Positions 1-64,000 of a stretch of 64,000 nt of DNA are shown in pieces. The DNA is from Candidatus Poribacteria bacterium (lineage in GTDB: Bacteria > Poribacteria > WGA-4E > WGA-3G). A program made the translations under genes and the position numbers. Numbering within the stretch: position 1 is the stretch's first letter; the number at the start of each line of letters is the position of its first letter. Location of the stretch: contig OZ251518.1 of NCBI GenBank assembly GCA_965242965.1, positions 4,160,001-4,224,000 on the forward strand, read 5' to 3'. The notes below the pieces were generated by a model. That model saw only the letters and a list, made by a program, of their open reading frames with translations, was not told where the DNA came from and searched no databases.

Positions 1-151
1 CGAATTGTGAGGCGACTTCCACCAAATCGAGAATGTTCACGATACCGTCGCGGTTTACATCGCCTGTGAGTTCAGGTTCAACTGCGACAAGGAGTGCACC
101 GAGACTTAAAACCATCAGCGCAATGACGATGCAAAGTGTTTTGCGTTTCAT
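1..151 (-). CDS. Secreted dockerin-type (EF-hand-like) domain protein, 5' part only (runs off window)
   Basis: Manual translation from ATG 151: MKRKTLCIVIALMVLSLGALLVAVEPELTGDVNRDGIVNILDLVEVASQF. Signal peptide plus dockerin motif GDVNxDGxVNxLDL; RBS GGAGG upstream. Not in the ORF track because it is truncated. Confidence 0.85.
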   Translation of the reverse strand, partial: MKRKTLCIVIALMVLSLGALLVAVEPELTGDVNRDGIVNILDLVEVASQF

Positions 152-292
152 TTAGATTCCTCCGTTAGAACGTTCGTTTTGGTTGCGCGCGAGTCAACGC
201 GCGCATACCGAAGATGCGTGGATGGGCACGGTGCCCGGCCATCTTCGTCTGTCTGAATCGCGGATTTACGAGATTATAGGAAAACATGCATC

Positions 293-528
293 GGGCCAGT
301 CCCAATGCAACACAAATAACCCGCCACGCAAAGAATGCGTGCGGGGTAGAAGACGACATGACGACGAAAGTCGCCGCTGTCAAGTGAATAAAATGTGCTT
401 AACGCCTGTGGGTGTCGGGGGGGGTCGAGCCTCCCCTCCGGGCATTAAGGTGAACGGGAACTCGTGACGGCGCGACAACGGGCATAGACGCACGGCAAAC
501 GTGCATCTCTCGGTACCCAAGCAGGTCT
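293..528. ncRNA. Candidate structured RNA motif, copy A (homologous to 34865-35092)
   Basis: Blocks TGCAAC / CCCGCnACGCA-loop-TGCGTnCGGG / GAAGAC / TTAACG / G8-TCGA / CGTGA..GCGCGA / GGTCT are shared with copy B in the same order, with compensatory changes in stems. Confidence 0.7.
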
Positions 529-647
529 ACGGCGACCTCATTAGCAATGGAAAAATCAATTCGCTGGTTCACGGTATTGTTCCTCGTGTTCGGTTTCGGT
601 TTCGCGGTGGCGCGTTTTTTTTCGCGCGTATCACCACGTTTGCAATT

Positions 648-854
648 ATTATACACGAAAAATGCAATAAATGTCAAACATTTTTTTTGCGAAAAATCGT
701 GGAAATGCTCACAATTAACCACATTCTACAAGAATTTCGGTTTTTTGTCAACGTTTTTCTGCGAAAAATAGTGAAAACAGTTAAATTCACGCGAAAAATC
801 GCCAAAAATGTTTAAAACTGATTTTATTTTAGCAAATGTCGCATTTTTTGTCAA
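648..854 (-). promoter_or_regulatory. Three tandem near-consensus sigma70 promoters
   Basis: TTGACA(672-677)-18-TATAAT(648-653); TTGACA(746-751)-17-TAGAAT(723-728); TTGACA(849-854)-17-TAAAAT(826-831). All face the dockerin gene. Confidence 0.75.
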
Positions 855-1035
855 GGTTATTTCGCGAAAAAAAACGCTGCTGCTACCGTAGCGCGGGGGA
901 CAGGCCCCCGCGATCTGCCGACCGAAACGAAAAACGTCCGCAGCCCAAGAGGCCATGGACGTTTTTTGAGATGATCGAGGCATGGCGAGGGACAGGCCCG
1001 CGCCCTACGTTTCGTGGCGCGATTTCCGCTTTTCC

Positions 1036-1971
1036 CTAAAACAACAAATTCTCCCCACTCACAGCCCGCGCCGACTCGCCGCCGAAGGTGAGATTGAATT
1101 GGAACCCAGGACGACTTATATACCCCAACTGAAATGCCAACGTGTTGCTGACCTCATAACGGAACGCTAACCCAATAAGGTTCGCGACGTTCAACCCGGC
1201 ATAAGGAAGTTCGCGCGAGAAATCGGCTACCAATCGCATGTTATCGGAAACGGCGACTTCCGCACCTACCTGCCAATTAAGCGTGAAGAAATCGGTGGTT
1301 CGCAGTGCTTTAGAAGTCAAGAACGCGCCTACACCCGCATGGACTTTGAAGAAATCGCCAAATCGCTGTGTGCCGACGAGATAGGTATTTAAACCGACAA
1401 ACGGGAAACTATCGGCAGGACTATGATCGAGAAATTCGTTGTCGGAGTTGAGCCTGTCATCGGCAGTGTAGCCGAACTGCGCGTCGCCGCCGATGGAGAG
1501 GCTCGGGAAGTTATCGTTCCGGTCTGGCTTGAGGTTATACTTCATGCCGATAATGCCTTCAAAAAGCGACTGCTCATAGACGCGCTGATTGGCGAGTTCG
1601 TCGTTATCGGTATTATAGAAATCGTGGATGACTTTCCGCACGCCGCCGGTTGAGAAAGTGCCGCCAAGCACCAAATCGAGTTGCTCGCTCAACCCGTAGG
1701 TGAATCTGACGGGGATGAGGAACGTCTCAATTTCCAGCGTCACCCGATGCGATTCCTCAAAACCGCCGATATCCACCCGTTGACTGTGGTCTGGGAGTAA
1801 ATCGACCTTGGCGTATTGGAAGAGTCCAAACGTCGTAGTGGAACCGCCTTTGCCCATCGGTTCGGCTGTCTGGATAGTGCTGAGTTGCGGGACAGGCGGG
1901 AGTTGTGCGAATAGCGGTGTCGTGATGCTGATGAGTATCAAACAGCAGATTTGCAATTTAAGATAGCGCAT
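1036..1971 (-). CDS. Secreted protein, probable outer-membrane beta-barrel
   Basis: 311 aa ORF with a signal peptide and alternating hydrophobic/aromatic beta-strand patterns (e.g. LAFRYEV, FQFNLTF). Confidence 0.6.
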   Translation of the reverse strand: MRYLKLQICCLILISITTPLFAQLPPVPQLSTIQTAEPMGKGGSTTTFGLFQYAKVDLLPDHSQRVDIGGFEESHRVTLEIETFLIPVRFTYGLSEQLDLVLGGTFSTGGVRKVIHDFYNTDNDELANQRVYEQSLFEGIIGMKYNLKPDRNDNFPSLSIGGDAQFGYTADDRLNSDNEFLDHSPADSFPFVGLNTYLVGTQRFGDFFKVHAGVGAFLTSKALRTTDFFTLNWQVGAEVAVSDNMRLVADFSRELPYAGLNVANLIGLAFRYEVSNTLAFQLGYISRPGFQFNLTFGGESARAVSGENLLF

Positions 1972-1989
1972 AATTTTTAGGTTTCCATG

Positions 1990-3078
1990 TTAGGGGCGCG
2001 CCTCGACGAGCGCGCTTTCATCGCGACGGCCATCGGGGCCGGGGGTATCATCGTATGCCGTGATGTAGTATCGCCGGAATTCAAGCGATTGCTCAACGAG
2101 AACCGGGTCTTCGCCCGGAATGGTGAAGTTGCGTTCTTTCCGTCCGACTGCGGGCCGCGGCAGGAGATTCCCCTCGGCATCTGCCGTGTAAAGTTGATAT
2201 CCCGCCAGGTCTGCTTCAGTGTTCGGTGTCCACGAAATCACCGCGTCGTATTTTGTGTTAAAGAGGGAGCGCGGTAAGTAGCGCACCCGCACGTCTTTCG
2301 GCGGTGCCGGCGGCAGATTCGGCACGGTAGCACTGAGTGTCGTCACGCCTTCTGCGCCGAATTCATCGACAGCGGCGATACGGTAAACTTTCCGAGTGCC
2401 GTCCGCCTCAAAATCGAAGTCAAAGTAGTAGTCTTTATCCCGTTTGATTTCCGCGAGCAGTCTAAAATGCAAGGATTTTTCCTCCGCGTCGTCCGTGTCA
2501 ACAGCGGCGTAGACGCGAAAGAGAGAAAAGTCATAAGGCACCTCATAGTCTCGCCAAAAAAGTTTGACGGTGAGGTCTGTCGGTTCACCGAGGGTGACAA
2601 CCGGTGATGGCGGTGGAACACTCGGCGTAGCGAACGCCGTTTTCCAGACGCGCAGAGGTTCCTCATCGGCGCGCGGCGGATTGTTTGCATCTGGGGTTTC
2701 AACGCCGTTGACATCGATGTAAGCGATGCGATATTCGTAGGCGAGGACGCGTCCGAGTGAATCACGCCGGTCGTTCTCCAGATTTTGGGTATCAATAAAT
2801 TCGCTCGCGGGTGCCTCCACATACCCGACCTCCGTAAAATCGGCATCGTCGGTGGCGCGGCGGTAGATGCGATACGCTTGGATGCCTTCCTGTCCGATAT
2901 CGTTCCACGTGACGCGCACCTGTTCGTTGCCTGCATAAAGGACGAGTCCGTCAGGCGCGCCGGCAGTGCGCAGGTTTTCTGCATCTAGCGGATTCGCGAA
3001 ATCTTCGTCGCTGGTGCAAGAAACCGCGAAAACGGCGAGGATGAAAAGCATGGGTATGCTCCAATTGTGATGTCTCAT
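1990..3078 (-). CDS. Fibronectin type III domain lipoprotein
   Basis: Lipobox AVSC after a hydrophobic stretch, then NPLD and FN3 motifs (VRVTW..YRIYR, YRIAAVD, ISWTPNTEADLAGY). Start moved to ATG 3078 with RBS GGAG. Confidence 0.8.
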   Translation of the reverse strand: MRHHNWSIPMLFILAVFAVSCTSDEDFANPLDAENLRTAGAPDGLVLYAGNEQVRVTWNDIGQEGIQAYRIYRRATDDADFTEVGYVEAPASEFIDTQNLENDRRDSLGRVLAYEYRIAYIDVNGVETPDANNPPRADEEPLRVWKTAFATPSVPPPSPVVTLGEPTDLTVKLFWRDYEVPYDFSLFRVYAAVDTDDAEEKSLHFRLLAEIKRDKDYYFDFDFEADGTRKVYRIAAVDEFGAEGVTTLSATVPNLPPAPPKDVRVRYLPRSLFNTKYDAVISWTPNTEADLAGYQLYTADAEGNLLPRPAVGRKERNFTIPGEDPVLVEQSLEFRRYYITAYDDTPGPDGRRDESALVEARP

Positions 3079-3125
3079 CGCATTTTCTCCATTAGAGTTC
3101 CTCATTTTCCCGTAGGCGGGTTGCG

Positions 3126-3632
3126 TTAAAAATAGTGCATCAATCTGAGGCTCGCGCGGCCCGTTTCCCACTCATACTGCGGTTGTAACAGCGTGGTGAA
3201 TCGGAACGGGGTCTGCTGCGCGAAGCTTGTTCCGCCGAGAATCCTATTTGCTTGTGGCGATGCAGGTTCGTCTGGCGTGTTCAATTGTCCATAAATCGAA
3301 AGCAACACGGCGAGCCCGATACATCCGTAGCCGACGCGCGACATGATGACGCTGCCGTTTTGCCTGGCAAGATAGGCATCCCGATGCGCTTGGATGTCCG
3401 ATTGGACCGCGGCACTGAGGTATTCATCGTATCGGTTTTGCGCAGACGTTTTGAGCATGCTGCCGCCGAATTGTAATCCGAGCCCGGTGGTTAACAGGAC
3501 GATGGGGAGCGTTCGTGAGTGGCGCGTTGCCGATGTCTGCCCACTTGCTAACACGATGATAAAGGCGCAGCAGCACGTTATTCGCAAGGCATTCAATAGG
3601 TGTTTCTTGTTCAAGTTTGTCTTCCTCCACAT
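3126..3632 (-). CDS. Hypothetical membrane protein
   Basis: 168 aa ORF with 2-3 hydrophobic segments, co-oriented with the FN3 lipoprotein and barrel genes. Confidence 0.65.
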   Translation of the reverse strand: MWRKTNLNKKHLLNALRITCCCAFIIVLASGQTSATRHSRTLPIVLLTTGLGLQFGGSMLKTSAQNRYDEYLSAAVQSDIQAHRDAYLARQNGSVIMSRVGYGCIGLAVLLSIYGQLNTPDEPASPQANRILGGTSFAQQTPFRFTTLLQPQYEWETGRASLRLMHYF

Positions 3633-3653
3633 ATCCGATATATGAAATTCAAT

Positions 3654-3984
3654 GAGGGTGTTTCATAAATTTGTTTCGGTAGTTATCGCCCCTGGAGGCG
3701 GGCGGCTACCGAGCCCTCTTGGTAGGGACGCTCGCGGGGGACAGGCCCCCGCGCTCCGGTAACCGGACGGTTTCTTGGCCGCAGAACGGCCCCCTTTTAC
3801 CGTAGGGCGAGGGCCTGTCCCTCGCCCATGCTGCGGTCCACCGAACCGCTCTGTCGTTCGGGTGCGCCTGCACCCGAACGAGTCTATTGCATCGAGACCG
3901 GGAGGGCTCTCCTACGGGATGCTCGCGGGGGACAGGCCCCCGCGCTACGGTAACCGGACGGTTTCTTGAGTTATGAAACCCCTC
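3654..3984. mobile_element. MITE-like element carrying REP modules
   Basis: TIR GAGGGTGTTTCATAA ... TTATGAAACCCCTC; flanks AATTCAAT / AATTAAAT (8-bp TSD, 1 mismatch). Confidence 0.75.
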
Positions 3985-4030
3985 AATTAAATAAAGTTTA
4001 ACGTATTTTTTTTGGAAAGTCAAGGATTTT

Positions 4031-4060
4031 TTGACTTAACGACGAAGAATATGGTATAAT
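4031..4060 (+). promoter_or_regulatory. sigma70 promoter
   Basis: TTGACT-18-TATAAT with extended TG, upstream of the 4177 ORF. Confidence 0.7.
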
Positions 4061-4176
4061 TAACAAATAGGCACTGTTTGAAACCGCGCCTACCGGACAT
4101 ATAGGTTAAAAAACCAGCAGTGCCACGAACTTTTCACACGCTCGGTTGTCATACTCTGCAGGAGGAAAGATAAATA

Positions 4177-5022
4177 ATGAAAGGACTCTTGAAAATTGCC
4201 ACGCTTTTCGGCATCGGAGGTTTGGTATGCCTTTTAATTTTCGCGTTACGCGAACCGCTGGCGCAAGATAAACCCGCCGGCGATGTCATCGCCACGAAGA
4301 CAGAACTCGGCGCGGCGAAACAGCGCGAGGTGAAGGAAGAAGCAGTGAAACGTAGCACGGCAATGCAACAACGTGCCGCGCGTACCCGACAACGCCAAAC
4401 TGACTTCGGCGAAAACGAAGCGTTTTATCGCGTCATCATTGACAATAATCTCTTTCGGCCCCTCGGCTGGAGAAAGCCGAATGAGGAACCGTCGTATAGC
4501 CTACTCGGCACCGTCGTTGACACAGACACCGGGATAGCCCAAGCGATTCTGCTGGAGAAACGCTCCAATCGCCATTACTTCGTCTCCATCGGCGAAAAAG
4601 TGGGCGACGTAACGGTGAAGGATATTCAACCCAAACAGGTTGTCTTGGACGAAGAGGGGAAGGCGATAACGCTGAAGGCGGGTTCACTACAGTTTCTGAC
4701 TCGGCAGCGGGGAAGCGGCCGCGGTGCTGAAGCACGCGACAGCGAAGCCGCTAAAGGCAACGAAGGCGAGCAAGCCGCAGCGAACGCTAAGAAAGCGGCT
4801 GCCAACGCGAATCCGCAGGCTAACCGATTCAGCGGGAATCCAGAACTCGCCGAAAAGTGGCGGAACGCCTCACCGGAAGACAGGCGGAAAATCGAGGAGT
4901 ATATGCGAAACCAGCGCGCTGAACGGCGAGAACAGAGAGAAAAGACTCGTGAGGAAAACCGCGGTAATAGAGGCAGTAGAAGAGCACGAGGTGCCAGAGG
5001 TGACCGCGGGAGAGATAGGTAA
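4177..5022 (+). CDS. Type II secretion GspC-like / PilP-like HR-domain protein
   Basis: N-terminal TM helix; LLGTVV..AILL..FVSIGEKVGDVTVKDIQPKQVVL is the T2SS protein C HR pattern; RG-rich low-complexity tail. Confidence 0.6.
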   Translation: MKGLLKIATLFGIGGLVCLLIFALREPLAQDKPAGDVIATKTELGAAKQREVKEEAVKRSTAMQQRAARTRQRQTDFGENEAFYRVIIDNNLFRPLGWRKPNEEPSYSLLGTVVDTDTGIAQAILLEKRSNRHYFVSIGEKVGDVTVKDIQPKQVVLDEEGKAITLKAGSLQFLTRQRGSGRGAEARDSEAAKGNEGEQAAANAKKAAANANPQANRFSGNPELAEKWRNASPEDRRKIEEYMRNQRAERREQREKTREENRGNRGSRRARGARGDRGRDR

Positions 5023-5076
5023 TATCAAATTCGGTTGAATTGTGAGGGCGGAGTCGAGAAACGGCCTCCCTTCTGC

Positions 5077-5595
5077 GTAGGGCGAGGGCCTGTCCCTCGC
5101 CATGCTGCGATCGCGGGGGAAACCCGCTCGGATGCGCGTATGGCATCCGAGGGCCCCCGCGCTACGGTGAAAAAAACGCCATCCCCTTACCGTAGGGCGA
5201 GGGCCTGTCCCTCGCCATGCTGCGATCGCGGGGGACAGGCCCCCGCGCTACGATAAAAAACGTCTCTTAGGTCCGTAGGACCTTAATGTCTATAGCACGC
5301 GTGCTAGCGAAGAAGCCTAAGGTCCTTTAGGTCCTTAATGTGTTTTGATGCACCGCGTGTTTTCCTATTAAGGACCTAAAGGACCTTGAAAACGGGCCGA
5401 TACGTTTTTCTATAGACATTAAGGTCCTAAAGGACCTAAAACGCCACCGCTTGACGATGGAGATCGCGGGGGACAGGCCCCCGCGCTACGGTACCGGGAG
5501 GGTTTCTGAGTCGAAAAATGCCCCCCCTTCATCGTAGGGCGAGGGCCTGTCCCTCGCCATGCTGCGATCGCGGGGGACAGGCCCCCGCGCTACGG
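5077..5595. repeat. REP mosaic including the long GGTCC/GGACC-CTATAG palindrome (~5268-5440)
   Basis: Multiple GTAGGGCGAGGGCCTGTCCCTCGCC and GCGGGGGACAGGCCCCCGCGCTAC units. Confidence 0.85.
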
Positions 5596-5681
5596 GAAAA
5601 AACGGTCCCCTACCTGTCCCTAAATAGCCGCGCGACATATTTGCCGGGACGGATACCCAATCCGCCCCGGCATGCACACTC

Positions 5682-6500
5682 TTAAGCCGCCTGCACAGCG
5701 TTCGCCGGCATGTTTTCTAGCCGCGAAAGCCAGTAACCGACATCAAATGCATCATCACCGATGAGGAACCGCCACTGCTTAATGCGGTTGACAATCTCAA
5801 GCCGCACATCGTTGCCATACCATTTGTGGTTCCTGCCCAGAATGCCGTGGATAGGCGCGGTGTCAATATCCTCCGTATTCCAGAGCCGAAGCTGGCGCAC
5901 CGTCGGGTTGAGGCGCAGTTTGAACATATAGCGCGTCCTGTCGGTGAGGTTCGGCTGCGCGCAGTGCCACATCCCGTGATGCACGACGAGAAGCGTGCCT
6001 GCCTTGCAGACCACGGGGTGCTGCCCAAGGAAGTTCTGGTAACGCGCGATGTCTGTCTCGCAGACCCGGCGGTAATGGCTTCCCGGCAGAATCATCGTGC
6101 CGCCCATCTCCCGCGGCGTGTCATGCGAGAAATAGAAGAATTGGATGTCAAAGTGCATCCGCAAATCGATGATAGCATCGGCGTGCCAAATCTGTCCCGT
6201 TTCGTTCTGCGGCCGCACAATATGCACGGCGTGATGATCATAGAGGGGGGCCTCGCCGACGAGACTGTGGACAATTCCCTGCACTTCCGGCATCCGGAAA
6301 ACCTTGCCGACAGCGGAGTCATCGTCCCAGACTTCGTCCAGCACCGTTCCACCGCGTCCGCGCACAACCAACCCATTTTCCATCTCGGCGTGCGCGGCTT
6401 CGTTCAATTCGCGCGGAATCAATTCGTCAAAGCGAAGGTAGCCGTCTGCTACAAAATTCGCCATCTGTTCTGTCGTGAGCAAATGCTTTTTGTCACTCAT
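5682..6500 (-). CDS. Phytanoyl-CoA dioxygenase (PhyH) family Fe(II)/2OG oxygenase
   Basis: LTxEQ..F..DGY start, WHAD (HxD), GGTMILPGSH, distal H in MWHCA. Confidence 0.9.
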   Translation of the reverse strand: MSDKKHLLTTEQMANFVADGYLRFDELIPRELNEAAHAEMENGLVVRGRGGTVLDEVWDDDSAVGKVFRMPEVQGIVHSLVGEAPLYDHHAVHIVRPQNETGQIWHADAIIDLRMHFDIQFFYFSHDTPREMGGTMILPGSHYRRVCETDIARYQNFLGQHPVVCKAGTLLVVHHGMWHCAQPNLTDRTRYMFKLRLNPTVRQLRLWNTEDIDTAPIHGILGRNHKWYGNDVRLEIVNRIKQWRFLIGDDAFDVGYWLSRLENMPANAVQAA

Positions 6501-6518
6501 GTGTTTCCTCCAAAACTT

Positions 6519-6762
6519 GCGGTATCGGGAGCAGAATTCCCGCCTACCTCATCGAGACCGCCTACCTCATCGAGACCGGGAGGTCTCTCCTACGGGTGTC
6601 TGGGTAGGAGGGACATCCTTGTCCCGATACGCACATCGAGACCGGGAGGTCTCGCCTACGGGTGTCTGGGTAGGAGGGACATCCTTGTCCCGATACAAAA
6701 AATCGAGACCGGGAGGTCTCTCCTACCTCGGTGTATCAAGACCGGGAGGGCCCGCCTACCGG
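6519..6762. repeat. REP cluster (GAGACCGGGAGGTCTCTCCTAC and GTAGGAGGGACATCCTTGTCCC modules)
   Basis: Tandem copies visible directly in the sequence. Confidence 0.85.
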
Positions 6763-7029
6763 TTCCAGTTTCTCCAGAATATACTCAAACCGAAGATACG
6801 AGGTATGATACTCCATGCCGGGATAGGCAGGGAATTGTTGCGGGAACTGAATGACGCGCCACCCATCTTTCATCGCCTCCAGCACGGAGGAGTAGGGTGG
6901 AGTTTCGCTGTCCCCAGTAGTATGCCTGACTGCGCCTGTGCCATCGTAAATCGCCCAGGCGACAACGCCGCTGTTCAAATCTGGTGTGTGCAGATACAGC
7001 ACCAGCAGTTTCTGTCTTAATTGAGACAT
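6736..7029 (-). CDS. Hypothetical protein upstream of PhyH
   Basis: 97 aa with a protein-like pattern (PPYxSVLEAMKDGWRVIQFP). The C-terminus PVGGPSRS* is encoded by a REP. Confidence 0.75.
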   Translation of the reverse strand: MSQLRQKLLVLYLHTPDLNSGVVAWAIYDGTGAVRHTTGDSETPPYSSVLEAMKDGWRVIQFPQQFPAYPGMEYHTSYLRFEYILEKLEPVGGPSRS

Positions 7030-7128
7030 GTGAAGAGTTGACCTTTCTGGGTTTGGATTCCTGATTCCGTTATCTCTGTCAAAACGATTCAGTACCGTGC
7101 ATCCCAGAACCGAATCGTCGTGTTATCT

Positions 7129-7902
7129 TTATCGCGTCGCTTGTGCCCGAATCTGGCCCCACGTCGTGACGAGTTTGCCACCCGGTTGCACATCCAACGC
7201 CACCGAGATGCCATCGTCCATGAGCTCCTTAATTTCCTGCTCGCTGAGGGCTCTGGCGTAAAGGATAACTTCGTCAATCGTGCCTGTCATCCAGTAACCG
7301 CCGATATCACAACCGCCGATAAAGAAAACGTTATCGTGGTTATCGGGTTTTGTGCCGGGCGAGACTTCGGCATCGACTTCGCCGTTCAGATAGAGTTTGA
7401 AATCAGAACCATCGTAAGTGCCGGCGACGTGATGCCACTCTCCGTCCGTGATAGCGGTTTTCGCATCAAACGATTTCCATCCCGCATTCGTCGTGAAGGA
7501 ATAGTGGACGACACCGGTGTTGATATTGCCGAACAATCCGTAGTTGCGTCCGGTCGGATTGCGATTCTCTTTGGAGGCGATAATCTGCCACTTCCCGGAA
7601 ATTTTCGGGATGTTGACATAGGCGGCGAGGGTGAATGTCTCCAAGTCCAGCGCGTCGTCATCGGTGACTGTCACCATATCGGCACCGCCGAATTCCATGG
7701 CACCGCCAAATTTTCCTTCCACCCACTTCGGTTTTCCCTGGGCGATTTCGCCATCCAAGCCGTTATCCGATGCATCGGTGACTGCGTTGCCTTTGCCTTC
7801 ATCAAGCAGCCAAGCACCAACGAGCCCATCTGTATCCAATGCCATCAGCGATGGCGTTATTGCAAACAGGCTCAGTATGAGAAGGGTTAGCATTTTGTTC
7901 AT
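7129..7902 (-). CDS. Secreted LamG-like jellyroll protein
   Basis: Signal peptide; LVGAWLLDEG, GKFGGAMEF, WHHVAGTYDG, GTIDEV..YARALS; C-terminus VQPGGKLVTTWGQIR. Confidence 0.9.
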   Translation of the reverse strand: MNKMLTLLILSLFAITPSLMALDTDGLVGAWLLDEGKGNAVTDASDNGLDGEIAQGKPKWVEGKFGGAMEFGGADMVTVTDDDALDLETFTLAAYVNIPKISGKWQIIASKENRNPTGRNYGLFGNINTGVVHYSFTTNAGWKSFDAKTAITDGEWHHVAGTYDGSDFKLYLNGEVDAEVSPGTKPDNHDNVFFIGGCDIGGYWMTGTIDEVILYARALSEQEIKELMDDGISVALDVQPGGKLVTTWGQIRAQATR

Positions 7903-7920
7903 GAAAAGTCTCCTGTTAAA

Positions 7921-8172
7921 ACGGGCCTGTTGAGGGACAGGCCCTCAACCTACGCGCGAAACTAACGGGCCTGTTGAGGGACAGGCCCTCAACCTACGCA
8001 CGCGCGCATTTTTAAACTAACGGGCCTGTTGAGGGACAGGCCCTCAGCGTTTCACTACCGTAGCGCGAGGGCCTGTCCCTCGCGAACCCTCAACGTTTTA
8101 ATACCGTAGCGCGAGGGCCTGTCCCTCGCGAAAACGGGCATGTTGATAGGCTGTCCCTCAACCTACGCGCGC
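7921..8172. repeat. REP variant cluster (GGGCCTGTTGAGGGACAGGCCCTCAACCTAC)
   Basis: Three near-identical copies plus GTAGCGCGAGGGCCTGTCCCTCGCG units. Confidence 0.8.
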
Positions 8173-8184
8173 GTCACGCATTTG

Positions 8185-9480
8185 TTAAACTTCGGTGCCG
8201 GCAGGAATGGTTGCATCTTTTGGGACGATGACAATTCCATCGCGGATGTAGAAGTTGTCTCCATCGTAATTATCAGTGCCGTCGCGGTTAACAATTACCG
8301 AATTATCGCCGATCCGTGCATTTTTGTCAATGATCGCGTTCTGAATCAGGCACTTCTCTCCTATTCCGACGTTCGGAACGCCATCCTGCGCGTTTTGTGC
8401 GCGTTGCGCCTCCGATTCGTAGTAGTCCGCGCCCATCAGCACCGATTGATAAACGCGGCTGCCGCTGGAGATAACACTCCGAATCCCGACAATCGTCCGG
8501 TCCAATTCCGAATCGTCAATGATAGAACCCTCGGCAAGGATGGAAGAACGAACGCTACTGCTGTTCACTTTCGTGCTCGGCAGATGGCGGCGGTTGGTAT
8601 AGATGGGTGCCTGTTCATCGTAAAAATTGAACGCCGGTGCGATATCCGTGAGCGCGATATTCGCCAAATAGAAGGAACGGATAGTGCCGATATCCTCCCA
8701 ATAGCCATCAAAAAAGTAGGCGGAAACCCGACGCGTCCCAATGGATTTCGGGATGATGTCTCTGCCAAAATCGACGTTTGAGTCATCTTGGAGGACCTCT
8801 TGCAACACCTCGCGGTTAAAAATATAAATGCCCATGGAGGCGATGTATTCCCTGCCATGTGGTTCAATGCCGCGTGAGGTAAAGACATTGGGGGAAACCC
8901 GCAGCTGCAGCAGTTCTTCTTGCGTCTGCGGTTTCTCCACGAAATCGGTGATGCGGCCATCGGCATCGGTTTGCAGAATACCGAGCCCACTCGTCACCTC
9001 CTCGTCCACAGGAATAACAGAGACGGTGATGTCGGCGTTCGTTTCCGTGTGGACCTGGAGCATTTTACGGTAGTCCATCCGATAGAGATGGTCTCCTGCA
9101 AGAATGAGGACGTATTCATCGGGGAACCGTGGGTTCAAAATATACGGTTGATTGTGCTTGACGGCATCCGCCGTGCCTTGATACCATTCTTCGCCCATCA
9201 ACGTTTGTTGCGCCGCCAGAATCTGCACGAACCCGCGGCGATAGGTATCAAACCGGTATGTCTGCGCGATGTGCCGATTCAACGAAACCGAGTTGAACTG
9301 CGTAAGGACATAGATGCGTTCCAGTCCGGAATGAAAGCAGTTGCTAATCGGGATGTCAACAAGCCGGAATTTCCCGGCGATGGGGACGCTCGGTTTGGCG
9401 CGGTCGCGAGTGAGTGGAAACAGGCGTGTGCCACGGCCACCGCCAAGGATAACTGCAATAACGTTTTCTGTTGTTCGCAT
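8185..9480 (-). CDS. glgC: Glucose-1-phosphate adenylyltransferase
   Basis: ILGGGRGTRLFPLT..RAKP, WYQGTADAV, GDHLYRMDY, ASMGIY, YWEDIGT. Confidence 0.97.
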   Translation of the reverse strand: MRTTENVIAVILGGGRGTRLFPLTRDRAKPSVPIAGKFRLVDIPISNCFHSGLERIYVLTQFNSVSLNRHIAQTYRFDTYRRGFVQILAAQQTLMGEEWYQGTADAVKHNQPYILNPRFPDEYVLILAGDHLYRMDYRKMLQVHTETNADITVSVIPVDEEVTSGLGILQTDADGRITDFVEKPQTQEELLQLRVSPNVFTSRGIEPHGREYIASMGIYIFNREVLQEVLQDDSNVDFGRDIIPKSIGTRRVSAYFFDGYWEDIGTIRSFYLANIALTDIAPAFNFYDEQAPIYTNRRHLPSTKVNSSSVRSSILAEGSIIDDSELDRTIVGIRSVISSGSRVYQSVLMGADYYESEAQRAQNAQDGVPNVGIGEKCLIQNAIIDKNARIGDNSVIVNRDGTDNYDGDNFYIRDGIVIVPKDATIPAGTEV

Positions 9481-9483
9481 AGG

Positions 9484-10089
9484 TTACAGACTCCCTTTCG
9501 TCGATAGCACCCCCGTGATGCGTTCGTCAAGGCGCGTCGCAATGTCCAACGCCTTCGCAACCGCCTTAAAAATCGCCTCGATGATGTGGTGCCGATTCGT
9601 GCCGTAGGGGACGTTGATATGCAACGTTGTCCCGCTATGGTTGACAAATCCGTGAAAAAATTCCTCAGCGAGTTCAATGTCGAAATTGCCGACTTTGCCG
9701 TATTTGAGCGGCGTATCGTAGTGCAGATGGGGGCGGCCGCATACGTCCAAATCCACCTGAGCGAGGGCTTCATACATCGGCACGGTGAAACTGCCGAACC
9801 GCTGCATCCCGGTTTTATCCCCCACCGCTTCGTGAAGTGCCATGCCCAAGCAGATGCCGACATCTTCGGTGGTGTGGTGTGCATCGACGTGTAAATCCCC
9901 GGTAGCTTCAACCTCAAGGTGAAAAAACCCGTGTTTTGCGAAGAGTTCCAACACGTGGTCCAAAAATCCTACGCCGGTGTTGATGTTAGCTGTGCCTGTT
10001 CCGTCAAGCGTGAGGCGGAGTCGGATTTGGGTTTCTGCCGTTTTCCGCGTAATTTCTGCTTGTCGGAGGTGTTTCGTTGTTTGAGCCAT
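9484..10089 (-). CDS. hisB: Imidazoleglycerol-phosphate dehydratase
   Basis: RKTAETQI, TGVGFLDH, DAHHTTED, NRHHIIEAIFKA, STKG. Real start is ATG 10089; the upstream ORF extension is REP-derived. Confidence 0.95.
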   Translation of the reverse strand: MAQTTKHLRQAEITRKTAETQIRLRLTLDGTGTANINTGVGFLDHVLELFAKHGFFHLEVEATGDLHVDAHHTTEDVGICLGMALHEAVGDKTGMQRFGSFTVPMYEALAQVDLDVCGRPHLHYDTPLKYGKVGNFDIELAEEFFHGFVNHSGTTLHINVPYGTNRHHIIEAIFKAVAKALDIATRLDERITGVLSTKGSL

Positions 10090-10143
10090 ATTATACCTTG
10101 AAAACGTTGTTTTGTGCAATAATCTTTCGCGTTCTGTTGCTCC

Positions 10144-10386
10144 CGCGGCATGGCGGGGGACAGGCCCCCGCCCTACGTTATAATACGGGTTTCCGCGTCC
10201 GTAGCGCGAGGGCCTGTCCCTCGCGAGCGTTGTAAAGAACGGTTGCCTTGGGTCCCGGCATGGCGGGGGACAGGCCCCCGCCCTACAGGCCAATAGAGGT
10301 TTCCGCGTCCGTAGCGCGAGGGCCTGTCCCTCGCGAGCGTTCGGTTTATCCCGCGGCATGGCGGGGGACAGGCCCCCGCCCTACAG
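10144..10386. repeat. REP cluster
   Basis: Alternating GGCGGGGGACAGGCCCCCGCCCTAC and GTAGCGCGAGGGCCTGTCCCTCGCG units. Confidence 0.85.
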
Positions 10387-10402
10387 GCCAAGGAGTTATC
10401 CC

Positions 10403-13042
10403 CTATACCCACTTCACCAATCCCAATTCATACGGCGATTGCAAATCTTCATGATACGGTAGGACGCGCAGCGTCCAACCATGCAACCCCGTCTGTTGCA
10501 AGACGAGCGTTCCCTCAAAGAGATGGGCTCCACCGTCGAGTTCCCCGCGGGATTCCATTGCGACAACGTTGCCGTTGCGAATTTCGCCTGCCTCGTCTAA
10601 TACGCCGTGATAAATCTGAACCGCCAATTCGTGCGGCGATAACGCGCCGGTGTGAACAACCGCCTGCACAAGCACAGATTCGCCTACGCCGAATTCACCG
10701 TTTTGCCTGCCGAGTCCTGCCGATGTGGGTTCGGTTGTTCTCTCCTCAATGCGGAGTCCGTGCCAGTGGTTACGGATGTGCGATTTCCAATGCGCTAACG
10801 CAACGCTGCGTTGCGCGCTGTCCTGATTGAGATGCTGTGAGCGTCGGTGCGCTGGAAAATAGAGCTGCTCCGCATACTCCGAGACCATCCGTTTTGTATT
10901 GAAAACCGGTGCAAGGTTTTGCATCGCATCCTTCATCCGCGCCACCCAAGCATAAGGAACATCGTCAACCGGGTGCCGTTCATAAAAGAGCGGGACAATT
11001 TCCTTTTCAAGGAGTTCATAGATGGAGTTGGCGTGCGCCTTGTCAACGGAGCCCGGGTCTTCCGCGACCGGGCTGGCTTCAATTGTCCAGCCGCCGCACG
11101 TTTTTGTATTGCGCAAGGCGTTCGGTGTGCGGGATTGGTGTAAGCGTAACCTGTCCTCAATGTTGTCACTGGCTACGTCTTCTGCTTCTGCCCACCACCC
11201 ATCGGCGATGCTAAGGTTCAGCACACCGTTGGCGGCCGCTTTCATCCCACTCGTCCCACTCGCCTCATTTGGAGGTAAGGGGTTGTTGAGCCAGACATCT
11301 ACGCCTTCAACGAGGTAGCGGCCGACACAAATGTCGTAGTTCTCGATGAAAACGATTTTATGCTGGAACCGCGGTTCGGCGGCGATGCGGCAGATACGCT
11401 GGATGAGCAGTTTGCCTTCGTAGTCGTGCGGATGCGCCTTCCCGGCGAAGATGAGTTGCACGGGCCGTTCAGGATTGTTGAGGATTTTATCCAGTCTATC
11501 AACATCTTGGAACAGCAGCGTGGCGCGTTTGTAAGTCGCGAATCGGCGGGCAAACCCGATAGTCAACGCCGCTGAGTTGAGGATTTTCTCGGGGGCGGCG
11601 GTTCTAGCCTGCCGCTGCCGTGCGAAGGCGATGAGCCGTTCGCGGCGGCGTTCATGCGTCCGCCAGAGTTCCGTATCCGGAATCTGCGAGATCTGCGTCC
11701 AAACGGCTTGGTTCGTTAAATCGACAATCCATCGCGGGCCGAGGTATCTGTCAAACAGACTCTGCATATCGCCAGATACCCAAGAGCGGGTGTGGATGCC
11801 GTTTGTAATCGCGCCGATAGGCACTTCATGCACGGGGAGTCCGGGCCAGAGCCCTTTCCACATCTCGCGCGCCACACGGCCGTGTAATTGACTCACGCCG
11901 TTGCACATTGCGGAGAGCCGCAGCGCGAGCAGCGCGGGACTGAAATCGCTGTTGGCATCGGCGGGGTTTGCCCTGCCTAAGCCGAGGAACATCTCCTCTG
12001 AAACACCTAGCGCGCCGTAATACCCACCAAAATAGTAATTCACCAGATTCGGCGGAAACCAATCGATACCGGCAGCCACCGGCGTATGCGTCGTGAAGAT
12101 ATTCCCGGCCCGGGTCGCTTCGCACGCCGCGTGGAAATTGATGCCGGTTTCCCGCATCAACTGCAGAATGCGTTCAATCGCGAGAAACGCCGCGTGCCCC
12201 TCGTTCATGTGACAGACGGTGGGACGAATGCCGAGCGCGGTGAGGGCCCGATACCCACCGATGCCGAGCAGCATCTCCTGTTTGATGCGCATCCGTTCAT
12301 CGCCGCCGTAGAGATAATCGGTGATGTTCCGCAACTCATCGTTCTGGTTTTCGGCGATGTTGGTATCCAGCAGATATAACGGGACGCGCCCGACTTGCGC
12401 ACACCACACCTTCGCATACGCCTTTCCCTCCGGATAGTCAACTTCGACTAAGAGGGGATTGCCATCTTCGCCGCGGGCGGCTTGGACAGGCATGTTGTAG
12501 AAGTCGTTCAGCGGATAATCCGCCAATTGCCAGCCGTCTGTCGTGAGCCGCTGACGAAAATAGCCGTGCTGATAGAGCAACCCTACTGCAACGAAGGGCA
12601 ACCCTAAATAACTGGTGGATTTGAGATGGTCTCCTGCAAGAACCCCCAACCCGCCGGAATAGAGCCGCATGCACTCTGTCAACCCGTATTCCATTGAAAA
12701 ATAGGCGATTTTCAGGGCGGTGAGCGACGCATCGGCGGCGCATGTTGTCTCAAACCACGACGGCGCGGTCCGGTAGGTTTTGAATTTTTTGTGGACTACG
12801 TCAAGGCGTGCGAGGAACGCCTCGTTTTTGGCGGCAGCGTCTAACTGCGCTTGGGACATCTGTCCGAGCATCGCGACCGGGTTGTGGTAAGTTTTCTCCC
12901 ACAGCTCCGTATCAAGGTACCGGAAAAGCGTCAGTGCTTCCCTATCCCAGGTCCACCACAAGTTTTCGGCGAGTTCGCGTAGCGGTTCAAGTTTCTGCGG
13001 TAACGCCGGCACCACAGTGAGTTGGCGAAGTGGCTTCATCAA
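10403..13042 (-). CDS. glgP: Alpha-glucan (glycogen) phosphorylase
   Basis: AYFSMEYG, YSGGLGVLAGDHLK, HMNEGH, FARRFATYKR, EASGTSGMK (PLP lysine). Confidence 0.97.
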   Translation of the reverse strand: MMKPLRQLTVVPALPQKLEPLRELAENLWWTWDREALTLFRYLDTELWEKTYHNPVAMLGQMSQAQLDAAAKNEAFLARLDVVHKKFKTYRTAPSWFETTCAADASLTALKIAYFSMEYGLTECMRLYSGGLGVLAGDHLKSTSYLGLPFVAVGLLYQHGYFRQRLTTDGWQLADYPLNDFYNMPVQAARGEDGNPLLVEVDYPEGKAYAKVWCAQVGRVPLYLLDTNIAENQNDELRNITDYLYGGDERMRIKQEMLLGIGGYRALTALGIRPTVCHMNEGHAAFLAIERILQLMRETGINFHAACEATRAGNIFTTHTPVAAGIDWFPPNLVNYYFGGYYGALGVSEEMFLGLGRANPADANSDFSPALLALRLSAMCNGVSQLHGRVAREMWKGLWPGLPVHEVPIGAITNGIHTRSWVSGDMQSLFDRYLGPRWIVDLTNQAVWTQISQIPDTELWRTHERRRERLIAFARQRQARTAAPEKILNSAALTIGFARRFATYKRATLLFQDVDRLDKILNNPERPVQLIFAGKAHPHDYEGKLLIQRICRIAAEPRFQHKIVFIENYDICVGRYLVEGVDVWLNNPLPPNEASGTSGMKAAANGVLNLSIADGWWAEAEDVASDNIEDRLRLHQSRTPNALRNTKTCGGWTIEASPVAEDPGSVDKAHANSIYELLEKEIVPLFYERHPVDDVPYAWVARMKDAMQNLAPVFNTKRMVSEYAEQLYFPAHRRSQHLNQDSAQRSVALAHWKSHIRNHWHGLRIEERTTEPTSAGLGRQNGEFGVGESVLVQAVVHTGALSPHELAVQIYHGVLDEAGEIRNGNVVAMESRGELDGGAHLFEGTLVLQQTGLHGWTLRVLPYHEDLQSPYELGLVKWV

Positions 13043-13078
13043 ATACGTTTCTCCTCCCGACGCGCATTGAAAGCGCGC

Positions 13079-13303
13079 CTACTGGGAATTATCCGCGGTT
13101 CCCGTTTTGAGCGTCAGGTAGACACCGCGGTTCCGTTTTTCAAAGACTAGGTTTTCCTCACGTGCGAGCCAGCCGATGCCCATGAGCACCAGCCGTTCAC
13201 TTCCATCAATGTCCCGGATGAGTTTGCTCACCGTGGCTTCGCCGTGTTCCTCTAAATAGTGCCAGATTTCGCCAGCGACTTTTCCAATATCGTCTTGCAT
13301 CAT
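13079..13303 (-). CDS. Small winged helix-turn-helix protein (DUF2582-like)
   Basis: IGKVAGEIWHYL ... MGIGWLARE pattern. Confidence 0.85.
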   Translation of the reverse strand: MMQDDIGKVAGEIWHYLEEHGEATVSKLIRDIDGSERLVLMGIGWLAREENLVFEKRNRGVYLTLKTGTADNSQ

Positions 13304-13485
13304 TTTTCCTCCGTGCGGGTTATCGTTTCACAAAGATTTTGTGCACCAATCCATTATATATTATAGACTGATTTCGCGCCGATGTCAAGAGAAAATCAAT
13401 GTTTCTGCACCGTGCAAAAATTCGCTTGCTTTTTCATCGCAAATCTGCTAAAATCCACGTAAATCCAAAGGAGACAGGTGCAAAA

Positions 13486-14223
13486 ATGCGTATCAGAAAT
13501 TTCGTTATCTTCTTCACGGTGTTGGCGTTCGGCATGGCGGTTTCCATGAATGTGTCGGCGGAACTGCTGTTCCACGATGATTTTGAGAAAGATGAGCTTG
13601 GACAAGAGCCCGCGAAATGGGAGCTCGGGCACGATGGCAGCACGAAGGCAGAAGTCGTCGCAGACCCGAGGGATGCCAGCAATAAAGTGCTTTTAACAGC
13701 CGATAAAGGATCGAACGCCTCGCGGCATGATGTCGGCGGCTCCATCTATGTCGTCGGTGATGCCAACTGGGACGATTACGTCGCCGAATGGGACATGATG
13801 TTTCCCGATGACTTTTACATGGGGGTTGTCTTTCGCTTTCAGGATGGCGAGAAGTTCTATCTGAGCGACCGGCGGCAAGGCGGCAGAGACTATCATTTCT
13901 ACAAACGGCAAGGCGGCTGGGCGCAAGTCCAAGCCGGGATGGTGGAAAATGAACCGGAGGTATGGTATCGCGCGCAACTCACGCTAGCCGGCGATGAATT
14001 CACCTTCAAACTGAAAGAACGGAAGGACAAAACGTCGTTTGACAGGCTTGATGCAGCGACTGAAGGTTCGGATGCTACCTTCAAAACCGGCAAGTTCGGC
14101 AATTACGGCCTCGTCTATATTGATAACCTCTTCATTGGGGATTCCGTGGAAGATCTGGTTTTGCCGGTGGATGCACGGGATAAATTGAGCGTCACGTGGG
14201 GTGCTATGAAAGCGCGTTATTAG
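13486..14223 (+). CDS. Secreted concanavalin/DUF1080-like beta-sandwich protein
   Basis: Signal peptide from ATG 13486; LFHDDFE, GDANWDDY, GVVFRFQD; C-terminus VDARDKLSVTWGAMK. Confidence 0.8.
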   Translation: MRIRNFVIFFTVLAFGMAVSMNVSAELLFHDDFEKDELGQEPAKWELGHDGSTKAEVVADPRDASNKVLLTADKGSNASRHDVGGSIYVVGDANWDDYVAEWDMMFPDDFYMGVVFRFQDGEKFYLSDRRQGGRDYHFYKRQGGWAQVQAGMVENEPEVWYRAQLTLAGDEFTFKLKERKDKTSFDRLDAATEGSDATFKTGKFGNYGLVYIDNLFIGDSVEDLVLPVDARDKLSVTWGAMKARY

Positions 14224-14271
14224 AGTCTCTCTTGGCGCGTAAAGCGAGGAGATGTCTCTTGCATTCCTGAC

Positions 14272-14511
14272 ATGGCGGGGGACAGGCCCCCGCCCTACGT
14301 TTCACCGGAGTTCAAGTAGTGCGAGGGGCTGTCCCTCGCATTCCTGGCACGGCGGGGGACAGGCCCCCGCCCTACGGTGCACCGGGATTCAAGACTCTCT
14401 TTGCGCGTAGTGCGAGGGCCTGGCCCTCGCATTTTGACATGGCGGGGGACAGGCCCCCGCCCTACGTTTCAAGGACACGCAGATGGCGGGGGACAGGCCC
14501 CCGCCCTACGG
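14272..14511. repeat. REP cluster
   Basis: Four GGCGGGGGACAGGCCCCCGCCCTAC copies. Confidence 0.85.
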
Positions 14512-14537
14512 GACAATATATGAGGAAAATCAACATC

Positions 14538-15818
14538 ATGTCAACCTATATTGCATACGGCGGCAAAGACACCGTCATCACAACCGAAGAAAAACGGGAA
14601 TTGCTCCACGAGGCGTTGCAGAAGCGGGGAGGTATCCCGAAAAAGATTTTAGTCGTTCCGCCGGATATGACGCGCCTCCACTCCAACGCCGGTGAACTCA
14701 CCCGAATTCTCTATGAACTCTGGGATGCGGCAAACGGTGATGTCTTTGATATCCTCCCTGCTACAGGCACGCACGCACCGATGACTCCCACGCAACACAC
14801 CGAAATGTACGGAGAATTGCCGAAGGCAATGTATCACGTGCATAATTGGCGGAGCGGGCTCCACCACTTCGGCGAGGTGCCGTCCGAATTTGTGCGAGAG
14901 GTTTCAGGCGGGAAAGTCAACTATCCGATTCCGGTTTCTGTCAATCACCGGCTCGTGGAGGGATATTATGACATGATGCTCTCTGTCGGACAAGTAATTC
15001 CGCACGAGGTTGTCGGCATTGCGAACGGGTTTAAGAACATTCTCATCGGCACAGGCGGCGTGGAGACGATTAACAAATCGCATTTCTTGGGGGCAGTGGA
15101 CGGCATGGAGCGGCTGATGGGACGCACCGATACCTCCGTACGGAAGGTGCTGAACTACGCGCACGCGCACTATCTCAAGCAACTCGGCATTGTCTATGTC
15201 ATGAGTGTCATGGATGTCGATACCGATAGCAACCGCGTCATGCGTGGGCTTTACGTCGGCGACGATGCGGATACCTTTGCGCGCGCCGCCGAATTGAGCC
15301 GCGCTGTGAACCTCACATTTTTAGATGCGCCGTTAGAGAAGGCAGTTGTCTACTTGGATGCGAGGGAATTTAAAAGCACGTGGCTCGGCAACAAGGCGAT
15401 TTACCGCACCCGCATGGCGATGGCGGATAACGGCACCCTGGTCATTATCGCGCCCGGGGTTCGCGAATTCGGCGAAGATGCCGAGATCGACCGGCTCATC
15501 CGCAAATACGGCTACCGCGGCACGGAGACAACCCTCAACGCTGTCGCCGAAAACGCTGAGTTGCGGGAGAACCTCTCCGCCGCAGCGCATCTCATCCATG
15601 GCAGCACCGAGGGGCGTTTCAAGGTTATCTATGCCCCTGGGCATCTCACGCAGGCAGAAATCGAATCGGTGGGTTATGAATGGGCACCCCTAGACGAAAC
15701 CCTCGCGAAATATAACCCTGAAACGCTTGCCGATGGGTTTCACGATGATGGTTTTTTCTATATTAGTGAACCGGGGCAAGGGTTGTGGGCGTTGCGTTCG
15801 CGGTTTGATTCCAAATAA
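14538..15818 (+). CDS. LarA-family (DUF2088) racemase/epimerase
   Basis: PPDMTR, ATGTHAPM, PHEVVGIANGFKN motifs. Start ATG 14538; the upstream extension is REP-derived. Confidence 0.8.
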   Translation: MSTYIAYGGKDTVITTEEKRELLHEALQKRGGIPKKILVVPPDMTRLHSNAGELTRILYELWDAANGDVFDILPATGTHAPMTPTQHTEMYGELPKAMYHVHNWRSGLHHFGEVPSEFVREVSGGKVNYPIPVSVNHRLVEGYYDMMLSVGQVIPHEVVGIANGFKNILIGTGGVETINKSHFLGAVDGMERLMGRTDTSVRKVLNYAHAHYLKQLGIVYVMSVMDVDTDSNRVMRGLYVGDDADTFARAAELSRAVNLTFLDAPLEKAVVYLDAREFKSTWLGNKAIYRTRMAMADNGTLVIIAPGVREFGEDAEIDRLIRKYGYRGTETTLNAVAENAELRENLSAAAHLIHGSTEGRFKVIYAPGHLTQAEIESVGYEWAPLDETLAKYNPETLADGFHDDGFFYISEPGQGLWALRSRFDSK

Positions 15819-15839
15819 CCGTTTCCGCGCGATTTCCCC

Positions 15840-16571
15840 GTAGGAGAGACCTCCTGGTCTCGATTTCTTCCCATCGGCGCGCCGTCCCAGTCTTGATGCA
15901 ATAGGGTGGCGCGCCTACCGGGGCCGCGGCGGCAGAAGGTCCCCTTTCATCATAGGGCGAGGGCCTGTCCCTCGCCATCGCTCGCTCGCCAGGCCCTGTA
16001 AGTCAGGATCGCCTGATCCTGACCTGTTTGTGATCAGGCGATCACAAACTACAGATGGGGAAACACACATCGTGACGATGGACAACGCGGGGGACAGGCA
16101 ACCGCGATACGAAACAAAACGCCCTTTCACCGTAGGGCGAGGGCCTGTCCCTCGCCATCGTTCGCACTACGGAAAAAACGTCTCTTGTTCTCTTCAGGTC
16201 CGTAGGACCTTAATGTCTATAGCACGCGCGAACGCGAAGAACCCTAAGGTCCTTTAGGTCCTTAATAGCTTTTGACATGCCGCACGTTTTTTATTAAGGT
16301 CCTAACGGACCTTGAAAACGTAACGACACGTGCTGCTATAGACATGTAGGTCCTAACGGACCTAAAACGCCACCGCTTGACGCTGGCCAACGCGGGGGAC
16401 AGGCCCCCGCGCTACGGGAACATCAAGACCTGGAGGTCTCTCCTACGGGGAGGCATCGAGACCAGGAGGTCTCTCCTACGGGGAGGGCCTGCCCACCGGC
16501 AATTCCCCATTTTTTCACCGTAGCGCGGGGGCCTGTCCCCCGCGACGTTGAGCGAGTTATGAAACACCCTC
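15840..16571. repeat. Large REP mosaic ending in a MITE right TIR
   Basis: Several REP classes, the long palindrome ~16196-16365, and TTATGAAACACCCTC at ~16557-16571. Confidence 0.85.
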
Positions 16572-16573
16572 CT

Positions 16574-17668
16574 TTAATTTCTCCCCCACGCATTTGCCAC
16601 GATAACCAAATCCAACACATTCACCACGCCATCGCCGTTGGCATCGGCAGGATGCTTCCCAGTCTGTCCGAAATTTGAGGCAATCAACATCAAATCCAGA
16701 ATGTTCACGCTTCCATCGCCGTTCACATCGCCAGAGAGTGTCTCTTCCTGTGTATCCGTTGGCAGAGCAGCTGTCGTAAGCGCAAGATCAAACGTCAGTT
16801 CCTCAATCACCGGCACGTTCGTTGCGGCGAGCTCCTTCTCATAACTCCATATCTCATTCCCAAGCGGTGTGAGTCGAGCATAGATATCGGCACTGAGGAC
16901 AACGTCTAGGCCATAAAGGAGTTCAGCCTCGTAGACGCTTTGGATACGCGCAGCATCGCCACCGGGGATAGCGATGGGCTGCCCTTCACTCGTGATGGAT
17001 ACCCCGTTCACTACCAACGCTTTTCCGACTAAACTTCTGTGACTGGAGAGGTCTGCGTGAGCAACGATACCGGCATCCAAGGAGTTCTTGATAATCCTCT
17101 TTAGGAGCTCTTTAGCGATTGTCCCAAGCGGCGTAGTCGTGTCTAAAATGGCAGACCCGAGTTCAACAGCACCGAGCTCCACGCTCACAATATTGAGAAG
17201 GTCTGTTTCAAGTCGGACCGGGGTAGTGTCGTCGAGGAGAAATCCGTTGAATGTTTGTGATTCGTTCCATTCTTTCGCCGTGGTGAGACGGGATATCTCC
17301 ATGCTACGCCTGATGTCAATATCGCCATCTTCTTCCCAGAATGCAAGAGGGATAGCGAAGTCCAAATCGAGGGTGCCGCGGGTTGTGACGCTGCCGTTGG
17401 TGCTAAGCGATGCGCTGGTGCTACGCACGGTAATTGTCTCGGAATCCTGGGCGAAATTCATGTCGCCTGTGACAGATGCCGCGATGGTTTCAGTGCCGAA
17501 TTCCATGCTGAGCGCGAGGGCGATGGCACCGCCTATCGTGTAATCCCAAGTCAGGCTATCGCCAAAGGGCTTTAAGGTGGCATCGTAGGTGACAGATTCG
17601 GCGGCACCGAGGCGGACGGTGAAAAAGAAGCATGTGAACATTAAAACGAAAGCAGCGGTAGGTTTCAT
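16574..17668 (-). CDS. Secreted protein with C-terminal dockerin-type domain
   Basis: Signal peptide; GDVNGDGSVNILDL ... ADANGDGVVNVLDLV. Confidence 0.85.
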   Translation of the reverse strand: MKPTAAFVLMFTCFFFTVRLGAAESVTYDATLKPFGDSLTWDYTIGGAIALALSMEFGTETIAASVTGDMNFAQDSETITVRSTSASLSTNGSVTTRGTLDLDFAIPLAFWEEDGDIDIRRSMEISRLTTAKEWNESQTFNGFLLDDTTPVRLETDLLNIVSVELGAVELGSAILDTTTPLGTIAKELLKRIIKNSLDAGIVAHADLSSHRSLVGKALVVNGVSITSEGQPIAIPGGDAARIQSVYEAELLYGLDVVLSADIYARLTPLGNEIWSYEKELAATNVPVIEELTFDLALTTAALPTDTQEETLSGDVNGDGSVNILDLMLIASNFGQTGKHPADANGDGVVNVLDLVIVANAWGRN

Positions 17669-18342
17669 CGGTTTTTCCTCTCGAAAAGTTCGGGTGAGAC
17701 ACCGGTGTTGACTTCATAGTTGGCGATGCGATTAATCAGGACGCGGTTTGATACGGGAAAGAGACTTCGCGTTTCAACCGGCAAAAAGGAGCCACTGTTG
17801 CCGGGCGCATAGTGAAACTGCGTCCGGACAAATTCAGTGGCATCGAAAAAGTAGGTGAGTTGCACCACGTTCCAATTCTGCGGCGATATCCAGAGTCGCG
17901 CCTGCATTTCGGGCTTCTCGGCATCCGTGATTTCAAGAACGTAATATTCCTGTCCGCTGAGTAGTTCTCGTTTCGCTTGCAGCCGCAGCTCCAGTGTGTT
18001 GAAGCGTTTGAGGGAGCTAAGCAGTTCAACGCGGAAAATGCCGCGGGATGTCCCACCGATGTTCTGAACGGCGTGTTCCCCCGGCTTCCGATAAAAAAGG
18101 TTGAAAACAGCTTGCGGGGGCTGCCGCTCAAACAGACTGCCGGATACTTCAAGGGAATCGGTGGCATAGGTATGAACGACAGCGGCGTAGTCATCAATTT
18201 CTTCATAGACTTGCAATGCGTTGTCCATTACCTCCTGCGCGGTGGGGGCAGTTGTTGCTGTTGCCGGGCGCGCTAGCAGCACCGCACCGATGAGGAGCAG
18301 GCTAAGTATCACCAGCCTGTTTCTAGCATCATGGCTTATCAT
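17665..18342 (-). CDS. LolA/outer-membrane lipoprotein-sorting-like periplasmic protein
   Basis: Signal peptide; TAQEVMDNA...YEEIDDY, YYVLEI...ARLWI, EVNTGVSPELF. Start ATG 18342 after AAGGAGG. Confidence 0.65.
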   Translation of the reverse strand: MISHDARNRLVILSLLLIGAVLLARPATATTAPTAQEVMDNALQVYEEIDDYAAVVHTYATDSLEVSGSLFERQPPQAVFNLFYRKPGEHAVQNIGGTSRGIFRVELLSSLKRFNTLELRLQAKRELLSGQEYYVLEITDAEKPEMQARLWISPQNWNVVQLTYFFDATEFVRTQFHYAPGNSGSFLPVETRSLFPVSNRVLINRIANYEVNTGVSPELFERKNR

Positions 18343-18362
18343 GGTATCCTCCTTAATGAACT

Positions 18363-19028
18363 GAGGGTGTTTCATATCTCGATGGTTTCCCGGTAGGAGA
18401 GACCTCCTGGTCTCGATTTCTACCGCCCTGTCTCAATTTTTTCCTGTCGGCGCGCCATCCCGGCCTCGATGTTCCCGTAGCGCGGGGGCCCTCGGATGCC
18501 AGACGCGCATGCGAGCGGGTTTCCCCCGCGATCTCCATCGTCAAAAGGTGGCGTTTTAGGTCCTTTAGGACCTACATGTCTATAGAAAAACGTGCCGTTA
18601 CGTTGTCAAGGTCCTTTAGGTCCTTAATAAAAAACACACGGTAAGGCAAAATCTATTAAGGACCTAAAGAACCTTAGAGTCTTTTGCGTTTCGGCTGCTA
18701 TAGACATTCAGGTCCTACAGACCTGAAGAGAACAAGAGACGTTTTTCCGGCGCGCGAACGGTGGCGAGGGAAACCCGCTCGCATGCGCGTATGGCATCCG
18801 AGGGCCCACGCCCTACGATGAAGGGGCTTTCTGTCGTCGCGGCCCCAGTAGGCGCGCCGCCCTATTGCATCGAGACCGGGAGGTCTCTCCTACCGGAAGG
18901 CATTGAGACCAGGAGGTCTCTCCTACGGGGACATCGCCTGCATCGAGACCGGGAGGGCCCGCCGACGCAATGCGAACAGGAAACTTCCTAATCCTGCTAA
19001 TCCTATAATCTTGGAAATCCTGCTTCAG
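18363..19028. repeat. REP mosaic beginning with a MITE left TIR
   Basis: GAGGGTGTTTCATA at 18363, long palindrome ~18556-18725, and an AATCCTG module overlapping the HAD stop codon. Confidence 0.85.
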
Positions 19029-19747
19029 AACAGCAGCTCCTGCAATTCCGCTAACTCCTGAATCGTCTCGGGCCAAATGCCGGCCTGCACTCCGTCCCGG
19101 TCGATGAGAATTGCGCGAATGCCCACGCCTTGCGCGCCGATGATGTCCGCCGCGTAGGTATCGCCGACATGGACAACCTCTCCTGCCGAAACGCCCACCG
19201 CCTCCATCGCGTAACGGAAAATGCCCGGGTCTGGCTTCGCAGACTTGACGCGCGTGTCATGCGACGCGACTATCGCGTCAAAATAGTGCATGATGCCGAG
19301 GCGTTCGGTGAGGGGATGCAGCGGCGTATCCCAATTAGAGACGATGGCGAGTTTCAACCCGTTCGCCTTGAGTTGCTGCAGCGTTGGAATGACATCGTCG
19401 TAAAGCGTCGCATCACTCGCAGCAAAGAGCGAGTGTTCATATTGCAACAGTTCCCATGCCATCTGTTCCCGCAGTGCTTGTTGCGAGCGGGAGGGCTCTC
19501 CTACCGGCAGGAGTTGCTCGACAAATTCGCAATAACTGTCCACGATTTCTCGCATTGTCTCCAGAAGGTTGTGCGTGCCCGGGTCTGAGGCGGATGCTTC
19601 GGCGTAGAGATTCGCGCGTGCCGCTGCGTAGTTGTCCCAATTAAGTTGGACCTGATACCGGTCGGCAACTTTTTGGAGTTTCGTTTTGAGCGGTTGCGCC
19701 CAGTAGCATAAGGTCCAGTAGAAATCAAAGAAGACTGCTTTTATCAT
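19025..19747 (-). CDS. HAD-superfamily IA hydrolase
   Basis: MIKAVFFDF..TL, IVSNWD, KPDPGIF, HVGD..ADI.GA. Confidence 0.9.
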   Translation of the reverse strand: MIKAVFFDFYWTLCYWAQPLKTKLQKVADRYQVQLNWDNYAAARANLYAEASASDPGTHNLLETMREIVDSYCEFVEQLLPVGEPSRSQQALREQMAWELLQYEHSLFAASDATLYDDVIPTLQQLKANGLKLAIVSNWDTPLHPLTERLGIMHYFDAIVASHDTRVKSAKPDPGIFRYAMEAVGVSAGEVVHVGDTYAADIIGAQGVGIRAILIDRDGVQAGIWPETIQELAELQELLF

Positions 19748-19817
19748 GATTGTATGCCAAATTAACCTCTGCCCTGAAGACCAAACGGTCAAGAGCATCG
19801 AGACCGGGAGGTCTCTC

Positions 19818-20504
19818 CTACCGGTAACGCGTCGGATCGGGGATACCTGCCTCCGCAAAACCCCTCTTTCGGAGCAGACAACTATCGCAGCTGCCGCAGG
19901 CAGTGCCATCTGCACCCGGGTCATAGCAACTCAGCGTGAGGCTATAATCCACTCCGAGTTTCGCGCCGATTTGGATAATCTCCGCTTTCGTTTTGTCAAT
20001 GAGCGGCGTGCGGATTACAAGTTCGGTTCGTCCTTCTACGCCTGCGCGCGTCGCCAAATTCGCCATCGTCTGGTAAGCGTGGATGTATTCCGGACGGCAA
20101 TCGGGATAACCGCTGTAATCGAGGGCGTTGACACCGATGAAAATGGTATCGGCGGCAAGCACTTCTGCCCACGCGAGCGCGTAGGAAAGGAAAATGGTGT
20201 TTCGAGCCGGCACGTAGGTTATCGGGATGTCTTCTCCCATCTCCGCCTCCGAACGGTGCTTCGGCACCTCAATGTCTGCTGTCAACGCCGATGCGCCGAA
20301 CGTGCGAAGATCGATGTCAACAACGGTGTGCTGTTTGACACCCATCGCCTTCGCGATATTTTCGGCGCATGCCAACTCAACTTTGTGGCGTTGCCCGTAT
20401 CGGAAACTCATCGCATAGGCATCGTAGCCTTCAGCCAGCGCGATGGCGAGTGTGGTGGTGGAATCAATGCCGCCGCTGAGTAAGAGGACTGCTGTTTTGG
20501 TCAA
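19818..20504 (-). CDS. queC: 7-cyano-7-deazaguanine synthase
   Basis: [30 protein letters not shown]...CGSCDSC. Confidence 0.97.
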
Positions 20505-20544
20505 TTTTTATCCTTTCTTTTTTTCATTACTTTTATCTATACAT

Positions 20545-20691
20545 GAGGGTGTTTCATAACTCCGTTTCGGTATTTATTCCCCCTTGGGGAGCGGGCGACT
20601 ACCGAGAGGGCATCGAGACCGGGAGGTCTCTCCTACCAGCAATAGCGCAGGGGCCTGTCACCGCGACGTTGAGCGATTATGAAACACCCTC
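20545..20691. mobile_element. Minimal MITE-like element (147 bp)
   Basis: TIR GAGGGTGTTTCATAA / TTATGAAACACCCTC; flanks ATCTATACAT / ATCCATACAT. Followed by a REP array to ~20998. Confidence 0.8.
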
Positions 20692-21029
20692 ATCCATACA
20701 TCGTAGGGCGAGGGCCTGTCCCTCGCCACGCCGCGGTTTGAACGAAAATCTCTTCCCTCTTCTGTTGAGCGCGCGAGGGACAGGCATGCGCCTTACGAAG
20801 GCAGAGTATTTTTTGCCTAGTTCGGCGACTCGCGAGGGACAGGCCCTCGCGCTACGGGGACTGAGAACGCGGCGAATCGCGAGGGACAGGCCCTCGCGCT
20901 ACGGGGACTGATAGCGCGGCGCATCGCGAGGGACAGGCCCTCGCGCTACGGAAACCGAGGGCGCGGACACATACGAGGGACAGGCCCTCGCGCTACGGTG
21001 CCCGAGGGCCGCTTTCTCGTCTCGCGTGG

Positions 21030-21557
21030 TTACGCCTTCTCAAACTCTAATTTGGCGAAGCGGAGGAAAATCCCGCCGCCCGGCTTACCGAAAGGCCCGT
21101 TGACAGCCAAGCAGGCGATGACATGCTTCGTTCCCGGTTCCGCGCTTTCGGAAACGACGACGCGCTGCGGTGCATTGAAACCTGAAGCGGCACCGCGCCC
21201 CGATTTCCCGAACGCCAGATCGATGGTGCCATCAACCCAGACCTCGCCGTAATCATCGATGCACGTGTGAAACCACACCTTTGAACCAGCGACTGAAACC
21301 CCATCGACTTCTTCGGGAAGCGTGACGGTAATCCGATACCATCCGAAGCAGAGGCCCGATAAGATAATCTCTTGGATATTCTCACAGATACCCCAGCCAG
21401 AGTCGTCGTATTCTGCGAGACGGGCAGGCGTTTCCGCGAGTCTATCGACGAGGCCGCCGTTCGGTTCACCGGGGACGAGCCCATCGGCGTAACGCCACTG
21501 CGCGTTAGTGAGTTGGAGGTGTTCCGCGTTTTCTAAATCCAATTCTGCAATAATCAT
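21030..21557 (-). CDS. Hypothetical protein, galactose-binding/GH2 sugar-binding-like fold
   Basis: YDDSGW, GWYRITVTLP, IDDYGEVWVDG. Start ATG 21557 after AAAGGAG. Confidence 0.7.
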   Translation of the reverse strand: MIIAELDLENAEHLQLTNAQWRYADGLVPGEPNGGLVDRLAETPARLAEYDDSGWGICENIQEIILSGLCFGWYRITVTLPEEVDGVSVAGSKVWFHTCIDDYGEVWVDGTIDLAFGKSGRGAASGFNAPQRVVVSESAEPGTKHVIACLAVNGPFGKPGGGIFLRFAKLEFEKA

Positions 21558-21679
21558 TGTATCTCCTTTTCGCCCGGGCGGAGATAGAGAGAGCCGCCCG
21601 GACAATTTGTTTAACCATATCTCAAGCTCTGTAGTTCGGGCTCGCCTGAGCCCGAACGGCAGCCGCCCGGACAATGTGT

Positions 21680-22837
21680 TTAACCATCTCGCCAAAGCTG
21701 ATAAGCAATGGCTGTTGAAACCATCAGGAAAATGCCTGAGACAATAAATGGCATCTGAATCGAGAAGTTCACCAGAAACCCGCTGGCAACGTAACCCGCA
21801 AGAAATCCGGTACTCCATGCCAAGTGTGTTATTCCGACACCGTGCCCTTTTTCATCGGGCGCGGTGAATTCGTTGATAAAGCGCGGGATAGTCGTTGACA
21901 ATGCCCACGCTGCGCCAGTGCCAAGCACGCCGAACATCTCAAGGGCGACGAGCGACTGATGAGAGAATACCAAGCCGAAAGCAAGCAGCGTCACGAGGCA
22001 GTTTGCTACAAAGGCAGGCGCGCGGTGCCCAAAAGTATCACAGAGTTTCCCTGTAGCCAGTTGGCACCCGAAAGCGAACAACAAACTGATTGCGCCGTAA
22101 TAACCGGTAGTTTTGACACCGGCTATCCGTGAAATCAGCACGGGCATCAGCAGATTCACGGAGCCCCAATAGTAGGTTGGCAATAGGCGTAAACCGATGA
22201 GCATCCGCATCTCGCGCCGGCGACTCAAGTTCAGATACGCTTGAAATGCGTCTATCCCGAAGGTTTTTGAGCGCGTCTCGCGTGCTTGCCGAACCTTTGG
22301 TAAGAAGAGACACGCCCCTAAAAATAGGATGCCTACCAGTAACACCGCGCCGCCACCGAAAACGCCGTAACCGATGCGCGCAATCACTTCCCCGGCTACT
22401 GCACTGCCGAACGCGCTCCCCAGCGTCGTGCTGATAAAATAGAGTGCCGTTGCCAGGCCTAGTTTATTCGGCGGCACCGCGCTGATGAGGTAAGATTGCC
22501 CACCGGCAGTTTTGAAGCCGGAGGCGATGCCCTCATAACAGAGAATGCCCCAGATAAACAGCGGCGTTTGTGTCGTAAAGAGTCCGCCGATTGCGATTGC
22601 GCCTGTCATGCCGAGGAGCAGCGTGAGTTTTCGTCCAAACCTGTCGCTGAGACTTCCGCCGATAAGTGCGGCTATGCCGCCGAGTCCAATCGGCAATGCG
22701 CGTAGCAACGCTGCAAAGAGCGCGTCTTCCGCCAAAACCTCCTCGGCGTAGACAGGAAATAGCATCAGCACAGGCCCTGTTACCAAGCCGATGACAAACA
22801 CGATGAGGCAGAGGAGAATAAAACCGGAACCCCACAT
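21680..22837 (-). CDS. MFS transporter
   Basis: GSLSDRFGRK motif A; about 12 TM segments. Confidence 0.92.
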   Translation of the reverse strand: MWGSGFILLCLIVFVIGLVTGPVLMLFPVYAEEVLAEDALFAALLRALPIGLGGIAALIGGSLSDRFGRKLTLLLGMTGAIAIGGLFTTQTPLFIWGILCYEGIASGFKTAGGQSYLISAVPPNKLGLATALYFISTTLGSAFGSAVAGEVIARIGYGVFGGGAVLLVGILFLGACLFLPKVRQARETRSKTFGIDAFQAYLNLSRRREMRMLIGLRLLPTYYWGSVNLLMPVLISRIAGVKTTGYYGAISLLFAFGCQLATGKLCDTFGHRAPAFVANCLVTLLAFGLVFSHQSLVALEMFGVLGTGAAWALSTTIPRFINEFTAPDEKGHGVGITHLAWSTGFLAGYVASGFLVNFSIQMPFIVSGIFLMVSTAIAYQLWRDG

Positions 22838-22876
22838 CGGAAAGATACCTCATCGTCCATTTATCCCTACCGGTGA

Positions 22877-24514
22877 CTATCGCAGGGTTTCCGGGAAATA
22901 CCGCATCAGACTCTCCGTGATGTTTGGTGCGGCGGTGCCGAGTCCACAAGCACTCGTCGCCTTCATGACTTCCCCAATTTCTTGGATGTGCGCGCTGTTT
23001 GCTTTGCCGTCAAGCATCTCCGTTAGCCGCTGTGTCCCGATGCGGCATGGGAAACATTTCCCGCACGATTCTTCGGCGAAAAATTCCATCGCGTTGCGCG
23101 CCACGTCTAACATGTCCCGCGTGTCATCAAACACCATAATTCCAGCTGCGCCGAGCATTGCGCCGACTTTTTGGAAACTGGGTTCATCAAGCGTGATGTC
23201 CAAATCCGCGCCTGCGATGAACCCCCCAGAGAGTCCTGCTGAAGTAATCGCCTGGATTGAGCGTCCTGTTTCAGGGCCGCCTGCCCAATCGTAGAGGAGC
23301 GTTTTGAGCGGCAATCCAAACGGGACTTCATAATTCCCCGGCAGCTGAATATCACCGGAGAGGCTAATGATTTTTGTTCCAGCCAAGTCCTCATCGTCAC
23401 TCAGGTTTTGATACCACGCCGCGCCGTGTCGTAGGATTTGTGCGGCGGCAGCGAGCGTCTCCACGTTATTTACTGCAGTCGGGAGGTTTTCAAAGCCGTG
23501 TGTTACAGGATACGGCGGCCTGTTTCTTGGAAAGGGATGCTTCCCCTCAAGGCTATTGAGCAGCGAACCTTCCTCTCCACAGACATAGGCACCTGCGCCT
23601 CTTCGGATATAAATGTGGAAATCAAACCCTGCGCCGAGGATATTCTCGCCGAGCAATCCCGCGGTTTCCGCTTCGGTGATTGCGCGTTCAAGCGTTTTCA
23701 AGGTTTGCGGATATTCATAGCGGAGGTAGATAAACCCGCGCGTCGCGCCCGTTGCGTAAGCGGCGAGCGTCATTCCCTCAAGGACAGCGTGCGGCGCGTA
23801 ATCCAGAATGACTCTGTCCTTAAAACAGCCCGGTTCGCCTTCATCGGCGTTGCAAACGACGGTTTTCGGTTCGCCGGGTGCATTCATAACCGATTCCCAC
23901 TTTGCCCCGGTAGGAAATCCCGCGCCACCTCTGCCTGCGAGTTGGCTATCCTTCAGCGCGGCGATTACCTCGGTTGGAGATGTTGTCACGGCGCGTGTTA
24001 ACCCTTCATAACCGCCGGTGCGTCGGTAACCTGCGAGAGTGTTGCGTTCCGGTTCACGAATCTCTGCAAAGATGCATTCTTCGTGCATGCCCGGATTCGG
24101 CGGCGGCAGCGGCGTGGCGTGAACAGCGAGTGCGTCCACGTTTCTTCCTGTCAACACCGCATCGCCTTTCAAGACTGGCACACAATCGTCGCATCGTCCC
24201 GCGCACGGCATCGGTGTGCCGCCTTCGCTTTTGAGCGCGTCAAGGATTTCTAATCCCCCTTTCAGTCGGCAGACGGGCCCCGTGCAGACGCGCGGGGCAT
24301 TTTTCCCCGGTGACTCGCTCGCAAAGTGGTGATAAAACGTTAACGTGCCGAAAAGTTCCGCCAACGGAATCCGCAGCCCGACTGCGATGTCGCGAAGTGC
24401 CGCTTCTGAAATGAACCCATCTCTATCATGGAAAGCGTGTAACACCGCGAGCAGCGGTGCCGGTGCCTCGCGAAATTGCGCAATCAACGCTTGGTTTGTG
24501 GCGGTGCCGTTCAT
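22877..24514 (-). CDS. NuoE+NuoF-like fused NADH/FMN diaphorase subunit (formate dehydrogenase beta/gamma-like)
   Basis: N-terminal NuoE part (TFYHHF, CTGPVC..CAGRC); GRGGAGFPTG, CNADEGEPG, GAGAYVCGEE, ESCGKCFPCRIG...CGLG. Confidence 0.9.
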   Translation of the reverse strand: MNGTATNQALIAQFREAPAPLLAVLHAFHDRDGFISEAALRDIAVGLRIPLAELFGTLTFYHHFASESPGKNAPRVCTGPVCRLKGGLEILDALKSEGGTPMPCAGRCDDCVPVLKGDAVLTGRNVDALAVHATPLPPPNPGMHEECIFAEIREPERNTLAGYRRTGGYEGLTRAVTTSPTEVIAALKDSQLAGRGGAGFPTGAKWESVMNAPGEPKTVVCNADEGEPGCFKDRVILDYAPHAVLEGMTLAAYATGATRGFIYLRYEYPQTLKTLERAITEAETAGLLGENILGAGFDFHIYIRRGAGAYVCGEEGSLLNSLEGKHPFPRNRPPYPVTHGFENLPTAVNNVETLAAAAQILRHGAAWYQNLSDDEDLAGTKIISLSGDIQLPGNYEVPFGLPLKTLLYDWAGGPETGRSIQAITSAGLSGGFIAGADLDITLDEPSFQKVGAMLGAAGIMVFDDTRDMLDVARNAMEFFAEESCGKCFPCRIGTQRLTEMLDGKANSAHIQEIGEVMKATSACGLGTAAPNITESLMRYFPETLR

Positions 24515-24751
24515 GACGATTTCTCCTTCCGATGAATTTCTTTATGCTATTTTACCAATTTTTCCAATTCATGTCAAGATTTTTTGTGCGAATAAAATTT
24601 GACATGATTCGGCAGCCATTCCCGAAAACTAAATTGTCCCGCGTTCTGCAATTTTTTTTCTTGCAACCAATTGCAAATTGTGATAATCTATATGAATACT
24701 TGCCTAACGGCAGAAAAATCATTACACAATCTCACGTTTTAAAGGAATATC

Positions 24752-26803
24752 ATGAAAAAATCTCATTCCCGACTCCTCTGGACAGGGTGCATCTTACTCA
24801 TCAGCGCAAGTTTGGCGCACAGCCAGCAGTATGTCATCGTTGACAGCGCAGACGGCGACAGACTCACAGGCATCTGGCGCGGTGCAAACGATACCGAATT
24901 TGAGGTTGACTATCACGGCCAGGTTTTGCGCCTCCCGCTTAAAGGACGCACCATCCGTTTTACGTCAAACTTGGAGCATGTAGCGGATAGAACCGCTGTT
25001 AAACACTTCCGCAATGGGCTCGATTTGCTGGAATTAAACTCGCCGGCACTCGCGAAACGGCGATTTGAAGCCGCGCTGGAAGAATTTCCGAAATACGCAG
25101 ACGCGCACTACCAACTCGGTTTACTGCATCAAGAAGCCGGGGAAACCGCAGCGGCGTTGGCACGCTTCCGTTCTGTCACGATGATAGATGCCGCCAGTTT
25201 TGAGCTCGTGCCGCTGTTGCGGCACATCGGCGACACTGCGCTCGCCGCCGAAAATTACACGACGGCCGTTGATGCTTATCAACTCATCTTGAACCATTAT
25301 CCCGAACACGAATCGGTAAGAACGCTCGGCTACCTCACCGGGTTCTTGCACGTGGAGCAATTGCGAGACACGGCGGCGGGACTCGTGCTGCTGGAATGGG
25401 CAATTAAGGAGTTCCCCGACGCGCCTCTCCATGAAAAAGCGGTATTCCAGATAGGCACACTGCAGGCAGAGACTGGGGAGCTAGACAACGCGCACCACAC
25501 CTTATCAGGTTTCTTGCAACGTTACCCAGAAAGTGAATGGAACAACGAGGCGCGCCTCGCCTTGGCTATCGTGAATCTCCGACTGGGGCGAAAACAAGAT
25601 GCGGCGACAGAGGCGAACCTCGTCCGGACGCTAAGCACCGAGCCCGCGCTCATCGAACGCGCAGAAGAAATCCTCGCTGAAAGCGCGTGGAACGTTTACA
25701 CCGAAGCGGAAGGACTACCGCACAACACTATCCAAGCCATCGCCATGAACGGAACGTATCTCTGGATAGGCACGCCGAAGGGCATCATGCTGGTTGAAAC
25801 CTATCTCAATGGCTGGATGCCGATTCCCTCGGTAGCAAACCTGATAAATACCCACTTTGAAACGGTGCCGGATGTCCGAACCATTGCTGTCCATGCAAAC
25901 GAAGTCTGGATTGGCACCCGAAATCAGGGCGCGCTCTACTACAATCAAGAGACGAACGAAACCAACCGGTACGCGCCACCCGATGCACTGCCGAGTGCCT
26001 GGGTGCGCGATATTCAGATAGATGACACCGAAATCTGGTTCGCGACGGACGCAGGCGTAGTGCGTCAACCTCGCGCTACCGGCGAACATCTGGTTTACAA
26101 CACACAGAACAGCTTTATCCCCACGGACGATGTCCACACACTGGCGTTAACCGATACAACCCTCTGGGTGGCTTCACAAGATGGCACAATAGCAACCTTT
26201 GACAGGCAGTTGCAGGAGTGGCAATCTTATCACTCCACTGAAACCGAAGAAGGCACCGCCATCGCCAAATTTGATGTCGCGGCGGAACAACTCCTCTTCA
26301 CGTGGTTCAACGCCAACTATCAGGCAAACGGCTATTTTCAGGCGGAATGGAATGGCGACAACGGGATATCTACGACACTCCTAACCGGTATTGAAGAACC
26401 TGCTGATTTAACGGCGATTTACATTGCCGGCGTTATTGATACATCGCCAATAGCGGTAAGCCCTAGTCCCGAAACACCGAACGGTGCAGTAGAAGAGAAC
26501 ACGGGTATCGAAACCTCGCCAGCGGAGACACCGCCCTCCGAAGGAGAGGAAGGTTTCCTTGAAAGCACCGAAGCCCCGGGCACCCCGCTTGTCCTTTGGA
26601 TAGCTACGAACGACGATGTCTTCGTCTACTATACCCGTTCAGGAGCCGACAGCGGCTGGAAGACAATCCGCACGCCTCGGACGCTCATAGGGGAGTCTAG
26701 GGCGCGGTGCATCGCCGTGGCGAATGATAAAGCATGGCTCGGCACATCCAACGGGTTAGCGACAATCAGCGCGCAGACGTTGAATAAGAGAGAGTTCCAG
26801 TAG
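24752..26803 (+). CDS. Secreted TPR + beta-propeller protein
   Basis: Signal peptide; TPR/BamD-like helices (YADAHYQLG, YPES); propeller repeats (GLPHNTI..LWIGT..G, VWIGT, IWFAT). Confidence 0.85.
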   Translation: MKKSHSRLLWTGCILLISASLAHSQQYVIVDSADGDRLTGIWRGANDTEFEVDYHGQVLRLPLKGRTIRFTSNLEHVADRTAVKHFRNGLDLLELNSPALAKRRFEAALEEFPKYADAHYQLGLLHQEAGETAAALARFRSVTMIDAASFELVPLLRHIGDTALAAENYTTAVDAYQLILNHYPEHESVRTLGYLTGFLHVEQLRDTAAGLVLLEWAIKEFPDAPLHEKAVFQIGTLQAETGELDNAHHTLSGFLQRYPESEWNNEARLALAIVNLRLGRKQDAATEANLVRTLSTEPALIERAEEILAESAWNVYTEAEGLPHNTIQAIAMNGTYLWIGTPKGIMLVETYLNGWMPIPSVANLINTHFETVPDVRTIAVHANEVWIGTRNQGALYYNQETNETNRYAPPDALPSAWVRDIQIDDTEIWFATDAGVVRQPRATGEHLVYNTQNSFIPTDDVHTLALTDTTLWVASQDGTIATFDRQLQEWQSYHSTETEEGTAIAKFDVAAEQLLFTWFNANYQANGYFQAEWNGDNGISTTLLTGIEEPADLTAIYIAGVIDTSPIAVSPSPETPNGAVEENTGIETSPAETPPSEGEEGFLESTEAPGTPLVLWIATNDDVFVYYTRSGADSGWKTIRTPRTLIGESRARCIAVANDKAWLGTSNGLATISAQTLNKREFQ

Positions 26804-26867
26804 GAAAACCCTCGGGCCCGATACAAAAATTGAAACAGGGGACCCGCCTACGAACCAGAGAGGACAG

Positions 26868-27695
26868 ATGATGCCGCAACAACCAACCTGCATCAAACTG
26901 ATGACACGCTGGCATCGCGCGCAACCGCAGCACGTTGAAGACGAACTCGTCGTTGAAGAACCGCTGGAAGTGCGCGTGAACCAAACGAGTCTCATCGTCG
27001 TTATGCGCACTCCCGGGCACGACTTTGAACTCGCGGCGGGGTTTCTCTATACGGAGGGACTCATTACGTCCAGTGATGACATTGATATCATCGCTTATTG
27101 TGAAGATAGCGAAGATAACATCGTCAACGTTGGCCTCGCGTCAGGGTTGCATCTGGATGCTGAGGCTGGCTGGCAGCGCAATTTTCACGCGAATGCAAGT
27201 TGCGGGCTCTGCGGGAAAATGACAATTGAATCTGTCAAACTTCAGGTGCCGGAAATATCAGTAGGGACAGATTTCCGGCTCTGTCCACAAACACTTTACC
27301 AACTCAACGCACGGTTGCGTGCATCGCAATCGGTTTTTGAAAAGACAGGTGGGCTTCACGCCGCCGGGCTATTCAATGAAAACGGCGAACTCTTAATTAT
27401 CAGAGAGGACATCGGCAGGCATAACGCCGTGGACAAGGTGATTGGACACGCGTTGTTGGCGGACATGCTCCCGTTAGCGCGGCACATTTTGATGGTAAGT
27501 GGACGCGCGAGTTTTGAGATTGTGCAGAAGGCACTCTTCGCGCGCATCCCGATAATCGTCGCCGTATCCGCCGCCTCCACTCTCGCCGTGGAACTCGCAC
27601 AGGAAGGCAACCTGACGTTAATCGGTTTCATGCGCGGGGAGAGCATGGCGGTTTATAGTTGTCCGGAACGTATCAATAAAAAACTATCCTTTTGA
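26868..27695 (+). CDS. fdhD: Formate dehydrogenase accessory sulfurtransferase
   Basis: EEPLE, MRTPG.D.ELAAGFL, SCGLCG, TGGLHAA, EDIGRHNAVDK. Confidence 0.96.
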   Translation: MMPQQPTCIKLMTRWHRAQPQHVEDELVVEEPLEVRVNQTSLIVVMRTPGHDFELAAGFLYTEGLITSSDDIDIIAYCEDSEDNIVNVGLASGLHLDAEAGWQRNFHANASCGLCGKMTIESVKLQVPEISVGTDFRLCPQTLYQLNARLRASQSVFEKTGGLHAAGLFNENGELLIIREDIGRHNAVDKVIGHALLADMLPLARHILMVSGRASFEIVQKALFARIPIIVAVSAASTLAVELAQEGNLTLIGFMRGESMAVYSCPERINKKLSF

Positions 27696-27747
27696 CGCGA
27701 CGTGTATCTATAAAGGTAAACAATCCTTACAAAGGAGCGACTTTCTC

Positions 27748-28038
27748 ATGAATTTCATTTTGAGCGGCATCCAGTGGACAGGCAATTTCCTATTTTTGGC
27801 AGTTGTCCTCGGCACCTTCATCGTTTCGTGGGTATACGCACATCGGTTGCGTGAACGCCACGGCGCGGATTTCCCGTGGAACAAAGCCGCCGGTATCATC
27901 GGCGTTGAAGTTCTACTGTGGATTGCGTTTAACGTGTTCTTGGAATTTTTCAAGGCATATTGGCTGCCGATTGCCATCATCGCGGTTGTTGTTATCGCTG
28001 TCATTCTCTCACGAAAGAAGAAGCGGCGTTATGTCTAA
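27748..28038 (+). CDS. Small membrane protein
   Basis: Three hydrophobic helices, basic C-terminus, RBS AAGGAG. Confidence 0.75.
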   Translation: MNFILSGIQWTGNFLFLAVVLGTFIVSWVYAHRLRERHGADFPWNKAAGIIGVEVLLWIAFNVFLEFFKAYWLPIAIIAVVVIAVILSRKKKRRYV

Positions 28039-28058
28039 CACCGAATCGCTTTTGGCCC

Positions 28059-28472
28059 GTAGGGCGGGGGCCTGTCCCCCGCCATTCCTCGGGCTACCCA
28101 TTATGAACGATCGCGAGGGACAGGCCCTCGCGCTACGGAACACAGAAAAACACTTTGGAACCCGTAGGGCAGGGGCCTGTCCCCTGCCATCCCTCGGGCT
28201 GCCCGAGCCTGAACGATCGCGAGGACAGGCCCTCGCGCTACGGAACACAGAAAAGCACTTCGGAACCCGTAGGGCAGGGGCCTGTCCCCTGCCATCCCTC
28301 GGGCTGCCGTAGCCTGAACGATCGCGAGGACAGGCCCTCGCGCTACGGAACTGAGCGGCAGCAATCGAGACCGGGAGGTCTCTCCTACATGAACGTTCGC
28401 GAGGGACAGGCCCTCGCGCTACGGAACAGAGAAAAGCCTGAACGTTCGCGAGGGACAGGCCCTCGCGCTACG
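28059..28472. repeat. REP tandem array
   Basis: Three ~100-bp units pairing GTAGGGC(A/G)GGGGCCTGTCCCC with GCGAGGGACAGGCCCTCGCGCTAC. Confidence 0.85.
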
Positions 28473-28537
28473 GAACGGAGAAGAGCCCGAACTACTGAAA
28501 CGAAACGAATCAAATCAACCTAATAAGGAGACAAAAA

Positions 28538-29590
28538 ATGCCACGTACAGGCAGAGCCGTAGTCGCATACGGCCAAGATTTTGAAATTCGCGAATATCCC
28601 GTGCCAGACCCGGCACCGAACACAGTCCTACTCCGGCAAGAACTCGCCGGTATCTGCGGCACCGACTTGCATAACTGGCAGAACGGTTTCCAACGCGAAA
28701 TCCTTCTGGGACATGAAAACGTCGGCATCGTTGAGGCAATCGGTGATGGCGTGGAGAACGACTATGTCGGCAAGCCGATTAAAGAGGGAGACAGGATTAT
28801 CTTCGCGCCCGGCACCAACTATGGCGGTTACGGGTTTCAGTGGAATCCGGACGAGGCACCCCATTTCCGTGGCGGCTTCGCCGATTACATGTATCTCACC
28901 TACCCGAACACCTGTTTTATGAAGACAGATGCGTCGCCTGAGGTAGCCGTGCTCACCGAACCTTTTACTGTCGGCGTGCATGCCGTCATGCGCGGCGAAA
29001 TCAAACTCGGCGATACCGTTGTCGTGCAAGGCTCCGGTGCCATCGGGTTGGTAACACTCGCCTGCGCGAAATTGAGCGGTGCGGCAAAGGTGATAATGGT
29101 AGGCGGTCCGGCCGGACGCTTGGAACTTGCCAAACGTCTCGGCGCGGATGTCACCATTGATATTGAGGAAGTCACTACTGTCGAAGAGCGCACCGAGTTA
29201 GTTAAGGCGGAAACCCCGCGTAAGGCAGGTGCCGATGTCGTTTTTGAGTGTGCCGGCTTCCTTCCCGCTACGCCGGAAGGACTCGGTTATACGCGTGCCA
29301 GCGGCACCTTCGTTGAAGTCGGACACTTCGTCGATATGGGTTCGATCGACTTCAACATCAACCAATTGCTGATGCGCAAGAACTTGCGCGTTGAAGCCAT
29401 CTGGGGTAGCCGTTATGAGCATTTCGTGCGCGGGTTGCCGCTGCTTGAAAATAGCGAGCTCCCCTTCGCCGACATGATCAGCCATCAACTGCCGTTATCA
29501 CAGGTGGAAGACGGTTTCAAGGCACTTGATGGCGGCTACCGCATCAACGGTGAAACGGCAATCAAAATTGCTGTCCGCGCCGAGGAATAA
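28538..29590 (+). CDS. Zinc-dependent (MDR) alcohol dehydrogenase
   Basis: GICGTD, GHE, GSGAIG. The structural-zinc Cys4 loop is absent. Confidence 0.92.
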   Translation: MPRTGRAVVAYGQDFEIREYPVPDPAPNTVLLRQELAGICGTDLHNWQNGFQREILLGHENVGIVEAIGDGVENDYVGKPIKEGDRIIFAPGTNYGGYGFQWNPDEAPHFRGGFADYMYLTYPNTCFMKTDASPEVAVLTEPFTVGVHAVMRGEIKLGDTVVVQGSGAIGLVTLACAKLSGAAKVIMVGGPAGRLELAKRLGADVTIDIEEVTTVEERTELVKAETPRKAGADVVFECAGFLPATPEGLGYTRASGTFVEVGHFVDMGSIDFNINQLLMRKNLRVEAIWGSRYEHFVRGLPLLENSELPFADMISHQLPLSQVEDGFKALDGGYRINGETAIKIAVRAEE

Positions 29591-29862
29591 ACCATCAAAT
29601 CCCGTAGGGCGATGGCCTGTCCCTCGCAATAGATTGAGGGTGTTTCATAAATTTATCCCCCTTGGGGGGAGGGCGAATACCGATAGAAAAGCCAGGGGGT
29701 GCCGGACATCGGCCCAACCCCTGTAGTTCGGGATCGCCCGATCCCGAACAGGTCAGGATCAGGCGATCCTGACCTACAGGGGTGATGAGGATTGCCCAGC
29801 AAAACGCCCGGCGAAGGATATGCCCCTACCCTACAAACTAGAATTTTTAAGGAGTCAAACCT

Positions 29863-30882
29863 ATGTCAAAAACTTATCGCGTCGGCTTCGCCTCCCTCGT
29901 GCATGACCACGTCTGGGGCGAACTCCGTCACTGGAAGGCGCATCCGAACGTTGAAATTGTCGCCGCCGGCGATATTAATGCCGAACTCCGCGCCCAGTTT
30001 CAAGCCGAGGCAGGCGTTGACAACGTCTACGCCTCTTGGCAGGAAATGTTGGAGAAAGAAACGTTAGACATCGTCCAAGCGGCAGCCGAGAACAACGCCG
30101 GTCCAGACATCGTTGAAGCAGCGGCGGCGAAAGGCATCCACGTCGTCTCAGAGAAACCGATGGCGGCGCGCTTGTCGCAGGCGGATCGGATGCTTGCCGC
30201 CGCCGAAAACGCCGGCACCTTACTCATGGTGAATTGGCCGACAGCGTGGAGCCCCGCGCTGAACACCGCAATGAACCTCATCAAAGAGGGGAAACTCGGC
30301 GATGTTTTCTACTTCAAGTGGCGTTCCGCACACAACGGTCCCAAGGAAATCGGCTGCTCCCGCTACTTCTACGAATGGCTCTACGATGAGGAGAAGAACG
30401 GCGCGGGCGCATTAATGGACTACTGCTGTTATTGCGCCGATATGTGCGCCTATCTCCTCGGACTGCCGCAACAGGTGACGGCTTTCCGCGGCACGTTCGT
30501 CAAGGACTATCCGATCCCCGATGACAACGCCGTTATCCTCATGAAATACGGCAACGCCTTCGGGATTACGGAGGCATCTTGGACACAGAAGGTGGGCTAT
30601 GTCACGCCGAACCCGGTGGTTTACGGCACTGAGGGCGCGCTGATAGTCAGCGGTAATGAGGTGCATCTGCATCCCGCCGGTGGCGACGCGCAAGTGATTA
30701 CCCCGGAACCACTTCCCGAAGGTTCACGCAACGCAGCGGAGTATTTCATTCGCTGTCTTGGAACCGGCGCGCCGATCGAGGGACTCTGCAACGCAAAAGT
30801 CAGCCGCGACGCGCAGGAAATCTTAGAGGCGGGGCTCGTTTCCGCAGATAGCGGACAGGTAGTCAACTTGCCGATGACGTAA
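29863..30882 (+). CDS. Gfo/Idh/MocA oxidoreductase
   Basis: GIHVVSEKPMA, GAGALMDYCCY. Confidence 0.92.
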   Translation: MSKTYRVGFASLVHDHVWGELRHWKAHPNVEIVAAGDINAELRAQFQAEAGVDNVYASWQEMLEKETLDIVQAAAENNAGPDIVEAAAAKGIHVVSEKPMAARLSQADRMLAAAENAGTLLMVNWPTAWSPALNTAMNLIKEGKLGDVFYFKWRSAHNGPKEIGCSRYFYEWLYDEEKNGAGALMDYCCYCADMCAYLLGLPQQVTAFRGTFVKDYPIPDDNAVILMKYGNAFGITEASWTQKVGYVTPNPVVYGTEGALIVSGNEVHLHPAGGDAQVITPEPLPEGSRNAAEYFIRCLGTGAPIEGLCNAKVSRDAQEILEAGLVSADSGQVVNLPMT

Positions 30883-30899
30883 CGGGTATTTCCCTCTGG

Positions 30900-31245
30900 G
30901 TAGGAGAGACCTCCTGGTCTCGATGCAATACCGGTAGGCGAGCCCTCCTGGTCTCGATACGATGGCGAGGGACAGGCCCTCGCCCTACGGTGAGGGACAG
31001 GCGTTTTTTTCACCGTAGCGCGGGGGCCTGTCCCCCGTGATCGTTGGAGTGCGCGAGGCATGGCGAGGGAAACCCTCTCGCATGCGCGTGTGGCATGCGA
31101 GGGCCCAAGCCCTACGGTGAGGGGGAGGCGGCCTCGACACCCGTAGCGCGGGGGCCTGTCCCCCGCGATCGTTGGAGTGCGCAAGACATGGCGAGGGAAA
31201 CCCTCTCGCATGCGCGTGTGGCATGCGAGGGCCCAAGCCCTACGG
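30900..31245. repeat. REP mosaic
   Basis: Includes two GGCGAGGGAAACCCTCTCGCATGCGCGTGTGGCATGCGAGGGCCCAAGCCCTAC units. Confidence 0.85.
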
Positions 31246-31345
31246 TAATTCCGGATATATCGTATATTGACTTTCAAATCCATTCATGCTAAATTGCAAA
31301 TATCTTTCTTTCAATTTAGCATTATTCAATAACAAGGAGAACCTT

Positions 31346-32104
31346 ATGAGCGATAGAATTCCCATCGCCTTACAGTTGTATTCGATCCGAGAAGATTGCG
31401 CCCGCGACCTGTCGCACTGCCTGCAGGCAGTCGCACAGATGGGATATGAGGGTGTCGAATTCGCTGGTTACTACGACAGAACAGCGGAAGAATTGCGTGG
31501 CATGTGCGATGACTTGGGCTTAAAAGTCGTCGGAACGCACACGCAACTCAGCACGCTCCTCGGCGATGAACTGCCCAAGACGGTGACGTTCAACCAGACC
31601 CTCGGTAACCCGTATCTCATCGTGCCGGGGTTGCCTGAACCGTATCGTAACTCGCGGCAGGCGTGGCTGGACACGGCGAAACTCTTCAACGAAATCGCCG
31701 AAAACATCGCCGACCAGGGTATGTTCACCGGCTACCATAACCACGCCGTTGAATTTGCGCCGATGGACGGCGAATTGCCGTGGGACACCTTTTTCGGTAA
31801 TACCCGCGACGATGTCGTCATGCAGATTGACACCGGCAACGCGCTCCACGGTGGTGCAGCGAGCGTGCCGTTTCTTGAACGCTACCCCGGCCGCGCCAAA
31901 CTGGTGCATCTCAAAGAGTATTCGTCCACGAACGACAAGGCACTCATCGGCGAAGGCGACGTGCCGTGGGACGATGTCTTCCACACCTGCGAAACCATCG
32001 GCGGCACCGAATGGTATATCGTTGAGCAGGAAAGTTACGCCTACTCGCCAATCGAATGCGTGGAACGATGCATCGAAAATCTACGAAAGATGGGGAAAAT
32101 CTAG
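31346..32104 (+). CDS. Sugar phosphate isomerase/epimerase (xylose isomerase-like TIM barrel)
   Basis: LQLYSIR, GYEGVEFAG, GYHNH..EF, QIDTG, HLKE, IVEQE. Confidence 0.9.
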   Translation: MSDRIPIALQLYSIREDCARDLSHCLQAVAQMGYEGVEFAGYYDRTAEELRGMCDDLGLKVVGTHTQLSTLLGDELPKTVTFNQTLGNPYLIVPGLPEPYRNSRQAWLDTAKLFNEIAENIADQGMFTGYHNHAVEFAPMDGELPWDTFFGNTRDDVVMQIDTGNALHGGAASVPFLERYPGRAKLVHLKEYSSTNDKALIGEGDVPWDDVFHTCETIGGTEWYIVEQESYAYSPIECVERCIENLRKMGKI

Positions 32105-32106
32105 GT

Positions 32107-32811
32107 TTGCATGCAGCCGAAACCTCACTTTTGCTCTGGTGGGAAGATTTCTACCGTCCCGTTTTTGAGTATATCCTCCCCAAAATGGGAACGTTGGAGG
32201 GCAAAAAGGTGCTGGAATTAGGCACTGGGACAGGCGGCACGGCGACGCTGCTTGCCAAACGCGGCGCAACCGTCGTCGGCATCGATTTACTGCCTTTTCG
32301 CCTCGACGAAGCGAAGAGGCGCGCGGCGCAACACAACGTCGCCGACGCGGTTGACTTCGCGCGCATGGACGCAACGCAACTCGCCTTCCCAGACAACACC
32401 TTCGATTTCGTCATCTCCAAATCGGTGCTTGTGTTCACCGAGCACGCGCAAACCGCGAGCGAATGCTACCGCGTCCTCAAACCGAGCGGGAAGGCGATTT
32501 TCATCGAGAATATGCGCAAACACCCGGCAGTATGGCTCTATCGGAAGCTGTTCTTAAAATATTCCGGCAAGTTGCACTACTTCTCACTGCGCGACATTGC
32601 GGCAGTCGGTGCTGAATTTGAGGAGATGGAGCATCGAGAGTTCCATCTCCTCGCCTTGGGCGCGCTCCTCTGGCAACGCGGTATTTCTATCCCGGCGTTT
32701 TACCGTTGGACACTTCGGTATCTGAAAGGCGTTGACGCGCTTCTCTTGCGGCTCTTTCCTTTCCTCAAGCAATTCTGTTGGATTACGGCGATGATTTGCG
32801 AGAAACGGTGA
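32107..32811 (+). CDS. Class I SAM-dependent methyltransferase
   Basis: VLELGTGTG, GIDL, DATQLAFPDNTFD, RVLKPSG. Start codon uncertain. Confidence 0.85.
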   Translation: MHAAETSLLLWWEDFYRPVFEYILPKMGTLEGKKVLELGTGTGGTATLLAKRGATVVGIDLLPFRLDEAKRRAAQHNVADAVDFARMDATQLAFPDNTFDFVISKSVLVFTEHAQTASECYRVLKPSGKAIFIENMRKHPAVWLYRKLFLKYSGKLHYFSLRDIAAVGAEFEEMEHREFHLLALGALLWQRGISIPAFYRWTLRYLKGVDALLLRLFPFLKQFCWITAMICEKR

Positions 32812-32963
32812 GGAAAAATATGGCCGGGGATAGCCCCCGGCCATGTTTTTTTATGGGTGGCAAGGCGAGGGGAACTCGCTCGCATGCGCGTGTGGCATCC
32901 GAGGGCCCAAGCCCTACGGAGAGGACAGCCCCCGGCCTCTGTTCCAAGAACGGGAGGGTTCTC

Positions 32964-33803
32964 CTACCGCTTCTTGAGGTTACCCCATGTGGTAGCGAGT
33001 TTGCCCTGTGCTTCAACAGCAACAACCGCGCCACCTGCCAGGTCGCGCACTTCATCTTCGCTTAAGGCGCGGTCCCAGAAATAGACCTCATCGATCATCC
33101 CATCAATCCAGATGTCGTTGCCTTCATCGCCGCCGCGGGCCCTGCCGACTCCGAGTTCAATCGGTTCGTTGGGGAACGAAAGAAGTGGCGGCGTAATTGC
33201 TCTCGGATGCTCTTGCCCACTTTCAGGGACGATAGTGTCCCCACCGGTAGCCGAGGAGGTCACGTAGGCTTTCGCCTCGGTGCCATCGACGACATAGGCG
33301 ACGTGCGCCCATTCTTCAGCCGCGTAAACCCCATCGGTGCGGAACCACCCTTCGGTGCCTTCCCAGCAGCTCCCCCAGGTCATGTCGGTATCGGTGACGG
33401 TGCAAATGCGCACCATGAAATTCGCGCCCCATCCGACTTTTTCTCCCTTGAAAAGCACGCCGCCGTGGTCCCGGCCGCCGCCCTCGCGGATGTAAAGCCA
33501 CAATGAGATGGAGAAAACGCCATCGTCTTGCTCAAGACTCGCGTCAGATGGAATTTCAACGTATTGCCCGGTGTTCTCGCCGGTGGCGGGATTCTCCGGG
33601 TTTTCAAGGTTGAGTGCCATCCCGGACTGCCCAGCGGCGACGCTGGCACCGTTCATCAACTCACCATCGTTACCGCCGATGGAATCGCTAGCGGTGCCAT
33701 CGTCAAAGTTCCATACAGAGACGAGGCCATCTTCCAAACCGGCGTAACTATTGACAGTGAAAACCGTGAGCGTTAAAAACGCAAAGAGACATAATTGCTT
33801 CAC
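32964..33803 (-). CDS. Secreted LamG-like jellyroll protein
   Basis: Signal peptide; LVSVWNFDDG, WAHVAYV, GMIDEVYFWDRALS; C-terminus VEAQGKLATTWGNLK. Confidence 0.9.
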   Translation of the reverse strand: MKQLCLFAFLTLTVFTVNSYAGLEDGLVSVWNFDDGTASDSIGGNDGELMNGASVAAGQSGMALNLENPENPATGENTGQYVEIPSDASLEQDDGVFSISLWLYIREGGGRDHGGVLFKGEKVGWGANFMVRICTVTDTDMTWGSCWEGTEGWFRTDGVYAAEEWAHVAYVVDGTEAKAYVTSSATGGDTIVPESGQEHPRAITPPLLSFPNEPIELGVGRARGGDEGNDIWIDGMIDEVYFWDRALSEDEVRDLAGGAVVAVEAQGKLATTWGNLKKR

Positions 33804-33957
33804 AATAAAAACTCCTTATTTTGTGGAACGCGGCGGTAGGCGCAGTTTGAAACAGCCCCTACCGGGCCGCGAACGTAAACGTAGCGGGTTCGTGACGTAA
33901 TTTCACAATTCCGCGTTGAATAAACGGAAGGCGACGGTGCGCGCCGCCTCCGTAAAC

Positions 33958-34782
33958 TTAGCGACGGTGGTAGGATTTCATCTTCCCCCATGTCGTCGCT
34001 AATTTCCCTTCGGCTTTGACGGCCAGAGCCCTATCCGGTCGTGTGCCGTTCGCCAGGTCCTGCACCTCGTCCTCAGACAACGCCCGATCCCAGATGATGA
34101 TCTCGTCAATCATGCCATCGAGGAAGGTATCGTTCCCAGCGTTGCCGCCAATCTGCCGACCTGCACCGATTTCTAGGGGACGATCCTTGAAAAGGTTGTA
34201 AGGTTCAGGCGCGACTTGTGGATTCGCTTGGCCGCTGGCGGGAATGTTGATTTTGCCGCCATCTTCCTGAACATAAGCGATGGCTTCCTCACCGTCCGCC
34301 GTTTGACAGACATGATACCACTCCTCGGCATCAATAACACCATCAGTCCGCATCCAGTTTTCGGTACCACCATTGGTTGTGCCGAAGGTCATGTCGGTAT
34401 TATTAAGCGTGAGGAGTCGGAAGGTGAAATTAGCCCCCCATCCAACTTTTTCGCCTTTCCAAACGCCGGCGTGGTCTGCACCGTTTCGGACGTAAAGCCA
34501 ATACGATACGGTATGCGGTCCTTCAATGGCGTTTTCAAGCCCGGCGTTGAAAGGCACCTCGGCACGCGTATCTTTGCTTCCATCTACGTCCAACGCCTTG
34601 CCAAACCTGCCTTTATCAACGACCTTGGCGGCTTTGAAGAGTTCGCCGTGGGCATCACCGATGGCATCGGTGACTTTTCCATCGTCAAACGTCCACGCGG
34701 CGATGACTCCATCGTTCAGGTCTGCCTGCACAGAACCAATCGCCAGCGCAACGACGAAAATGACTGAAATAAGAAATTTCAT
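33958..34782 (-). CDS. Secreted LamG-like jellyroll protein (tandem paralog of 32964-33803)
   Basis: Shares KGEKVGWGANF and DGMIDE..WDRALSEDEV with its neighbour; C-terminus VKAEGKLATTWGKMK. Confidence 0.9.
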   Translation of the reverse strand: MKFLISVIFVVALAIGSVQADLNDGVIAAWTFDDGKVTDAIGDAHGELFKAAKVVDKGRFGKALDVDGSKDTRAEVPFNAGLENAIEGPHTVSYWLYVRNGADHAGVWKGEKVGWGANFTFRLLTLNNTDMTFGTTNGGTENWMRTDGVIDAEEWYHVCQTADGEEAIAYVQEDGGKINIPASGQANPQVAPEPYNLFKDRPLEIGAGRQIGGNAGNDTFLDGMIDEIIIWDRALSEDEVQDLANGTRPDRALAVKAEGKLATTWGKMKSYHRR

Positions 34783-34864
34783 TTAATAAACCTCCTCTAG
34801 TTGAGAGAGTGGACAGAGAGACAAACCTCCGTCCAATAAATTTGTAGGGTGATAGGCCTCGGAA

Positions 34865-35092
34865 GAGACCTGGTGCAACGAAAGTAGCCCGCGACGCAGC
34901 GGCGTGCGTCCGGGCACGAAGACAGTTCAACGGGAAATCCCGATGCTGCCTTACAACGTAAGAGATTAACGGACGTAAAGTGAAGGGGGGGGTCGATTCT
35001 GCCTAGCCGATTGTTAAAACAACCGTCAGCACGTGAGCGCGCGAAAGGGCTGCGCGCTACGCCGCCCGGATGCGCGTGACAACTTCTGGTCT
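34865..35092. ncRNA. Candidate structured RNA motif, copy B (homologous to 293-528)
   Basis: Same ordered blocks as copy A; hairpins GCCCGCGACGCA/TGCGTCCGGGC, CGGG/CCCG, CTTAC/GTAAG, AGCGCGC/GCGCGCT. Confidence 0.7.
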
Positions 35093-35196
35093 TTTCGTCT
35101 CTGAAATTGATACGTGCGTTTCGCATGTCCATCACCTTACAGTTCCGTTCTGCTCCATAGATAGAAATTGTAGGTTTAATCCCACTTTTGTCATTA

Positions 35197-35225
35197 AATA
35201 TACATAAATTTTAATTTTTTGTCAA
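35197..35225 (-). promoter_or_regulatory. sigma70 promoter for the LamG pair
   Basis: TTGACA(35220-35225)-17-TATATT(35197-35202). Confidence 0.6.
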
Positions 35226-35336
35226 CTTTTTTTGTCAAAAAAAATCCCGAACGCAACAGAGCCCGATAGGAAAACCCGGCGGGTTGCCTTCTCCAAATTT
35301 CGCTTGCCCTATTTTTCATATCATGCTAAATTAACA

Positions 35337-36430
35337 GCGGGTGTTTCATAATTCGTTCAACGTCGCGGTGACAGGCCCCTGCTACGGTAACACCTAAGAA
35401 ATCGTTCCCTTTAACGTAGGGCGAGGGCCTGTCCCTCGCCACGTATCAAGTTTTCCTTCTATACCGTAGGGCGAGGGCCTGTCCCTCGCCATGCACAGGT
35501 CTGAGCAGCAAACATCCGGGGTCTCTGGGTTGCAGGCGTTTTTCGCCGAGGTCGGCAGATCGCGGGGGACAGGCCCCCGCGCTACGGAAAAAAACGGCGT
35601 GCGTTACCGTAGGGCGAGGGCCTGTCCCTCGCCGTGCCTAAGGTCCTTTAGGTCCTTAATGTCTATAGATGAGCGGGATTAACGGCACCCTAAGGTCCTT
35701 TAGGTCCTTAATATGATTTTTCATGTCTTGTCTCCCGCACATTAAGGTCCTAACGGACCTTGAAAAGTTTGGCAGACCGGGGTTGCTATAGACATGCAGG
35801 ACCTAAAGGACCTGAAGAGGCATCCATTGCAAAAAAAGAATGCTCGTTGCGCGGGAGATAATCCTGGAAATCGTGTGAATCTTGTGAATCCTGCTTCAGA
35901 CGATTAAGATCGCGGGGGACAGGCCCCCGCGCTACGGTAACACCTAAGAAATCGCCCCCGGGCACCGTAGGGCGAGGGCCTGTCCCTCGCCGTGCCTAAG
36001 GTCTGTAAGACCTTAATGTCTATAGCATCTGCATCGCACAGCATCCTAAGGTCCTTTAGGTCCTTAATATGATTTTTCACGTCTTGTCTCCCGCACATTA
36101 AGGTCCTAACGGACCTTGAAAAGTTTGGCAGACCGGGGTTGCTATAGACATGCAGGTCTTAAAAGACCTGAAGAGGCATCGATTGCAAAAAGAGTGCTCG
36201 TTGCGCGGGAGATAATCCTGGAAATCGTGTAAATCTTGGAAATCCTGCTTCAGACACTTAAGAGCGCGGGGGACAGGTAATTTGTCTCGTCTCTGTAGTT
36301 CAGGATCGCCTGATCCTGACCCGTTCGGGAGCGGGCGCTCCCGAACTACAGCGGTGGGCCCGATGCCTTCCGGTATTCGCCCGCTCCCCAAGGGGGAATA
36401 AATACCGAAACGGAGTTATGAAACACCCTC
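35337..36430. mobile_element. Large MITE-like element (1094 bp) with internal duplication
   Basis: TIR GCGGGTGTTTCATAA / TTATGAAACACCCTC; perfect 9-bp TSD AAATTAACA; internal block ~35635-35900 is repeated at ~35993-36257. Confidence 0.85.
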
Positions 36431-36474
36431 AAATTAACAACACTAGCATTTCAAAAAAAAAGAAGGATTTATTC

Positions 36475-38718
36475 GTGCAGATTACCCAACAATACGCCAC
36501 CAACCTAGCCGCGCGCCTTCGTTGCGCTTTTTGCACGTCCCTCATCGCGCTCATCTTCCTCGTGGTGTCGGGATGCGATGAGAAACAGCCGCCCGCACCG
36601 GTGCCGGAAGTCGCCGAAGTCGCTACCCCTGTCGAATTTCCAAAACCTCGCGTCGCGGATTGGCACATGTTTATGCATGATTTAGACTTTTCCGGTGTTA
36701 GCGCGGATAAGACGCTCACGCCGCCGCTCCAGTTGCTATGGCAATTCAAAACCGGCGGCCCACTTCACGCTTCACCCGTAGTCGCAAACGGCGTTCTTTA
36801 CATCGGCTCAACCGACGGCAAATTGTATGCACTGAATGCCAAGGCGTGGGACATCAAATGGGTTTTCGACGCAGGCAGTGCCATCCGTTATGCCGCGACT
36901 GTGTTGGGAAACCGAGTCTATTTCAGCGCAAGGAATAACAGAGTTTACGCGCTCAACGCCGAGACAGGCGAGTCGGTGTGGGAGTTCAAATCCACGAATT
37001 GGATGGACGCGCCGCCGATTGTCGTCGATGGGAAACTCTATATCGGCGCGTTTCCGTCAAAAATTTATCAATTGAACGCGATGACCGGCACGCTTGAAGC
37101 GACGCGCGAACGCACCGTCAGGATTCGCGGGATTGAATACGGCTGCGCGAACGGCGTATTCCGTCCGGTCTCCCCACTCTACAATGCAAAGTTGTGGCGA
37201 GCCCAGACAGCGGGAAGCAACAGCTATCCTATCATCGCGAACGGGTTCGTCTATATCGGCGCGCGCGATGGGCATATCTACGCGTTTGACGAAACATCGA
37301 AAACGGAAACGTGGGCATATCAGACGCGCGGTTTTATTGACGCGGCACCCGCTATCGCCGAAGGCATCCTCTACGCCACCTCCGGTGATGGGACAGTTTA
37401 CGCCTTCGGAAACGCCTCGTCTCATCCTGCAGACGCGCCTGCCAGTCCCACGCGCGCGGTCGGCATCGTCACGCACGATAACGCCGCTGTTTACGTCAAT
37501 AGGGGCGCGACGACAGAAAAACCGGCAGAGAAACCACTCCTGCACCTCAACGACAACGTTGCGCTGCCGATTCTGCAATTCGCCGATGGATGGTATGAAG
37601 TTGAACTGCCGAACGGCGAACGCGGCTGGATGGATACCCTCGCCTTCGGAGAGTTTGAAGAGACAGAAGGCGTGCTGTTTAACACAAACTTCTGCGGCAA
37701 GCGGCGGACATTACAACTCGTTGAAGGCGCAGAATACCCGCGCTGGAGCCCCGATGGCGAACTCATCGCGATGCTGAAAAGAACCGAACTCCGCGGCAGA
37801 TACTGGCAGGCGAGTGAACTGCTCATCATGGACAAAGAGGCGAAACGGGTGCGCAAACTTTATACAGCAAACTCGCAGGCTTCCCAGAGTGCCATTTACA
37901 ACCCGCATCTCTCCTGGTCCCTCGATAGTCGCCTCTTGGCGTTTGAAGTGGACGAAAAGACTGAACGTTACGTTTACACCATAGATTGGAAACTCGGCAG
38001 GGTTAAAAAGTTAGTCCGAGGCGACGCTCCCGCCTGGTCCCCCACGTCAAACCGCCTCGTGTTTCGGCGGCGCGATAAAGGGTTGGATGTCATCTACCGC
38101 ATCAACAGCGATGGAAGTGCGATGCAGGCGATTGCGCGTGTGCCAGTTGAACCGCGGAAGCGCGCTTACACCTATCTCCCCGCGCCAACTTGGGCACCCG
38201 ATGGGACGCGCGTGGCGTTTGGTGTCCACAATCAGAAATATGTCGGCATCCGCATCCAAGGCGCAAACGGGAAACGTTTGAAGGAGATACCGACGCAGCA
38301 TCAGCACGTCGCGCACATCAACTGGGCGGCAGATGGAACGCAACTCGCCTATGTGTTATCCGGTAGCAACCGTCCGGGGCAACTCCTTGATAAGCAACTC
38401 CACCTCGCCGATGCGATCTCCACGTCAACCCAGACGCAGATTTTGAGGCACACATCGCCAACTTGGGCACCGACAGGGAAGCGGCTATCGTATTTAGAAC
38501 GCGAGGATTGCGAGGGGCTCCGCTGGAAACTCTGGATTTACGACGCTGAAACCGGGCGCAAATTCCCGATTGCCCGAACGCAACTGAAGGTGACATCTGT
38601 CGTCTGGATGCCAGATGGAAAGCATCTCTGCCTGTGGCACACGTCAGATTACCTCCGCGATAACGCCTATAAACCGGCGATAACGAAGGGGTGGATTGTG
38701 CCCATTGAGATACCTTGA
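36475..38718 (+). CDS. Lipoprotein with PQQ-like (BamB) propeller, SH3-like and TolB/PD40 repeats
   Basis: Lipobox VSGC; SPVVANGVLYIGSTDG repeats; GWYEVELPNGERGW; PRWSPDG / PAWSP repeats. GTG start after AAGGA. Confidence 0.85.
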   Translation: MQITQQYATNLAARLRCAFCTSLIALIFLVVSGCDEKQPPAPVPEVAEVATPVEFPKPRVADWHMFMHDLDFSGVSADKTLTPPLQLLWQFKTGGPLHASPVVANGVLYIGSTDGKLYALNAKAWDIKWVFDAGSAIRYAATVLGNRVYFSARNNRVYALNAETGESVWEFKSTNWMDAPPIVVDGKLYIGAFPSKIYQLNAMTGTLEATRERTVRIRGIEYGCANGVFRPVSPLYNAKLWRAQTAGSNSYPIIANGFVYIGARDGHIYAFDETSKTETWAYQTRGFIDAAPAIAEGILYATSGDGTVYAFGNASSHPADAPASPTRAVGIVTHDNAAVYVNRGATTEKPAEKPLLHLNDNVALPILQFADGWYEVELPNGERGWMDTLAFGEFEETEGVLFNTNFCGKRRTLQLVEGAEYPRWSPDGELIAMLKRTELRGRYWQASELLIMDKEAKRVRKLYTANSQASQSAIYNPHLSWSLDSRLLAFEVDEKTERYVYTIDWKLGRVKKLVRGDAPAWSPTSNRLVFRRRDKGLDVIYRINSDGSAMQAIARVPVEPRKRAYTYLPAPTWAPDGTRVAFGVHNQKYVGIRIQGANGKRLKEIPTQHQHVAHINWAADGTQLAYVLSGSNRPGQLLDKQLHLADAISTSTQTQILRHTSPTWAPTGKRLSYLEREDCEGLRWKLWIYDAETGRKFPIARTQLKVTSVVWMPDGKHLCLWHTSDYLRDNAYKPAITKGWIVPIEIP

Positions 38719-38729
38719 AAAAAATAATC

Positions 38730-39133
38730 AAGGGGGTTTCATATTTCGATGCAATACCGTAGGAGAGCCCTCCCTGTCTCGATGTTCCCGTAGCGCGGGG
38801 GCCTGTCCCCCGCGAGCGTTGGCGTGCGCGAGGCATGGCGAGGGACAGGCCCTCGCCCTACGGTAAGGGGGAGGCGTTTTTTTCGTCGTAGCGCGGGGGC
38901 CTGTCCCCCGCGAGCGTTGGCGTGCGCGAGGCATGGCGAGGGACAGGCCAACGCCCTCCGGTGAGGGGGAGGCGTTTTTTTCGTCGTAGCGCGGGGGCCT
39001 GTCCCCCGCGGGCGTTGGCGTGCGCGAGGCATGGCGAGGGACAGGCCCTCGCCCTCCGGTAAGGGGGAGGCGTTTTTTTCGTCGTAGCGCGGAGCCTGTC
39101 ACCACGACGTTGAGCGAGTTATGAAACATCCTC
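38730..39133. mobile_element. MITE-like element with REP tandem cargo
   Basis: TIR AAGGGGGTTTCATA / TTATGAAACATCCTC; perfect 8-bp TSD AAATAATC. Confidence 0.85.
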
Positions 39134-39180
39134 AAATAATCCCATTCCTTTAAAGCAATGTTTAAAGAAGGATACCAAGC

Positions 39181-40620
39181 ATGAAACCCAACATCCTCTG
39201 GCTCTGTAGTGACCAGCAGCGATTTGATACACTCGGCTGCTACGGAAACCCGTTCGTGCAAACGCCGAATCTAGACAGGTTGGCGGCAGAAGGCGTGCTT
39301 TTTGAAAACGCCTACTCGCAAAGCCCGGTCTGCACGCCGAGCCGCGCTAGTTTCCTCACGGGTAGATACCCGCGCACCACTCGATGCCGACAAAACGGAC
39401 AGGCAATCCCGCCTGATGAAGTGCTCGTCACAAAACTGCTCTGCGATGCAGGATACGTTTGCGGCTTGGCAGGCAAACTCCACCTCGCGCCTTGCAATCC
39501 GAGCGTCTGTCAAGGCACAGAAAAACGCATTGATGACGGCTATGCTCAGTTCTCCTGGTCGCACGACCCGAGCGATGTCTGGTTTGCGCACGATTATCAA
39601 CAGTGGCTGCGCGATAAAGGGCTCCAGCGAGGAAGCAAGCCGTTCGCCGATTCACAATACGTCCAAGTGATTCCATCGGAAGAGCACAGCCAGACGACGT
39701 GGAGTATTGAGCGCGCGATGTCGTTCATCAGGAGGGCCAGTAACTTTGAGCAACCGTGGCTATTTTCGGTGAACATGTTCGACCCGCACCACGCGTTCGA
39801 CCCGCCAGTCGCCGCCCTTGAACGCTATCGCGAGATACTCGACGACATTCCACTACCGAACTACGTCGAAGGCGAATTGGAAAACAAACCGATTTGGCAG
39901 CAGACCGACCACGGTGGCGCGTATGGCAAAAGAGCCGGGTATCCTTACAAGGCCATGACTCGGGCAGACCATCGCTGGGTGCGCGCCGCCTACTGGGCGA
40001 TGATTGACGTAATCGATACGCAAATCGGCAGACTGCTTGACTTCTTGGAGGAGACAGGGCAGCGCGAAAACACCATCGTCATTTTCACGTCCGACCACGG
40101 TGAAATGCTCGGGGACCACGGTATCTATCTGAAGGGCCCTTATTTCTACGAACCCGCTATCCGAGTGCCGCTGATTATCTCAGGTCCGGGTATGTTGAAC
40201 AACGGTTCGCGTTCGGATGCGCTCGTCGAATTAGTCGATCTGGCACCGACGCTGCTGGCGGCATCCGACTTGGAACGTCACCCCGGCATGCAGGGGCAAA
40301 GCCTCCTCCCGATGCTGACAGGCGATGTCCCCTTGGATGCGCATCGCGACGATGTCTATTGTGAATACTACAACGCGATGGGATGGCACAGAGAGCCTGT
40401 CGCGCACGCAACGATGGTGCGGGACAAACGGTATAAGTTAGTCGCCGCGCACGGCACAAACGGCGGTGAACTCTATGATTTGGAAACGGATGCACAGGAG
40501 ACGCGCAACCTCTGGCACGATGCCGATTATAGCGGCGTTCGGCTGGCAATGCAGGAACGGCTCATCGATCGGATGGCGTGGACGGTGGATCCGCTGCCAG
40601 AACGCCAGGCACCGTGGTAG
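39181..40620 (+). CDS. Sulfatase (formylglycine-dependent, Cys type)
   Basis: KPNIL..SDQQR, CTPSRASFLTG, GKLH, PHH, SDHGEMLG. Confidence 0.95.
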   Translation: MKPNILWLCSDQQRFDTLGCYGNPFVQTPNLDRLAAEGVLFENAYSQSPVCTPSRASFLTGRYPRTTRCRQNGQAIPPDEVLVTKLLCDAGYVCGLAGKLHLAPCNPSVCQGTEKRIDDGYAQFSWSHDPSDVWFAHDYQQWLRDKGLQRGSKPFADSQYVQVIPSEEHSQTTWSIERAMSFIRRASNFEQPWLFSVNMFDPHHAFDPPVAALERYREILDDIPLPNYVEGELENKPIWQQTDHGGAYGKRAGYPYKAMTRADHRWVRAAYWAMIDVIDTQIGRLLDFLEETGQRENTIVIFTSDHGEMLGDHGIYLKGPYFYEPAIRVPLIISGPGMLNNGSRSDALVELVDLAPTLLAASDLERHPGMQGQSLLPMLTGDVPLDAHRDDVYCEYYNAMGWHREPVAHATMVRDKRYKLVAAHGTNGGELYDLETDAQETRNLWHDADYSGVRLAMQERLIDRMAWTVDPLPERQAPW

Positions 40621-40634
40621 AAATGCGTGTTCCC

Positions 40635-41052
40635 CGTAGCGCGGGGGCCTGTCCCCCGCGAGCTCTAGCGTCCTCAATTTTCACCGTAGCGCGGGGGCCT
40701 GTCCTTCGCCATCGTCCGCGCGCCAGGTCCTGTAGGTCAGGATCGCCTGATCCTGACTCGTTTGTGATCAGGCGATCACAAACTACAGAGAGGGAGAACA
40801 AAAAAACGTCTCTTGTTCTCTTAGGTCCTTTAGGACCTAAAAACATAACTTGACGATGGACAAAGCGAGGGACAGGCCCTCGCCCTACGGTGAAAGGGGG
40901 GTTTTCCTCCGCCGAGGTTCCGGTAGGAGAGACCTCCCGGTCTCGATTTTTAAATATATCGGGACAGGGATGTCCCTCCTACCGAAGACATATCGGGACA
41001 AGGATGTCCCGCCTACTGAAAGACATATCGGGACAAGGATGTCCCTCCTACT
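40635..41052. repeat. REP mosaic
   Basis: Several REP classes; three ATCGGGACA(A/G)GGATGTCCCnCCTAC copies. Confidence 0.85.
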
Positions 41053-41061
41053 GAAGCACGC

Positions 41062-41295
41062 CTATGCCGTTGATGCAACCGGCGCGCTGTGGAAACGTGA
41101 AAATTCTTTTCGGGCAAGCAACTCCTGATTCGTCTGGAGACTCGCCTCGTGAAACTGATACTCGTTTTTACCGAGTCGGTAATAACACCGGAGATGCCCG
41201 GCATCAACCGCCTGTTTGAGAGCGGCGGCGGAAATGCCGAGCATCCGCGCGGCTTCCATGAGATTATATTCTACCGTCAATGCACGTATTCTCAT
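41062..41295 (-). CDS. Small excisionase/MerR-like HTH DNA-binding protein
   Basis: YNLMEAARMLGISAAALKQAVDAGHL..Y.F pattern; RBS AAAGGAG. Confidence 0.7.
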   Translation of the reverse strand: MRIRALTVEYNLMEAARMLGISAAALKQAVDAGHLRCYYRLGKNEYQFHEASLQTNQELLARKEFSRFHSAPVASTA

Positions 41296-41399
41296 ACTAT
41301 CTCCTTTTACAAAAATTAACGCAAAAAGGAGACGGAGGGTTTCATATTAGCATCTTAGAAAAAATACGCATCTCAATCTGCCTGTGCTGCTGCATCGCA

Positions 41400-41933
41400 A
41401 TGTCCCAGAATGCGGCGGCAGAAAATGTGTTGTCGCGCTGGGATAAAGCAATTTTTGACAGCATCTACGACGCGCCGCCGCGTCGCGAACCGATGTGGAC
41501 ATTAATGGAAGGCATAACTGAATTCGGACACTATCGCGCGGTGATGGGAGTCTCCATGCTGCTCATGGCTTACGGCAATGACTCGCATCGGGAGACAGGG
41601 CGGTTGCTGACCTCGGCGTTCTTGGTAACAGGCACGATGACTTACGGCATGAAACGCCTGGTCGGACGAAAGCGGCCGCTCGATGAGACATTGGGGAATC
41701 CCGCTTTTCCATCGGGACATACGTCACTGGCGTTCACTTCCGCCACCGTTTTAGGGTATCGGTATCCGCGTTGGCGCGTGCCGCTTTACGTCGGCGCGGG
41801 CCTCGTCGGATTTTCGCGCATCTATCTTGGGCGGCACTACGCATCAGATGTGATAGTCGGCGCGGCGTTAGGCACCGCGGTGGGAGTGCTTGTGCAACAC
41901 AACGCACCGATGCTGTTAAGGTGGGAATTTTAA
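41400..41933 (+). CDS. PAP2-family phosphatase
   Basis: KRLVGRKRP, FPSGH, SRIYLGRHYASDV. The start may lie further upstream. Confidence 0.9.
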   Translation: MSQNAAAENVLSRWDKAIFDSIYDAPPRREPMWTLMEGITEFGHYRAVMGVSMLLMAYGNDSHRETGRLLTSAFLVTGTMTYGMKRLVGRKRPLDETLGNPAFPSGHTSLAFTSATVLGYRYPRWRVPLYVGAGLVGFSRIYLGRHYASDVIVGAALGTAVGVLVQHNAPMLLRWEF

Positions 41934-41934
41934 C

Positions 41935-42178
41935 GAGGGTATTTCATAACTCGCTCAACGTCGCGGGGGACAGGTCCCCGCGATACGATAAAAAACGCCC
42001 CCTTCACCGTAGGGCGAGGGCCTGTCCCTCGCCATGCGTTTTGGTGTCAGACCTCCTCACCCCTGTAGGTCAGGATCACCTGATCCTGACCTGTTTGTGA
42101 TCAGGCGATCACAAACTACAGAGGGGAAACACACATCGTGGCGATGGAGATCGCGGGGGACAGGCCCCCGCGCTACGG
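41935..42178. repeat. REP mosaic beginning with a MITE left TIR
   Basis: GAGGGTATTTCATAA followed by REP modules. Confidence 0.8.
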
Positions 42179-42237
42179 AAAAAAAACGGTTCTTGAGCCA
42201 TCGCGGGGGAGGCAGGCAGAATAAAAGGAGATTTGAA

Positions 42238-44019
42238 ATGGTAACCGCAATACGTCCTAAAGACGATTTTGTCAAAGAACGTGAGAATTCAGGACGCACC
42301 CGACAACTCTATTTTGGCGACAATCTCGGTATCTTACGCCAGATGCCATCGAATTATGTCGCCCTAGGTTGCACCGATCCGCCGTTCAACAGCGGACGCA
42401 ACTATAACATCGTTCTCGGCGCAATGGCGCAAGAAACGGCTTTCAAGGATACTTGGAAGTATGATGACGCGGCAATGGATACCCGCGCGGAAATCGCAGC
42501 GTATGCTAGAGATGATACGCTCGACGCAGACTATCAGAATGCTTATGTCAACGCCGATAACTACCTGAAAGGTTTTGACATGGTTTACGGCGAACCTACG
42601 CGTGGCTCAGACGCTAAACTACGCGCGTATCTTACCTTCATGGCACCCCGTATCGTTGAGATTCGACGGGTGCTGAAGGACGACGGTAGTTTCTACCTAC
42701 ATTGCGATGACGCTGCTAGTCCTTATCTCAGAGGACTCTGTGATGCGGTTTTCGGGCGTAAGCAGTTTCGCAATGAGATTGTTTGGAAGCGTCATAATGC
42801 ACATAGTGATGGCAAACAATATGGACGTATTCATGACATTATTTTGCTTTATACGAAGAGCAGTAAATGGATATGGAATCCTGTCTATACCCCTTATGAA
42901 GATGGGTATCTCGAAAGAGTTTATCGGCGTGAAGACGAAAGAGGTCGTTATACTCTTGGAGATTTAACAGCGTCAGGTATCACTCAAAGTGGTGAGTCTG
43001 GAAAAGCATGGCGCGGCGTGAATCCGAGCGATGTCGGCAATCACTGGCGAGCCTACCGCCGAAAAGCATGGCCCGAAGATGTGATGCCGCCCGATAATTA
43101 CGAATCAATGTCCGTTCACGAAAAACTGGACGCGTTAGATGCCGCTGGATTAGTTCATTGGAGCCGTAACGGGAAACCGAGTTTTAAGAGGTATCTGTCA
43201 ACAGCAAAAGGCGTTGCTGTCCAAGATATAATTTCGGATATCAAAGCATTGAAGAGGCCTAAATATCCCACCGAGAAGCCTCGTGAGTTATACGAGCGGT
43301 TTATCAAGACTTCATCAAACGAAGGCGACATCGTCCTAGATCCGTTTGGCGGTGGCGGGACAACGATTGACGCTGCGGAGACATTAAAGCGCGGTTGGAT
43401 TGGCATCGATTTGACGGTGCTGTCATTAGAGCCTATCCAAAAGCGTATGTCCGAGCGTCATCATCTTAACGCATTCACTGATTATCCCGTCAAGGGTTAT
43501 CCCGTGAATATGGAGGAAGTCCGAGCGATGCTGGCGCGGGGAGAGAACTCGCAGCGATATAAGGACTTTGAGCAGTGGGCGGTGACGCGTCTCGGCTTGA
43601 AACCTACGAGATATGTCGGCGATGGCGGCATTGATGGTATCGGCACGCGTCTGGCATGGAATGCTGATAAACTGAAGGAAACGGAACTGAAATCCGTTGC
43701 CGAAGTCAAATCGGGACAGATTAGCGTTAGTGTCGTGCGTGCTTTCCGAACGTCACTGCGCGATGCTGAAGCCACGATTGGTATCCTGATTGGTATCACT
43801 CCTATTTCTGCGGGTGTCAAGCAAGAGCTGCAGAAAGAAGGCACTTATACGCATAACGGGCAAGAGTATCCCCGCCTGCAATACTGGCAGATTACGGACA
43901 GATACTTCGAGAATCCCGCATCCATCGCTTTGGATTTGAAACTGGCATGGAAACCTGAGCCCATCAATCAATTTAAAGCGCATTTTGCGGATACACAGCA
44001 GGATTTTCTTGACAAATAA
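42238..44019 (+). CDS. Beta-class N6A/N4C DNA methyltransferase fused to an Mrr-like PD-(D/E)xK endonuclease
   Basis: LYFGDNL, TDPPFNS, YPTEKP, VLDPFGGGGT; C-terminal DGGIDG...AEVK. Start ATG 42238 after AAAGGAG. Confidence 0.9.
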   Translation: MVTAIRPKDDFVKERENSGRTRQLYFGDNLGILRQMPSNYVALGCTDPPFNSGRNYNIVLGAMAQETAFKDTWKYDDAAMDTRAEIAAYARDDTLDADYQNAYVNADNYLKGFDMVYGEPTRGSDAKLRAYLTFMAPRIVEIRRVLKDDGSFYLHCDDAASPYLRGLCDAVFGRKQFRNEIVWKRHNAHSDGKQYGRIHDIILLYTKSSKWIWNPVYTPYEDGYLERVYRREDERGRYTLGDLTASGITQSGESGKAWRGVNPSDVGNHWRAYRRKAWPEDVMPPDNYESMSVHEKLDALDAAGLVHWSRNGKPSFKRYLSTAKGVAVQDIISDIKALKRPKYPTEKPRELYERFIKTSSNEGDIVLDPFGGGGTTIDAAETLKRGWIGIDLTVLSLEPIQKRMSERHHLNAFTDYPVKGYPVNMEEVRAMLARGENSQRYKDFEQWAVTRLGLKPTRYVGDGGIDGIGTRLAWNADKLKETELKSVAEVKSGQISVSVVRAFRTSLRDAEATIGILIGITPISAGVKQELQKEGTYTHNGQEYPRLQYWQITDRYFENPASIALDLKLAWKPEPINQFKAHFADTQQDFLDK

Positions 44020-44022
44020 ACC

Positions 44023-44562
44023 GAGGGTGTTTCACATATTAATGCCTTCCCGGTGGGAGAGACCTCCTGGTCTCGATGTCTCTCCTACCGACAGGCATCG
44101 GGCCCAACTCTGTAGTTCGGGAGCGCCTGCTCCCGAACGGGTCAGGAGCAGGTGCTCCTGAACTACAGGAGTGATGCAGTCTGCGGGCCAAACGCATGGC
44201 GAGGGAAACCCGCTCGCATGCGCGTGTGGCATGCGAGGGCCCAAGCCCTACGATGAAGGGCAGGCGTTTTTCATCGTAGCGCGGGGCCCTGTCCCCCGCG
44301 AGCTCCATCGTCAAGAGTCGCGTTTTAGGTCCGTTAGGACCTACATGTCTATAGAAAAACGTGTCGTCCCGTTTTCAAGGGCCTTTAGGTCCTTAATAAA
44401 AACACGCGCGGCCCTGGCAAAACACATTAAGGACCTAAAGGACCTTAGGATTCTTAGCGGGCACGCGTGCTATAGACATTAAGGTCCTACGGACCTAAGA
44501 GAACCAGAGACGTTTTTTTCGTAGCGGGAACGATGGCGAGGGACAGGCCCTCGCCCTACGAT
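44023..44562. repeat. REP mosaic beginning with a MITE left TIR
   Basis: GAGGGTGTTTCACA, REP modules, long palindrome ~44325-44497. Confidence 0.8.
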
Positions 44563-44607
44563 GAAGGGGCGGCGTTTTTTCATTCCACGGGCAGCGTGCT
44601 GTTTCCA

Positions 44608-44967
44608 TTACGCCACGTTCTCCATGCGCGCGGCATCGGTTTCAGGCGTAGGCATCGCCTCGGTTAAGGGTTCAATCGTCAGCCGACAGCCGAGTGCCTT
44701 GAGGAGCACGGCGAACCTGTCTAGCGGCGGTGCCGCGTCGCCGGCAAGCAGCTGTGCAAGCGTCTCCGGTTCCAACTGCGTCTGCTTTGCGAGTTCAGCA
44801 ATCCCACCTTGTGATTGGACAACGGTGTCAACTGCGTTTAGCACAGCGGCAACATTCCCAAAGCGTTCATATTCTTCCATTACTGCGTGGAGAAAGCCGC
44901 TTGCTTCCTCCTTGTCATTAGCAAACCTCTCAATGAGGTATGCGTCCCAGTCTCCCATTTTCCTCAT
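44608..44967 (-). CDS. Addiction module antidote (HTH antitoxin)
   Basis: GGIAELAKQTQL..ETL...L.GDAAP....LLKALG; overlaps the toxin stop codon. Confidence 0.85.
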   Translation of the reverse strand: MRKMGDWDAYLIERFANDKEEASGFLHAVMEEYERFGNVAAVLNAVDTVVQSQGGIAELAKQTQLEPETLAQLLAGDAAPPLDRFAVLLKALGCRLTIEPLTEAMPTPETDAARMENVA

Positions 44968-45302
44968 CGTTGTGACTCCTTATAGTCCCGCCAATAAGTT
45001 TTGGCACGTTGAATGTCCCGATGCTGCGAGGACTTGTCACCGCCGGAGAGCAAAAGGACAATGGTGTTTCCGACTTGCCCGAAATAGATACGATAGCCGG
45101 CCCCGAAGTCCAAGCGCAGTTCAGATACACCACTTCCCACCGATTCACAATCACCGAAATTGCCGGCTTTGACTGAGTTCAGTCGTGCCACAATTCGCTC
45201 TCGCGTTGTCTTGTCTCGGATTCCCTCAAACCATTCGTTGAAAGGAGCTCGGCCGGTTGCAGTCCGGTAGTATTGCAGTTCTCGTGGATGTGCTTCGCGC
45301 AT
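44964..45302 (-). CDS. RelE/ParE-superfamily addiction module killer toxin
   Basis: PFNEWF, GNFGDCESVGSGVSELRLDFGAGYRIYF, LLSGGDKSSQ. Confidence 0.93.
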   Translation of the reverse strand: MREAHPRELQYYRTATGRAPFNEWFEGIRDKTTRERIVARLNSVKAGNFGDCESVGSGVSELRLDFGAGYRIYFGQVGNTIVLLLSGGDKSSQHRDIQRAKTYWRDYKESQR

Positions 45303-45317
45303 GGTTACTCATTCGCC

Positions 45318-46301
45318 TTAAATTTCATAACGGACTAACTTGCGCGCCGCTTCTACAATTTGGGCTGTCCCCGGAATAACAAAGTTCTCCATGACAGGCG
45401 CGAACGGCACCGGCACCGGCGCAGCGGCTACACGCTCAATCGGGGCATCAAGATAGTCAAACGCTTCCCGGACGACAAGGGCGGCAATCTCCGCACCGAA
45501 CCCCGCTCTCCCAACCGCCTCGTGCGCGATGAGGAGCCGATTCGTCTTCTTGACTGAATTGAAAATCGTCTCTTTGTCAAGAGGCATCAACGTCCTCGGA
45601 TCGACGACTTCAGCAGAGATGCCTTCGTCGGCGAGCTCGTCTGCGGCAGTCAATGCCTGGAGCACCATCCGGGAAGTAGCAAGGATAGTAATATCATCCC
45701 CCGCGCGCTTCACCTCGGCGACACCCAACGGAATCGTATACTCCTCTTCCGGGATGTCTCCCTCTTCCGTATAGAGGAGTTTATGCTCAATAAACATAAT
45801 CGGATTGTCGTCACGGATTGCTGTTTTCAACAACCCTTTTGCATCGTAGGGGGTTGCTGGCATCACCACGAGGAGCCCGGGGATGTGCACAAACCATGCC
45901 TCCAAACTCTGTGCATGTTGCGCCGCCGAGGAGCGTCCGGCACCGCCTTGCGTCCGAATCACCAGCGGCACATCAAGCTGTCCACCTACCATATACCGAA
46001 TCTTCGCTACCTGATTAACAATCTGATCCATGCCGACGGCAGTGAAGTCAATATACATCAACTCGGCGACAGGACGCATGCCGGTAACGGCGGCACCGAG
46101 TGCAGTGCCGATAATAGCGGCTTCGGAGATAGGCGTGTTGCGCACGCGCTCCTTGCCAAATTGCTGGAAGAGGCCATCTGTCACCTTATAGGCACCCCCG
46201 TATTCGGCGATGTCCTCTCCCATCAGAAAAACTGCTGCGTCGCGATGCATCTCCTCAACGAGTGCCTCTTTGAGGGCATCGCGATAGGTAATTGTCTTCA
46301 T
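45318..46301 (-). CDS. 2-oxoacid/acetoin dehydrogenase E1 beta subunit
   Basis: MGEDI, RVRNTPISE, RPVAELM, AAQHAQSLE, DAKGLLK, FDYLDAPI. Confidence 0.95.
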   Translation of the reverse strand: MKTITYRDALKEALVEEMHRDAAVFLMGEDIAEYGGAYKVTDGLFQQFGKERVRNTPISEAAIIGTALGAAVTGMRPVAELMYIDFTAVGMDQIVNQVAKIRYMVGGQLDVPLVIRTQGGAGRSSAAQHAQSLEAWFVHIPGLLVVMPATPYDAKGLLKTAIRDDNPIMFIEHKLLYTEEGDIPEEEYTIPLGVAEVKRAGDDITILATSRMVLQALTAADELADEGISAEVVDPRTLMPLDKETIFNSVKKTNRLLIAHEAVGRAGFGAEIAALVVREAFDYLDAPIERVAAAPVPVPFAPVMENFVIPGTAQIVEAARKLVRYEI

Positions 46302-46391
46302 TTTTTAGTCTCTGCTTCCTTGTGGGCCGCGTCAGTTCAACGTGGCGGCCCCTAGCGATATTTCCATCCCAGTCTTTTCCAATTTTCCTAT

Positions 46392-46841
46392 GAGGGTGTT
46401 TCATAAATCGCTCAATGTCGCGGTGACAGGTCCCGCGCTACGGTAAAAAAAACGCCTTCCCCTCACGTAGTGCGAGGGACAGGCCCTCGCCATGCTGCGA
46501 TCGCGGGTTGGCAGAAGCAGCCGAAGTCCAGGTCTCCATCTATAGCCTGTCCCTCGCCATGCTGCGATCGCGGGGGACAGGCCCCCGCGCTACGGTAAAA
46601 AACGCCGTCCCTTCATCGTAGGGCGAGGGCCCTCGCAGGGTTCCACACGCGCATCCGAGCGGGTTTCCCTCGCCATGCGCTTTGCTGGCAGACCGCATCA
46701 CCTCTGTAGGTCAAGATCGCCTGATCTTGACCCGTTCGGGAGCGGGCGCTCCCGAACTACAGAGGTGGGCCCGATGCCTGCCGGGATTCGCTCGCCCTCC
46801 AAGGCGTGATAAATACCGAAACGGAGTTATGAAACACCCCC
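46392..46841. mobile_element. MITE-like element
   Basis: TIR GAGGGTGTTTCATAA / TTATGAAACACCCCC; flanks AATTTTCCTAT / AATTTTCCGAT. Confidence 0.85.
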
Positions 46842-46956
46842 AATTTTCCGATAGGTTGCCAGATTGAAGTCCCGCACCGAGTGCTTTTCAGGCGTTTCTT
46901 TCATATCGTTAGAGTGTATCACAAAAGGTCTTTTCTTTCAAAAAATGCGCAACTGA

Positions 46957-48306
46957 TTACGAAATCAACCCCTCCATTTGCATCCACTCGATCGTCTGCG
47001 CGAAGGCTTGCACCGTTTTTGCGATGTCCTCTTCAGTATGCGCGGCGGTAGTCATCCCACCGTTACTGGCGAGATCGATGCCGTTGAGCAACATCCCGCA
47101 TCGGAGCGGTGTGAGCAATCGCTCATCGTTGCCGCCTTTCAGTTTCCGGTAATCCCACTCGTAGGCGTTAAATTCCACCGCACGGATATCCTTCTCACCG
47201 TGCCCGATGAGCAGCTTGATGCCAGAGAATTCGCCGTAAACCGCCCAATCTAAGTCGTGCGCGTCAATAAGTTGGTTCAATTCCTTACGAAGCTGTTTGG
47301 CAATGCGGTTCGCCTGCTGATGCGGCTTTCCTGTCTTGACGATGTTGAGCATCGCGATGCCCGCGGATGCAGAGAGCGGATTCGCGTTAAAGGTGCCAGG
47401 GTGCGGCATCTTCAAGCCGCGTTTCTCCGACTGCCTTGAGATGAGTTCCAGAATCTCCGCTTTTCCGACAAGCGCGCCGCCGGGCAGTCCTCCCGCTAAA
47501 ATTTTCGCGAGCGTTGTCATATCCGGTGTGACATCGTAATAGGTTTGCGCTCCGCCCGGTGCAACGCGAAACCCCGTGATAACCTCATCAAAAATGAGTA
47601 GGACACCGTGCGCTTGCGTGAGCTCCCGCAGTTGCCTCAAAAATACCCCATCGGTTGGCACGATACCGAAAGACGCACCGGTAGGTTCAAGGATAACGCA
47701 GGCGATGTCAGCATCCGATTTCAATAGGTTTTCCACTGCACCGATGTCGTTCGGTGGACAGAGGAGGGTGGTATCCCGCACCTCTTGCGGAATGCCCGGC
47801 ACCGGCACATCAAACGGCGGGTATGCGCCCAAGATGAGGCTGTCGTGCCAGCCGTGAAAATGCCCGGTGAACTTTAACACCTTGTTCTTGCCTGTGTAGG
47901 TGCGCGCGAGACGCATCGCCATCAGCGTCGCCTCAGTCCCAGAACTGACAAACCGAATCCGTTCCGCCGATGGGACAAGTTCGTTTACGAGGCGTGCCCA
48001 TTCCAATTCAAGTGGGTGGCACGCGCCGTAGTGAGTGCCGCGATGCATCTGCGCCGTTACGGCTTCGACAACCGCAGGCGGATTGTGTCCGAGGAGCAAC
48101 GCGCCGTGGCCCGCCCAGTAATCGATAAATTCTTGTCCCTCAATCCCCCACTTCTTCGCGCCATCCGCGTGCGAAATGTAGACAGGGAAGGGTGCCATAT
48201 ACCGGCCGTCGTGCGTTACGCCATCGGGAAATAGTTGCGTCGCCGCGCGCGCGAGTGCTCTATCTTTTGCGAAGGTTTTTTGATACCGCTCCAAAATCGT
48301 TTTCAT
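46957..48306 (-). CDS. Class III PLP aminotransferase (GSA-aminomutase-like)
   Basis: SSGTEAT, FHGWHD, IFDEVITGFR, LAKILAGGLP, GTFNANP. Start ATG 48306. Confidence 0.92.
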   Translation of the reverse strand: MKTILERYQKTFAKDRALARAATQLFPDGVTHDGRYMAPFPVYISHADGAKKWGIEGQEFIDYWAGHGALLLGHNPPAVVEAVTAQMHRGTHYGACHPLELEWARLVNELVPSAERIRFVSSGTEATLMAMRLARTYTGKNKVLKFTGHFHGWHDSLILGAYPPFDVPVPGIPQEVRDTTLLCPPNDIGAVENLLKSDADIACVILEPTGASFGIVPTDGVFLRQLRELTQAHGVLLIFDEVITGFRVAPGGAQTYYDVTPDMTTLAKILAGGLPGGALVGKAEILELISRQSEKRGLKMPHPGTFNANPLSASAGIAMLNIVKTGKPHQQANRIAKQLRKELNQLIDAHDLDWAVYGEFSGIKLLIGHGEKDIRAVEFNAYEWDYRKLKGGNDERLLTPLRCGMLLNGIDLASNGGMTTAAHTEEDIAKTVQAFAQTIEWMQMEGLIS

Positions 48307-48420
48307 GGTTTTTCCCCGAAGTAGCGAACAGTTTGAATTAGGATATTCCCACAAAAAGACAGAAATGTCAATTGTCAATCAAAACGTGAGAGGACGCGAC
48401 GGATGCCGCGTCCCTCAAAA

Positions 48421-49212
48421 CTAACGCGCTGTTTTCAGCCGTCCCCAGGTTGTCGTTAGTTTACCGCGCGCCTCCACGGCGAGGAAGCCATCAACGCCAT
48501 CGTTCATGATAGTGTTTACCTCTTCCTCCGTTAACCCGCGCTTCCAAATGTTCAAATCATCCATGAGGCCGGTGAACGGCCGGTTATTGTCAATGTTATA
48601 GCCGACGCGTGCCCCTGCATCCCAGTCGGGCGCGATGGGTGTGCCAACCCGTGCCTTCTCTTCACCAACGTTCTTCCCATTGATGTAAAGCACAGCCATG
48701 CCTTCGGCACGGCTGAACGTGCCGGCGTAATGCACCCATTCGTTCGCCTCATTCTTGCCAGCGCGGATGTCAAAGATAGTCGTGCCACCGGGACTCCGAT
48801 TGAGCCAGCGATAATTGCCATCGCCGCGCGCCTCCGGATGCACCAGCCACGTGTTGTCCCCGGCGCGAGCGTTGAAGAGTGCCATGTCGGAGACTGCCTC
48901 AACGTTAATCCACGCGACGACGCTCATTCCTTCCGTCGGAATATCGTCCGGATTAATGTTCGGGCCGTCCAAATCTAGGAAGCTGCCAGCGACGAAATGC
49001 GCGGCTTTCCCGAACTTCCCATCGTCCGACTGCGTAACCTTCCCGTTAATCACGCCATCATACCCGCGCCCAGATTTTTCAACGACAGCATCGCCGCTGA
49101 AGTCCTCGTAGTCAAAGTATAAAACCAGGTCTGGTTCCCGCACATCGGCGGATACACCGCTGCCTTGGTATGCCAAAAGTAGGCACGTCAAAAACATCAT
49201 GTAGGTTTTCAT
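48421..49212 (-). CDS. Secreted LamG-like jellyroll protein
   Basis: Signal peptide; LVLYFDYE, GKFGKA, WVHYAGTF, GLMDDLNIW; C-terminus VEARGKLTTTWGRLK. Confidence 0.9.
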   Translation of the reverse strand: MKTYMMFLTCLLLAYQGSGVSADVREPDLVLYFDYEDFSGDAVVEKSGRGYDGVINGKVTQSDDGKFGKAAHFVAGSFLDLDGPNINPDDIPTEGMSVVAWINVEAVSDMALFNARAGDNTWLVHPEARGDGNYRWLNRSPGGTTIFDIRAGKNEANEWVHYAGTFSRAEGMAVLYINGKNVGEEKARVGTPIAPDWDAGARVGYNIDNNRPFTGLMDDLNIWKRGLTEEEVNTIMNDGVDGFLAVEARGKLTTTWGRLKTAR

Positions 49213-49343
49213 TTTCCGAATCTCCTTTTTTCGCAATATTACTCTGATAAGAGCCATTTACAACATTTTAACATTTTTCTCTCCGCTGATGCAAGAAATA
49301 AATTCCTTGATTTTAACCCCCGTTTTTTGGTAAATTAAAATAT

Positions 49344-51170
49344 ATGAACATTTCACCCATAGATTGGGCAATTCTCATCGGTTATATCGCGTTCGCGCTA
49401 GGGCTCGGCATCTACTTCTCCAAGCGTGCCGGACAGAATATGGACGAATTCTTCATTTCCGGACGTAATCTGCCGTGGTGGCTCGCCGGCACCTCTATGG
49501 TAGCAACAACGTTCGCGGCAGATACGCCGCTCGCTGTCACCGGGCTCGTTGTCAACGAAGGCATCGCCGGCAACTGGCTGTGGTGGAACGCTGTGTTAGG
49601 CGGCATGCTAGCGACGTTCCTCTTCTCCCGGCTCTGGCGGCGCGCCGAAATTATCACGGATGTTGAACTGACAGAGCTCCGCTATTCAGGGCCCTCCGCA
49701 AGTTTTTTGCGCGGTTTCCGTGCGCTCTACATCGGCTTACCGATTAACTGCATTACGATGGGCTGGGTAATCCTCGCGATGCAGAAGATTGTCGTTCTCA
49801 CCTTCGGGCTGCCGGAGACAGTGAGTTGGGAAATCACGGTGCTGCAGGAGCCCTTCGGCTTAACTATCAGCACAAAGGTGCTGGTTGTCATGGGGTGCCT
49901 GCTCATCGCCGGCATTTACTGCGCGCTCTCCGGGTTCTGGGGGGTTGTCATGACAGACCTGGTTCAATTCGGCATGGCGATGGTGGGTTCCCTCGCATTG
50001 GCAGGCATCGCTATCAATAAAGTTGGCGGCATCGACACTCTCAAGGAGAAACTGCGCGAGATTTACGGCGCAGAGCATACCGTGTTAAATTTTACTCCCG
50101 ACTTCGGCGCGGGCGAAATGGCAATCGTCACCTTCGGTGTCTACCTCGGTGTGCAGTGGTGGGCATCTAATGGGGTTGATGGCAGCGGCTACATCGCACA
50201 GCGGATGTTCGCAACGAAGGATGAACGGCACACGCTTCTCGCGACGTTGTGGTTCAACATTGCGCACTACACACTCCGTCCGTGGCCGTGGATTCTCGTC
50301 GCGCTCGTGGCGATGGTAGTCTACCCCGGCATCGGGGACTTGCAGCACGCCGACCCGGGCTTACGCGACGCAGAGGCAGGTTACCCGATGCTGATGCTCA
50401 GTTATTTGCCGACAGGATTGCTCGGGCTAATGTTAACGGCGTTTTTGGCGGCGTTCATGTCAACCATTGACACGCATCTCAACTGGGGCGCGTCCTATCT
50501 CGTCAACGATTTCTACAAACGCTTTTTCAAGCCGCAAGCCGCCGCGAGTCACTATGTCGCCGCCTCGCGCGTCGCCGTAGTCTGTATCATGATAATTGCC
50601 GGTGGCGCGAGTCTCCTAATGGATTCTATCGCAGGCGCGTGGAAATTCCTCATCGCGCTCAATTCCGGGATTGGGCTCGTGCAGATTCTGCGTTGGTATT
50701 GGTGGCGTATTAACGCCTGGTCAGAAATTTCAGCGATGATTGCGGCGTTAATCGCCTCCATTGTAGTCTTCACCGTGCCACAAACGAAAGACGCATTCGC
50801 GCTCCAGATGCTCATCATCGTGCCATTTTCCACGGTGGTATGGATAGTCGTCACGTTCTTAACTTCACCGGTATCACCCGCAACGCTGACAGCATTTTAC
50901 CATCGCGTGCGCCCCAGTGTGAGGGGATGGAGTCCTGTTATTGCGGCAATAGGAGAGGGCGTGGAAACCCCAGAGAAACGTGGCGCGCCTGCCTTGCTCG
51001 CTTGGGTTATCGGTGCCGCTTTCATCTATGCGATGCTGTTCGGCATCGGCAAACTCCTGCTAGGATTTACCGGCATTGGAATCGCTTTTATGGTTATCGC
51101 CGCTCTATCAGGAATTCTTCTTCTAAACTTTTTAGGTAGGAGTATTGATGACACCCGCAAATCGCAGTGA
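49344..51170 (+). CDS. Sodium:solute symporter family protein
   Basis: FFISGRNLPWW, SMVATTFAADTP, AAFMSTIDT, many TM segments. Confidence 0.93.
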   Translation: MNISPIDWAILIGYIAFALGLGIYFSKRAGQNMDEFFISGRNLPWWLAGTSMVATTFAADTPLAVTGLVVNEGIAGNWLWWNAVLGGMLATFLFSRLWRRAEIITDVELTELRYSGPSASFLRGFRALYIGLPINCITMGWVILAMQKIVVLTFGLPETVSWEITVLQEPFGLTISTKVLVVMGCLLIAGIYCALSGFWGVVMTDLVQFGMAMVGSLALAGIAINKVGGIDTLKEKLREIYGAEHTVLNFTPDFGAGEMAIVTFGVYLGVQWWASNGVDGSGYIAQRMFATKDERHTLLATLWFNIAHYTLRPWPWILVALVAMVVYPGIGDLQHADPGLRDAEAGYPMLMLSYLPTGLLGLMLTAFLAAFMSTIDTHLNWGASYLVNDFYKRFFKPQAAASHYVAASRVAVVCIMIIAGGASLLMDSIAGAWKFLIALNSGIGLVQILRWYWWRINAWSEISAMIAALIASIVVFTVPQTKDAFALQMLIIVPFSTVVWIVVTFLTSPVSPATLTAFYHRVRPSVRGWSPVIAAIGEGVETPEKRGAPALLAWVIGAAFIYAMLFGIGKLLLGFTGIGIAFMVIAALSGILLLNFLGRSIDDTRKSQ

Positions 51171-51912
51171 GAGGAACCTATCTATTGTCGGCATTATTCC
51201 TGCGCGCTATGCCTCCAGCCGATTTGAGGGGAAGCCGTTGGCGGACATCTTCGGGAAACCGATGGTGCAGCACGTTTACGAACGCGCCTGCTGCGCCGAA
51301 ACGCTTGACGAAGTCATCGTCGCTACCGATGATAGGCGCATCTACGATGCCGTCATCGGATTCGACGGAAATGTTCAGATGACTGGCGAGTGCGCCACCG
51401 GCACCGAACGCGTCGCGCGCGTAGCAGCAGGGCTAACGTGCGACATCGTCGTCAATATCCAAGGCGACGAACCGTTGCTTGAACCCGCACAACTCGATCT
51501 GATGATACGTCCCTTCATGGCACAAGACGTGCAAGTCGCCACGCTCAAACAACGCATTGAGAACGTGGCGGACTATCGGGACGTGAACGTCGTGAAAGTT
51601 GTCACAAATTTGCGAGGCGATGCGTTATATTTCTCGCGGGCACCAATGCCGGGTAGAATCGATGAAACGGCACTGCAAGCCTCTCCTGTCTATCGGCACG
51701 TCGGCTTATATGCCTACCGCCGCGAGCGGCTCCTCGCCTTCACAAAGTGGGATAGCACGCCTTATGAAAAGGCGGAAGGGTTAGAGCAGCTGCGCTTTTT
51801 GGAGCACGGCGTGCCTATCCACGTCGTTGAAACCGATACACCCCTTATTGGTGTCGATGTGCCTGCGGACTTAGCCCGCGTGAAGCGAATTCTTTCCGCA
51901 ACTGCATCGTAG
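51148..51912 (+). CDS. kdsB: 3-deoxy-manno-octulosonate cytidylyltransferase
   Basis: IIPARYASSRF.GKPLA, VATDD, NIQGDEP, YFSR, LEQLR, VDVP.DL. Confidence 0.95.
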   Translation: MTPANRSERNLSIVGIIPARYASSRFEGKPLADIFGKPMVQHVYERACCAETLDEVIVATDDRRIYDAVIGFDGNVQMTGECATGTERVARVAAGLTCDIVVNIQGDEPLLEPAQLDLMIRPFMAQDVQVATLKQRIENVADYRDVNVVKVVTNLRGDALYFSRAPMPGRIDETALQASPVYRHVGLYAYRRERLLAFTKWDSTPYEKAEGLEQLRFLEHGVPIHVVETDTPLIGVDVPADLARVKRILSATAS

Positions 51913-52476
51913 GGCTTGGGCCCTCGCATGCCACACGCGCAGGCGAGCGGGTTTCCCTCGCCGTGCAACGATCTTCGCGAAAACTGTCTGAATCAGGATT
52001 TAAGGGCATTAGGGTACCGTAGGGCTTGGGCCCTCGCATGCCACACGCGCAGGCGAGCGGGTTTCCCTCGCCGTGCAACGATCTTCGCGAAAACTGTCTG
52101 AAGCAGGATTTAAGGGCATTGGGGTACCGTAGGGCGAGGGCCTGTCCCTCGCCGTGCAACGATCTTCGCGAAAACTGTCTGAAGCAGGATTTACCGGGTT
52201 AGAGGATTTTCAGGATTAGGCAATTTCTGGAGGAAGGTGACAGCATCGCGGGGGACAGGCCCCCGCGCTACGTATCTTCGGGCTGCATCGCGGGGGACAG
52301 GCCCCCGCGCTACGTATCTTGAGGGTGTTTCATAATTCCGTAGTTATCCCCCCTGGGGGGAGTGCCACGTATCGGGCCTACCTCTGTAGTTCGGGAGCAC
52401 CCGCTCCCGAACGGGTCAGGATCAGGCGATCCTGCCCTACAGAGGTGATGCAGTCTGCCAGCAAAACGCATGGCGA
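51909..52476. repeat. REP tandem array (three units) plus a TIR-headed mosaic
   Basis: Unit GTAGGGC...CCCTCGCCGTGCAACGATCTTCGCGAAAACTGTCTGAA; GAGGGTGTTTCATAA at 52321. Confidence 0.85.
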
Positions 52477-52497
52477 AGGAATAAACAAGCAAAAAAA

Positions 52498-54123
52498 ATG
52501 ACAAAATATATTTTCGTGACAGGCGGCGTTATCTCCGGTATCGGCAAAGGCATTACGACAGCATCGCTGGGCCGGTTGCTCATTAACCGCGGGTTTAAGG
52601 TGATGGTAGTCAAGATCGACCCGTACCTCAACGTTGATGCCGGCGTGATGAACCCGTTCCAACACGGTGAAGTGTTCGTCACACATGATGGTGCAGAGAC
52701 AGACTTGGATGTGGGCAACTATGAACGGTTTCTGGGCATCGATCTGAATCGGCACTCGAACTTCACCACCGGCTCCGTCTACAGCGAGGTTATCGCGAAG
52801 GAGCGGCGCGGCGATTATCTCGGCGAAACGGTGCAACTTATTCCGCACATCACCGATGAAATAAAACACCGCATTTATCAACTCGGCAAGGATACCGATG
52901 CGGACATCGTCATCACGGAGATAGGCGGCACCATCGGCGATTTCGAGATGCCACCGTTCGTGGAGGCAATCCGACAGATGGCGGTAGAAGTGGGACGCGA
53001 AAATACGATGTTCCTGCACGTTTCGCTGATTTATACGCTACCGAACGGCGAGAGCAAAAGCAAACCGACGCAGCACAGTATCCGCAAACTCCAAGAATTG
53101 GGTATCCAACCAGACCTTTTGCTTTGCCGCACCCGCCAACCGCTTGATAAAAGCGTGCGCACGAAAGTCGCGATGCTCTGCGGGATTAGCGAAGACTGCA
53201 TTCTTGAAGGGTTAGATACGAACTGCGTTGACGAGATTCCGCTTAATTTTGAAAAGCAGGGGATGGGCGCGCTCGTCTCAAAGCGACTCGGGCTGGAAAA
53301 GCGTGCATCGCAGGATACCGAATGGCGCGCGATGGTGGATAAACTCAAAAACCCGAAGCACACGGCGCGCATCGCCATCGTTGGAAAATATACCAGTGGC
53401 AGCGATGCCTACATCAGCGTGCAGGAGGCACTCAAACACGGCGGGATTGCCAACGAAGCAGCAATTGAGATGCGGTGGATAGACGCAGAGACACTCGTTG
53501 GCACTGCTTGTTGTAGCACCACTTTTGAAAATATGGACGGCATCCTCGTGCCGGGAGGGTTCGGGTATCGCGGCATTGACGGCATGCTCGTTGCGGCGCA
53601 ATATGCGCGCGAAAATCGTATCCCCTATTTAGGCCTCTGCCTCGGCATGCAGTGCCTCGTGATAGACTTCGCGCGGAACGTCGCTAACCTCCAAAACGCG
53701 AACAGCACGGAAGTCGATGCCGATACGCCGCATCCTGTCATCGATTTAATGGAGGAACAACGCGCCATCGCTGACCTCGGGGCGACGATGCGACTCGGCA
53801 TTTACCCGTGTGTTTTGAAAAAAGAGACGAAAAGTTACGCCGCATATCAGCAACCTATTATCGTGGAGCGGCACCGGCACCGGTATGAGTTCAACAACCG
53901 TTACCGCACGGAATTAGAATCGGCGGGGCTCTCTTTTAGCGGTGTTTCCCCAGACGAAAGCCTCGTTGAAATCGCGGAGGTAACGGCGCATCCGTGGATG
54001 GTAGGTTCGCAGTTCCATCCCGAATTTCAGTCAAAACCGCTTGCACCGCATCCCCTCTTCCGCGATTTTATCGCCGCGGCGTTGGGTTATCAAGAAAAAA
54101 ACGTCCACGTAAGCACTACGTAA
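52498..54123 (+). CDS. pyrG: CTP synthase
   Basis: KYIFVTGGVISGIGKG, KIDPYLNVD, KSKPTQH, GLCLGMQ, RHRHRYE, QFHPE. Confidence 0.98.
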   Translation: MTKYIFVTGGVISGIGKGITTASLGRLLINRGFKVMVVKIDPYLNVDAGVMNPFQHGEVFVTHDGAETDLDVGNYERFLGIDLNRHSNFTTGSVYSEVIAKERRGDYLGETVQLIPHITDEIKHRIYQLGKDTDADIVITEIGGTIGDFEMPPFVEAIRQMAVEVGRENTMFLHVSLIYTLPNGESKSKPTQHSIRKLQELGIQPDLLLCRTRQPLDKSVRTKVAMLCGISEDCILEGLDTNCVDEIPLNFEKQGMGALVSKRLGLEKRASQDTEWRAMVDKLKNPKHTARIAIVGKYTSGSDAYISVQEALKHGGIANEAAIEMRWIDAETLVGTACCSTTFENMDGILVPGGFGYRGIDGMLVAAQYARENRIPYLGLCLGMQCLVIDFARNVANLQNANSTEVDADTPHPVIDLMEEQRAIADLGATMRLGIYPCVLKKETKSYAAYQQPIIVERHRHRYEFNNRYRTELESAGLSFSGVSPDESLVEIAEVTAHPWMVGSQFHPEFQSKPLAPHPLFRDFIAAALGYQEKNVHVSTT

Positions 54124-54144
54124 GCACAGATGGCTATAATTGGG

Positions 54145-54339
54145 CCTACCTCTGTAGTTCGGGAGCGCCCGCTCCCGAACGGTTCAGGATCGGGCGATCC
54201 TGAACTACAGGGGTGATGCGGTCTGCTAGCCAAACGCATGGCGAGGGACAGGCCCTCGCCCTACGTGAAGGGGCGGCGTTTTTTCACCGCAGCGCGGGGC
54301 CTGTCACCGCGACGTTGAGCGATTTATGAAACACGCTCA
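54145..54339. repeat. REP mosaic ending in a MITE right TIR
   Basis: REP modules, then TTATGAAACACGCTC. Confidence 0.75.
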
Positions 54340-54363
54340 TATATGTCCGAATGGAGAAAACTT

Positions 54364-55623
54364 ATGAAGAACACAGCCACAATCCACTCGCGCGCATGGT
54401 ATGGCGACGAAGAACTGACGCTGAATTTCCCTACCGGTTGGGAAGTGGAGATACTGGGCCCGAAAGATGGCCCCGCGCTCTCCGATGCCCAATTTGCGCA
54501 GGCATTCGCCGAACCCATCGGCACACCCCGCATCGCCGCAATGGCGAAGGGCAAAAAGAGTGCCGCCATCGTTGTCGATGACCTGAGTCGCCCGACACCT
54601 GCCGCCAAGGTCATCCCGTTTCTCCTCCGCGAACTCACCGAAGCCGGTGTCCCGAAATCGGAGATTCAGTTCGTCGTCGGAGGCGGTTCGCACCGGCCCC
54701 TCACGGATGCGGAAGCCGCCAAGAAAGTCGGCACCGATATCGCCGCCGAATACGAAGTGACGAGCCATAACTTTATGGCAGGAGATCTGCGCGCCTTGGG
54801 AAGTCTTGACAACGGCTTGCCCATCTATGTCAACCGTGTCGTCGCCGATGCCGAGTTCAAAATCTGCCTCGGCGGTATCTATCCGCACGGTGCCGTCGGT
54901 TTCGGCGGCGGCGCGAAACTCGTCGTCCCCGGCATCGCTGGGTTCGCAACGATGTTCTACTTCCATTCGTTCTCACCGAGCCGTGGGCACGCCGTAATTG
55001 AACGCCAGGGAAACGAACCAGATCATCGCGATTTCTCCGAGGCGGTGGCGCGAAAACTGGGACTTGACGTTATTGCCAACGTTGTGCTGAATAGCCGCCG
55101 CGAAATCTGCGGCTTGTTCGTGGGTGACTTCGTGCAGGCGCATCGCAAAGGCGCGCATTTCGCTTTGGATACTTACGGCACCGTCATACCGGAAACTAGC
55201 CGAAAAGCGACAGACCTGGTTGTATTGAACTGCTATCCGCTCGATGCCGATCCGATTCAGACAGGGAAGGCACTCTGGGCCCCGCGCTATTTCGAGAAGG
55301 CGTGGAAGTTGGCACTCAACCCTGCCACCGATGGTATCTGCTATCACGGCCTGTTTGACCAGGTAGATTATGCGCGGTTCCTGCGGCAGCGGGAAGGGAA
55401 GGCGCAGCCTGAGTTGCCCGCGCCGCGACTCGGGCGGCGGGAGCAACTGCACGTCTGGTCCGAGCATTTTCGGGTAGATGATTTCTATAAGAAACATCCG
55501 GATGCGTTGCTCTTCCGCGATTTGGCGCAGCTGCTCCAATTATTCGCGGAGAAACTGCCAGCGAATGCGAAGGTGGCGGTGCTGCCTGCCGCTGGCATCC
55601 AGGTCCTCGCAGCGGGCAATTAA
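54364..55623 (+). CDS. LarA-family (DUF2088) racemase/epimerase
   Basis: IVVDDLSRPTP, GGGSHRP, PHGAVGFGGGAK. Confidence 0.85.
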   Translation: MKNTATIHSRAWYGDEELTLNFPTGWEVEILGPKDGPALSDAQFAQAFAEPIGTPRIAAMAKGKKSAAIVVDDLSRPTPAAKVIPFLLRELTEAGVPKSEIQFVVGGGSHRPLTDAEAAKKVGTDIAAEYEVTSHNFMAGDLRALGSLDNGLPIYVNRVVADAEFKICLGGIYPHGAVGFGGGAKLVVPGIAGFATMFYFHSFSPSRGHAVIERQGNEPDHRDFSEAVARKLGLDVIANVVLNSRREICGLFVGDFVQAHRKGAHFALDTYGTVIPETSRKATDLVVLNCYPLDADPIQTGKALWAPRYFEKAWKLALNPATDGICYHGLFDQVDYARFLRQREGKAQPELPAPRLGRREQLHVWSEHFRVDDFYKKHPDALLFRDLAQLLQLFAEKLPANAKVAVLPAAGIQVLAAGN

Positions 55624-55625
55624 TC

Positions 55626-56100
55626 GAGGGTGTTTCATATTTCGATGTGTTCGGTAGGAGAGACCTCGGGGCTCGATTTCCGGTAGGCGAGACCTCCTGG
55701 TCTCGATGTTCCCGTAGCGCGGGGGCCTGTCCCCCGCGATCTCCATCGGCACGATTTCTTCGTAGTGCGGGGGCCTGTCCCCCGCGAGCGTCCATCGTCA
55801 AGTTATGTTTTTAGGTCCTTCAGGACCTGAAGAGAACAAGAGACATTTTTTCCGTAGCGCGGACGATGGCGAGGGACAGGCCCTCGCCCTACGGTACCGC
55901 ACGCCGTTTTTTTTCGTAGCGCGTGGGCCCTCGGATGCCACACGCGCATCCGAGCGGGTTTCCCCCGCGAGCGTTGGAGTGCGCGGACGCTGGCGAGGGA
56001 CCTATTGCATCGAGACCAGGAGGTCTCTCCTACCGGGAAAACGGAAGCGTTCGAGGTCTCACGAAACCATTTTTACAAAAACGAGTTATGAAACACTCTC
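55626..56100. mobile_element. MITE-like element
   Basis: TIR GAGGGTGTTTCATA / TTATGAAACACTCTC; perfect 8-bp TSD AATTAATC. Confidence 0.85.
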
Positions 56101-56137
56101 AATTAATCCGTCCTTTCATCGGAGCAATTCTTGAAAC

Positions 56138-56653
56138 ATGTTAAAAAAACTTAACACCACCCTCGGCAAGATTGAAACCGGACTGTTATGCGGCATCGTC
56201 GCGATGATGGTAGGGCTCGCAATCCTCAAAATCGTCCTGCGCTATATCTTCCACACTAGTCTCCTGTGGAGCGATGTAATGTTGCAACACTTGACGCTCT
56301 GGCTTTGCTTCCTCGGTGCCGCTCTCGCTACTTGCGAGAGGCGACACATCAGCATCGATGTGCTAAACCGAATTTTGCCCAAAAACATTACGCGCTGGAG
56401 CACGCTCATCGTGGATAGTCTCAGTCTTCTCGTGGTGGCAATTCTCGCCTATTACGGGTTTGAATTTCTCGGAGACGAACGGCAGAGTCCGGCGGTGCTA
56501 ATTGGGAGCATTCCGCTGTGGTGGGCAAAGGCGATTATTCCGTTCGGGTTTGTGTTAATCGGGGTGCATCTGATCCTCCAACTGGGTTTGTGGTTCTCGG
56601 AAAATCATAATCAGGAGAATGAGGAAAATCAAGAACGGGAGCGCGCAGACTGA
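56138..56653 (+). CDS. dctQ: TRAP transporter small permease
   Basis: Four TM segments; LWLCFLGAALA..RRHISID. Confidence 0.9.
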   Translation: MLKKLNTTLGKIETGLLCGIVAMMVGLAILKIVLRYIFHTSLLWSDVMLQHLTLWLCFLGAALATCERRHISIDVLNRILPKNITRWSTLIVDSLSLLVVAILAYYGFEFLGDERQSPAVLIGSIPLWWAKAIIPFGFVLIGVHLILQLGLWFSENHNQENEENQERERAD

Positions 56654-56661
56654 GGGACATC

Positions 56662-57144
56662 GAGGGTGTTTCATATACCAATGCCTTGCCGGTAGGAGAG
56701 ACCTCCTGGTCTCGATGCAATCGGGCGGCGCGCCTCCCGGGGTCGCGGCGGCAGAAGGTCCCCCCTTCATCGGAGGGCGAAAGCCTGTCCCTCGCCATCG
56801 CTCGCGCGCCAGGTTCTGTAAGTCAGGATCGCCTGCTCCTGACCCGTTTGTGATCAGGCGATCACAAACTACAGATGCGGAAACACACATCGTGACGATG
56901 GACAACGCGGGGGAAACCCGCTCGGATGCGCGTATGGCATCCGAGGGCCCCCGCGCTACGATAAAAAACGTCTCTTAGGTCCTAAAAGACCTAAAACGCC
57001 ACCGCTTGACGATGGCGATCGCGGGGGACAGGCCCCCGCGCTACGGGAACATCGAGACCAGGAGGGCTCTCCTACGGGGACATCAATTGCATCGAGACCG
57101 GGAGGGCTCTCCTACGGGTGTGCATCGATTTATGAAACACCCTC
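56662..57144. mobile_element. MITE-like element inserted between dctQ and dctM
   Basis: TIR GAGGGTGTTTCATA / TTATGAAACACCCTC; degenerate TSD AGGGACATC / AGGTAAATC. Confidence 0.8.
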
Positions 57145-57177
57145 AGGTAAATCAAGAATGGAAGGAGAAAGAAACGC

Positions 57178-58464
57178 ATGGGTATCTTAATTGGCGGGGG
57201 ATTGGTGCTGTTCGCGCTGTTTGGCGGCGCGCTGTTCGCACTGCTCGGCGCGGCGGCGATTATCGGCTACGCCACCGCCGGCGAACCTATCTCCACGGTG
57301 CTAATCGATTTCAATCGACTCACGAAGAATCCGACGATTCTGGTGATTCCGCTGTTTACGTTCGCCGGGTATCTGCTGGCAGAAGGCAAGGCACCGCGCC
57401 GGCTGATTGCGTTCGCGCGAGCGAGCGTCGGATGGGCACCCGGCGGTATCGCCATCGTCGTGCTGTTTACGTGCGCGTTTTTTACCACCTTCACCGGCGC
57501 ATCAGGCATCACGATTATCGCACTCGGCGGCTTGCTATTTCCTGTCCTGCGTCAAACTTATACCGAACGGTTTTCACTCGGGCTCGTCACTGCATCTGGA
57601 AGCATCGGGTTGCTCTTTCCACCGAGCATTCCGCTCATCCTCTACGCGATTATCGCGCGGGAGAGCATCGACAGGATGTTACTCGCAGGGATTATTCCCG
57701 GCCTGCTCATCCTCTTTGTTCTCGGCACTTACTGTTGCGGGTGGAGTCTCATCAAACGGACAGAAACAACGCCGTTTGACGCGGGGGCACTAATACGAAC
57801 ACTTTGGGAAGCGAAATGGGAACTGCTCCTACCGTTTCTGGTGTTAGGCGGTATCTTATCCGGCTGGATTACGCTTGACGAGGCGGCGGCGTTAACGGCT
57901 ATTTATGTCTTCGTCGTTGAAGTCTGCATCCATCGTTCTATCTCCGTGCGAGATTTGCCGCGCATTGTCAAGGAGAGCATGCTGTTAGTCGGCGCGATTC
58001 TCATTATTCTCGGCATCGCCCTCGGATTGACAAACTATCTCATCACGCTGGACGTGCCGACGAGTGTGCTGGAGTGGATTCAAGCCAAAACCGAAAACAG
58101 AGTCATCATGCTGATTGGGCTCAACATCTTCCTGCTCATCGTCGGCTGCTTGATGGACATCTTCTCTGCGATTATCATCGTGGTGCCGCTGCTACTGCCC
58201 CTCGCGGAGGAGTTCGGGATTGACAAGGCGCACCTCGGCATTATTGTCTTGACGAACCTTGAAATCGGGTATTTGACACCCCCGGTAGGGATGAATCTGT
58301 TCATTTCCAGCCTGAAATTTGAACGCCCGGTGGTGCTGCTTTATCGTTCCGTGTTGCTGTTTATCGGCTTATTGCTGATAGCCCTCTTGCTGGTGACATA
58401 TTTGCCGGAGTTGAGTTTGTGGCTGCCGCGGGTGTTGGGGAAAACGCCGCTGTCGATTTTGTGA
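57178..58464 (+). CDS. dctM: TRAP transporter large permease
   Basis: IPLFTFAG, GSIGLLFPPSIP, IGYLTPPVGMNLF. Confidence 0.93.
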   Translation: MGILIGGGLVLFALFGGALFALLGAAAIIGYATAGEPISTVLIDFNRLTKNPTILVIPLFTFAGYLLAEGKAPRRLIAFARASVGWAPGGIAIVVLFTCAFFTTFTGASGITIIALGGLLFPVLRQTYTERFSLGLVTASGSIGLLFPPSIPLILYAIIARESIDRMLLAGIIPGLLILFVLGTYCCGWSLIKRTETTPFDAGALIRTLWEAKWELLLPFLVLGGILSGWITLDEAAALTAIYVFVVEVCIHRSISVRDLPRIVKESMLLVGAILIILGIALGLTNYLITLDVPTSVLEWIQAKTENRVIMLIGLNIFLLIVGCLMDIFSAIIIVVPLLLPLAEEFGIDKAHLGIIVLTNLEIGYLTPPVGMNLFISSLKFERPVVLLYRSVLLFIGLLLIALLLVTYLPELSLWLPRVLGKTPLSIL

Positions 58465-58499
58465 GAAATGGACAGATAGAGAGATCCGCGTCTGCCACG

Positions 58500-58782
58500 G
58501 GCATGGCGAGGGACAGGCCCTCGCCCTACGGTGAGGGGGGGCGTTTTTTCCCGTAGCGCGGGGGCCCTCGGATGCCACACGCGCATCCGAGCGGGTTTCC
58601 CCCGCGATCGTTGGGTGGCACGAACGATGGCGAGGGACAGGCCCTCGCCCTACGGTGAAGTGCCGTTTTTTTCGTAGCGCGGGGGCCTGTCCCCCGCGAG
58701 CGAAGGTGGACCCGATGCCTGCCGGTATTCGCCCGCCCGCCAAGGCGGGATACATACCGAAACGGCGTTAGGAAACACCCTC
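58500..58782. repeat. REP mosaic ending in a MITE right TIR variant (TTAGGAAACACCCTC)
   Basis: Directly abuts the cas2-like remnant. Confidence 0.8.
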
Positions 58783-59003
58783 ACAATATTGCAGACAACC
58801 GGCGGCAGAATCAACTCGCGAAAGTGCTGGAAGGATTCGGTTACCGCGTCCAGCGCAGCGTTTTTGAAGCGCGTCTCAGCACCCAAACGCTCCCGGTCTC
58901 TGAGCCACCGCGCGGCTTATCCGCTCGGAAAGGGGAATTTTCCATCAACCTTCTGAAAAATTTAAAAAAATTTGACATTTCCGTTCATTTATCGTATAAT
59001 TAA
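58782..59003 (+). pseudogene. cas2: cas2 remnant, N-terminus replaced by the repeat element
   Basis: Manual translation HNIADNRRQNQLAKVLEGFGYRVQRSVFEARL matches the Cas2 pattern YDI.D.RR...AK.LE.YG.RVQ.SVFE. No start codon; YD is changed to HN. Confidence 0.8.
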
Positions 59004-59239
59004 TAACGAAGACCCAAATGCGATACGCGCCGCCACGCTCGGCAACCCCACAATTACCCACAAACCGCTGTGTCACAGGGGTTTTGGAGACATCGTGCGA
59101 GAACATCGCGTTTGGATCAAGGAGGACAAGGGTTCTTGCGTATTTTCGCAGAACCTGCGCCCGAAAAAACGCCCGCTTTGAATCGCGTTTGGCTCTGGGC
59201 TTTTGATACCCGGGCACAGAGGGGTTCAAAAGCATAGGG
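58972..59239 (+). promoter_or_regulatory. CRISPR leader with consensus promoter
   Basis: TTGACA(58972-58977)-17-TATAAT(58995-59000), upstream of the first repeat. Confidence 0.75.
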
Positions 59240-60546
59240 GTTTGGAAACGCCTTCCCGTTTGAAGGGAATAGAAACTTCCTCGAAGAATGCCCGGTTCAA
59301 TTCGGTGAGGGCTTTGTTTGGAAACGCCTTCCCGTTTGAAGGGAATAGAAACAAACGGTTATCCTGAATTCGGCTATCAGGCTTTGCTTCTTGTTTGGAA
59401 ACGCCTTCCCGTTTGAAGGGAATAGAAACTTGAACTTGATTGCTTCGATTTCGACCCCGTAAGTAAAGTTTGGAAACGCCTTCCCGGTTGAAGGGAATAG
59501 AAACATGAGGTCCGTCGCTTTCTTGGCACTGCCGATGATGGGTTCGGAAACGCCGTCCCGTTTGAAGGGAATAGAAACAAAAGCACCGCCTTCCGCTCGA
59601 TCGGTTTCAAACGGCGTTTGGAAACGCCGTCCCGTTTGAAGGGAATAGAAACTCGATCGGTTTAAGGCTTGCGAGGGCCTGTCTTAACGGTTTGGAAACG
59701 CCTTCCCGTTTGAAGGGAATAGAAACTTGTCAAACTTGTTCGTTTGGACCTGAATCTGTCCTAAGTTTGGAAACGCCTTCCCGTTTGAAGGGAATAGAAA
59801 CGATAACGCCGTTTCGCCCATCGCTTCGCGAGCCTCAACGTTTGGAAACGCCTTCCCGTTTGAAGGGAATAGAAACCGGCGATACATTCAGGCACGCACT
59901 CAGTGCATCCGCGTTTGGAAACGCCTTCCCGTTTGAAGGGAATAGAAACATAAGCCCGTAGTGCTTATGGCTCGTGGTAATCCCAAGTTTGGAAACGCCT
60001 TCCCGTTTGAAGGGAATAGAAACTCCCAGCAGACCTTACAATAATCGCCCTCGATATAGTTTGGAAACGCCTTCCCGTTTGAAGGGAATAGAAACTGTTT
60101 GGTATAATCGCAGGTAAAATGACTAAAACTAATGTTTGGAAACGCCTTCCCGTTTGAAGGGAATAGAAACGTAAAATAAACACTCGTCTCGATCGGGCTG
60201 TGTACCGTTTGGAAACGCCGTCCCGTTTGAAGGGAATAGAAACTTGAAAGTAGAATAATTAGTTCGCGAAGTAATAGGTTTAGTTCGGAAACGCCTTCCC
60301 GCTTGAAGGGAATAGAAACACCTTCGCAGACATCGCATCCATCGGCTGGATATGGAGTTTGGAAACGCCTTCCCGCTTGAAGGGAATAGAAACCTATCAA
60401 CCGTTATTGCTCCTTGAAGCGTACGATCGAAGAGTTTGGAAACGCCTTCCCGCTTGAAGGGAATAGAAACAACGCACCTTGCGGCTGACGATCAAAGACG
60501 ACGAAGTGAATTAGGAAACGCCTTCCCGCTTGAAGGGAATAGAAAC
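59240..60546 (+). CRISPR. CRISPR array: 18 repeats (37 bp) and 17 spacers (35-40 bp)
   Basis: Repeat GTTTGGAAACGCCTTCCCGTTTGAAGGGAATAGAAAC with a TTCCC/GGGAA stem and a GAAAC end. The degenerate last repeat (ATTAGG...) and the leader promoter give + orientation. Confidence 0.99.
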
Positions 60547-60698
60547 TTTTTACTCACAACACGGCAGCAAAACGCAAACCGCGAAACGTGAAAAAAGGAG
60601 CAATTGACAATGAGACCAGGAGGGCTCGCCTACCCGGAAGAAATCGAGATATGAAACACCCGCAAAATAGGTTACCTAGTTGAAGAGGAAACAACAAC

Positions 60699-62486
60699 AT
60701 GCAAACAGAAACCAAAGTTCACCACCCACCAGACGAACAGCATATCCTGCTCACTAGCCTTGGCAGGAATGCCATTGAAACGGAATACAAATGGCAAGGA
60801 GACCGGAAAATTACCGCATCTCTCACACCACTTGCATTAGTGCAGTTTCTCCAAGCGGAGGAACGTCCTAATCGCGTTGTCACGTTGGTTACGGAAAAGG
60901 CTCAGCGAGACACATGGCCAATCTTTCAGGAGGGGATACTCGAGGTTCTTGGAGTTACCCCGGAAATGGTTGAGATTTCTATCGGCAGTACCGACGATGA
61001 AATCCGCCAGATTCTTGCGGCTGTCGCCAGCAAAATTCCCGCAGGCGCGCAACTCACACTTGATGTGACGCAGGGGCTCCGCCATTTTCCGTTCATCTTT
61101 TACGCGCTGGCGCTTTACCTGAAATCGCTGCGCGGTGTCAAGGTGCGCGGAGTCTACTACGGCATGGTAGATGCATTTCCAAAAGAGGCACCCAAACCGA
61201 TTATTGACTTGCAACCGCTATTGGCATTGCCGGAGTGGTTTCATGCGGTGCGGATGTTCCGGGAACACGGGACAACCTCGCCGATAGCAGAACTGCTTCA
61301 ACCTCTCGCGCCGAGGCTTCGGCAAGAAAAACCGGAACTGTTTGACTCCGGTGACAGGGATGCCAGGCGCGAACGAGATCAGTTAGCAAGGCAAGTTGAA
61401 CGGGCTGTTGATGCATTGGAAAAATACGCGTTTGCTTATGAATCTGCCTTACCTCTCGAATTGGGAGCTGCCAGCGGGGAACTCAGCACTCGTATTGAAA
61501 CACTTGCCACGCTCAACATCCCAGGGACTCCACCCCTCGCTACGGAATTAGCGACGGCGGTTACCGAGGCAGCCGAAGAGACTGTCTTTGCAGTGCACCC
61601 TGGGAGAAAAGGGAATTGGAAAACGCGAGTGCCTTTGGACGAAAATGAGTTAGTCCGCCAAGCGCGTATGATTGACAGGTATCTGGCGCGCGAACAATTG
61701 CCATTGGCGTTTGGCTTGATGCGTGAATGGGTAGTCTCTTGGGCCATCTTTCAATCGGACGAGCCAACCGAGCGATGGTTGGATAACGGAAGCCGCCGAC
61801 GCTACGAGCAACGCCTGGGCGCGCTCGGCGAATTCGCGAGGAATCCAGCGTTTCGAGACATCATCACGCCAGCACAGCAGGTTTTTGGCACCTTCTGGCA
61901 TCGGTTGACAAACCAACTCCGCAACGCATTACATCACCATGGAATGCGCGAAGAAGTTGTCAAACAGCCGCTTCCCTCGCTTCAAGAGGTGCAAGAATTC
62001 TGGAATCGACTGAAAGAAATGGACATGGAATTGCCCACGTTGGGTGGTGGTAAAGGCACGTTGCTACTTTCGCCACAAGGGACACGGCATGGCGTGTTGT
62101 TCTCTGCACTAAAAGTCGCAAAACCTGATACCTGCGTTGTTATTTGTTCGGCGGCGACAGCAGGCAGCATTCAGGAAGCAGCCAAACGCGCGGGGTTTGA
62201 GGGTAAGATTGAAAAAATTGAATTGGCAGAACCGCACGGTGGCTATGCCGAAATCGCGCAGGCGGTAGCACAAGCACGGGAGGAACTGTTGAATGCCGAT
62301 GCCGTTGTCGCCAACCTGACAGGCGGCACGACGCTGATGGGCATAGTCGTCCAGCAGATGACAGAAGAGGCGAGCAAGTTGGGTCGCGATGTCCGCCGTT
62401 TCGCCCTGGTCGATCGCAGGCCACCAGTCGAGCAAGATAACAACCCGTTTGTGCAAGGGGAGGCATACTGGCTGGATACAACCTGA
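60699..62486 (+). CDS. csx1: CRISPR-associated CARF-HEPN ribonuclease (Csx1/TM1812-like) with an extra C-terminal CARF-like domain
   Basis: LLTSLG...LDVTQGLRHFP (CARF DxTxG), RNALHH (HEPN RxxxxH), C-terminal LLLSPQG...VVANLTGGT (second CARF-like domain). Confidence 0.85.
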   Translation: MQTETKVHHPPDEQHILLTSLGRNAIETEYKWQGDRKITASLTPLALVQFLQAEERPNRVVTLVTEKAQRDTWPIFQEGILEVLGVTPEMVEISIGSTDDEIRQILAAVASKIPAGAQLTLDVTQGLRHFPFIFYALALYLKSLRGVKVRGVYYGMVDAFPKEAPKPIIDLQPLLALPEWFHAVRMFREHGTTSPIAELLQPLAPRLRQEKPELFDSGDRDARRERDQLARQVERAVDALEKYAFAYESALPLELGAASGELSTRIETLATLNIPGTPPLATELATAVTEAAEETVFAVHPGRKGNWKTRVPLDENELVRQARMIDRYLAREQLPLAFGLMREWVVSWAIFQSDEPTERWLDNGSRRRYEQRLGALGEFARNPAFRDIITPAQQVFGTFWHRLTNQLRNALHHHGMREEVVKQPLPSLQEVQEFWNRLKEMDMELPTLGGGKGTLLLSPQGTRHGVLFSALKVAKPDTCVVICSAATAGSIQEAAKRAGFEGKIEKIELAEPHGGYAEIAQAVAQAREELLNADAVVANLTGGTTLMGIVVQQMTEEASKLGRDVRRFALVDRRPPVEQDNNPFVQGEAYWLDTT

Positions 62487-62494
62487 AAAAAAGT

Positions 62495-62649
62495 TTGACA
62501 AAAATGCGAGATGATGTTAAACTTTATGCATCAATTGGAGAAAGTCTCAAGAAAGTTGAGACGCGCAGCCTCGGTGGCAGGGAATCAAAACCATTAAACC
62601 ATAAAACCGCCCCCAAATATTGACAAAAAATGCGGCATAATGTTAAACT
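62495..62649 (+). promoter_or_regulatory. Two tandem near-identical sigma70 promoters upstream of cas10
   Basis: TTGACAAAAATGCGAGATGATGTTAAACT (62495-62523) and TTGACAAAAAATGCGGCATAATGTTAAACT (62620-62649). Confidence 0.7.
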
Positions 62650-62718
62650 AGAAGGGAACATTCTTAGCGTGACATATTGGGCAGAACCACTAGAAACAAC
62701 AAAGCATCAGAGGGGTTT

Positions 62719-64000
62719 ATGACACGAGACTGGAAAACCGGTAAACCTATTGAGGAAGCACGGCATCGGTGGAAAGATCTGATTCTTGACGATGCTTTCG
62801 GCATCACGCAGGCGGACTGGGACACCGTCATTGAGCAAACCGCTGCGCACATTCGGCGTTGGGATGCATTCAACATTGCCGAACGGATTGCTTGCATGGT
62901 GGAGTTGCTCGCGCCGCCGCTCCAAAGGTTATGGCAAGGAAAAGAGGGCGAAGTGCCGTTCCGATGGCTACCGTGCCGTTCGCTCCCTGGCGCGACTGTG
63001 GCGGACCACGGGTTGACTGCCGCCGCCATCGCATATTGCCTCGGTTACGATAACGGCTTCCGGTCTGATACTGAAACGTTGGACCTGCTCCGTCTCTCTG
63101 CACTGACAGCGACATGGCAAGACGATGGACTCGGCGAAGTCTACGACGCGGTCTGGAACGGACTCTTCCCCATCGCGCCAAACGCAACCGGTGACACGTT
63201 AGCACAAATCGTGCATCTGGCGAAAACTGCCGCTGCTGAACGCCTATGCTTTATCAATTCACACTGGCAGGCTCCGAACGCCGAAGAAATTAATGATGCG
63301 CTTGAAACTATCCTCGGCACCGCCGCTTTTGCGTCGCACCCGCTCAAACAAGAGAACGGGTTAACCCAAAAGCAAATCGGTTTGGTGCTTGGCGGTGCCA
63401 CGAAGATAAAAGCCTATTTCCTTGAATCAGCGAAACTGCCGGAAATTCGCGGGGCGAGTGCACTGCTAGACAGACTGAATCTAGAAGATATTCCAGCCCT
63501 CTTTGGACAAGATATCCGCGGCGACGCGCCAAGAACTGAACGTCTACGTAACGCGTTTTGTGAACGGACAGGGCACCGGTTGTCGGCACCCGAATGTATC
63601 ATCTATGTAGCCGGTGGGAACACGCTTGCGTTTACCCCGGTTTCTGTCGTTCACCAGATTGCCGATGAAATGGAGCGGCTTTACAGCCAAGAAACGCTTG
63701 TCGCTAACAGCGTTGCTGTCGGTGAATGTTTTGATTTGCTTGAATTGCAATATGGTTTGAACCCGGCGCAGTTTTGGCTTGAAGAGTTCGCCCAAGCGTG
63801 CGAAAACCCGAAAACTACGGCACTGATGCAGCACGCTTACGGCGGCAAAGCGGCGACAGATTTTCTCAGCAAGAAGTGTTTCGGCGAGTTAACGACGAAG
63901 TTGGCACGCGCGCAATTCCATCGCCGAGAAGGGAACCCAACGCCACATCGCACCACACAGCGCAATCTACCGACATCCGTTGAACTCGTTTCTTATCAGG
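62719..64000 (+). CDS. cas10: Type III Cas10 (Cmr2-like), 5' part, runs off window
   Basis: Manual translation from ATG 62719 is open to the window end: ...TVADHGLTAAAIA...IGLVLGGATKIKAYFLESAKLPEIRGASALLDRLNLED...IIYVAGGN. This resembles the Palm-1 region of Cmr2/Cas10 (III-B variant/III-C-like). Confidence 0.85.
   Translation, partial: MTRDWKTGKPIEEARHRWKDLILDDAFGITQADWDTVIEQTAAHIRRWDAFNIAERIACMVELLAPPLQRLWQGKEGEVPFRWLPCRSLPGATVADHGLTAAAIAYCLGYDNGFRSDTETLDLLRLSALTATWQDDGLGEVYDAVWNGLFPIAPNATGDTLAQIVHLAKTAAAERLCFINSHWQAPNAEEINDALETILGTAAFASHPLKQENGLTQKQIGLVLGGATKIKAYFLESAKLPEIRGASALLDRLNLEDIPALFGQDIRGDAPRTERLRNAFCERTGHRLSAPECIIYVAGGNTLAFTPVSVVHQIADEMERLYSQETLVANSVAVGECFDLLELQYGLNPAQFWLEEFAQACENPKTTALMQHAYGGKAATDFLSKKCFGELTTKLARAQFHRREGNPTPHRTTQRNLPTSVELVSYQ

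What the first reader, a model, noticed from the sequence alone, without database searches (positions are those of the whole stretch)
293..528. Candidate structured RNA motif, copy A: ~230 nt with covariation against a second copy 34.5 kb away
Seen: this intergenic stretch aligns with 34865-35092. Shared blocks in order are TGCAAC, CCCGCnACGCA-loop-TGCGTnCGGG, GAAGAC, a short hairpin, GCTG, TTAACG, exactly eight G + TCGA, CCG..TTAA, CGTGA..GCGCGA.AA.GGGC and GGTCT. The TGCAAC-to-G8 distance is 111 nt in both copies. Stems show compensatory changes: C-G in copy A vs G-C in copy B in the ACGCA hairpin, and CGAC-GAAA-GTCG vs CGGG-AAAT-CCCG. Loops and linkers diverge, and no REP or MITE sequence is present. 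Both copies sit in long (~400-490 nt) leaders between a strong sigma70 promoter and a secreted-protein gene (dockerin; LamG). Inference: a riboswitch-like cis-regulator or structured ncRNA family tied to surface-protein expression. I do not recognise it as a known riboswitch or ribozyme.
Basis: partly seen in the sequence, partly recalled or inferred. Interest (0 to 1): 0.88.

Follow-up and report, generated by a model that had tools for sequence, protein, structure and literature searches.

The report
Multi-copy leader with poly-proline mini-gene
A roughly 350-base leader that sponge-associated Poribacteria place about twenty times per genome in front of secreted and repeat-protein genes holds a tiny gene ending in a run of proline codons followed by three RNA hairpins, so it looks like a translation-sensing valve for those genes rather than a riboswitch.

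Summary
Copies A and B share the listed blocks, the 111-nt spacing and the compensatory stem changes. A profile built without B finds B at E 4.4e-12.

It is not a two-copy motif. The genome holds 21 copies. The 3' module occurs in 73 of 99 sampled genomes of one Poribacteria family and in 0 of 51 genomes of eight other families. No Rfam family matches.

The functional strand is the minus strand. Each unit has tandem sigma70-like promoters, then a 40-70 codon ORF with a Shine-Dalgarno site. Three hairpins follow (P1, terminator-like P2, P3). Covariation is strong: 22 of 27 pairs change on both sides.

The frame is kept open and 13 of 17 indels are multiples of three, but the peptide is barely constrained. 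A co-oriented gene follows all 43 copies examined.

Best reading: a portable leader-ORF attenuator gated by ribosome progress through the CCC run. The mechanism is inferred, and no expression data were available.

The parts
886..1009 (.). REP-like unit of about 125 nt that borders the cassette upstream; more than 100 copies in the genome
   Evidence: blastn of the extended region against the own genome
826..854 (-). promoter-like site 1 (TTGACA, 17 nt, TAAAAT; 11 of 12 matches)
   Evidence: conserved in the paralogous copies
723..751 (-). promoter-like site 2 (TTGACA, 17 nt, TAGAAT; 11 of 12 matches)
648..677 (-). promoter-like site 3 (TTGACA, 18 nt, TATAAT; 12 of 12 matches), nearest to the leader; start of transcription inferred near 640
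   Evidence: 4 sites found against 1.1 expected from shuffles
603..638 (-). 5'-terminal hairpin of the inferred transcript
   Evidence: centroid fold; sequence variants
580..585 (-). Shine-Dalgarno-like GAGGAA, 7 nt before the GTG start
   Evidence: present in the listed upstream stretch of nearly all of 35 copies
399..572 (-). small leader ORF of copy A: GTG start at 572-570, 57 codons, stop TAA at 401-399
   Evidence: no Pfam family; 147 unnamed homologues in metagenomes
   Evidence: the pairs are almost invariant, so covariation neither supports nor refutes them
417..424 (-). C8 run (G8 on the + strand), read as ACC CCC CCC = Thr-Pro-Pro, five codons before the stop
398..449 (-). P0: stem CUUAAUGCC (449-441) with GGCGUUAAG (406-398). 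It encloses the C run, and its 3' strand holds the stop codon
   Evidence: folds; one-sided changes only, weak support
355..381 (-). P1: outer helix GACA/UGUC around the inner hairpin GGCGAC-UUUC-GUCGUC
   Evidence: all 9 pairs show changes on both sides in 45 distinct sequences
320..345 (-). P2: 10-bp G+C-rich hairpin with one bulged G. It is strongly conserved in sequence and is followed by a U-rich tract, so it looks like a terminator
309..319 (-). U-rich linker, part of the near-invariant GCGGG-YUAUUU..GUUGCA block
   Evidence: invariant columns
288..308 (-). P3: 8-9-bp hairpin followed by UGUUUUCC; the conserved cassette ends here
   Evidence: (flagged as terminator-like, 309-287)
1..151 (-). 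start of the downstream gene of copy A (200 aa, signal-peptide-like N-terminus by eye, weak Dockerin_1 match below the cut-off)
35197..35225 (-). promoter-like site of copy B (TTGACA, 17 nt, TATATT; 11 of 12 matches)
34797..35132 (-). leader ORF of copy B: ATG at 35132, 111 codons. It has no stop at the TTAA block, runs through P1-P3 and ends 15 nt before the LamG gene
   Evidence: also long in the orthologues of G001 and G002
34985..34992 (-). C8 run of copy B (Asp-Pro-Pro in its frame)
34919..34952 (-). P1 of copy B (GGCAG/CUGUC around CGGG-AUUU-CCCG)
34887..34915 (-). P2 of copy B
34854..34871 (-). P3 of copy B (GGUCUC-UUCC-GAGGCC: different sequence, same place)
33958..34782 (-). downstream gene of copy B (274 aa, Laminin_G_3, E 2.8e-15)

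Best explanation
Copies A and B belong to a portable 5' leader cassette that is specific to one family of Candidatus Poribacteria. Read on the minus strand, the cassette holds one to three strong sigma70-type promoters and a short translated ORF of 40-70 codons. The last codons of that ORF include an uninterrupted C run (Pro-Pro or longer), and a stop codon mostly follows within 26 nt. Then come three hairpins: P1, a terminator-like P2 with a U-rich tail, and P3 with a second U-rich tail. I propose that the cassette works in cis as a leader-ORF attenuator. How fast the leading ribosome passes the slow CCC-CCC codons would decide whether P2/P3 (or Rho) stop the polymerase, or whether transcription runs on into whatever gene lies downstream. 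Shown here: the repeat family, its distribution, its orientation towards genes, the conserved open frame and the covarying hairpins. Inferred: that the ORF is translated, that P2/P3 terminate transcription, and that the proline run is the sensor.
For: Family and spread. There are 17 blastn and 22-23 nhmmer copies in the own genome. The covariance model R1 finds 21 own copies and matches 47 of 61 genomes of the family. In a phylum-wide sample it matches 73 of 99 genomes of family f1 and 0 of 51 of eight other families. Of 18 pattern matches in genome contigs, 16 are Poribacteria MAGs.

Action in cis. A same-strand ORF follows 18 of 18 own copies (at least 100 aa, starting 29-750 nt after the core) and 25 of 25 copies from other genomes (at least 110 aa, starting 17-500 nt downstream). 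The first downstream genes are unrelated to each other, so the cassette and not the gene is the conserved unit. Homology ends at window 276-286, except for one paralogue.

Promoters. Three tandem sites match 11-12 of 12 positions, and the scan finds 4 sites against 1.1 expected.

ORF. Frame 0 is open in 31 of 34 aligned copies, against 1 of 34 and 1 of 34 for the other forward frames and 3-8 of 34 for the reverse frames. A GAGGAA motif and a GTG or ATG start at one alignment column are present in nearly all of the 35 copies listed. Of 17 distinct indel events before the C run, 13 are multiples of three; my binomial estimate for that is about 3e-4. In 42 of 42 model hits that have a C run, exactly one frame is open for 115-331 nt upstream of the run. 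Dinucleotide shuffles predict 14.8 of 40 where 40 of 40 are observed. The stop lies 3-26 nt after the run in 32 of 42.

C run. It is uninterrupted in 42 of 45 hits although the rest of the ORF has diverged beyond nhmmer's reach. This points to selection on the letters, not only on proline.

Hairpins. 91.1% of cells are paired, and 22 of 27 pairs change on both sides. None of 500 shuffles reaches the observed values, and slid controls give 33-44% paired and 6-11 such pairs. Fold z-scores are -4.47 (A) and -3.52 (B). P3 is flagged as terminator-like.

Precedent from papers. CCC is the slowest proline codon, and CCC/U-C is frameshift-prone and selected against in ordinary genes (PMC8129111, passages). 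Stalling at polyproline uncouples translation from transcription and lets Rho or intrinsic terminators act (PMC5021804, abstract).
Against: There are no expression data: no RNA run holds the stretch, so the transcript, its ends and translation are all unproven. I did not find an antiterminator structure that excludes P2 or P3, and I did not search for one systematically. P2 has a bulge and the simple scan does not call it a terminator. In copy B, P3 has no U-rich tail. The peptide is almost unconstrained: pN/pS is 0.80 against 0.99 and 0.81 in the two control frames, and variable sites per codon position are 48, 50 and 59. Avoidance of stops by substitution alone is weak evidence, because only 13 of 513 single changes make a stop and P(no stop) is 0.25-0.57 per lineage. 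In 10 of 42 copies, including copy B and both of its orthologues, the ORF has no early stop and runs through the hairpins. That does not fit one uniform mechanism. The copies are related, so all counts across copies overstate independence. The downstream genes have nothing to do with proline supply.
Confidence: 0.5

Rival explanations
1. RNA-only regulator. The leader is a riboswitch-like or protein-binding structured RNA. The open frame would be a side effect of RNA-level conservation and is not translated.
For: Conservation is at the nucleotide level. pN/pS is about 0.8 and variation is flat over codon positions. The hairpins covary strongly. The block GCGGG-YUAUUU..GUUGCA and the P2 loop are nearly invariant, which is more than a plain terminator needs. 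The C run is kept as letters. The predicted pairing of the Shine-Dalgarno site and start codon with 457-475 would hide the start.
Against: 13 of 17 indels are multiples of three. Frame 0 is open in 31 of 34 copies against 1 of 34 for each other forward frame. The start switches between GTG and ATG at the same column behind a Shine-Dalgarno motif. Distant copies keep an ORF although their sequence is no longer alignable. The covarying part is three independent hairpins without a junction or a conserved internal loop that could form a pocket. The downstream genes share no pathway.
Confidence: 0.15
2. Stand-alone small gene. The cassette is a strongly expressed gene of its own, for a 57-65 aa basic peptide or a small RNA of about 330 nt, and P2/P3 are its terminators. 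The genes downstream are merely neighbours or are fed by leak-through.
For: The unit has its own strong promoters, a Shine-Dalgarno site, an ORF and two terminator-like hairpins. Gene callers predict the ORF in many metagenomes: 147 proteins at E up to 0.01, mostly 57-65 aa. Genera g2 and g5 share a C-terminal peptide motif ending in NYKL-x-TPPP-xx-IR (read by eye).
Against: 43 of 43 copies point at a downstream co-oriented ORF, which a free-standing gene would not need. The peptide evolves almost neutrally in the subfamily tested. It has no Pfam family. In many copies no separate promoter is evident between P3 and the next gene, but this was only looked at by eye.
Confidence: 0.15
3. Phase-variable switch. 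The C run is a hypermutable tract whose length changes shift the leader ORF between a frame that stops early (off) and one that runs through the hairpins (on). This would give on/off variation of surface proteins.
For: Run length varies between copies from C5 to C13, and one copy has C34. The run is kept as a homopolymer. 10 of 42 copies are in a long frame. Three hits with a broken run (L051, L061 and the first L048 hit, run only C5) all have long ORFs of 154, 103 and 90 codons. The downstream genes are secreted or surface-type, as in classical contingency loci (recalled).
Against: In the own genome 14 of 21 runs are C8, and the C7 and C9 variants arise from substitutions next to the run that keep the frame, not from indels. 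The copy B orthologues differ as C8 versus C9 without a length change. The long open frame after the run is explained by low A content: shuffles reach it with P 0.07-0.74. The +1 and -1 frames show no consistent stop pattern (24 rows).
Confidence: 0.07
4. Selfish or neutral dispersed repeat. This would be a MITE-like element that happens to carry outward promoters, spread by transposition or by recombination at the REP-like units, with no regulatory role.
For: The own genome has 16 copies at 82-93% identity to copy A, while the best match in the congener G002 is 82%. That suggests spread or homogenisation within the genome. The 3' boundary is sharp at window 276-286, and a REP-like unit sits at the 5' side. 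One truncated copy exists (C1:31640-32119).
Against: Orientation towards a gene is fixed in 43 of 43 copies. The ORF and three hairpins are conserved across six genera. Copy B is kept at the same gene in three species. I did not search for terminal inverted repeats or target duplications, and I saw no transposase next to the copies.
Confidence: 0.08

Closest known systems
Leader-peptide transcription attenuators of amino-acid operons (trp, his, pheL type)
   Same: A short ORF in the leader with a run of one codon type near its end, followed by a G+C-rich hairpin with a U tract. Ribosome speed at the run is thought to set termination (his leader as described in PMC8129111; otherwise established knowledge).
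   Different: The ORF here is 40-70 codons rather than 14-30. No alternative antiterminator pairing was found. The downstream genes are not proline-biosynthesis genes but unrelated secreted, TPR, cohesin/dockerin, LamG, protease and tyrosinase genes. There are about 21 dispersed copies per genome, each with its own promoter array.
Proline-codon leaders mgtL and mgtP of Salmonella, and EF-P-dependent coupling
   Same: Proline codons in a leader ORF, or polyproline stalls, decide whether transcription continues, through terminator hairpins or Rho (PMC5021804 abstract; PMC5299641 seen only in a search listing; mgtL/mgtP details recalled).
   Different: Those are single loci upstream of Mg2+ transport genes with very short ORFs. 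Here the proline codons form an uninterrupted C run conserved as letters, and the cassette is multi-copy and portable.
tnaC and other stop-proximal proline arrest peptides (SecM/RAGP and RAPP-type peptides)
   Same: Prolines close to the end of a regulatory ORF; a stalled ribosome controls downstream expression (recalled).
   Different: The stop is 1-8 codons after the prolines, not directly behind them. The peptide has no signal or membrane segment in copy A (by eye). The downstream genes are not secretion-machinery or tryptophanase genes. Apart from the prolines the peptide sequence is not conserved across the family.
   Same: A structured non-coding motif restricted to Poribacteria (the existence of that motif is recalled, not checked).
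   Different: No Rfam 15 family reaches its gathering score anywhere in the 64-kb window. None comes near either copy at E up to 10. The term 'Poribacteria-1' is in no paper of the searchable library, so I could not compare the published description directly.

Membership tests
Any Rfam 15 family (riboswitches, ribozymes, leaders, Poribacteria-named motifs) | Covariance-model score at or above the family's gathering threshold | tested here: not met
   0 matches in the window at gathering thresholds. At E up to 10 only four chance-level matches near copy A and one near copy B, none on the element.
Leader-peptide transcription attenuator | Short ORF with a ribosome-binding site in the leader, kept open in evolution | tested here: met
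   Translation itself is not shown.
Leader-peptide transcription attenuator | Cluster of regulatory codons near the end of the ORF | tested here: met
   The C run gives two to four or more CCC proline codons in 42 of 45 hits.
Leader-peptide transcription attenuator | Intrinsic terminator between the leader ORF and the structural gene | tested here: inconclusive
   P3 with its U-rich tail is flagged by the scan in copy A. P2 is a G+C-rich hairpin with a UUAUUU tail, but its bulge keeps the scan from calling it. Copy B's P3 lacks a U tail. No termination assay was possible.
Leader-peptide transcription attenuator | Mutually exclusive antiterminator pairing that depends on ribosome position | tested here: inconclusive
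   None appears in the consensus folds. I only inspected minimum-free-energy folds and made no systematic search.
Leader-peptide transcription attenuator | Downstream genes make or import the amino acid whose codons are sensed | tested here: not met
   Pfam finds dockerin, LamG, FRG+TPR, trypsin-like, TPR, coiled coil, tyrosinase and cohesin, and six proteins with no family.
Riboswitch | Conserved multi-helix aptamer with invariant unpaired nucleotides, associated with genes of one pathway | tested here: not met
   Three separate hairpins without a junction. The downstream genes are unrelated. Ligand binding is not testable here.
Phase-variable contingency locus | Homopolymer length changes by indels between close relatives or within a population, switching the frame | tested here: inconclusive
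   Lengths C5-C13 and one C34 occur across copies. Within the genome, 14 of 21 runs are C8 and the variants keep the frame. Population data were not usable.
REP or MITE-type dispersed repeat | Many dispersed near-identical copies with defined ends, terminal inverted repeats or target duplications, no fixed relation to genes | tested here: inconclusive
   Dispersed copies and a sharp 3' end are met. The fixed orientation towards genes in 43 of 43 copies speaks against it. Inverted repeats and target duplications were not tested.

The most novel reading that the evidence does not exclude
The cassette is a plug-in, translation-gated attenuator. It would read the cell's capacity to decode consecutive CCC codons, which depends on tRNA-Pro(GGG) supply, m1G37 methylation or EF-P activity. 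Because it sits in front of about 20 dispersed genes per genome, it would tie a whole set of secreted and eukaryote-like repeat proteins of an uncultured sponge symbiont to that one signal. The regulon would then be defined by a mobile leader rather than by a transcription factor.
Probability: 0.3. Interest if true: 0.8.

Novelty: new variant of a known kind. Interest (0 to 1): 0.62.

Why it matters
Poribacteria are uncultured sponge symbionts, and almost nothing is known about how they control the secreted, cohesin/dockerin, TPR, WD40 and LamG proteins thought to mediate contact with the host. This cassette is a common control element for about twenty such genes per genome, and it occurs in 73 of 99 sampled genomes of the family. 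It is small enough to test in a surrogate host. It joins features that are usually separate: a strong promoter array, a leader ORF whose letters matter more than its peptide, a strictly kept CCC run of the kind ordinary genes avoid, and three covarying hairpins. If the proposed gating holds, it would be a new form of leader-ORF attenuation and an example of a regulon spread by copying a leader. For annotation, it explains 147 or more unnamed 57-65 aa proteins in metagenome catalogues and supplies a covariance model for a family missing from Rfam.

Tried and rejected
Long read-through frame after the C run. At first sight 29 of 30 copies keep one frame open for at least 137 nt through P2 and P3. 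Dinucleotide shuffles reach the observed length with P 0.07-0.74 in 17 of 17 tested copies, because the region is poor in A. Different copies also use different frames through P2. I rejected this as evidence for a second coding frame or a programmed frameshift.

Conserved +1 or -1 stop pattern. None was seen in the 24 rows printed before my script crashed on a regex. I did not repeat it.

Rare-codon idea. CCC makes up 20.8% of proline codons in 919 long ORFs, so it is not the rarest. C or G runs of 8 or more number 118 in the genome. That is below my back-of-envelope random expectation, so such runs are not a genome-wide feature.

Pairing of the transcript's 5' end with the GUUGCA block. It is seen in copy A only and is not kept in copy B or L054 (by eye). 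Dropped.

RiPP precursor idea. The bioRxiv paper on srp RiPPs in sponge bacteria (abstract only) concerns azole peptides with their own gene clusters. Nothing links it to this ORF.

Expression. No RNA holder was listed. Four runs were laid, but they are short Logan contigs of about 60 nt broken by the repeat. They show presence only. No indel was listed at 417-424, which proves nothing.

Literature. 'Poribacteria-1' gave 0 papers. 'Poribacteria' with 'leader peptide' gave 5 papers, none on this element judging by the 4 titles listed and the one abstract I read. 'Poribacteria' with 'riboswitch' gave 1 irrelevant paper. 'Poribacteria' with 'small RNA' and 'intergenic' gave nothing relevant among the 10 listed.

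Rows left out. From the 48 model hits I dropped three with identical scores that duplicate other loci (L036, L097, L103), leaving 45 rows. For one search I further left out L033, both L048 hits, L051 and L061, leaving 40 rows. L062 was left out of the frame count, leaving 34 of 35, because its 5' part does not align. One search used 25 of the 26 loci L087-L112 (not L097, which is cut short).
Full report
**What is there**

Copy A precedes a gene that starts at window 151 and runs off the window. Copy B precedes the gene at 34782-33958.

A profile built from 17 other copies without B finds B at E 4.4e-12 genome-wide, so the likeness is not chance.

**Not two copies but a family**

- blastn with copy A finds 17 places in the own genome, 16 of them at 82-93% identity.
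- nhmmer finds 22 places, plus one weak one.
- The covariance model R1, built from the 3' 141 nt, finds 21 places.

The repeated unit is about 600 nt (window ~276-870). It is bordered upstream by a REP-like 125-nt unit that is itself repeated more than 100 times.

R1 matches 47 of 61 genomes of the same family, in all six genera sampled, with 1-21 matches each. In a phylum-wide sample it matches 73 of 99 genomes of family f1 and 0 of 51 genomes of eight other families. A 23-letter degenerate pattern from the most conserved block hits 18 places among 185,579 species genomes, and 16 of them are Candidatus Poribacteria MAGs.

No Rfam 15 family matches. The searchable literature holds nothing on the element, but supplements were closed.

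**It is a leader**

- In 18 of 18 own copies a same-strand ORF of at least 100 aa starts 29-750 nt after the core.
- In 25 of 25 copies taken from 25 other genomes, a same-strand ORF of at least 110 aa starts 17-500 nt downstream.

The first downstream proteins are mostly unrelated to each other. Pfam finds dockerin (weak), Laminin_G_3, FRG plus TPR, Trypsin_2, TPR, a long coiled coil, tyrosinase, and cohesin with a type IX sorting-tail match below its cut-off. Six of the 13 proteins scanned have no family. Many begin with a hydrophobic, signal-like stretch (by eye).

The homology between copies stops at window 276-286, except for one paralogous locus. Thirteen of the 18 own copies share a further CU-rich module of about 200 nt that A and B lack.

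**A small ORF inside the "RNA motif"**

On the minus strand, GAGGAA (585-580) is followed after 7 nt by GTG (572-570) and 57 codons, ending at TAA (401-399).

Evidence that the frame is kept:

- In a 35-sequence alignment (own copies plus three related genomes), frame 0 is open in 31 of 34 sequences. The other forward frames are open in 1 of 34 each, and the reverse frames in 3-8 of 34.
- The start column switches between GTG and ATG.
- Of 17 distinct indel events before the C run, 13 are multiples of three. One of the four exceptions (L007) truncates the ORF.
- In copies too diverged for nhmmer to align their 5' half, an ORF of 40-70 codons still runs into the C run. All 42 of the 42 model hits with a C run have exactly one frame open for 115-331 nt upstream. 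Composition-preserving shuffles predict 14.8 of 40 where 40 of 40 are observed.
- The stop follows 3-26 nt after the run in 32 of 42.

Evidence that tempers this:

- The peptide is hardly constrained. pN/pS is 0.80, against 0.99 and 0.81 for the same letters read in the other frames, and variable sites per codon position are 48, 50 and 59.
- Stop avoidance through substitutions alone is weak evidence.
- The copies are related, so the counts are not independent.

My reading is that what is selected is an open, translatable frame plus the RNA letters, not the protein. Gene callers have predicted the ORF widely: 147 unnamed homologues, mostly 57-65 aa. It has no Pfam family.

**The C run**

It is uninterrupted in 42 of 45 hits, with lengths from C5 to C13 and one of C34. 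In the own genome the lengths are C8 in 14 copies, C9 in 3, C7 in 2, C11 in 1 and C4 in 1. The C7 and C9 variants arise from substitutions beside the run and keep the frame. Synonymous proline codons never replace CCC, so the letters themselves are under selection.

According to passages of PMC8129111, CCC is the slowest proline codon in E. coli. CCC/U followed by C promotes +1 frameshifting and is selected against in ordinary genes. Its strict retention here therefore looks purposeful.

**The structured part**

RNAalifold on 18 sequences predicts three hairpins after the stop codon: P1 (381-355), P2 (345-320) and P3 (308-288). On 48 model-aligned hits (45 distinct), 91.1% of cells pair and 22 of 27 pairs show changes on both sides. 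None of 500 shuffles reaches the observed values, and slid controls give 33-44% paired and 6-11 such pairs. The alignment was fitted to the model, which favours the structure, but the margin is large.

- P2 and the following block GCGGG-YUAUUU..GUUGCA are nearly invariant in sequence.
- P2 is a bulged G+C-rich hairpin with a U-rich tail.
- P3 is followed by UGUUUUCC and is flagged as terminator-like.
- The single-sequence folds have z-scores of -4.47 (A), -3.52 (B) and -4.04 (whole A leader).

Two further helices are predicted but unproven. P0 (449-441 with 406-398) encloses the C run and holds the stop codon; it shows only one-sided changes. A second helix pairs the Shine-Dalgarno and start region with 457-475; it is invariant, so it is uninformative.

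**How it probably works**

The conserved unit ends at P3 and is attached to unrelated genes with unrelated ribosome-binding sites. Its output is therefore most simply transcriptional, or acts on RNA stability, rather than hiding a start site. A leader ORF that ends in slow proline codons a few codons before its stop, followed by terminator-like hairpins, is the layout of a leader-ORF attenuator. Stalling at polyproline is known to uncouple ribosome and polymerase and to allow Rho-dependent or intrinsic termination (PMC5021804, abstract).

I therefore propose that ribosome progress through the CCC run sets read-through into the downstream gene. I give this 0.5. The direction of the effect, the role of P1 and P0, and whether Rho or P2/P3 acts are open questions.

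Points against this reading:

- No antiterminator was found.
- 10 of 42 copies, including B and its orthologues in two congeners, lack the early stop and read through the hairpins.
- There are no expression data.

**Rivals**

- An RNA-only regulator (0.15).
- A free-standing small gene or sRNA (0.15).
- A phase-variable homopolymer switch (0.07).
- A functionless promoter-bearing repeat (0.08).

The evidence for and against each is given in its own section.

**Verdict**

It is wrong in kind, because this is not a riboswitch-like two-copy motif but a multi-copy leader cassette built around a small ORF with a proline-codon run. I rate it a new variant of a known kind, with interest 0.62.

Noticed in passing
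window 886-1009 and 35340-35640: REP-like units of about 125 nt built around GGGGGACAGGCCCCCGC-type palindromes, often in tandem. More than 100 matches in the genome. They border both leader copies on the upstream side.
   Followed up: partly
G000:C1, downstream of 13 of the 18 own copies (for example loci L002, L007, L008): A second conserved CU-rich module of about 200 nt follows P3 in most paralogous copies but is absent from copies A and B. Its role is unknown.
   Followed up: partly
L101 (minus strand), about 20-60 nt upstream of the model hit start: One copy in another genome carries an uninterrupted run of 34 C, giving 11 or more proline codons, instead of 8-13.
   Followed up: no
loci around the own copies, 1.5-3 kb downstream: The second or third gene after many copies belongs to a few paralogous groups: secreted WD40-like proteins, haem-peroxidase-like proteins and sulfatase-modifying-factor-like proteins (named by eye from sequence motifs, not scanned). 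The cassettes therefore sit in similar gene islands.
   Followed up: no
copies of genera g2 and g5, for example L094, L098, L108: GUUAAC-type palindromes occur just before the C run (GUUAAC-UAUAA-GUUAAC) and again 10-15 nt after it. They could pair in more than one way across the run.
   Followed up: no
window 640-870, minus strand: Each of the three promoter-like sites is preceded by a similar A/T-rich motif containing TTTTTCGC(G/A)AAA. It could be an UP element or a binding site for a regulator.
   Followed up: no
G000:C1:31640-32119: A truncated copy that keeps the promoters and the 5' half of the leader ORF but lacks the C run and the hairpins.
   Followed up: no
G004:C1:3192182-3192355 and 3192832-3192979: Two model hits lie in tandem about 650 nt apart on the same strand in a genome of another genus.
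   Followed up: no

Follow-up and report, generated by a model that had tools for sequence, protein, structure and literature searches.

A short C-terminal tail shared by signal-peptide proteins of Candidatus Poribacteria, a candidate sorting or anchoring tag

Described C-terminal tags and the tails in the window

The type A CTD of the T9SS (TIGR04183 / Por_Secre_tail) forms the very C-terminal end of proteins that bear an N-terminal signal peptide and are exported by Sec, and dozens of cargo proteins of unrelated folds carry it in a single genome. In both respects it resembles the tail that we describe here. However, this CTD is a folded beta-sandwich of 70-100 residues, whereas the tail comprises about 20 residues, is modeled by AF2 with low confidence, matches no domain model, and is found in genomes without detected PorV-like or C25 genes. 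PEP-CTERM tags (TIGR02595) are also short, occur at the C-terminus of many secreted proteins, and lead from a Pro-containing acidic start (P-E-P, compared with V-E-P in the tail) to a basic end, but the tail lacks the hydrophobic TM helix that in PEP-CTERM separates the motif from the basic end. The sortase substrates differ as well, as the tail contains neither an LPXTG sequence nor a TM helix. A uniform C-terminal module on many carbohydrate-related passengers that is bound by one shared partner, as we propose for the tail, is known from the dockerin-cohesin system; however, dockerin is a duplicated Ca-binding fold of about 60 residues with its own Pfam model, while the tail matches no model and has no known cohesin-like partner. 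The N22 segment of curli CsgA and the anchors of PBP5/6 illustrate that a stretch of some 20 residues that does not fold by itself can serve to target a periplasmic protein or to anchor it, but N22 is N-terminal and CsgG-specific whereas the tail is C-terminal, and the anchors of PBP5/6 show little sequence conservation, unlike the tail with its invariant V, W and G. We propose that the tail parallels T9SS CTDs and PEP-CTERM tags in function, without a folded domain or a TM helix.

The stretch of DNA that we analyzed (the window, 64,000 nucleotides) encodes five proteins with this tail (Table 1). The first-pass annotation had noticed a shared motif at the C-terminus of five proteins, and a regex search of the window in all six frames confirms it: there are exactly five KL..TWG matches, each followed by a stop 5-8 residues downstream. 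The consensus of the five ORFs is L-[AP]-V-[ED]-[PA]-x-[GD]-K-L-[ATS]-T-T-W-G-x-[LIVM]-K, followed by 1-6 residues, most of them basic, before the stop. All five proteins had been assigned signal peptides, which a reading of the sequences bears out, as their N-termini are of the n-h-c type and end in small residues (LMA, VSA, SYA, VQA and VSA). The two starts proposed for P0002 and P0005 are ATGs internal to longer ORFs; they are the more plausible starts and stand directly ahead of a hydrophobic signal-like segment. The assignment of two domain types holds in part: four of the proteins contain Laminin_G_3 and one shows a weak similarity of the GH59_C/DUF1080 type, but all of these are ConA-like jelly rolls, and the true diversity of folds is visible only genome-wide, beyond the window. 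The tail genes of the window lie amid housekeeping genes.

Table 1. Proteins with the C-terminal tail in the window, and their tail cores (20 residues, positions -10 to +9 in the register of alignment A1 as given for P0001)
Feature	Position	Strand	Description
Tail protein P0001, 257 aa	7129..7902	-	Signal-like N-terminus; Laminin_G_3 at residues 71-225; tail ..LDVQPGGKLVTTWGQIRAQATR*
P0001 tail core, 20 residues	7147..7206	-	Alignment A1 register, -10 to +9
Tail protein P0002	13399..14223, likely start 13486	+	Signal-like N-terminus; weak ConA-like/GH59_C lectin match; tail ..LPVDARDKLSVTWGAMKARY*
P0002 tail core	14152..14211	+	Alignment A1
Tail protein P0003, 279 aa	32964..33803	-	Laminin_G_3; tail ..VAVEAQGKLATTWGNLKKR*
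P0003 tail core	32973..33032	-	Alignment A1
Tail protein P0004, 274 aa	33958..34782	-	Laminin_G_3; tail ..LAVKAEGKLATTWGKMKSYHRR*
P0004 tail core	33976..34035	-	Alignment A1
Tail protein P0005	48421..49257, likely start 49212	-	Laminin_G_3; tail ..LAVEARGKLTTTWGRLKTAR*
P0005 tail core	48433..48492	-	Alignment A1

Copy number, conservation and passengers of the tail

The source genome (G000, Candidatus Poribacteria, 94.66% complete, with a crude set of 5289 genes) encodes many more copies than the five noticed before. The pattern [KR][LIVM]..[TVS]WG..[KR] is found in 58 ORFs at most 12 residues from the stop (the strict copies), and a profile recovers 94 tail proteins from the crude gene set. 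In all 58 strict copies Val occupies position -5, which lies outside the regex, and the stop follows 1-6 residues past the motif. A heuristic hydrophobicity scan detects a hydrophobic N-terminal segment in 57 of the 58 (best 10-residue window at least 2.36); the ORF start of the remaining copy, T17 (best window 1.44), was placed too far upstream. Searched as a DNA pattern, the motif gives 33 matches in this genome and the reversed-pattern control none. The position is also maintained in other Poribacteria MAGs, where 82 of 86 distinct matches have a stop 1-12 residues past the motif; two of the other four are chance matches that lack the upstream V-x-P, and the last two extend beyond their locus.

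The tail is the most conserved stretch of its proteins, and it is conserved at the protein level and not at the DNA level. Among 59 proteins that combine a LamG domain with the tail and are 19-37% identical, the V, K, W and G of the tail are the sole invariant columns. All synonymous codons are in use for the invariant V and G, and the 40 nt past the stop are unconserved. An invariant V-x-P sits five residues upstream, and G or A directly follows the W. The conservation of the tail, with its invariant residues and free codons, suggests a constraint set in trans. AF2 models P0001 with a mean pLDDT of 88 and does not portray the tail as an integral strand of the LamG fold, an explanation that had been considered as an objection to a sorting signal: the blocks of the LamG core (residues 21-110, 121-180 and 191-230) average 90-98, whereas the tail blocks reach 72, 50 and 64 and are placed outside the sheet. 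The AF2 model of a second tail protein, T33, which was based on an alignment of 17 rows, is unusable (mean pLDDT 46).

The tail is carried by unrelated folds, namely LamG, DUF1080, CBM9, PD40 propellers, F5/8-C, DUF4960 and LRR/fn3 adhesins. Laminin_G_3 is the top Pfam family in 27 of the 58 strict tail proteins; six further families score above the cut-offs (PD40, 3keto-disac_hyd, DUF4960, CBM9_1, F5_F8_type_C_2 and RhaB_D2), two large tail proteins contain LRR/fn3/LTD/Ig domains, and 17 of the 53 strict copies outside the window show no Pfam family. Judged by these domain matches, most passengers appear to be stand-alone modules of the lectin or carbohydrate-binding type, with a few that look like LRR/fn3 adhesins. 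The borders of the Pfam domains stop short of the tail, Laminin_G_3 matches run to model position 151 of 151 ahead of it, and P, G, D and E abound in the linkers that precede it. No model covers the tail in Pfam and NCBIfam scans of the tail proteins; the earlier concern that an existing Pfam or TIGRFAM entry might already account for it is thus removed. Dockerin has no match in the 58 tail proteins, although the same Pfam scan finds one in the window, in the ORF at 16577-17668. These results support the description of the tail as a modular, lineage-restricted C-terminal element on signal-peptide proteins that has no TM helix.

An alternative explanation is that the tail has no function of its own and represents a chance motif, a DNA repeat, or the last strand of a ConA-like fold. 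The window by itself would be compatible with the last of these, as four of its five copies are attached to LamG domains and the fifth to a domain that is ConA-like too. However, the explanation is contradicted by the control (0 against 33 matches in the source genome), by the free codons and the unconserved DNA past the stop, by the occurrence of the tail on propellers and on CBM9, F5/8-C and LRR/fn3 proteins, and by its location outside the Pfam borders and unpacked in the AF2 model; it is almost certainly wrong.

Distribution, and alternation with T9SS-type domains

The DNA pattern is present in 148 of 151 sampled Poribacteria, a sample that includes small-genome deep branches, and the remaining three are positive by profile, so that all 151 carry the tail. 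The reversed pattern had no match in any genome searched. In a second small phylum the tail occurs in 4 of 131 genomes, on other protein families; one of these genomes, G154, surfaced in the DNA pattern scan of genome contigs, among the matches listed. In the 151 Poribacteria and 131 second-phylum genomes sampled, the tail is nearly restricted to one lineage. This distribution fits a system, and the presence of the tail in every sampled Poribacteria genome makes phylogenetic profiling within the phylum impossible. A search with the tail alone against a set of 5.8 billion proteins returned just 16 orthologues of the query and is uninformative on distribution. A profile search of the PDB gave nothing significant (best E 0.07, an internal GH3 segment, and E 0.16 for the N-terminus of an adhesin), the ESM Atlas search with the tail part reached a top score of 0.85 with no named cluster, and we found no paper describing the motif in the limited collection of literature searched.

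Poribacteria are dominant, uncultured symbionts of sponges, and the tail could be directed at the host, being recognized by a sponge factor and spread among unrelated sponge symbionts by transfer. The passengers resemble adhesins or lectins, the tail is present in a second lineage, and one of the genomes from that lineage (G207, with 13 tails) is rich in ankyrin-repeat proteins, which are associated with symbiosis. However, the tail is found throughout the sampled Poribacteria, including the small-genome deep branches, and its strict C-terminal position together with its alternation with a bacterial sorting domain points to a bacterial reader. A host-directed motif is therefore highly improbable.

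This alternation is seen on homologous passengers. The tail protein T43 and the N-terminus of a 925-aa paralogue share 84% identity, which ends exactly at ..GFLTA; past this point T43 continues into the tail, and the paralogue into WD40-like repeats and a CTD of the TIGR04183 type. The same alternative is found in two further passenger families. In a family of 49 LamG paralogues, the tail is borne by the 48 small members, of which 45 were scored and 3 have a degenerate tail, and the CTD by the one large member. That homologous passengers end in either the tail or a T9SS-type CTD suggests that the tail acts as a C-terminal address module that can be exchanged for another, which fits the role of an address tag that the first-pass annotation had suggested.

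One could assume that the tail is a minimal signal of the T9SS type that a PorV-like barrel reads and a PorU-like C25 peptidase processes. Kamke et al. (2014, PMC3909097) report TIGR04183-like domains, but not T9SS structural genes, in single-cell genomes. The alternation just described would agree with such a signal, as would the inventory of the source genome, which contains 41 proteins with a TIGR04183 CTD, an SprA-like ORF of 2232 aa, five PorV-like barrels and three PorU-like ORFs; one of the PorU-like ORFs, L189, was compared with Pfam and contains a Peptidase_C25 domain, and it adjoins a PorV-like gene. However, all T9SS-like matches in this genome fall below the curated cut-offs. The CTDs there end in ..ATRKMVIRK*, the tail is dissimilar to the CTD and to its last strand, and TIGR04183 has no match in the five window proteins in an NCBIfam scan with E up to 1. 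In the second phylum, PF19572 detects PorV in none of the 131 genomes and profile A5 in none of the four that are tail-positive; Peptidase_C25 was found in none of these four, in a search whose control found the family nowhere, and G207 has no CTD protein despite its 13 tails. As PorV and C25 were not found in the tail-positive genomes of the second phylum, the only candidate machinery of the source genome is not shared. The reader of the tail is probably not T9SS machinery of the PorV/PorU type, and a minimal T9SS-type signal is very unlikely.

Candidate readers and the proposed role

The genes surrounding the tail genes provide little indication of a reader. Within three genes of tail genes in the source genome no non-tail family is clearly enriched (best 4 of 13, uncorrected P = 0.017). 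The first-pass annotation had named three kinds of genes in the window as possible machinery. In the second phylum, the matches to the GspC-like gene (4177-5019) were only marginal (E 0.001-0.007) and came from 1 of the 4 genomes with the tail and 3 of the 127 without it; we reject this gene as machinery, as its matches are unrelated to the presence of the tail. The putative LolA-like and barrel ORFs (1036-3632) matched no family. As for PEP-CTERM sorting, the exosortase family PF09721 has no match in the source genome, nor does TIGR02595 at E up to 1 with 75 candidates scored. Complex prediction with P0142, P0143 and residues 22-257 of P0001 gave ipSAE values of 0.00 and 0.02 (mark 0.32), which count neither way.

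The main rival explanation needs no dedicated machinery. The K-L-A-T-T-W-G-x-L-K segment and the basic residues may form a short cationic amphipathic helix that suffices by itself as an anchor, binding directly to an anionic membrane or LPS surface and holding the exported protein at the envelope; PBP5/6, with their amphipathic anchors at the C-terminus, and MinD, with its membrane-targeting sequence, are known examples. If the tail is drawn as a helix, L1, W5 and L8 fall on the same face, with K0 and K9 on its flanks. AF2 models residues 243-255 of P0001 as helical, and the 58 tails have a mean hydrophobic moment of 0.46, compared with 0.30 in shuffles, a net charge of +3.1 and a mean D factor of 1.46, with 39 of the 58 above the HeliQuest threshold of 1.34. 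The failure to find machinery near tail genes agrees with this explanation, and the occurrence of the tail in another phylum, where no shared machinery was identified and PorV-like and C25-like genes were not found, also fits a self-sufficient anchor. However, the modeled helix is of low confidence (pLDDT 50-64), and 18% of the shuffles reach the observed moment. Furthermore, generic lipid binding should allow F, L or Y to replace the W, it does not require an invariant V-x-P five residues upstream or a G/A after the W, and only three hydrophobic residues would make a weak anchor. We consider a self-sufficient anchor unlikely.

The tails could also associate with one another, as the hairpin of the foldon trimer does, and thereby confer multivalency on lectins or build a mixed surface layer. 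This would suit passengers that are mostly single modules of the carbohydrate-binding type, where avidity counts. A tag that pairs with all other tails would remain uniform across paralogues, and because it requires no separate receptor, such a tag fits both the absent machinery and the spread into a second phylum. A homo-oligomerization tag could, however, drift in each family, yet the consensus is identical across the phylum, and this explanation seems quite improbable.

We favor the interpretation of the tail as a candidate for a new short sorting or anchoring tag that is read in trans, with a probability a little under one half (about 0.45). We propose that its roughly 20 residues serve as a modular address tag at the C-terminus, for which we infer a role in export or anchoring. 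The signal-peptide-like N-termini suggest that Sec would export the tail proteins across the inner membrane. The tail would then hang behind the folded passenger on a flexible linker, as sequence and model indicate, where one shared component of the envelope, possibly a receptor, an outer-membrane translocon or a processing enzyme, may read it in trans. This component would direct the passengers to the cell surface or hold them there. It is more doubtful that the tail is the cargo mark of an undescribed Gram-negative system for sorting or surface display that uses a linear signal of about 20 residues and dedicated machinery distinct from T9SS, exosortase and sortase, serves about 2% of the Poribacteria proteome, chiefly interchangeable surface lectins, and has moved between phyla.

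A phylum-wide tag on about 100 lectin-, CBM- and adhesin-like proteins per genome would delineate a candidate set of surface-exposed or secreted proteins. Should there be a dedicated reader, the tag would represent a new class beside LPXTG, PEP-CTERM and the T9SS CTD. The tail profile (alignment A1) can be used at once for the annotation of cargo, and later for finding the machinery. The 120 matches listed by the full-length search with P0001 are close relatives; those with a named source are all from Poribacteria, and the public annotation of tail proteins among these matches has so far consisted only of 'LamG domain-containing' or 'hypothetical'.

The C-terminal tail and its passengers

The first-pass annotation had reported a shared C-terminal motif close to the stop in five window proteins, and a six-frame scan recovers all five as KL..TWG matches with the stop 5-8 residues further on in each. 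The signal peptides it had assigned agree with hydrophobic, signal-peptide-like N-termini in all five ORFs; for the second and the fifth (see the table) the internal ATGs it had taken, at 13486 and 49212 respectively, are the more plausible starts. Four of the proteins carry Laminin_G_3, and the remaining one matches a ConA-like lectin domain only weakly. In the whole genome (G000; 5.70 Mb, two contigs, 54% G+C; the window is C1:4160001-4224000), the regular expression [KR][LIVM]..[TVS]WG..[KR], at most 12 residues from the stop, retrieves 58 strict copies on ORFs of 201-412 aa. They share the consensus L-[AP]-V-[ED]-[PA]-x-[GD]-K-L-[ATS]-T-T-W-G-x-[LIVM]-K, then 1-6 residues and the stop, and Val at -5 is found in 58/58, though it is absent from the expression. 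A profile of 18 columns made from them adds about 50 variant tails (TTWA, TRWG, KAATTWG and others), nearly all 2-15 residues before the stop and two of them on large ORFs (1209 and 1281 aa). In a crude gene call, 94 of 5289 genes bear the tail by profile, or about 2% of genes. All synonymous codons are in use at the invariant V and G, codon choice at L, K and T is variable too, and the 40 nt 3' of the stop carry no information among the tail genes compared: the tail is selected as protein.

The best-matching family is Laminin_G_3 in 27 of the 58 strict copies. Six more families exceed curated cut-offs (PD40, 3keto-disac_hyd, DUF4960, CBM9_1, F5_F8_type_C_2 and RhaB_D2), weaker matches include malectin and GH43_C2, and for 17 of the 53 copies outside the window no family scores at E 0.01 or better. 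LRR, fn3, LTD and Ig-like domains occur together in both large tail proteins. The domain matches of the strict copies stop short of the tail, which often follows a segment rich in P, G, D and E. When 59 LamG-plus-tail proteins are aligned (24 from G000, 35 from other MAGs; 19-37% identity), the sole invariant columns are V, K, W and G of the tail. In an AlphaFold2 model from this alignment (mean pLDDT 88), the LamG core blocks (residues 21-110, 121-180 and 191-230) average 90-98, whereas the tail blocks reach 72, 50 and 64 and residues 239-244 fall below 50. The model shows the tail as a helix of low confidence that stays outside the LamG sheet. The tail is a separate module. The two possibilities that the first-pass annotation had named against its own proposal therefore find no support: AlphaFold2 does not model the tail as a strand of the LamG fold, and no Pfam or NCBIfam model overlaps the last 20-25 residues of the five window proteins.

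Coordinates of tail ORFs and other features (window numbering unless another sequence is named)
Feature	Position	Strand	Remarks
Tail ORF	7129-7902	-	Laminin_G_3 (Pfam scan)
Tail ORF	13399-14223	+	weak ConA-like lectin domain match only (Pfam scan)
Tail ORF	32964-33803	-	Laminin_G_3 (Pfam scan)
Tail ORF	33958-34782	-	Laminin_G_3 (Pfam scan)
Tail ORF	48421-49257	-	Laminin_G_3 (Pfam scan)
Dockerin ORF	16577-17668	-	364 aa; type I, PF00404, E 1.6e-11, at C-terminus
TPR protein	24752-26800	+	683 aa; BamD/YbgF-like matches
Methylase fusion	42034-44016	+	661 aa
Type III CRISPR-associated genes	60699-63999	+	at window end
T9SS-like parts	G000:C1:3237-3244 kb (L189); C1:2334-2339, 92-96, 3451-3458, 5273 kb		below curated cut-offs
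Eight tail ORFs	G206:C1: 1601705, 102198, 1860028, 1596973, 1037212, 1951545, 1870235, 1914708		367-473 aa; equal tail score, 24.6 bits

Distribution within and beyond the Poribacteria

One genome per species was searched with a degenerate DNA pattern encoding K-L-[ATS]-T-T-W-G-x-x-K, and 73 of 80 loci among the matches listed carry Poribacteria titles. The stop follows 1-12 residues after the motif in 82 of the 86 distinct matches in the listed Poribacteria loci; two others run off their locus end, and the last two, far from a stop and without the upstream V-x-P, are chance matches. The pattern is present in 41/41 relatives and in 148 of 151 genomes from a phylum-wide sample, and the reversed pattern in none. 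In each of the three pattern-negative genomes the profile gives 41-70 matches at E up to 1, counted irrespective of C-terminal position; the lowest E-values are 3e-6 to 5e-9. Taken together, the tail occurs in all Poribacteria sampled, and the phylum therefore offers no negative contrast.

One locus in the species-level scan came from G154, a MAG titled Pseudomonadota and a member of a second, small phylum. The profile (E up to 1e-4) detects the tail in four of its 131 genomes (G154, G205, G206 and G207) and not in the other 127. These tails end 3-5 residues before the stop (for example ..LPVEAKGKLATTWGAIKIMQ, then stop) on signal-peptide proteins of 320-400 aa. Their passengers match neither a Pfam family nor, by BLAST, anything in G000; most are members of a single paralogous family, and a second family occurs as well. 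The presence of the tail in these four genomes indicates that the module crossed the phylum border. The eight equally scoring ORFs of G206 look like the product of recent duplications within a tail-bearing family; both that were inspected share the identical end ..MPVAAKGKQTTTWGELKKEE before the stop. Near tail genes of G207 (loci L206, L207 and L211) lie several ankyrin-repeat proteins, one fused to an acyltransferase_3 domain.

Comparison with known sorting systems and possible roles of the tail

Neither an exosortase nor a PEP-CTERM match was found in G000. The genome encodes 41 proteins with the T9SS-type C-terminal domain TIGR04183 (CTD; ORFs of 224-7081 aa), which end in ..ATRKMVIRK and the stop; the tail is unlike these ends. 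The T9SS-like parts all score below curated cut-offs: one SprA-like ORF of 2232 aa, three PorU-like ORFs (1696-2186 aa) and five PorV-like barrels. Of the PorU-like ORFs, the one scanned against Pfam, at L189, contains a Peptidase_C25 domain, and a PorV-like gene comes after it. A 2014 single-cell study reported CTDs but none of the T9SS structural genes (PMC3909097).

Passengers that are homologous to one another can end either in the tail or in a CTD. Between the strict copy T43 and residues 1-263 of a 925-aa protein, identity is 84% and ends exactly at ..GFLTA, after which T43 continues with V-D-A-Q-D-K-L-A-T-S-W-G-K-I-K-R-L-R and the stop, and its paralogue with repeats and a CTD. The alternative recurs in two further passenger families; in the LamG paralogue family the tail is found in 48/48 small members (three degenerate) and the CTD in the single large member. 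Of all the evidence, this alternation speaks most strongly for the tail being an address module and sharing its functional class with the CTD.

A tail that is itself a T9SS-dependent signal is very unlikely. In the second phylum, PorV (PF19572) occurs in 0/131 genomes, and a profile made from the PorV-like barrel P0143 has no match in the four tail-positive genomes and eight in one tail-negative genome. Peptidase_C25 was found in 0/4 tail-positive genomes, with a search control that found the family nowhere, and TIGR04183 is in two of the four, absent from G207 despite 13 tails. The GspC-like window protein, named earlier as possible machinery, has only marginal matches there, uncorrelated with the tail. 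This distribution leaves T9SS-like parts and the previously proposed candidates unsupported as a reader, that is, an envelope component recognizing the tail in trans. The window neighbours of the tail genes are housekeeping genes, and up to three genes away from tail genes G000 shows no clear enrichment of any non-tail family.

The failure to find machinery would be accounted for if the tail were a cationic amphipathic anchor that needs no partner. In a helix starting at the conserved Lys, L1, W5 and L8 would fall on one face with two flanking Lys; the mean hydrophobic moment is 0.46 versus 0.30 for shuffles, although 18% of shuffles reach 0.46, and the net charge is +3.1. The amphipathic face and the charge make this anchor a serious rival, if an unlikely one. 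It accounts less well for the invariant W-G and for V-x-P five residues upstream. The reading with most support, at a probability of roughly 0.45, is a new C-terminal address tag, short and without a domain, that is read in trans. A tail mediating self-association seems rather improbable, and a host-directed motif scarcely credible. The tail would belong to the C-terminal sorting or anchoring tags; no Pfam or NCBIfam profile describes it, nor does any paper in the literature searched, and public names of tail proteins are generic. That it marks a wholly new system is conceivable but doubtful.

With the dockerin in the window, G000 has three kinds of C-terminal docking module, the other two being the tail and the CTD. 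The TPR protein has a weak propeller match to the T9SS PorZ model NF052228 (31 bits versus a cut-off of 260). An internal EPGGRLPTTWGSL in a GH3 beta-glucosidase (PDB 7pjj_A, residues 653-665) resembles the tail core at E 0.07, probably a coincidence with a conserved GH3 strand. The methylase fusion joins an N6/N4 DNA methylase to a weak Mrr-type restriction endonuclease domain, and the CRISPR-associated genes include a 595-aa protein with TIGR02221 (TM1812 family) and CARF-type matches, followed by an open-ended ORF with a weak Cas10/Cmr2 match.
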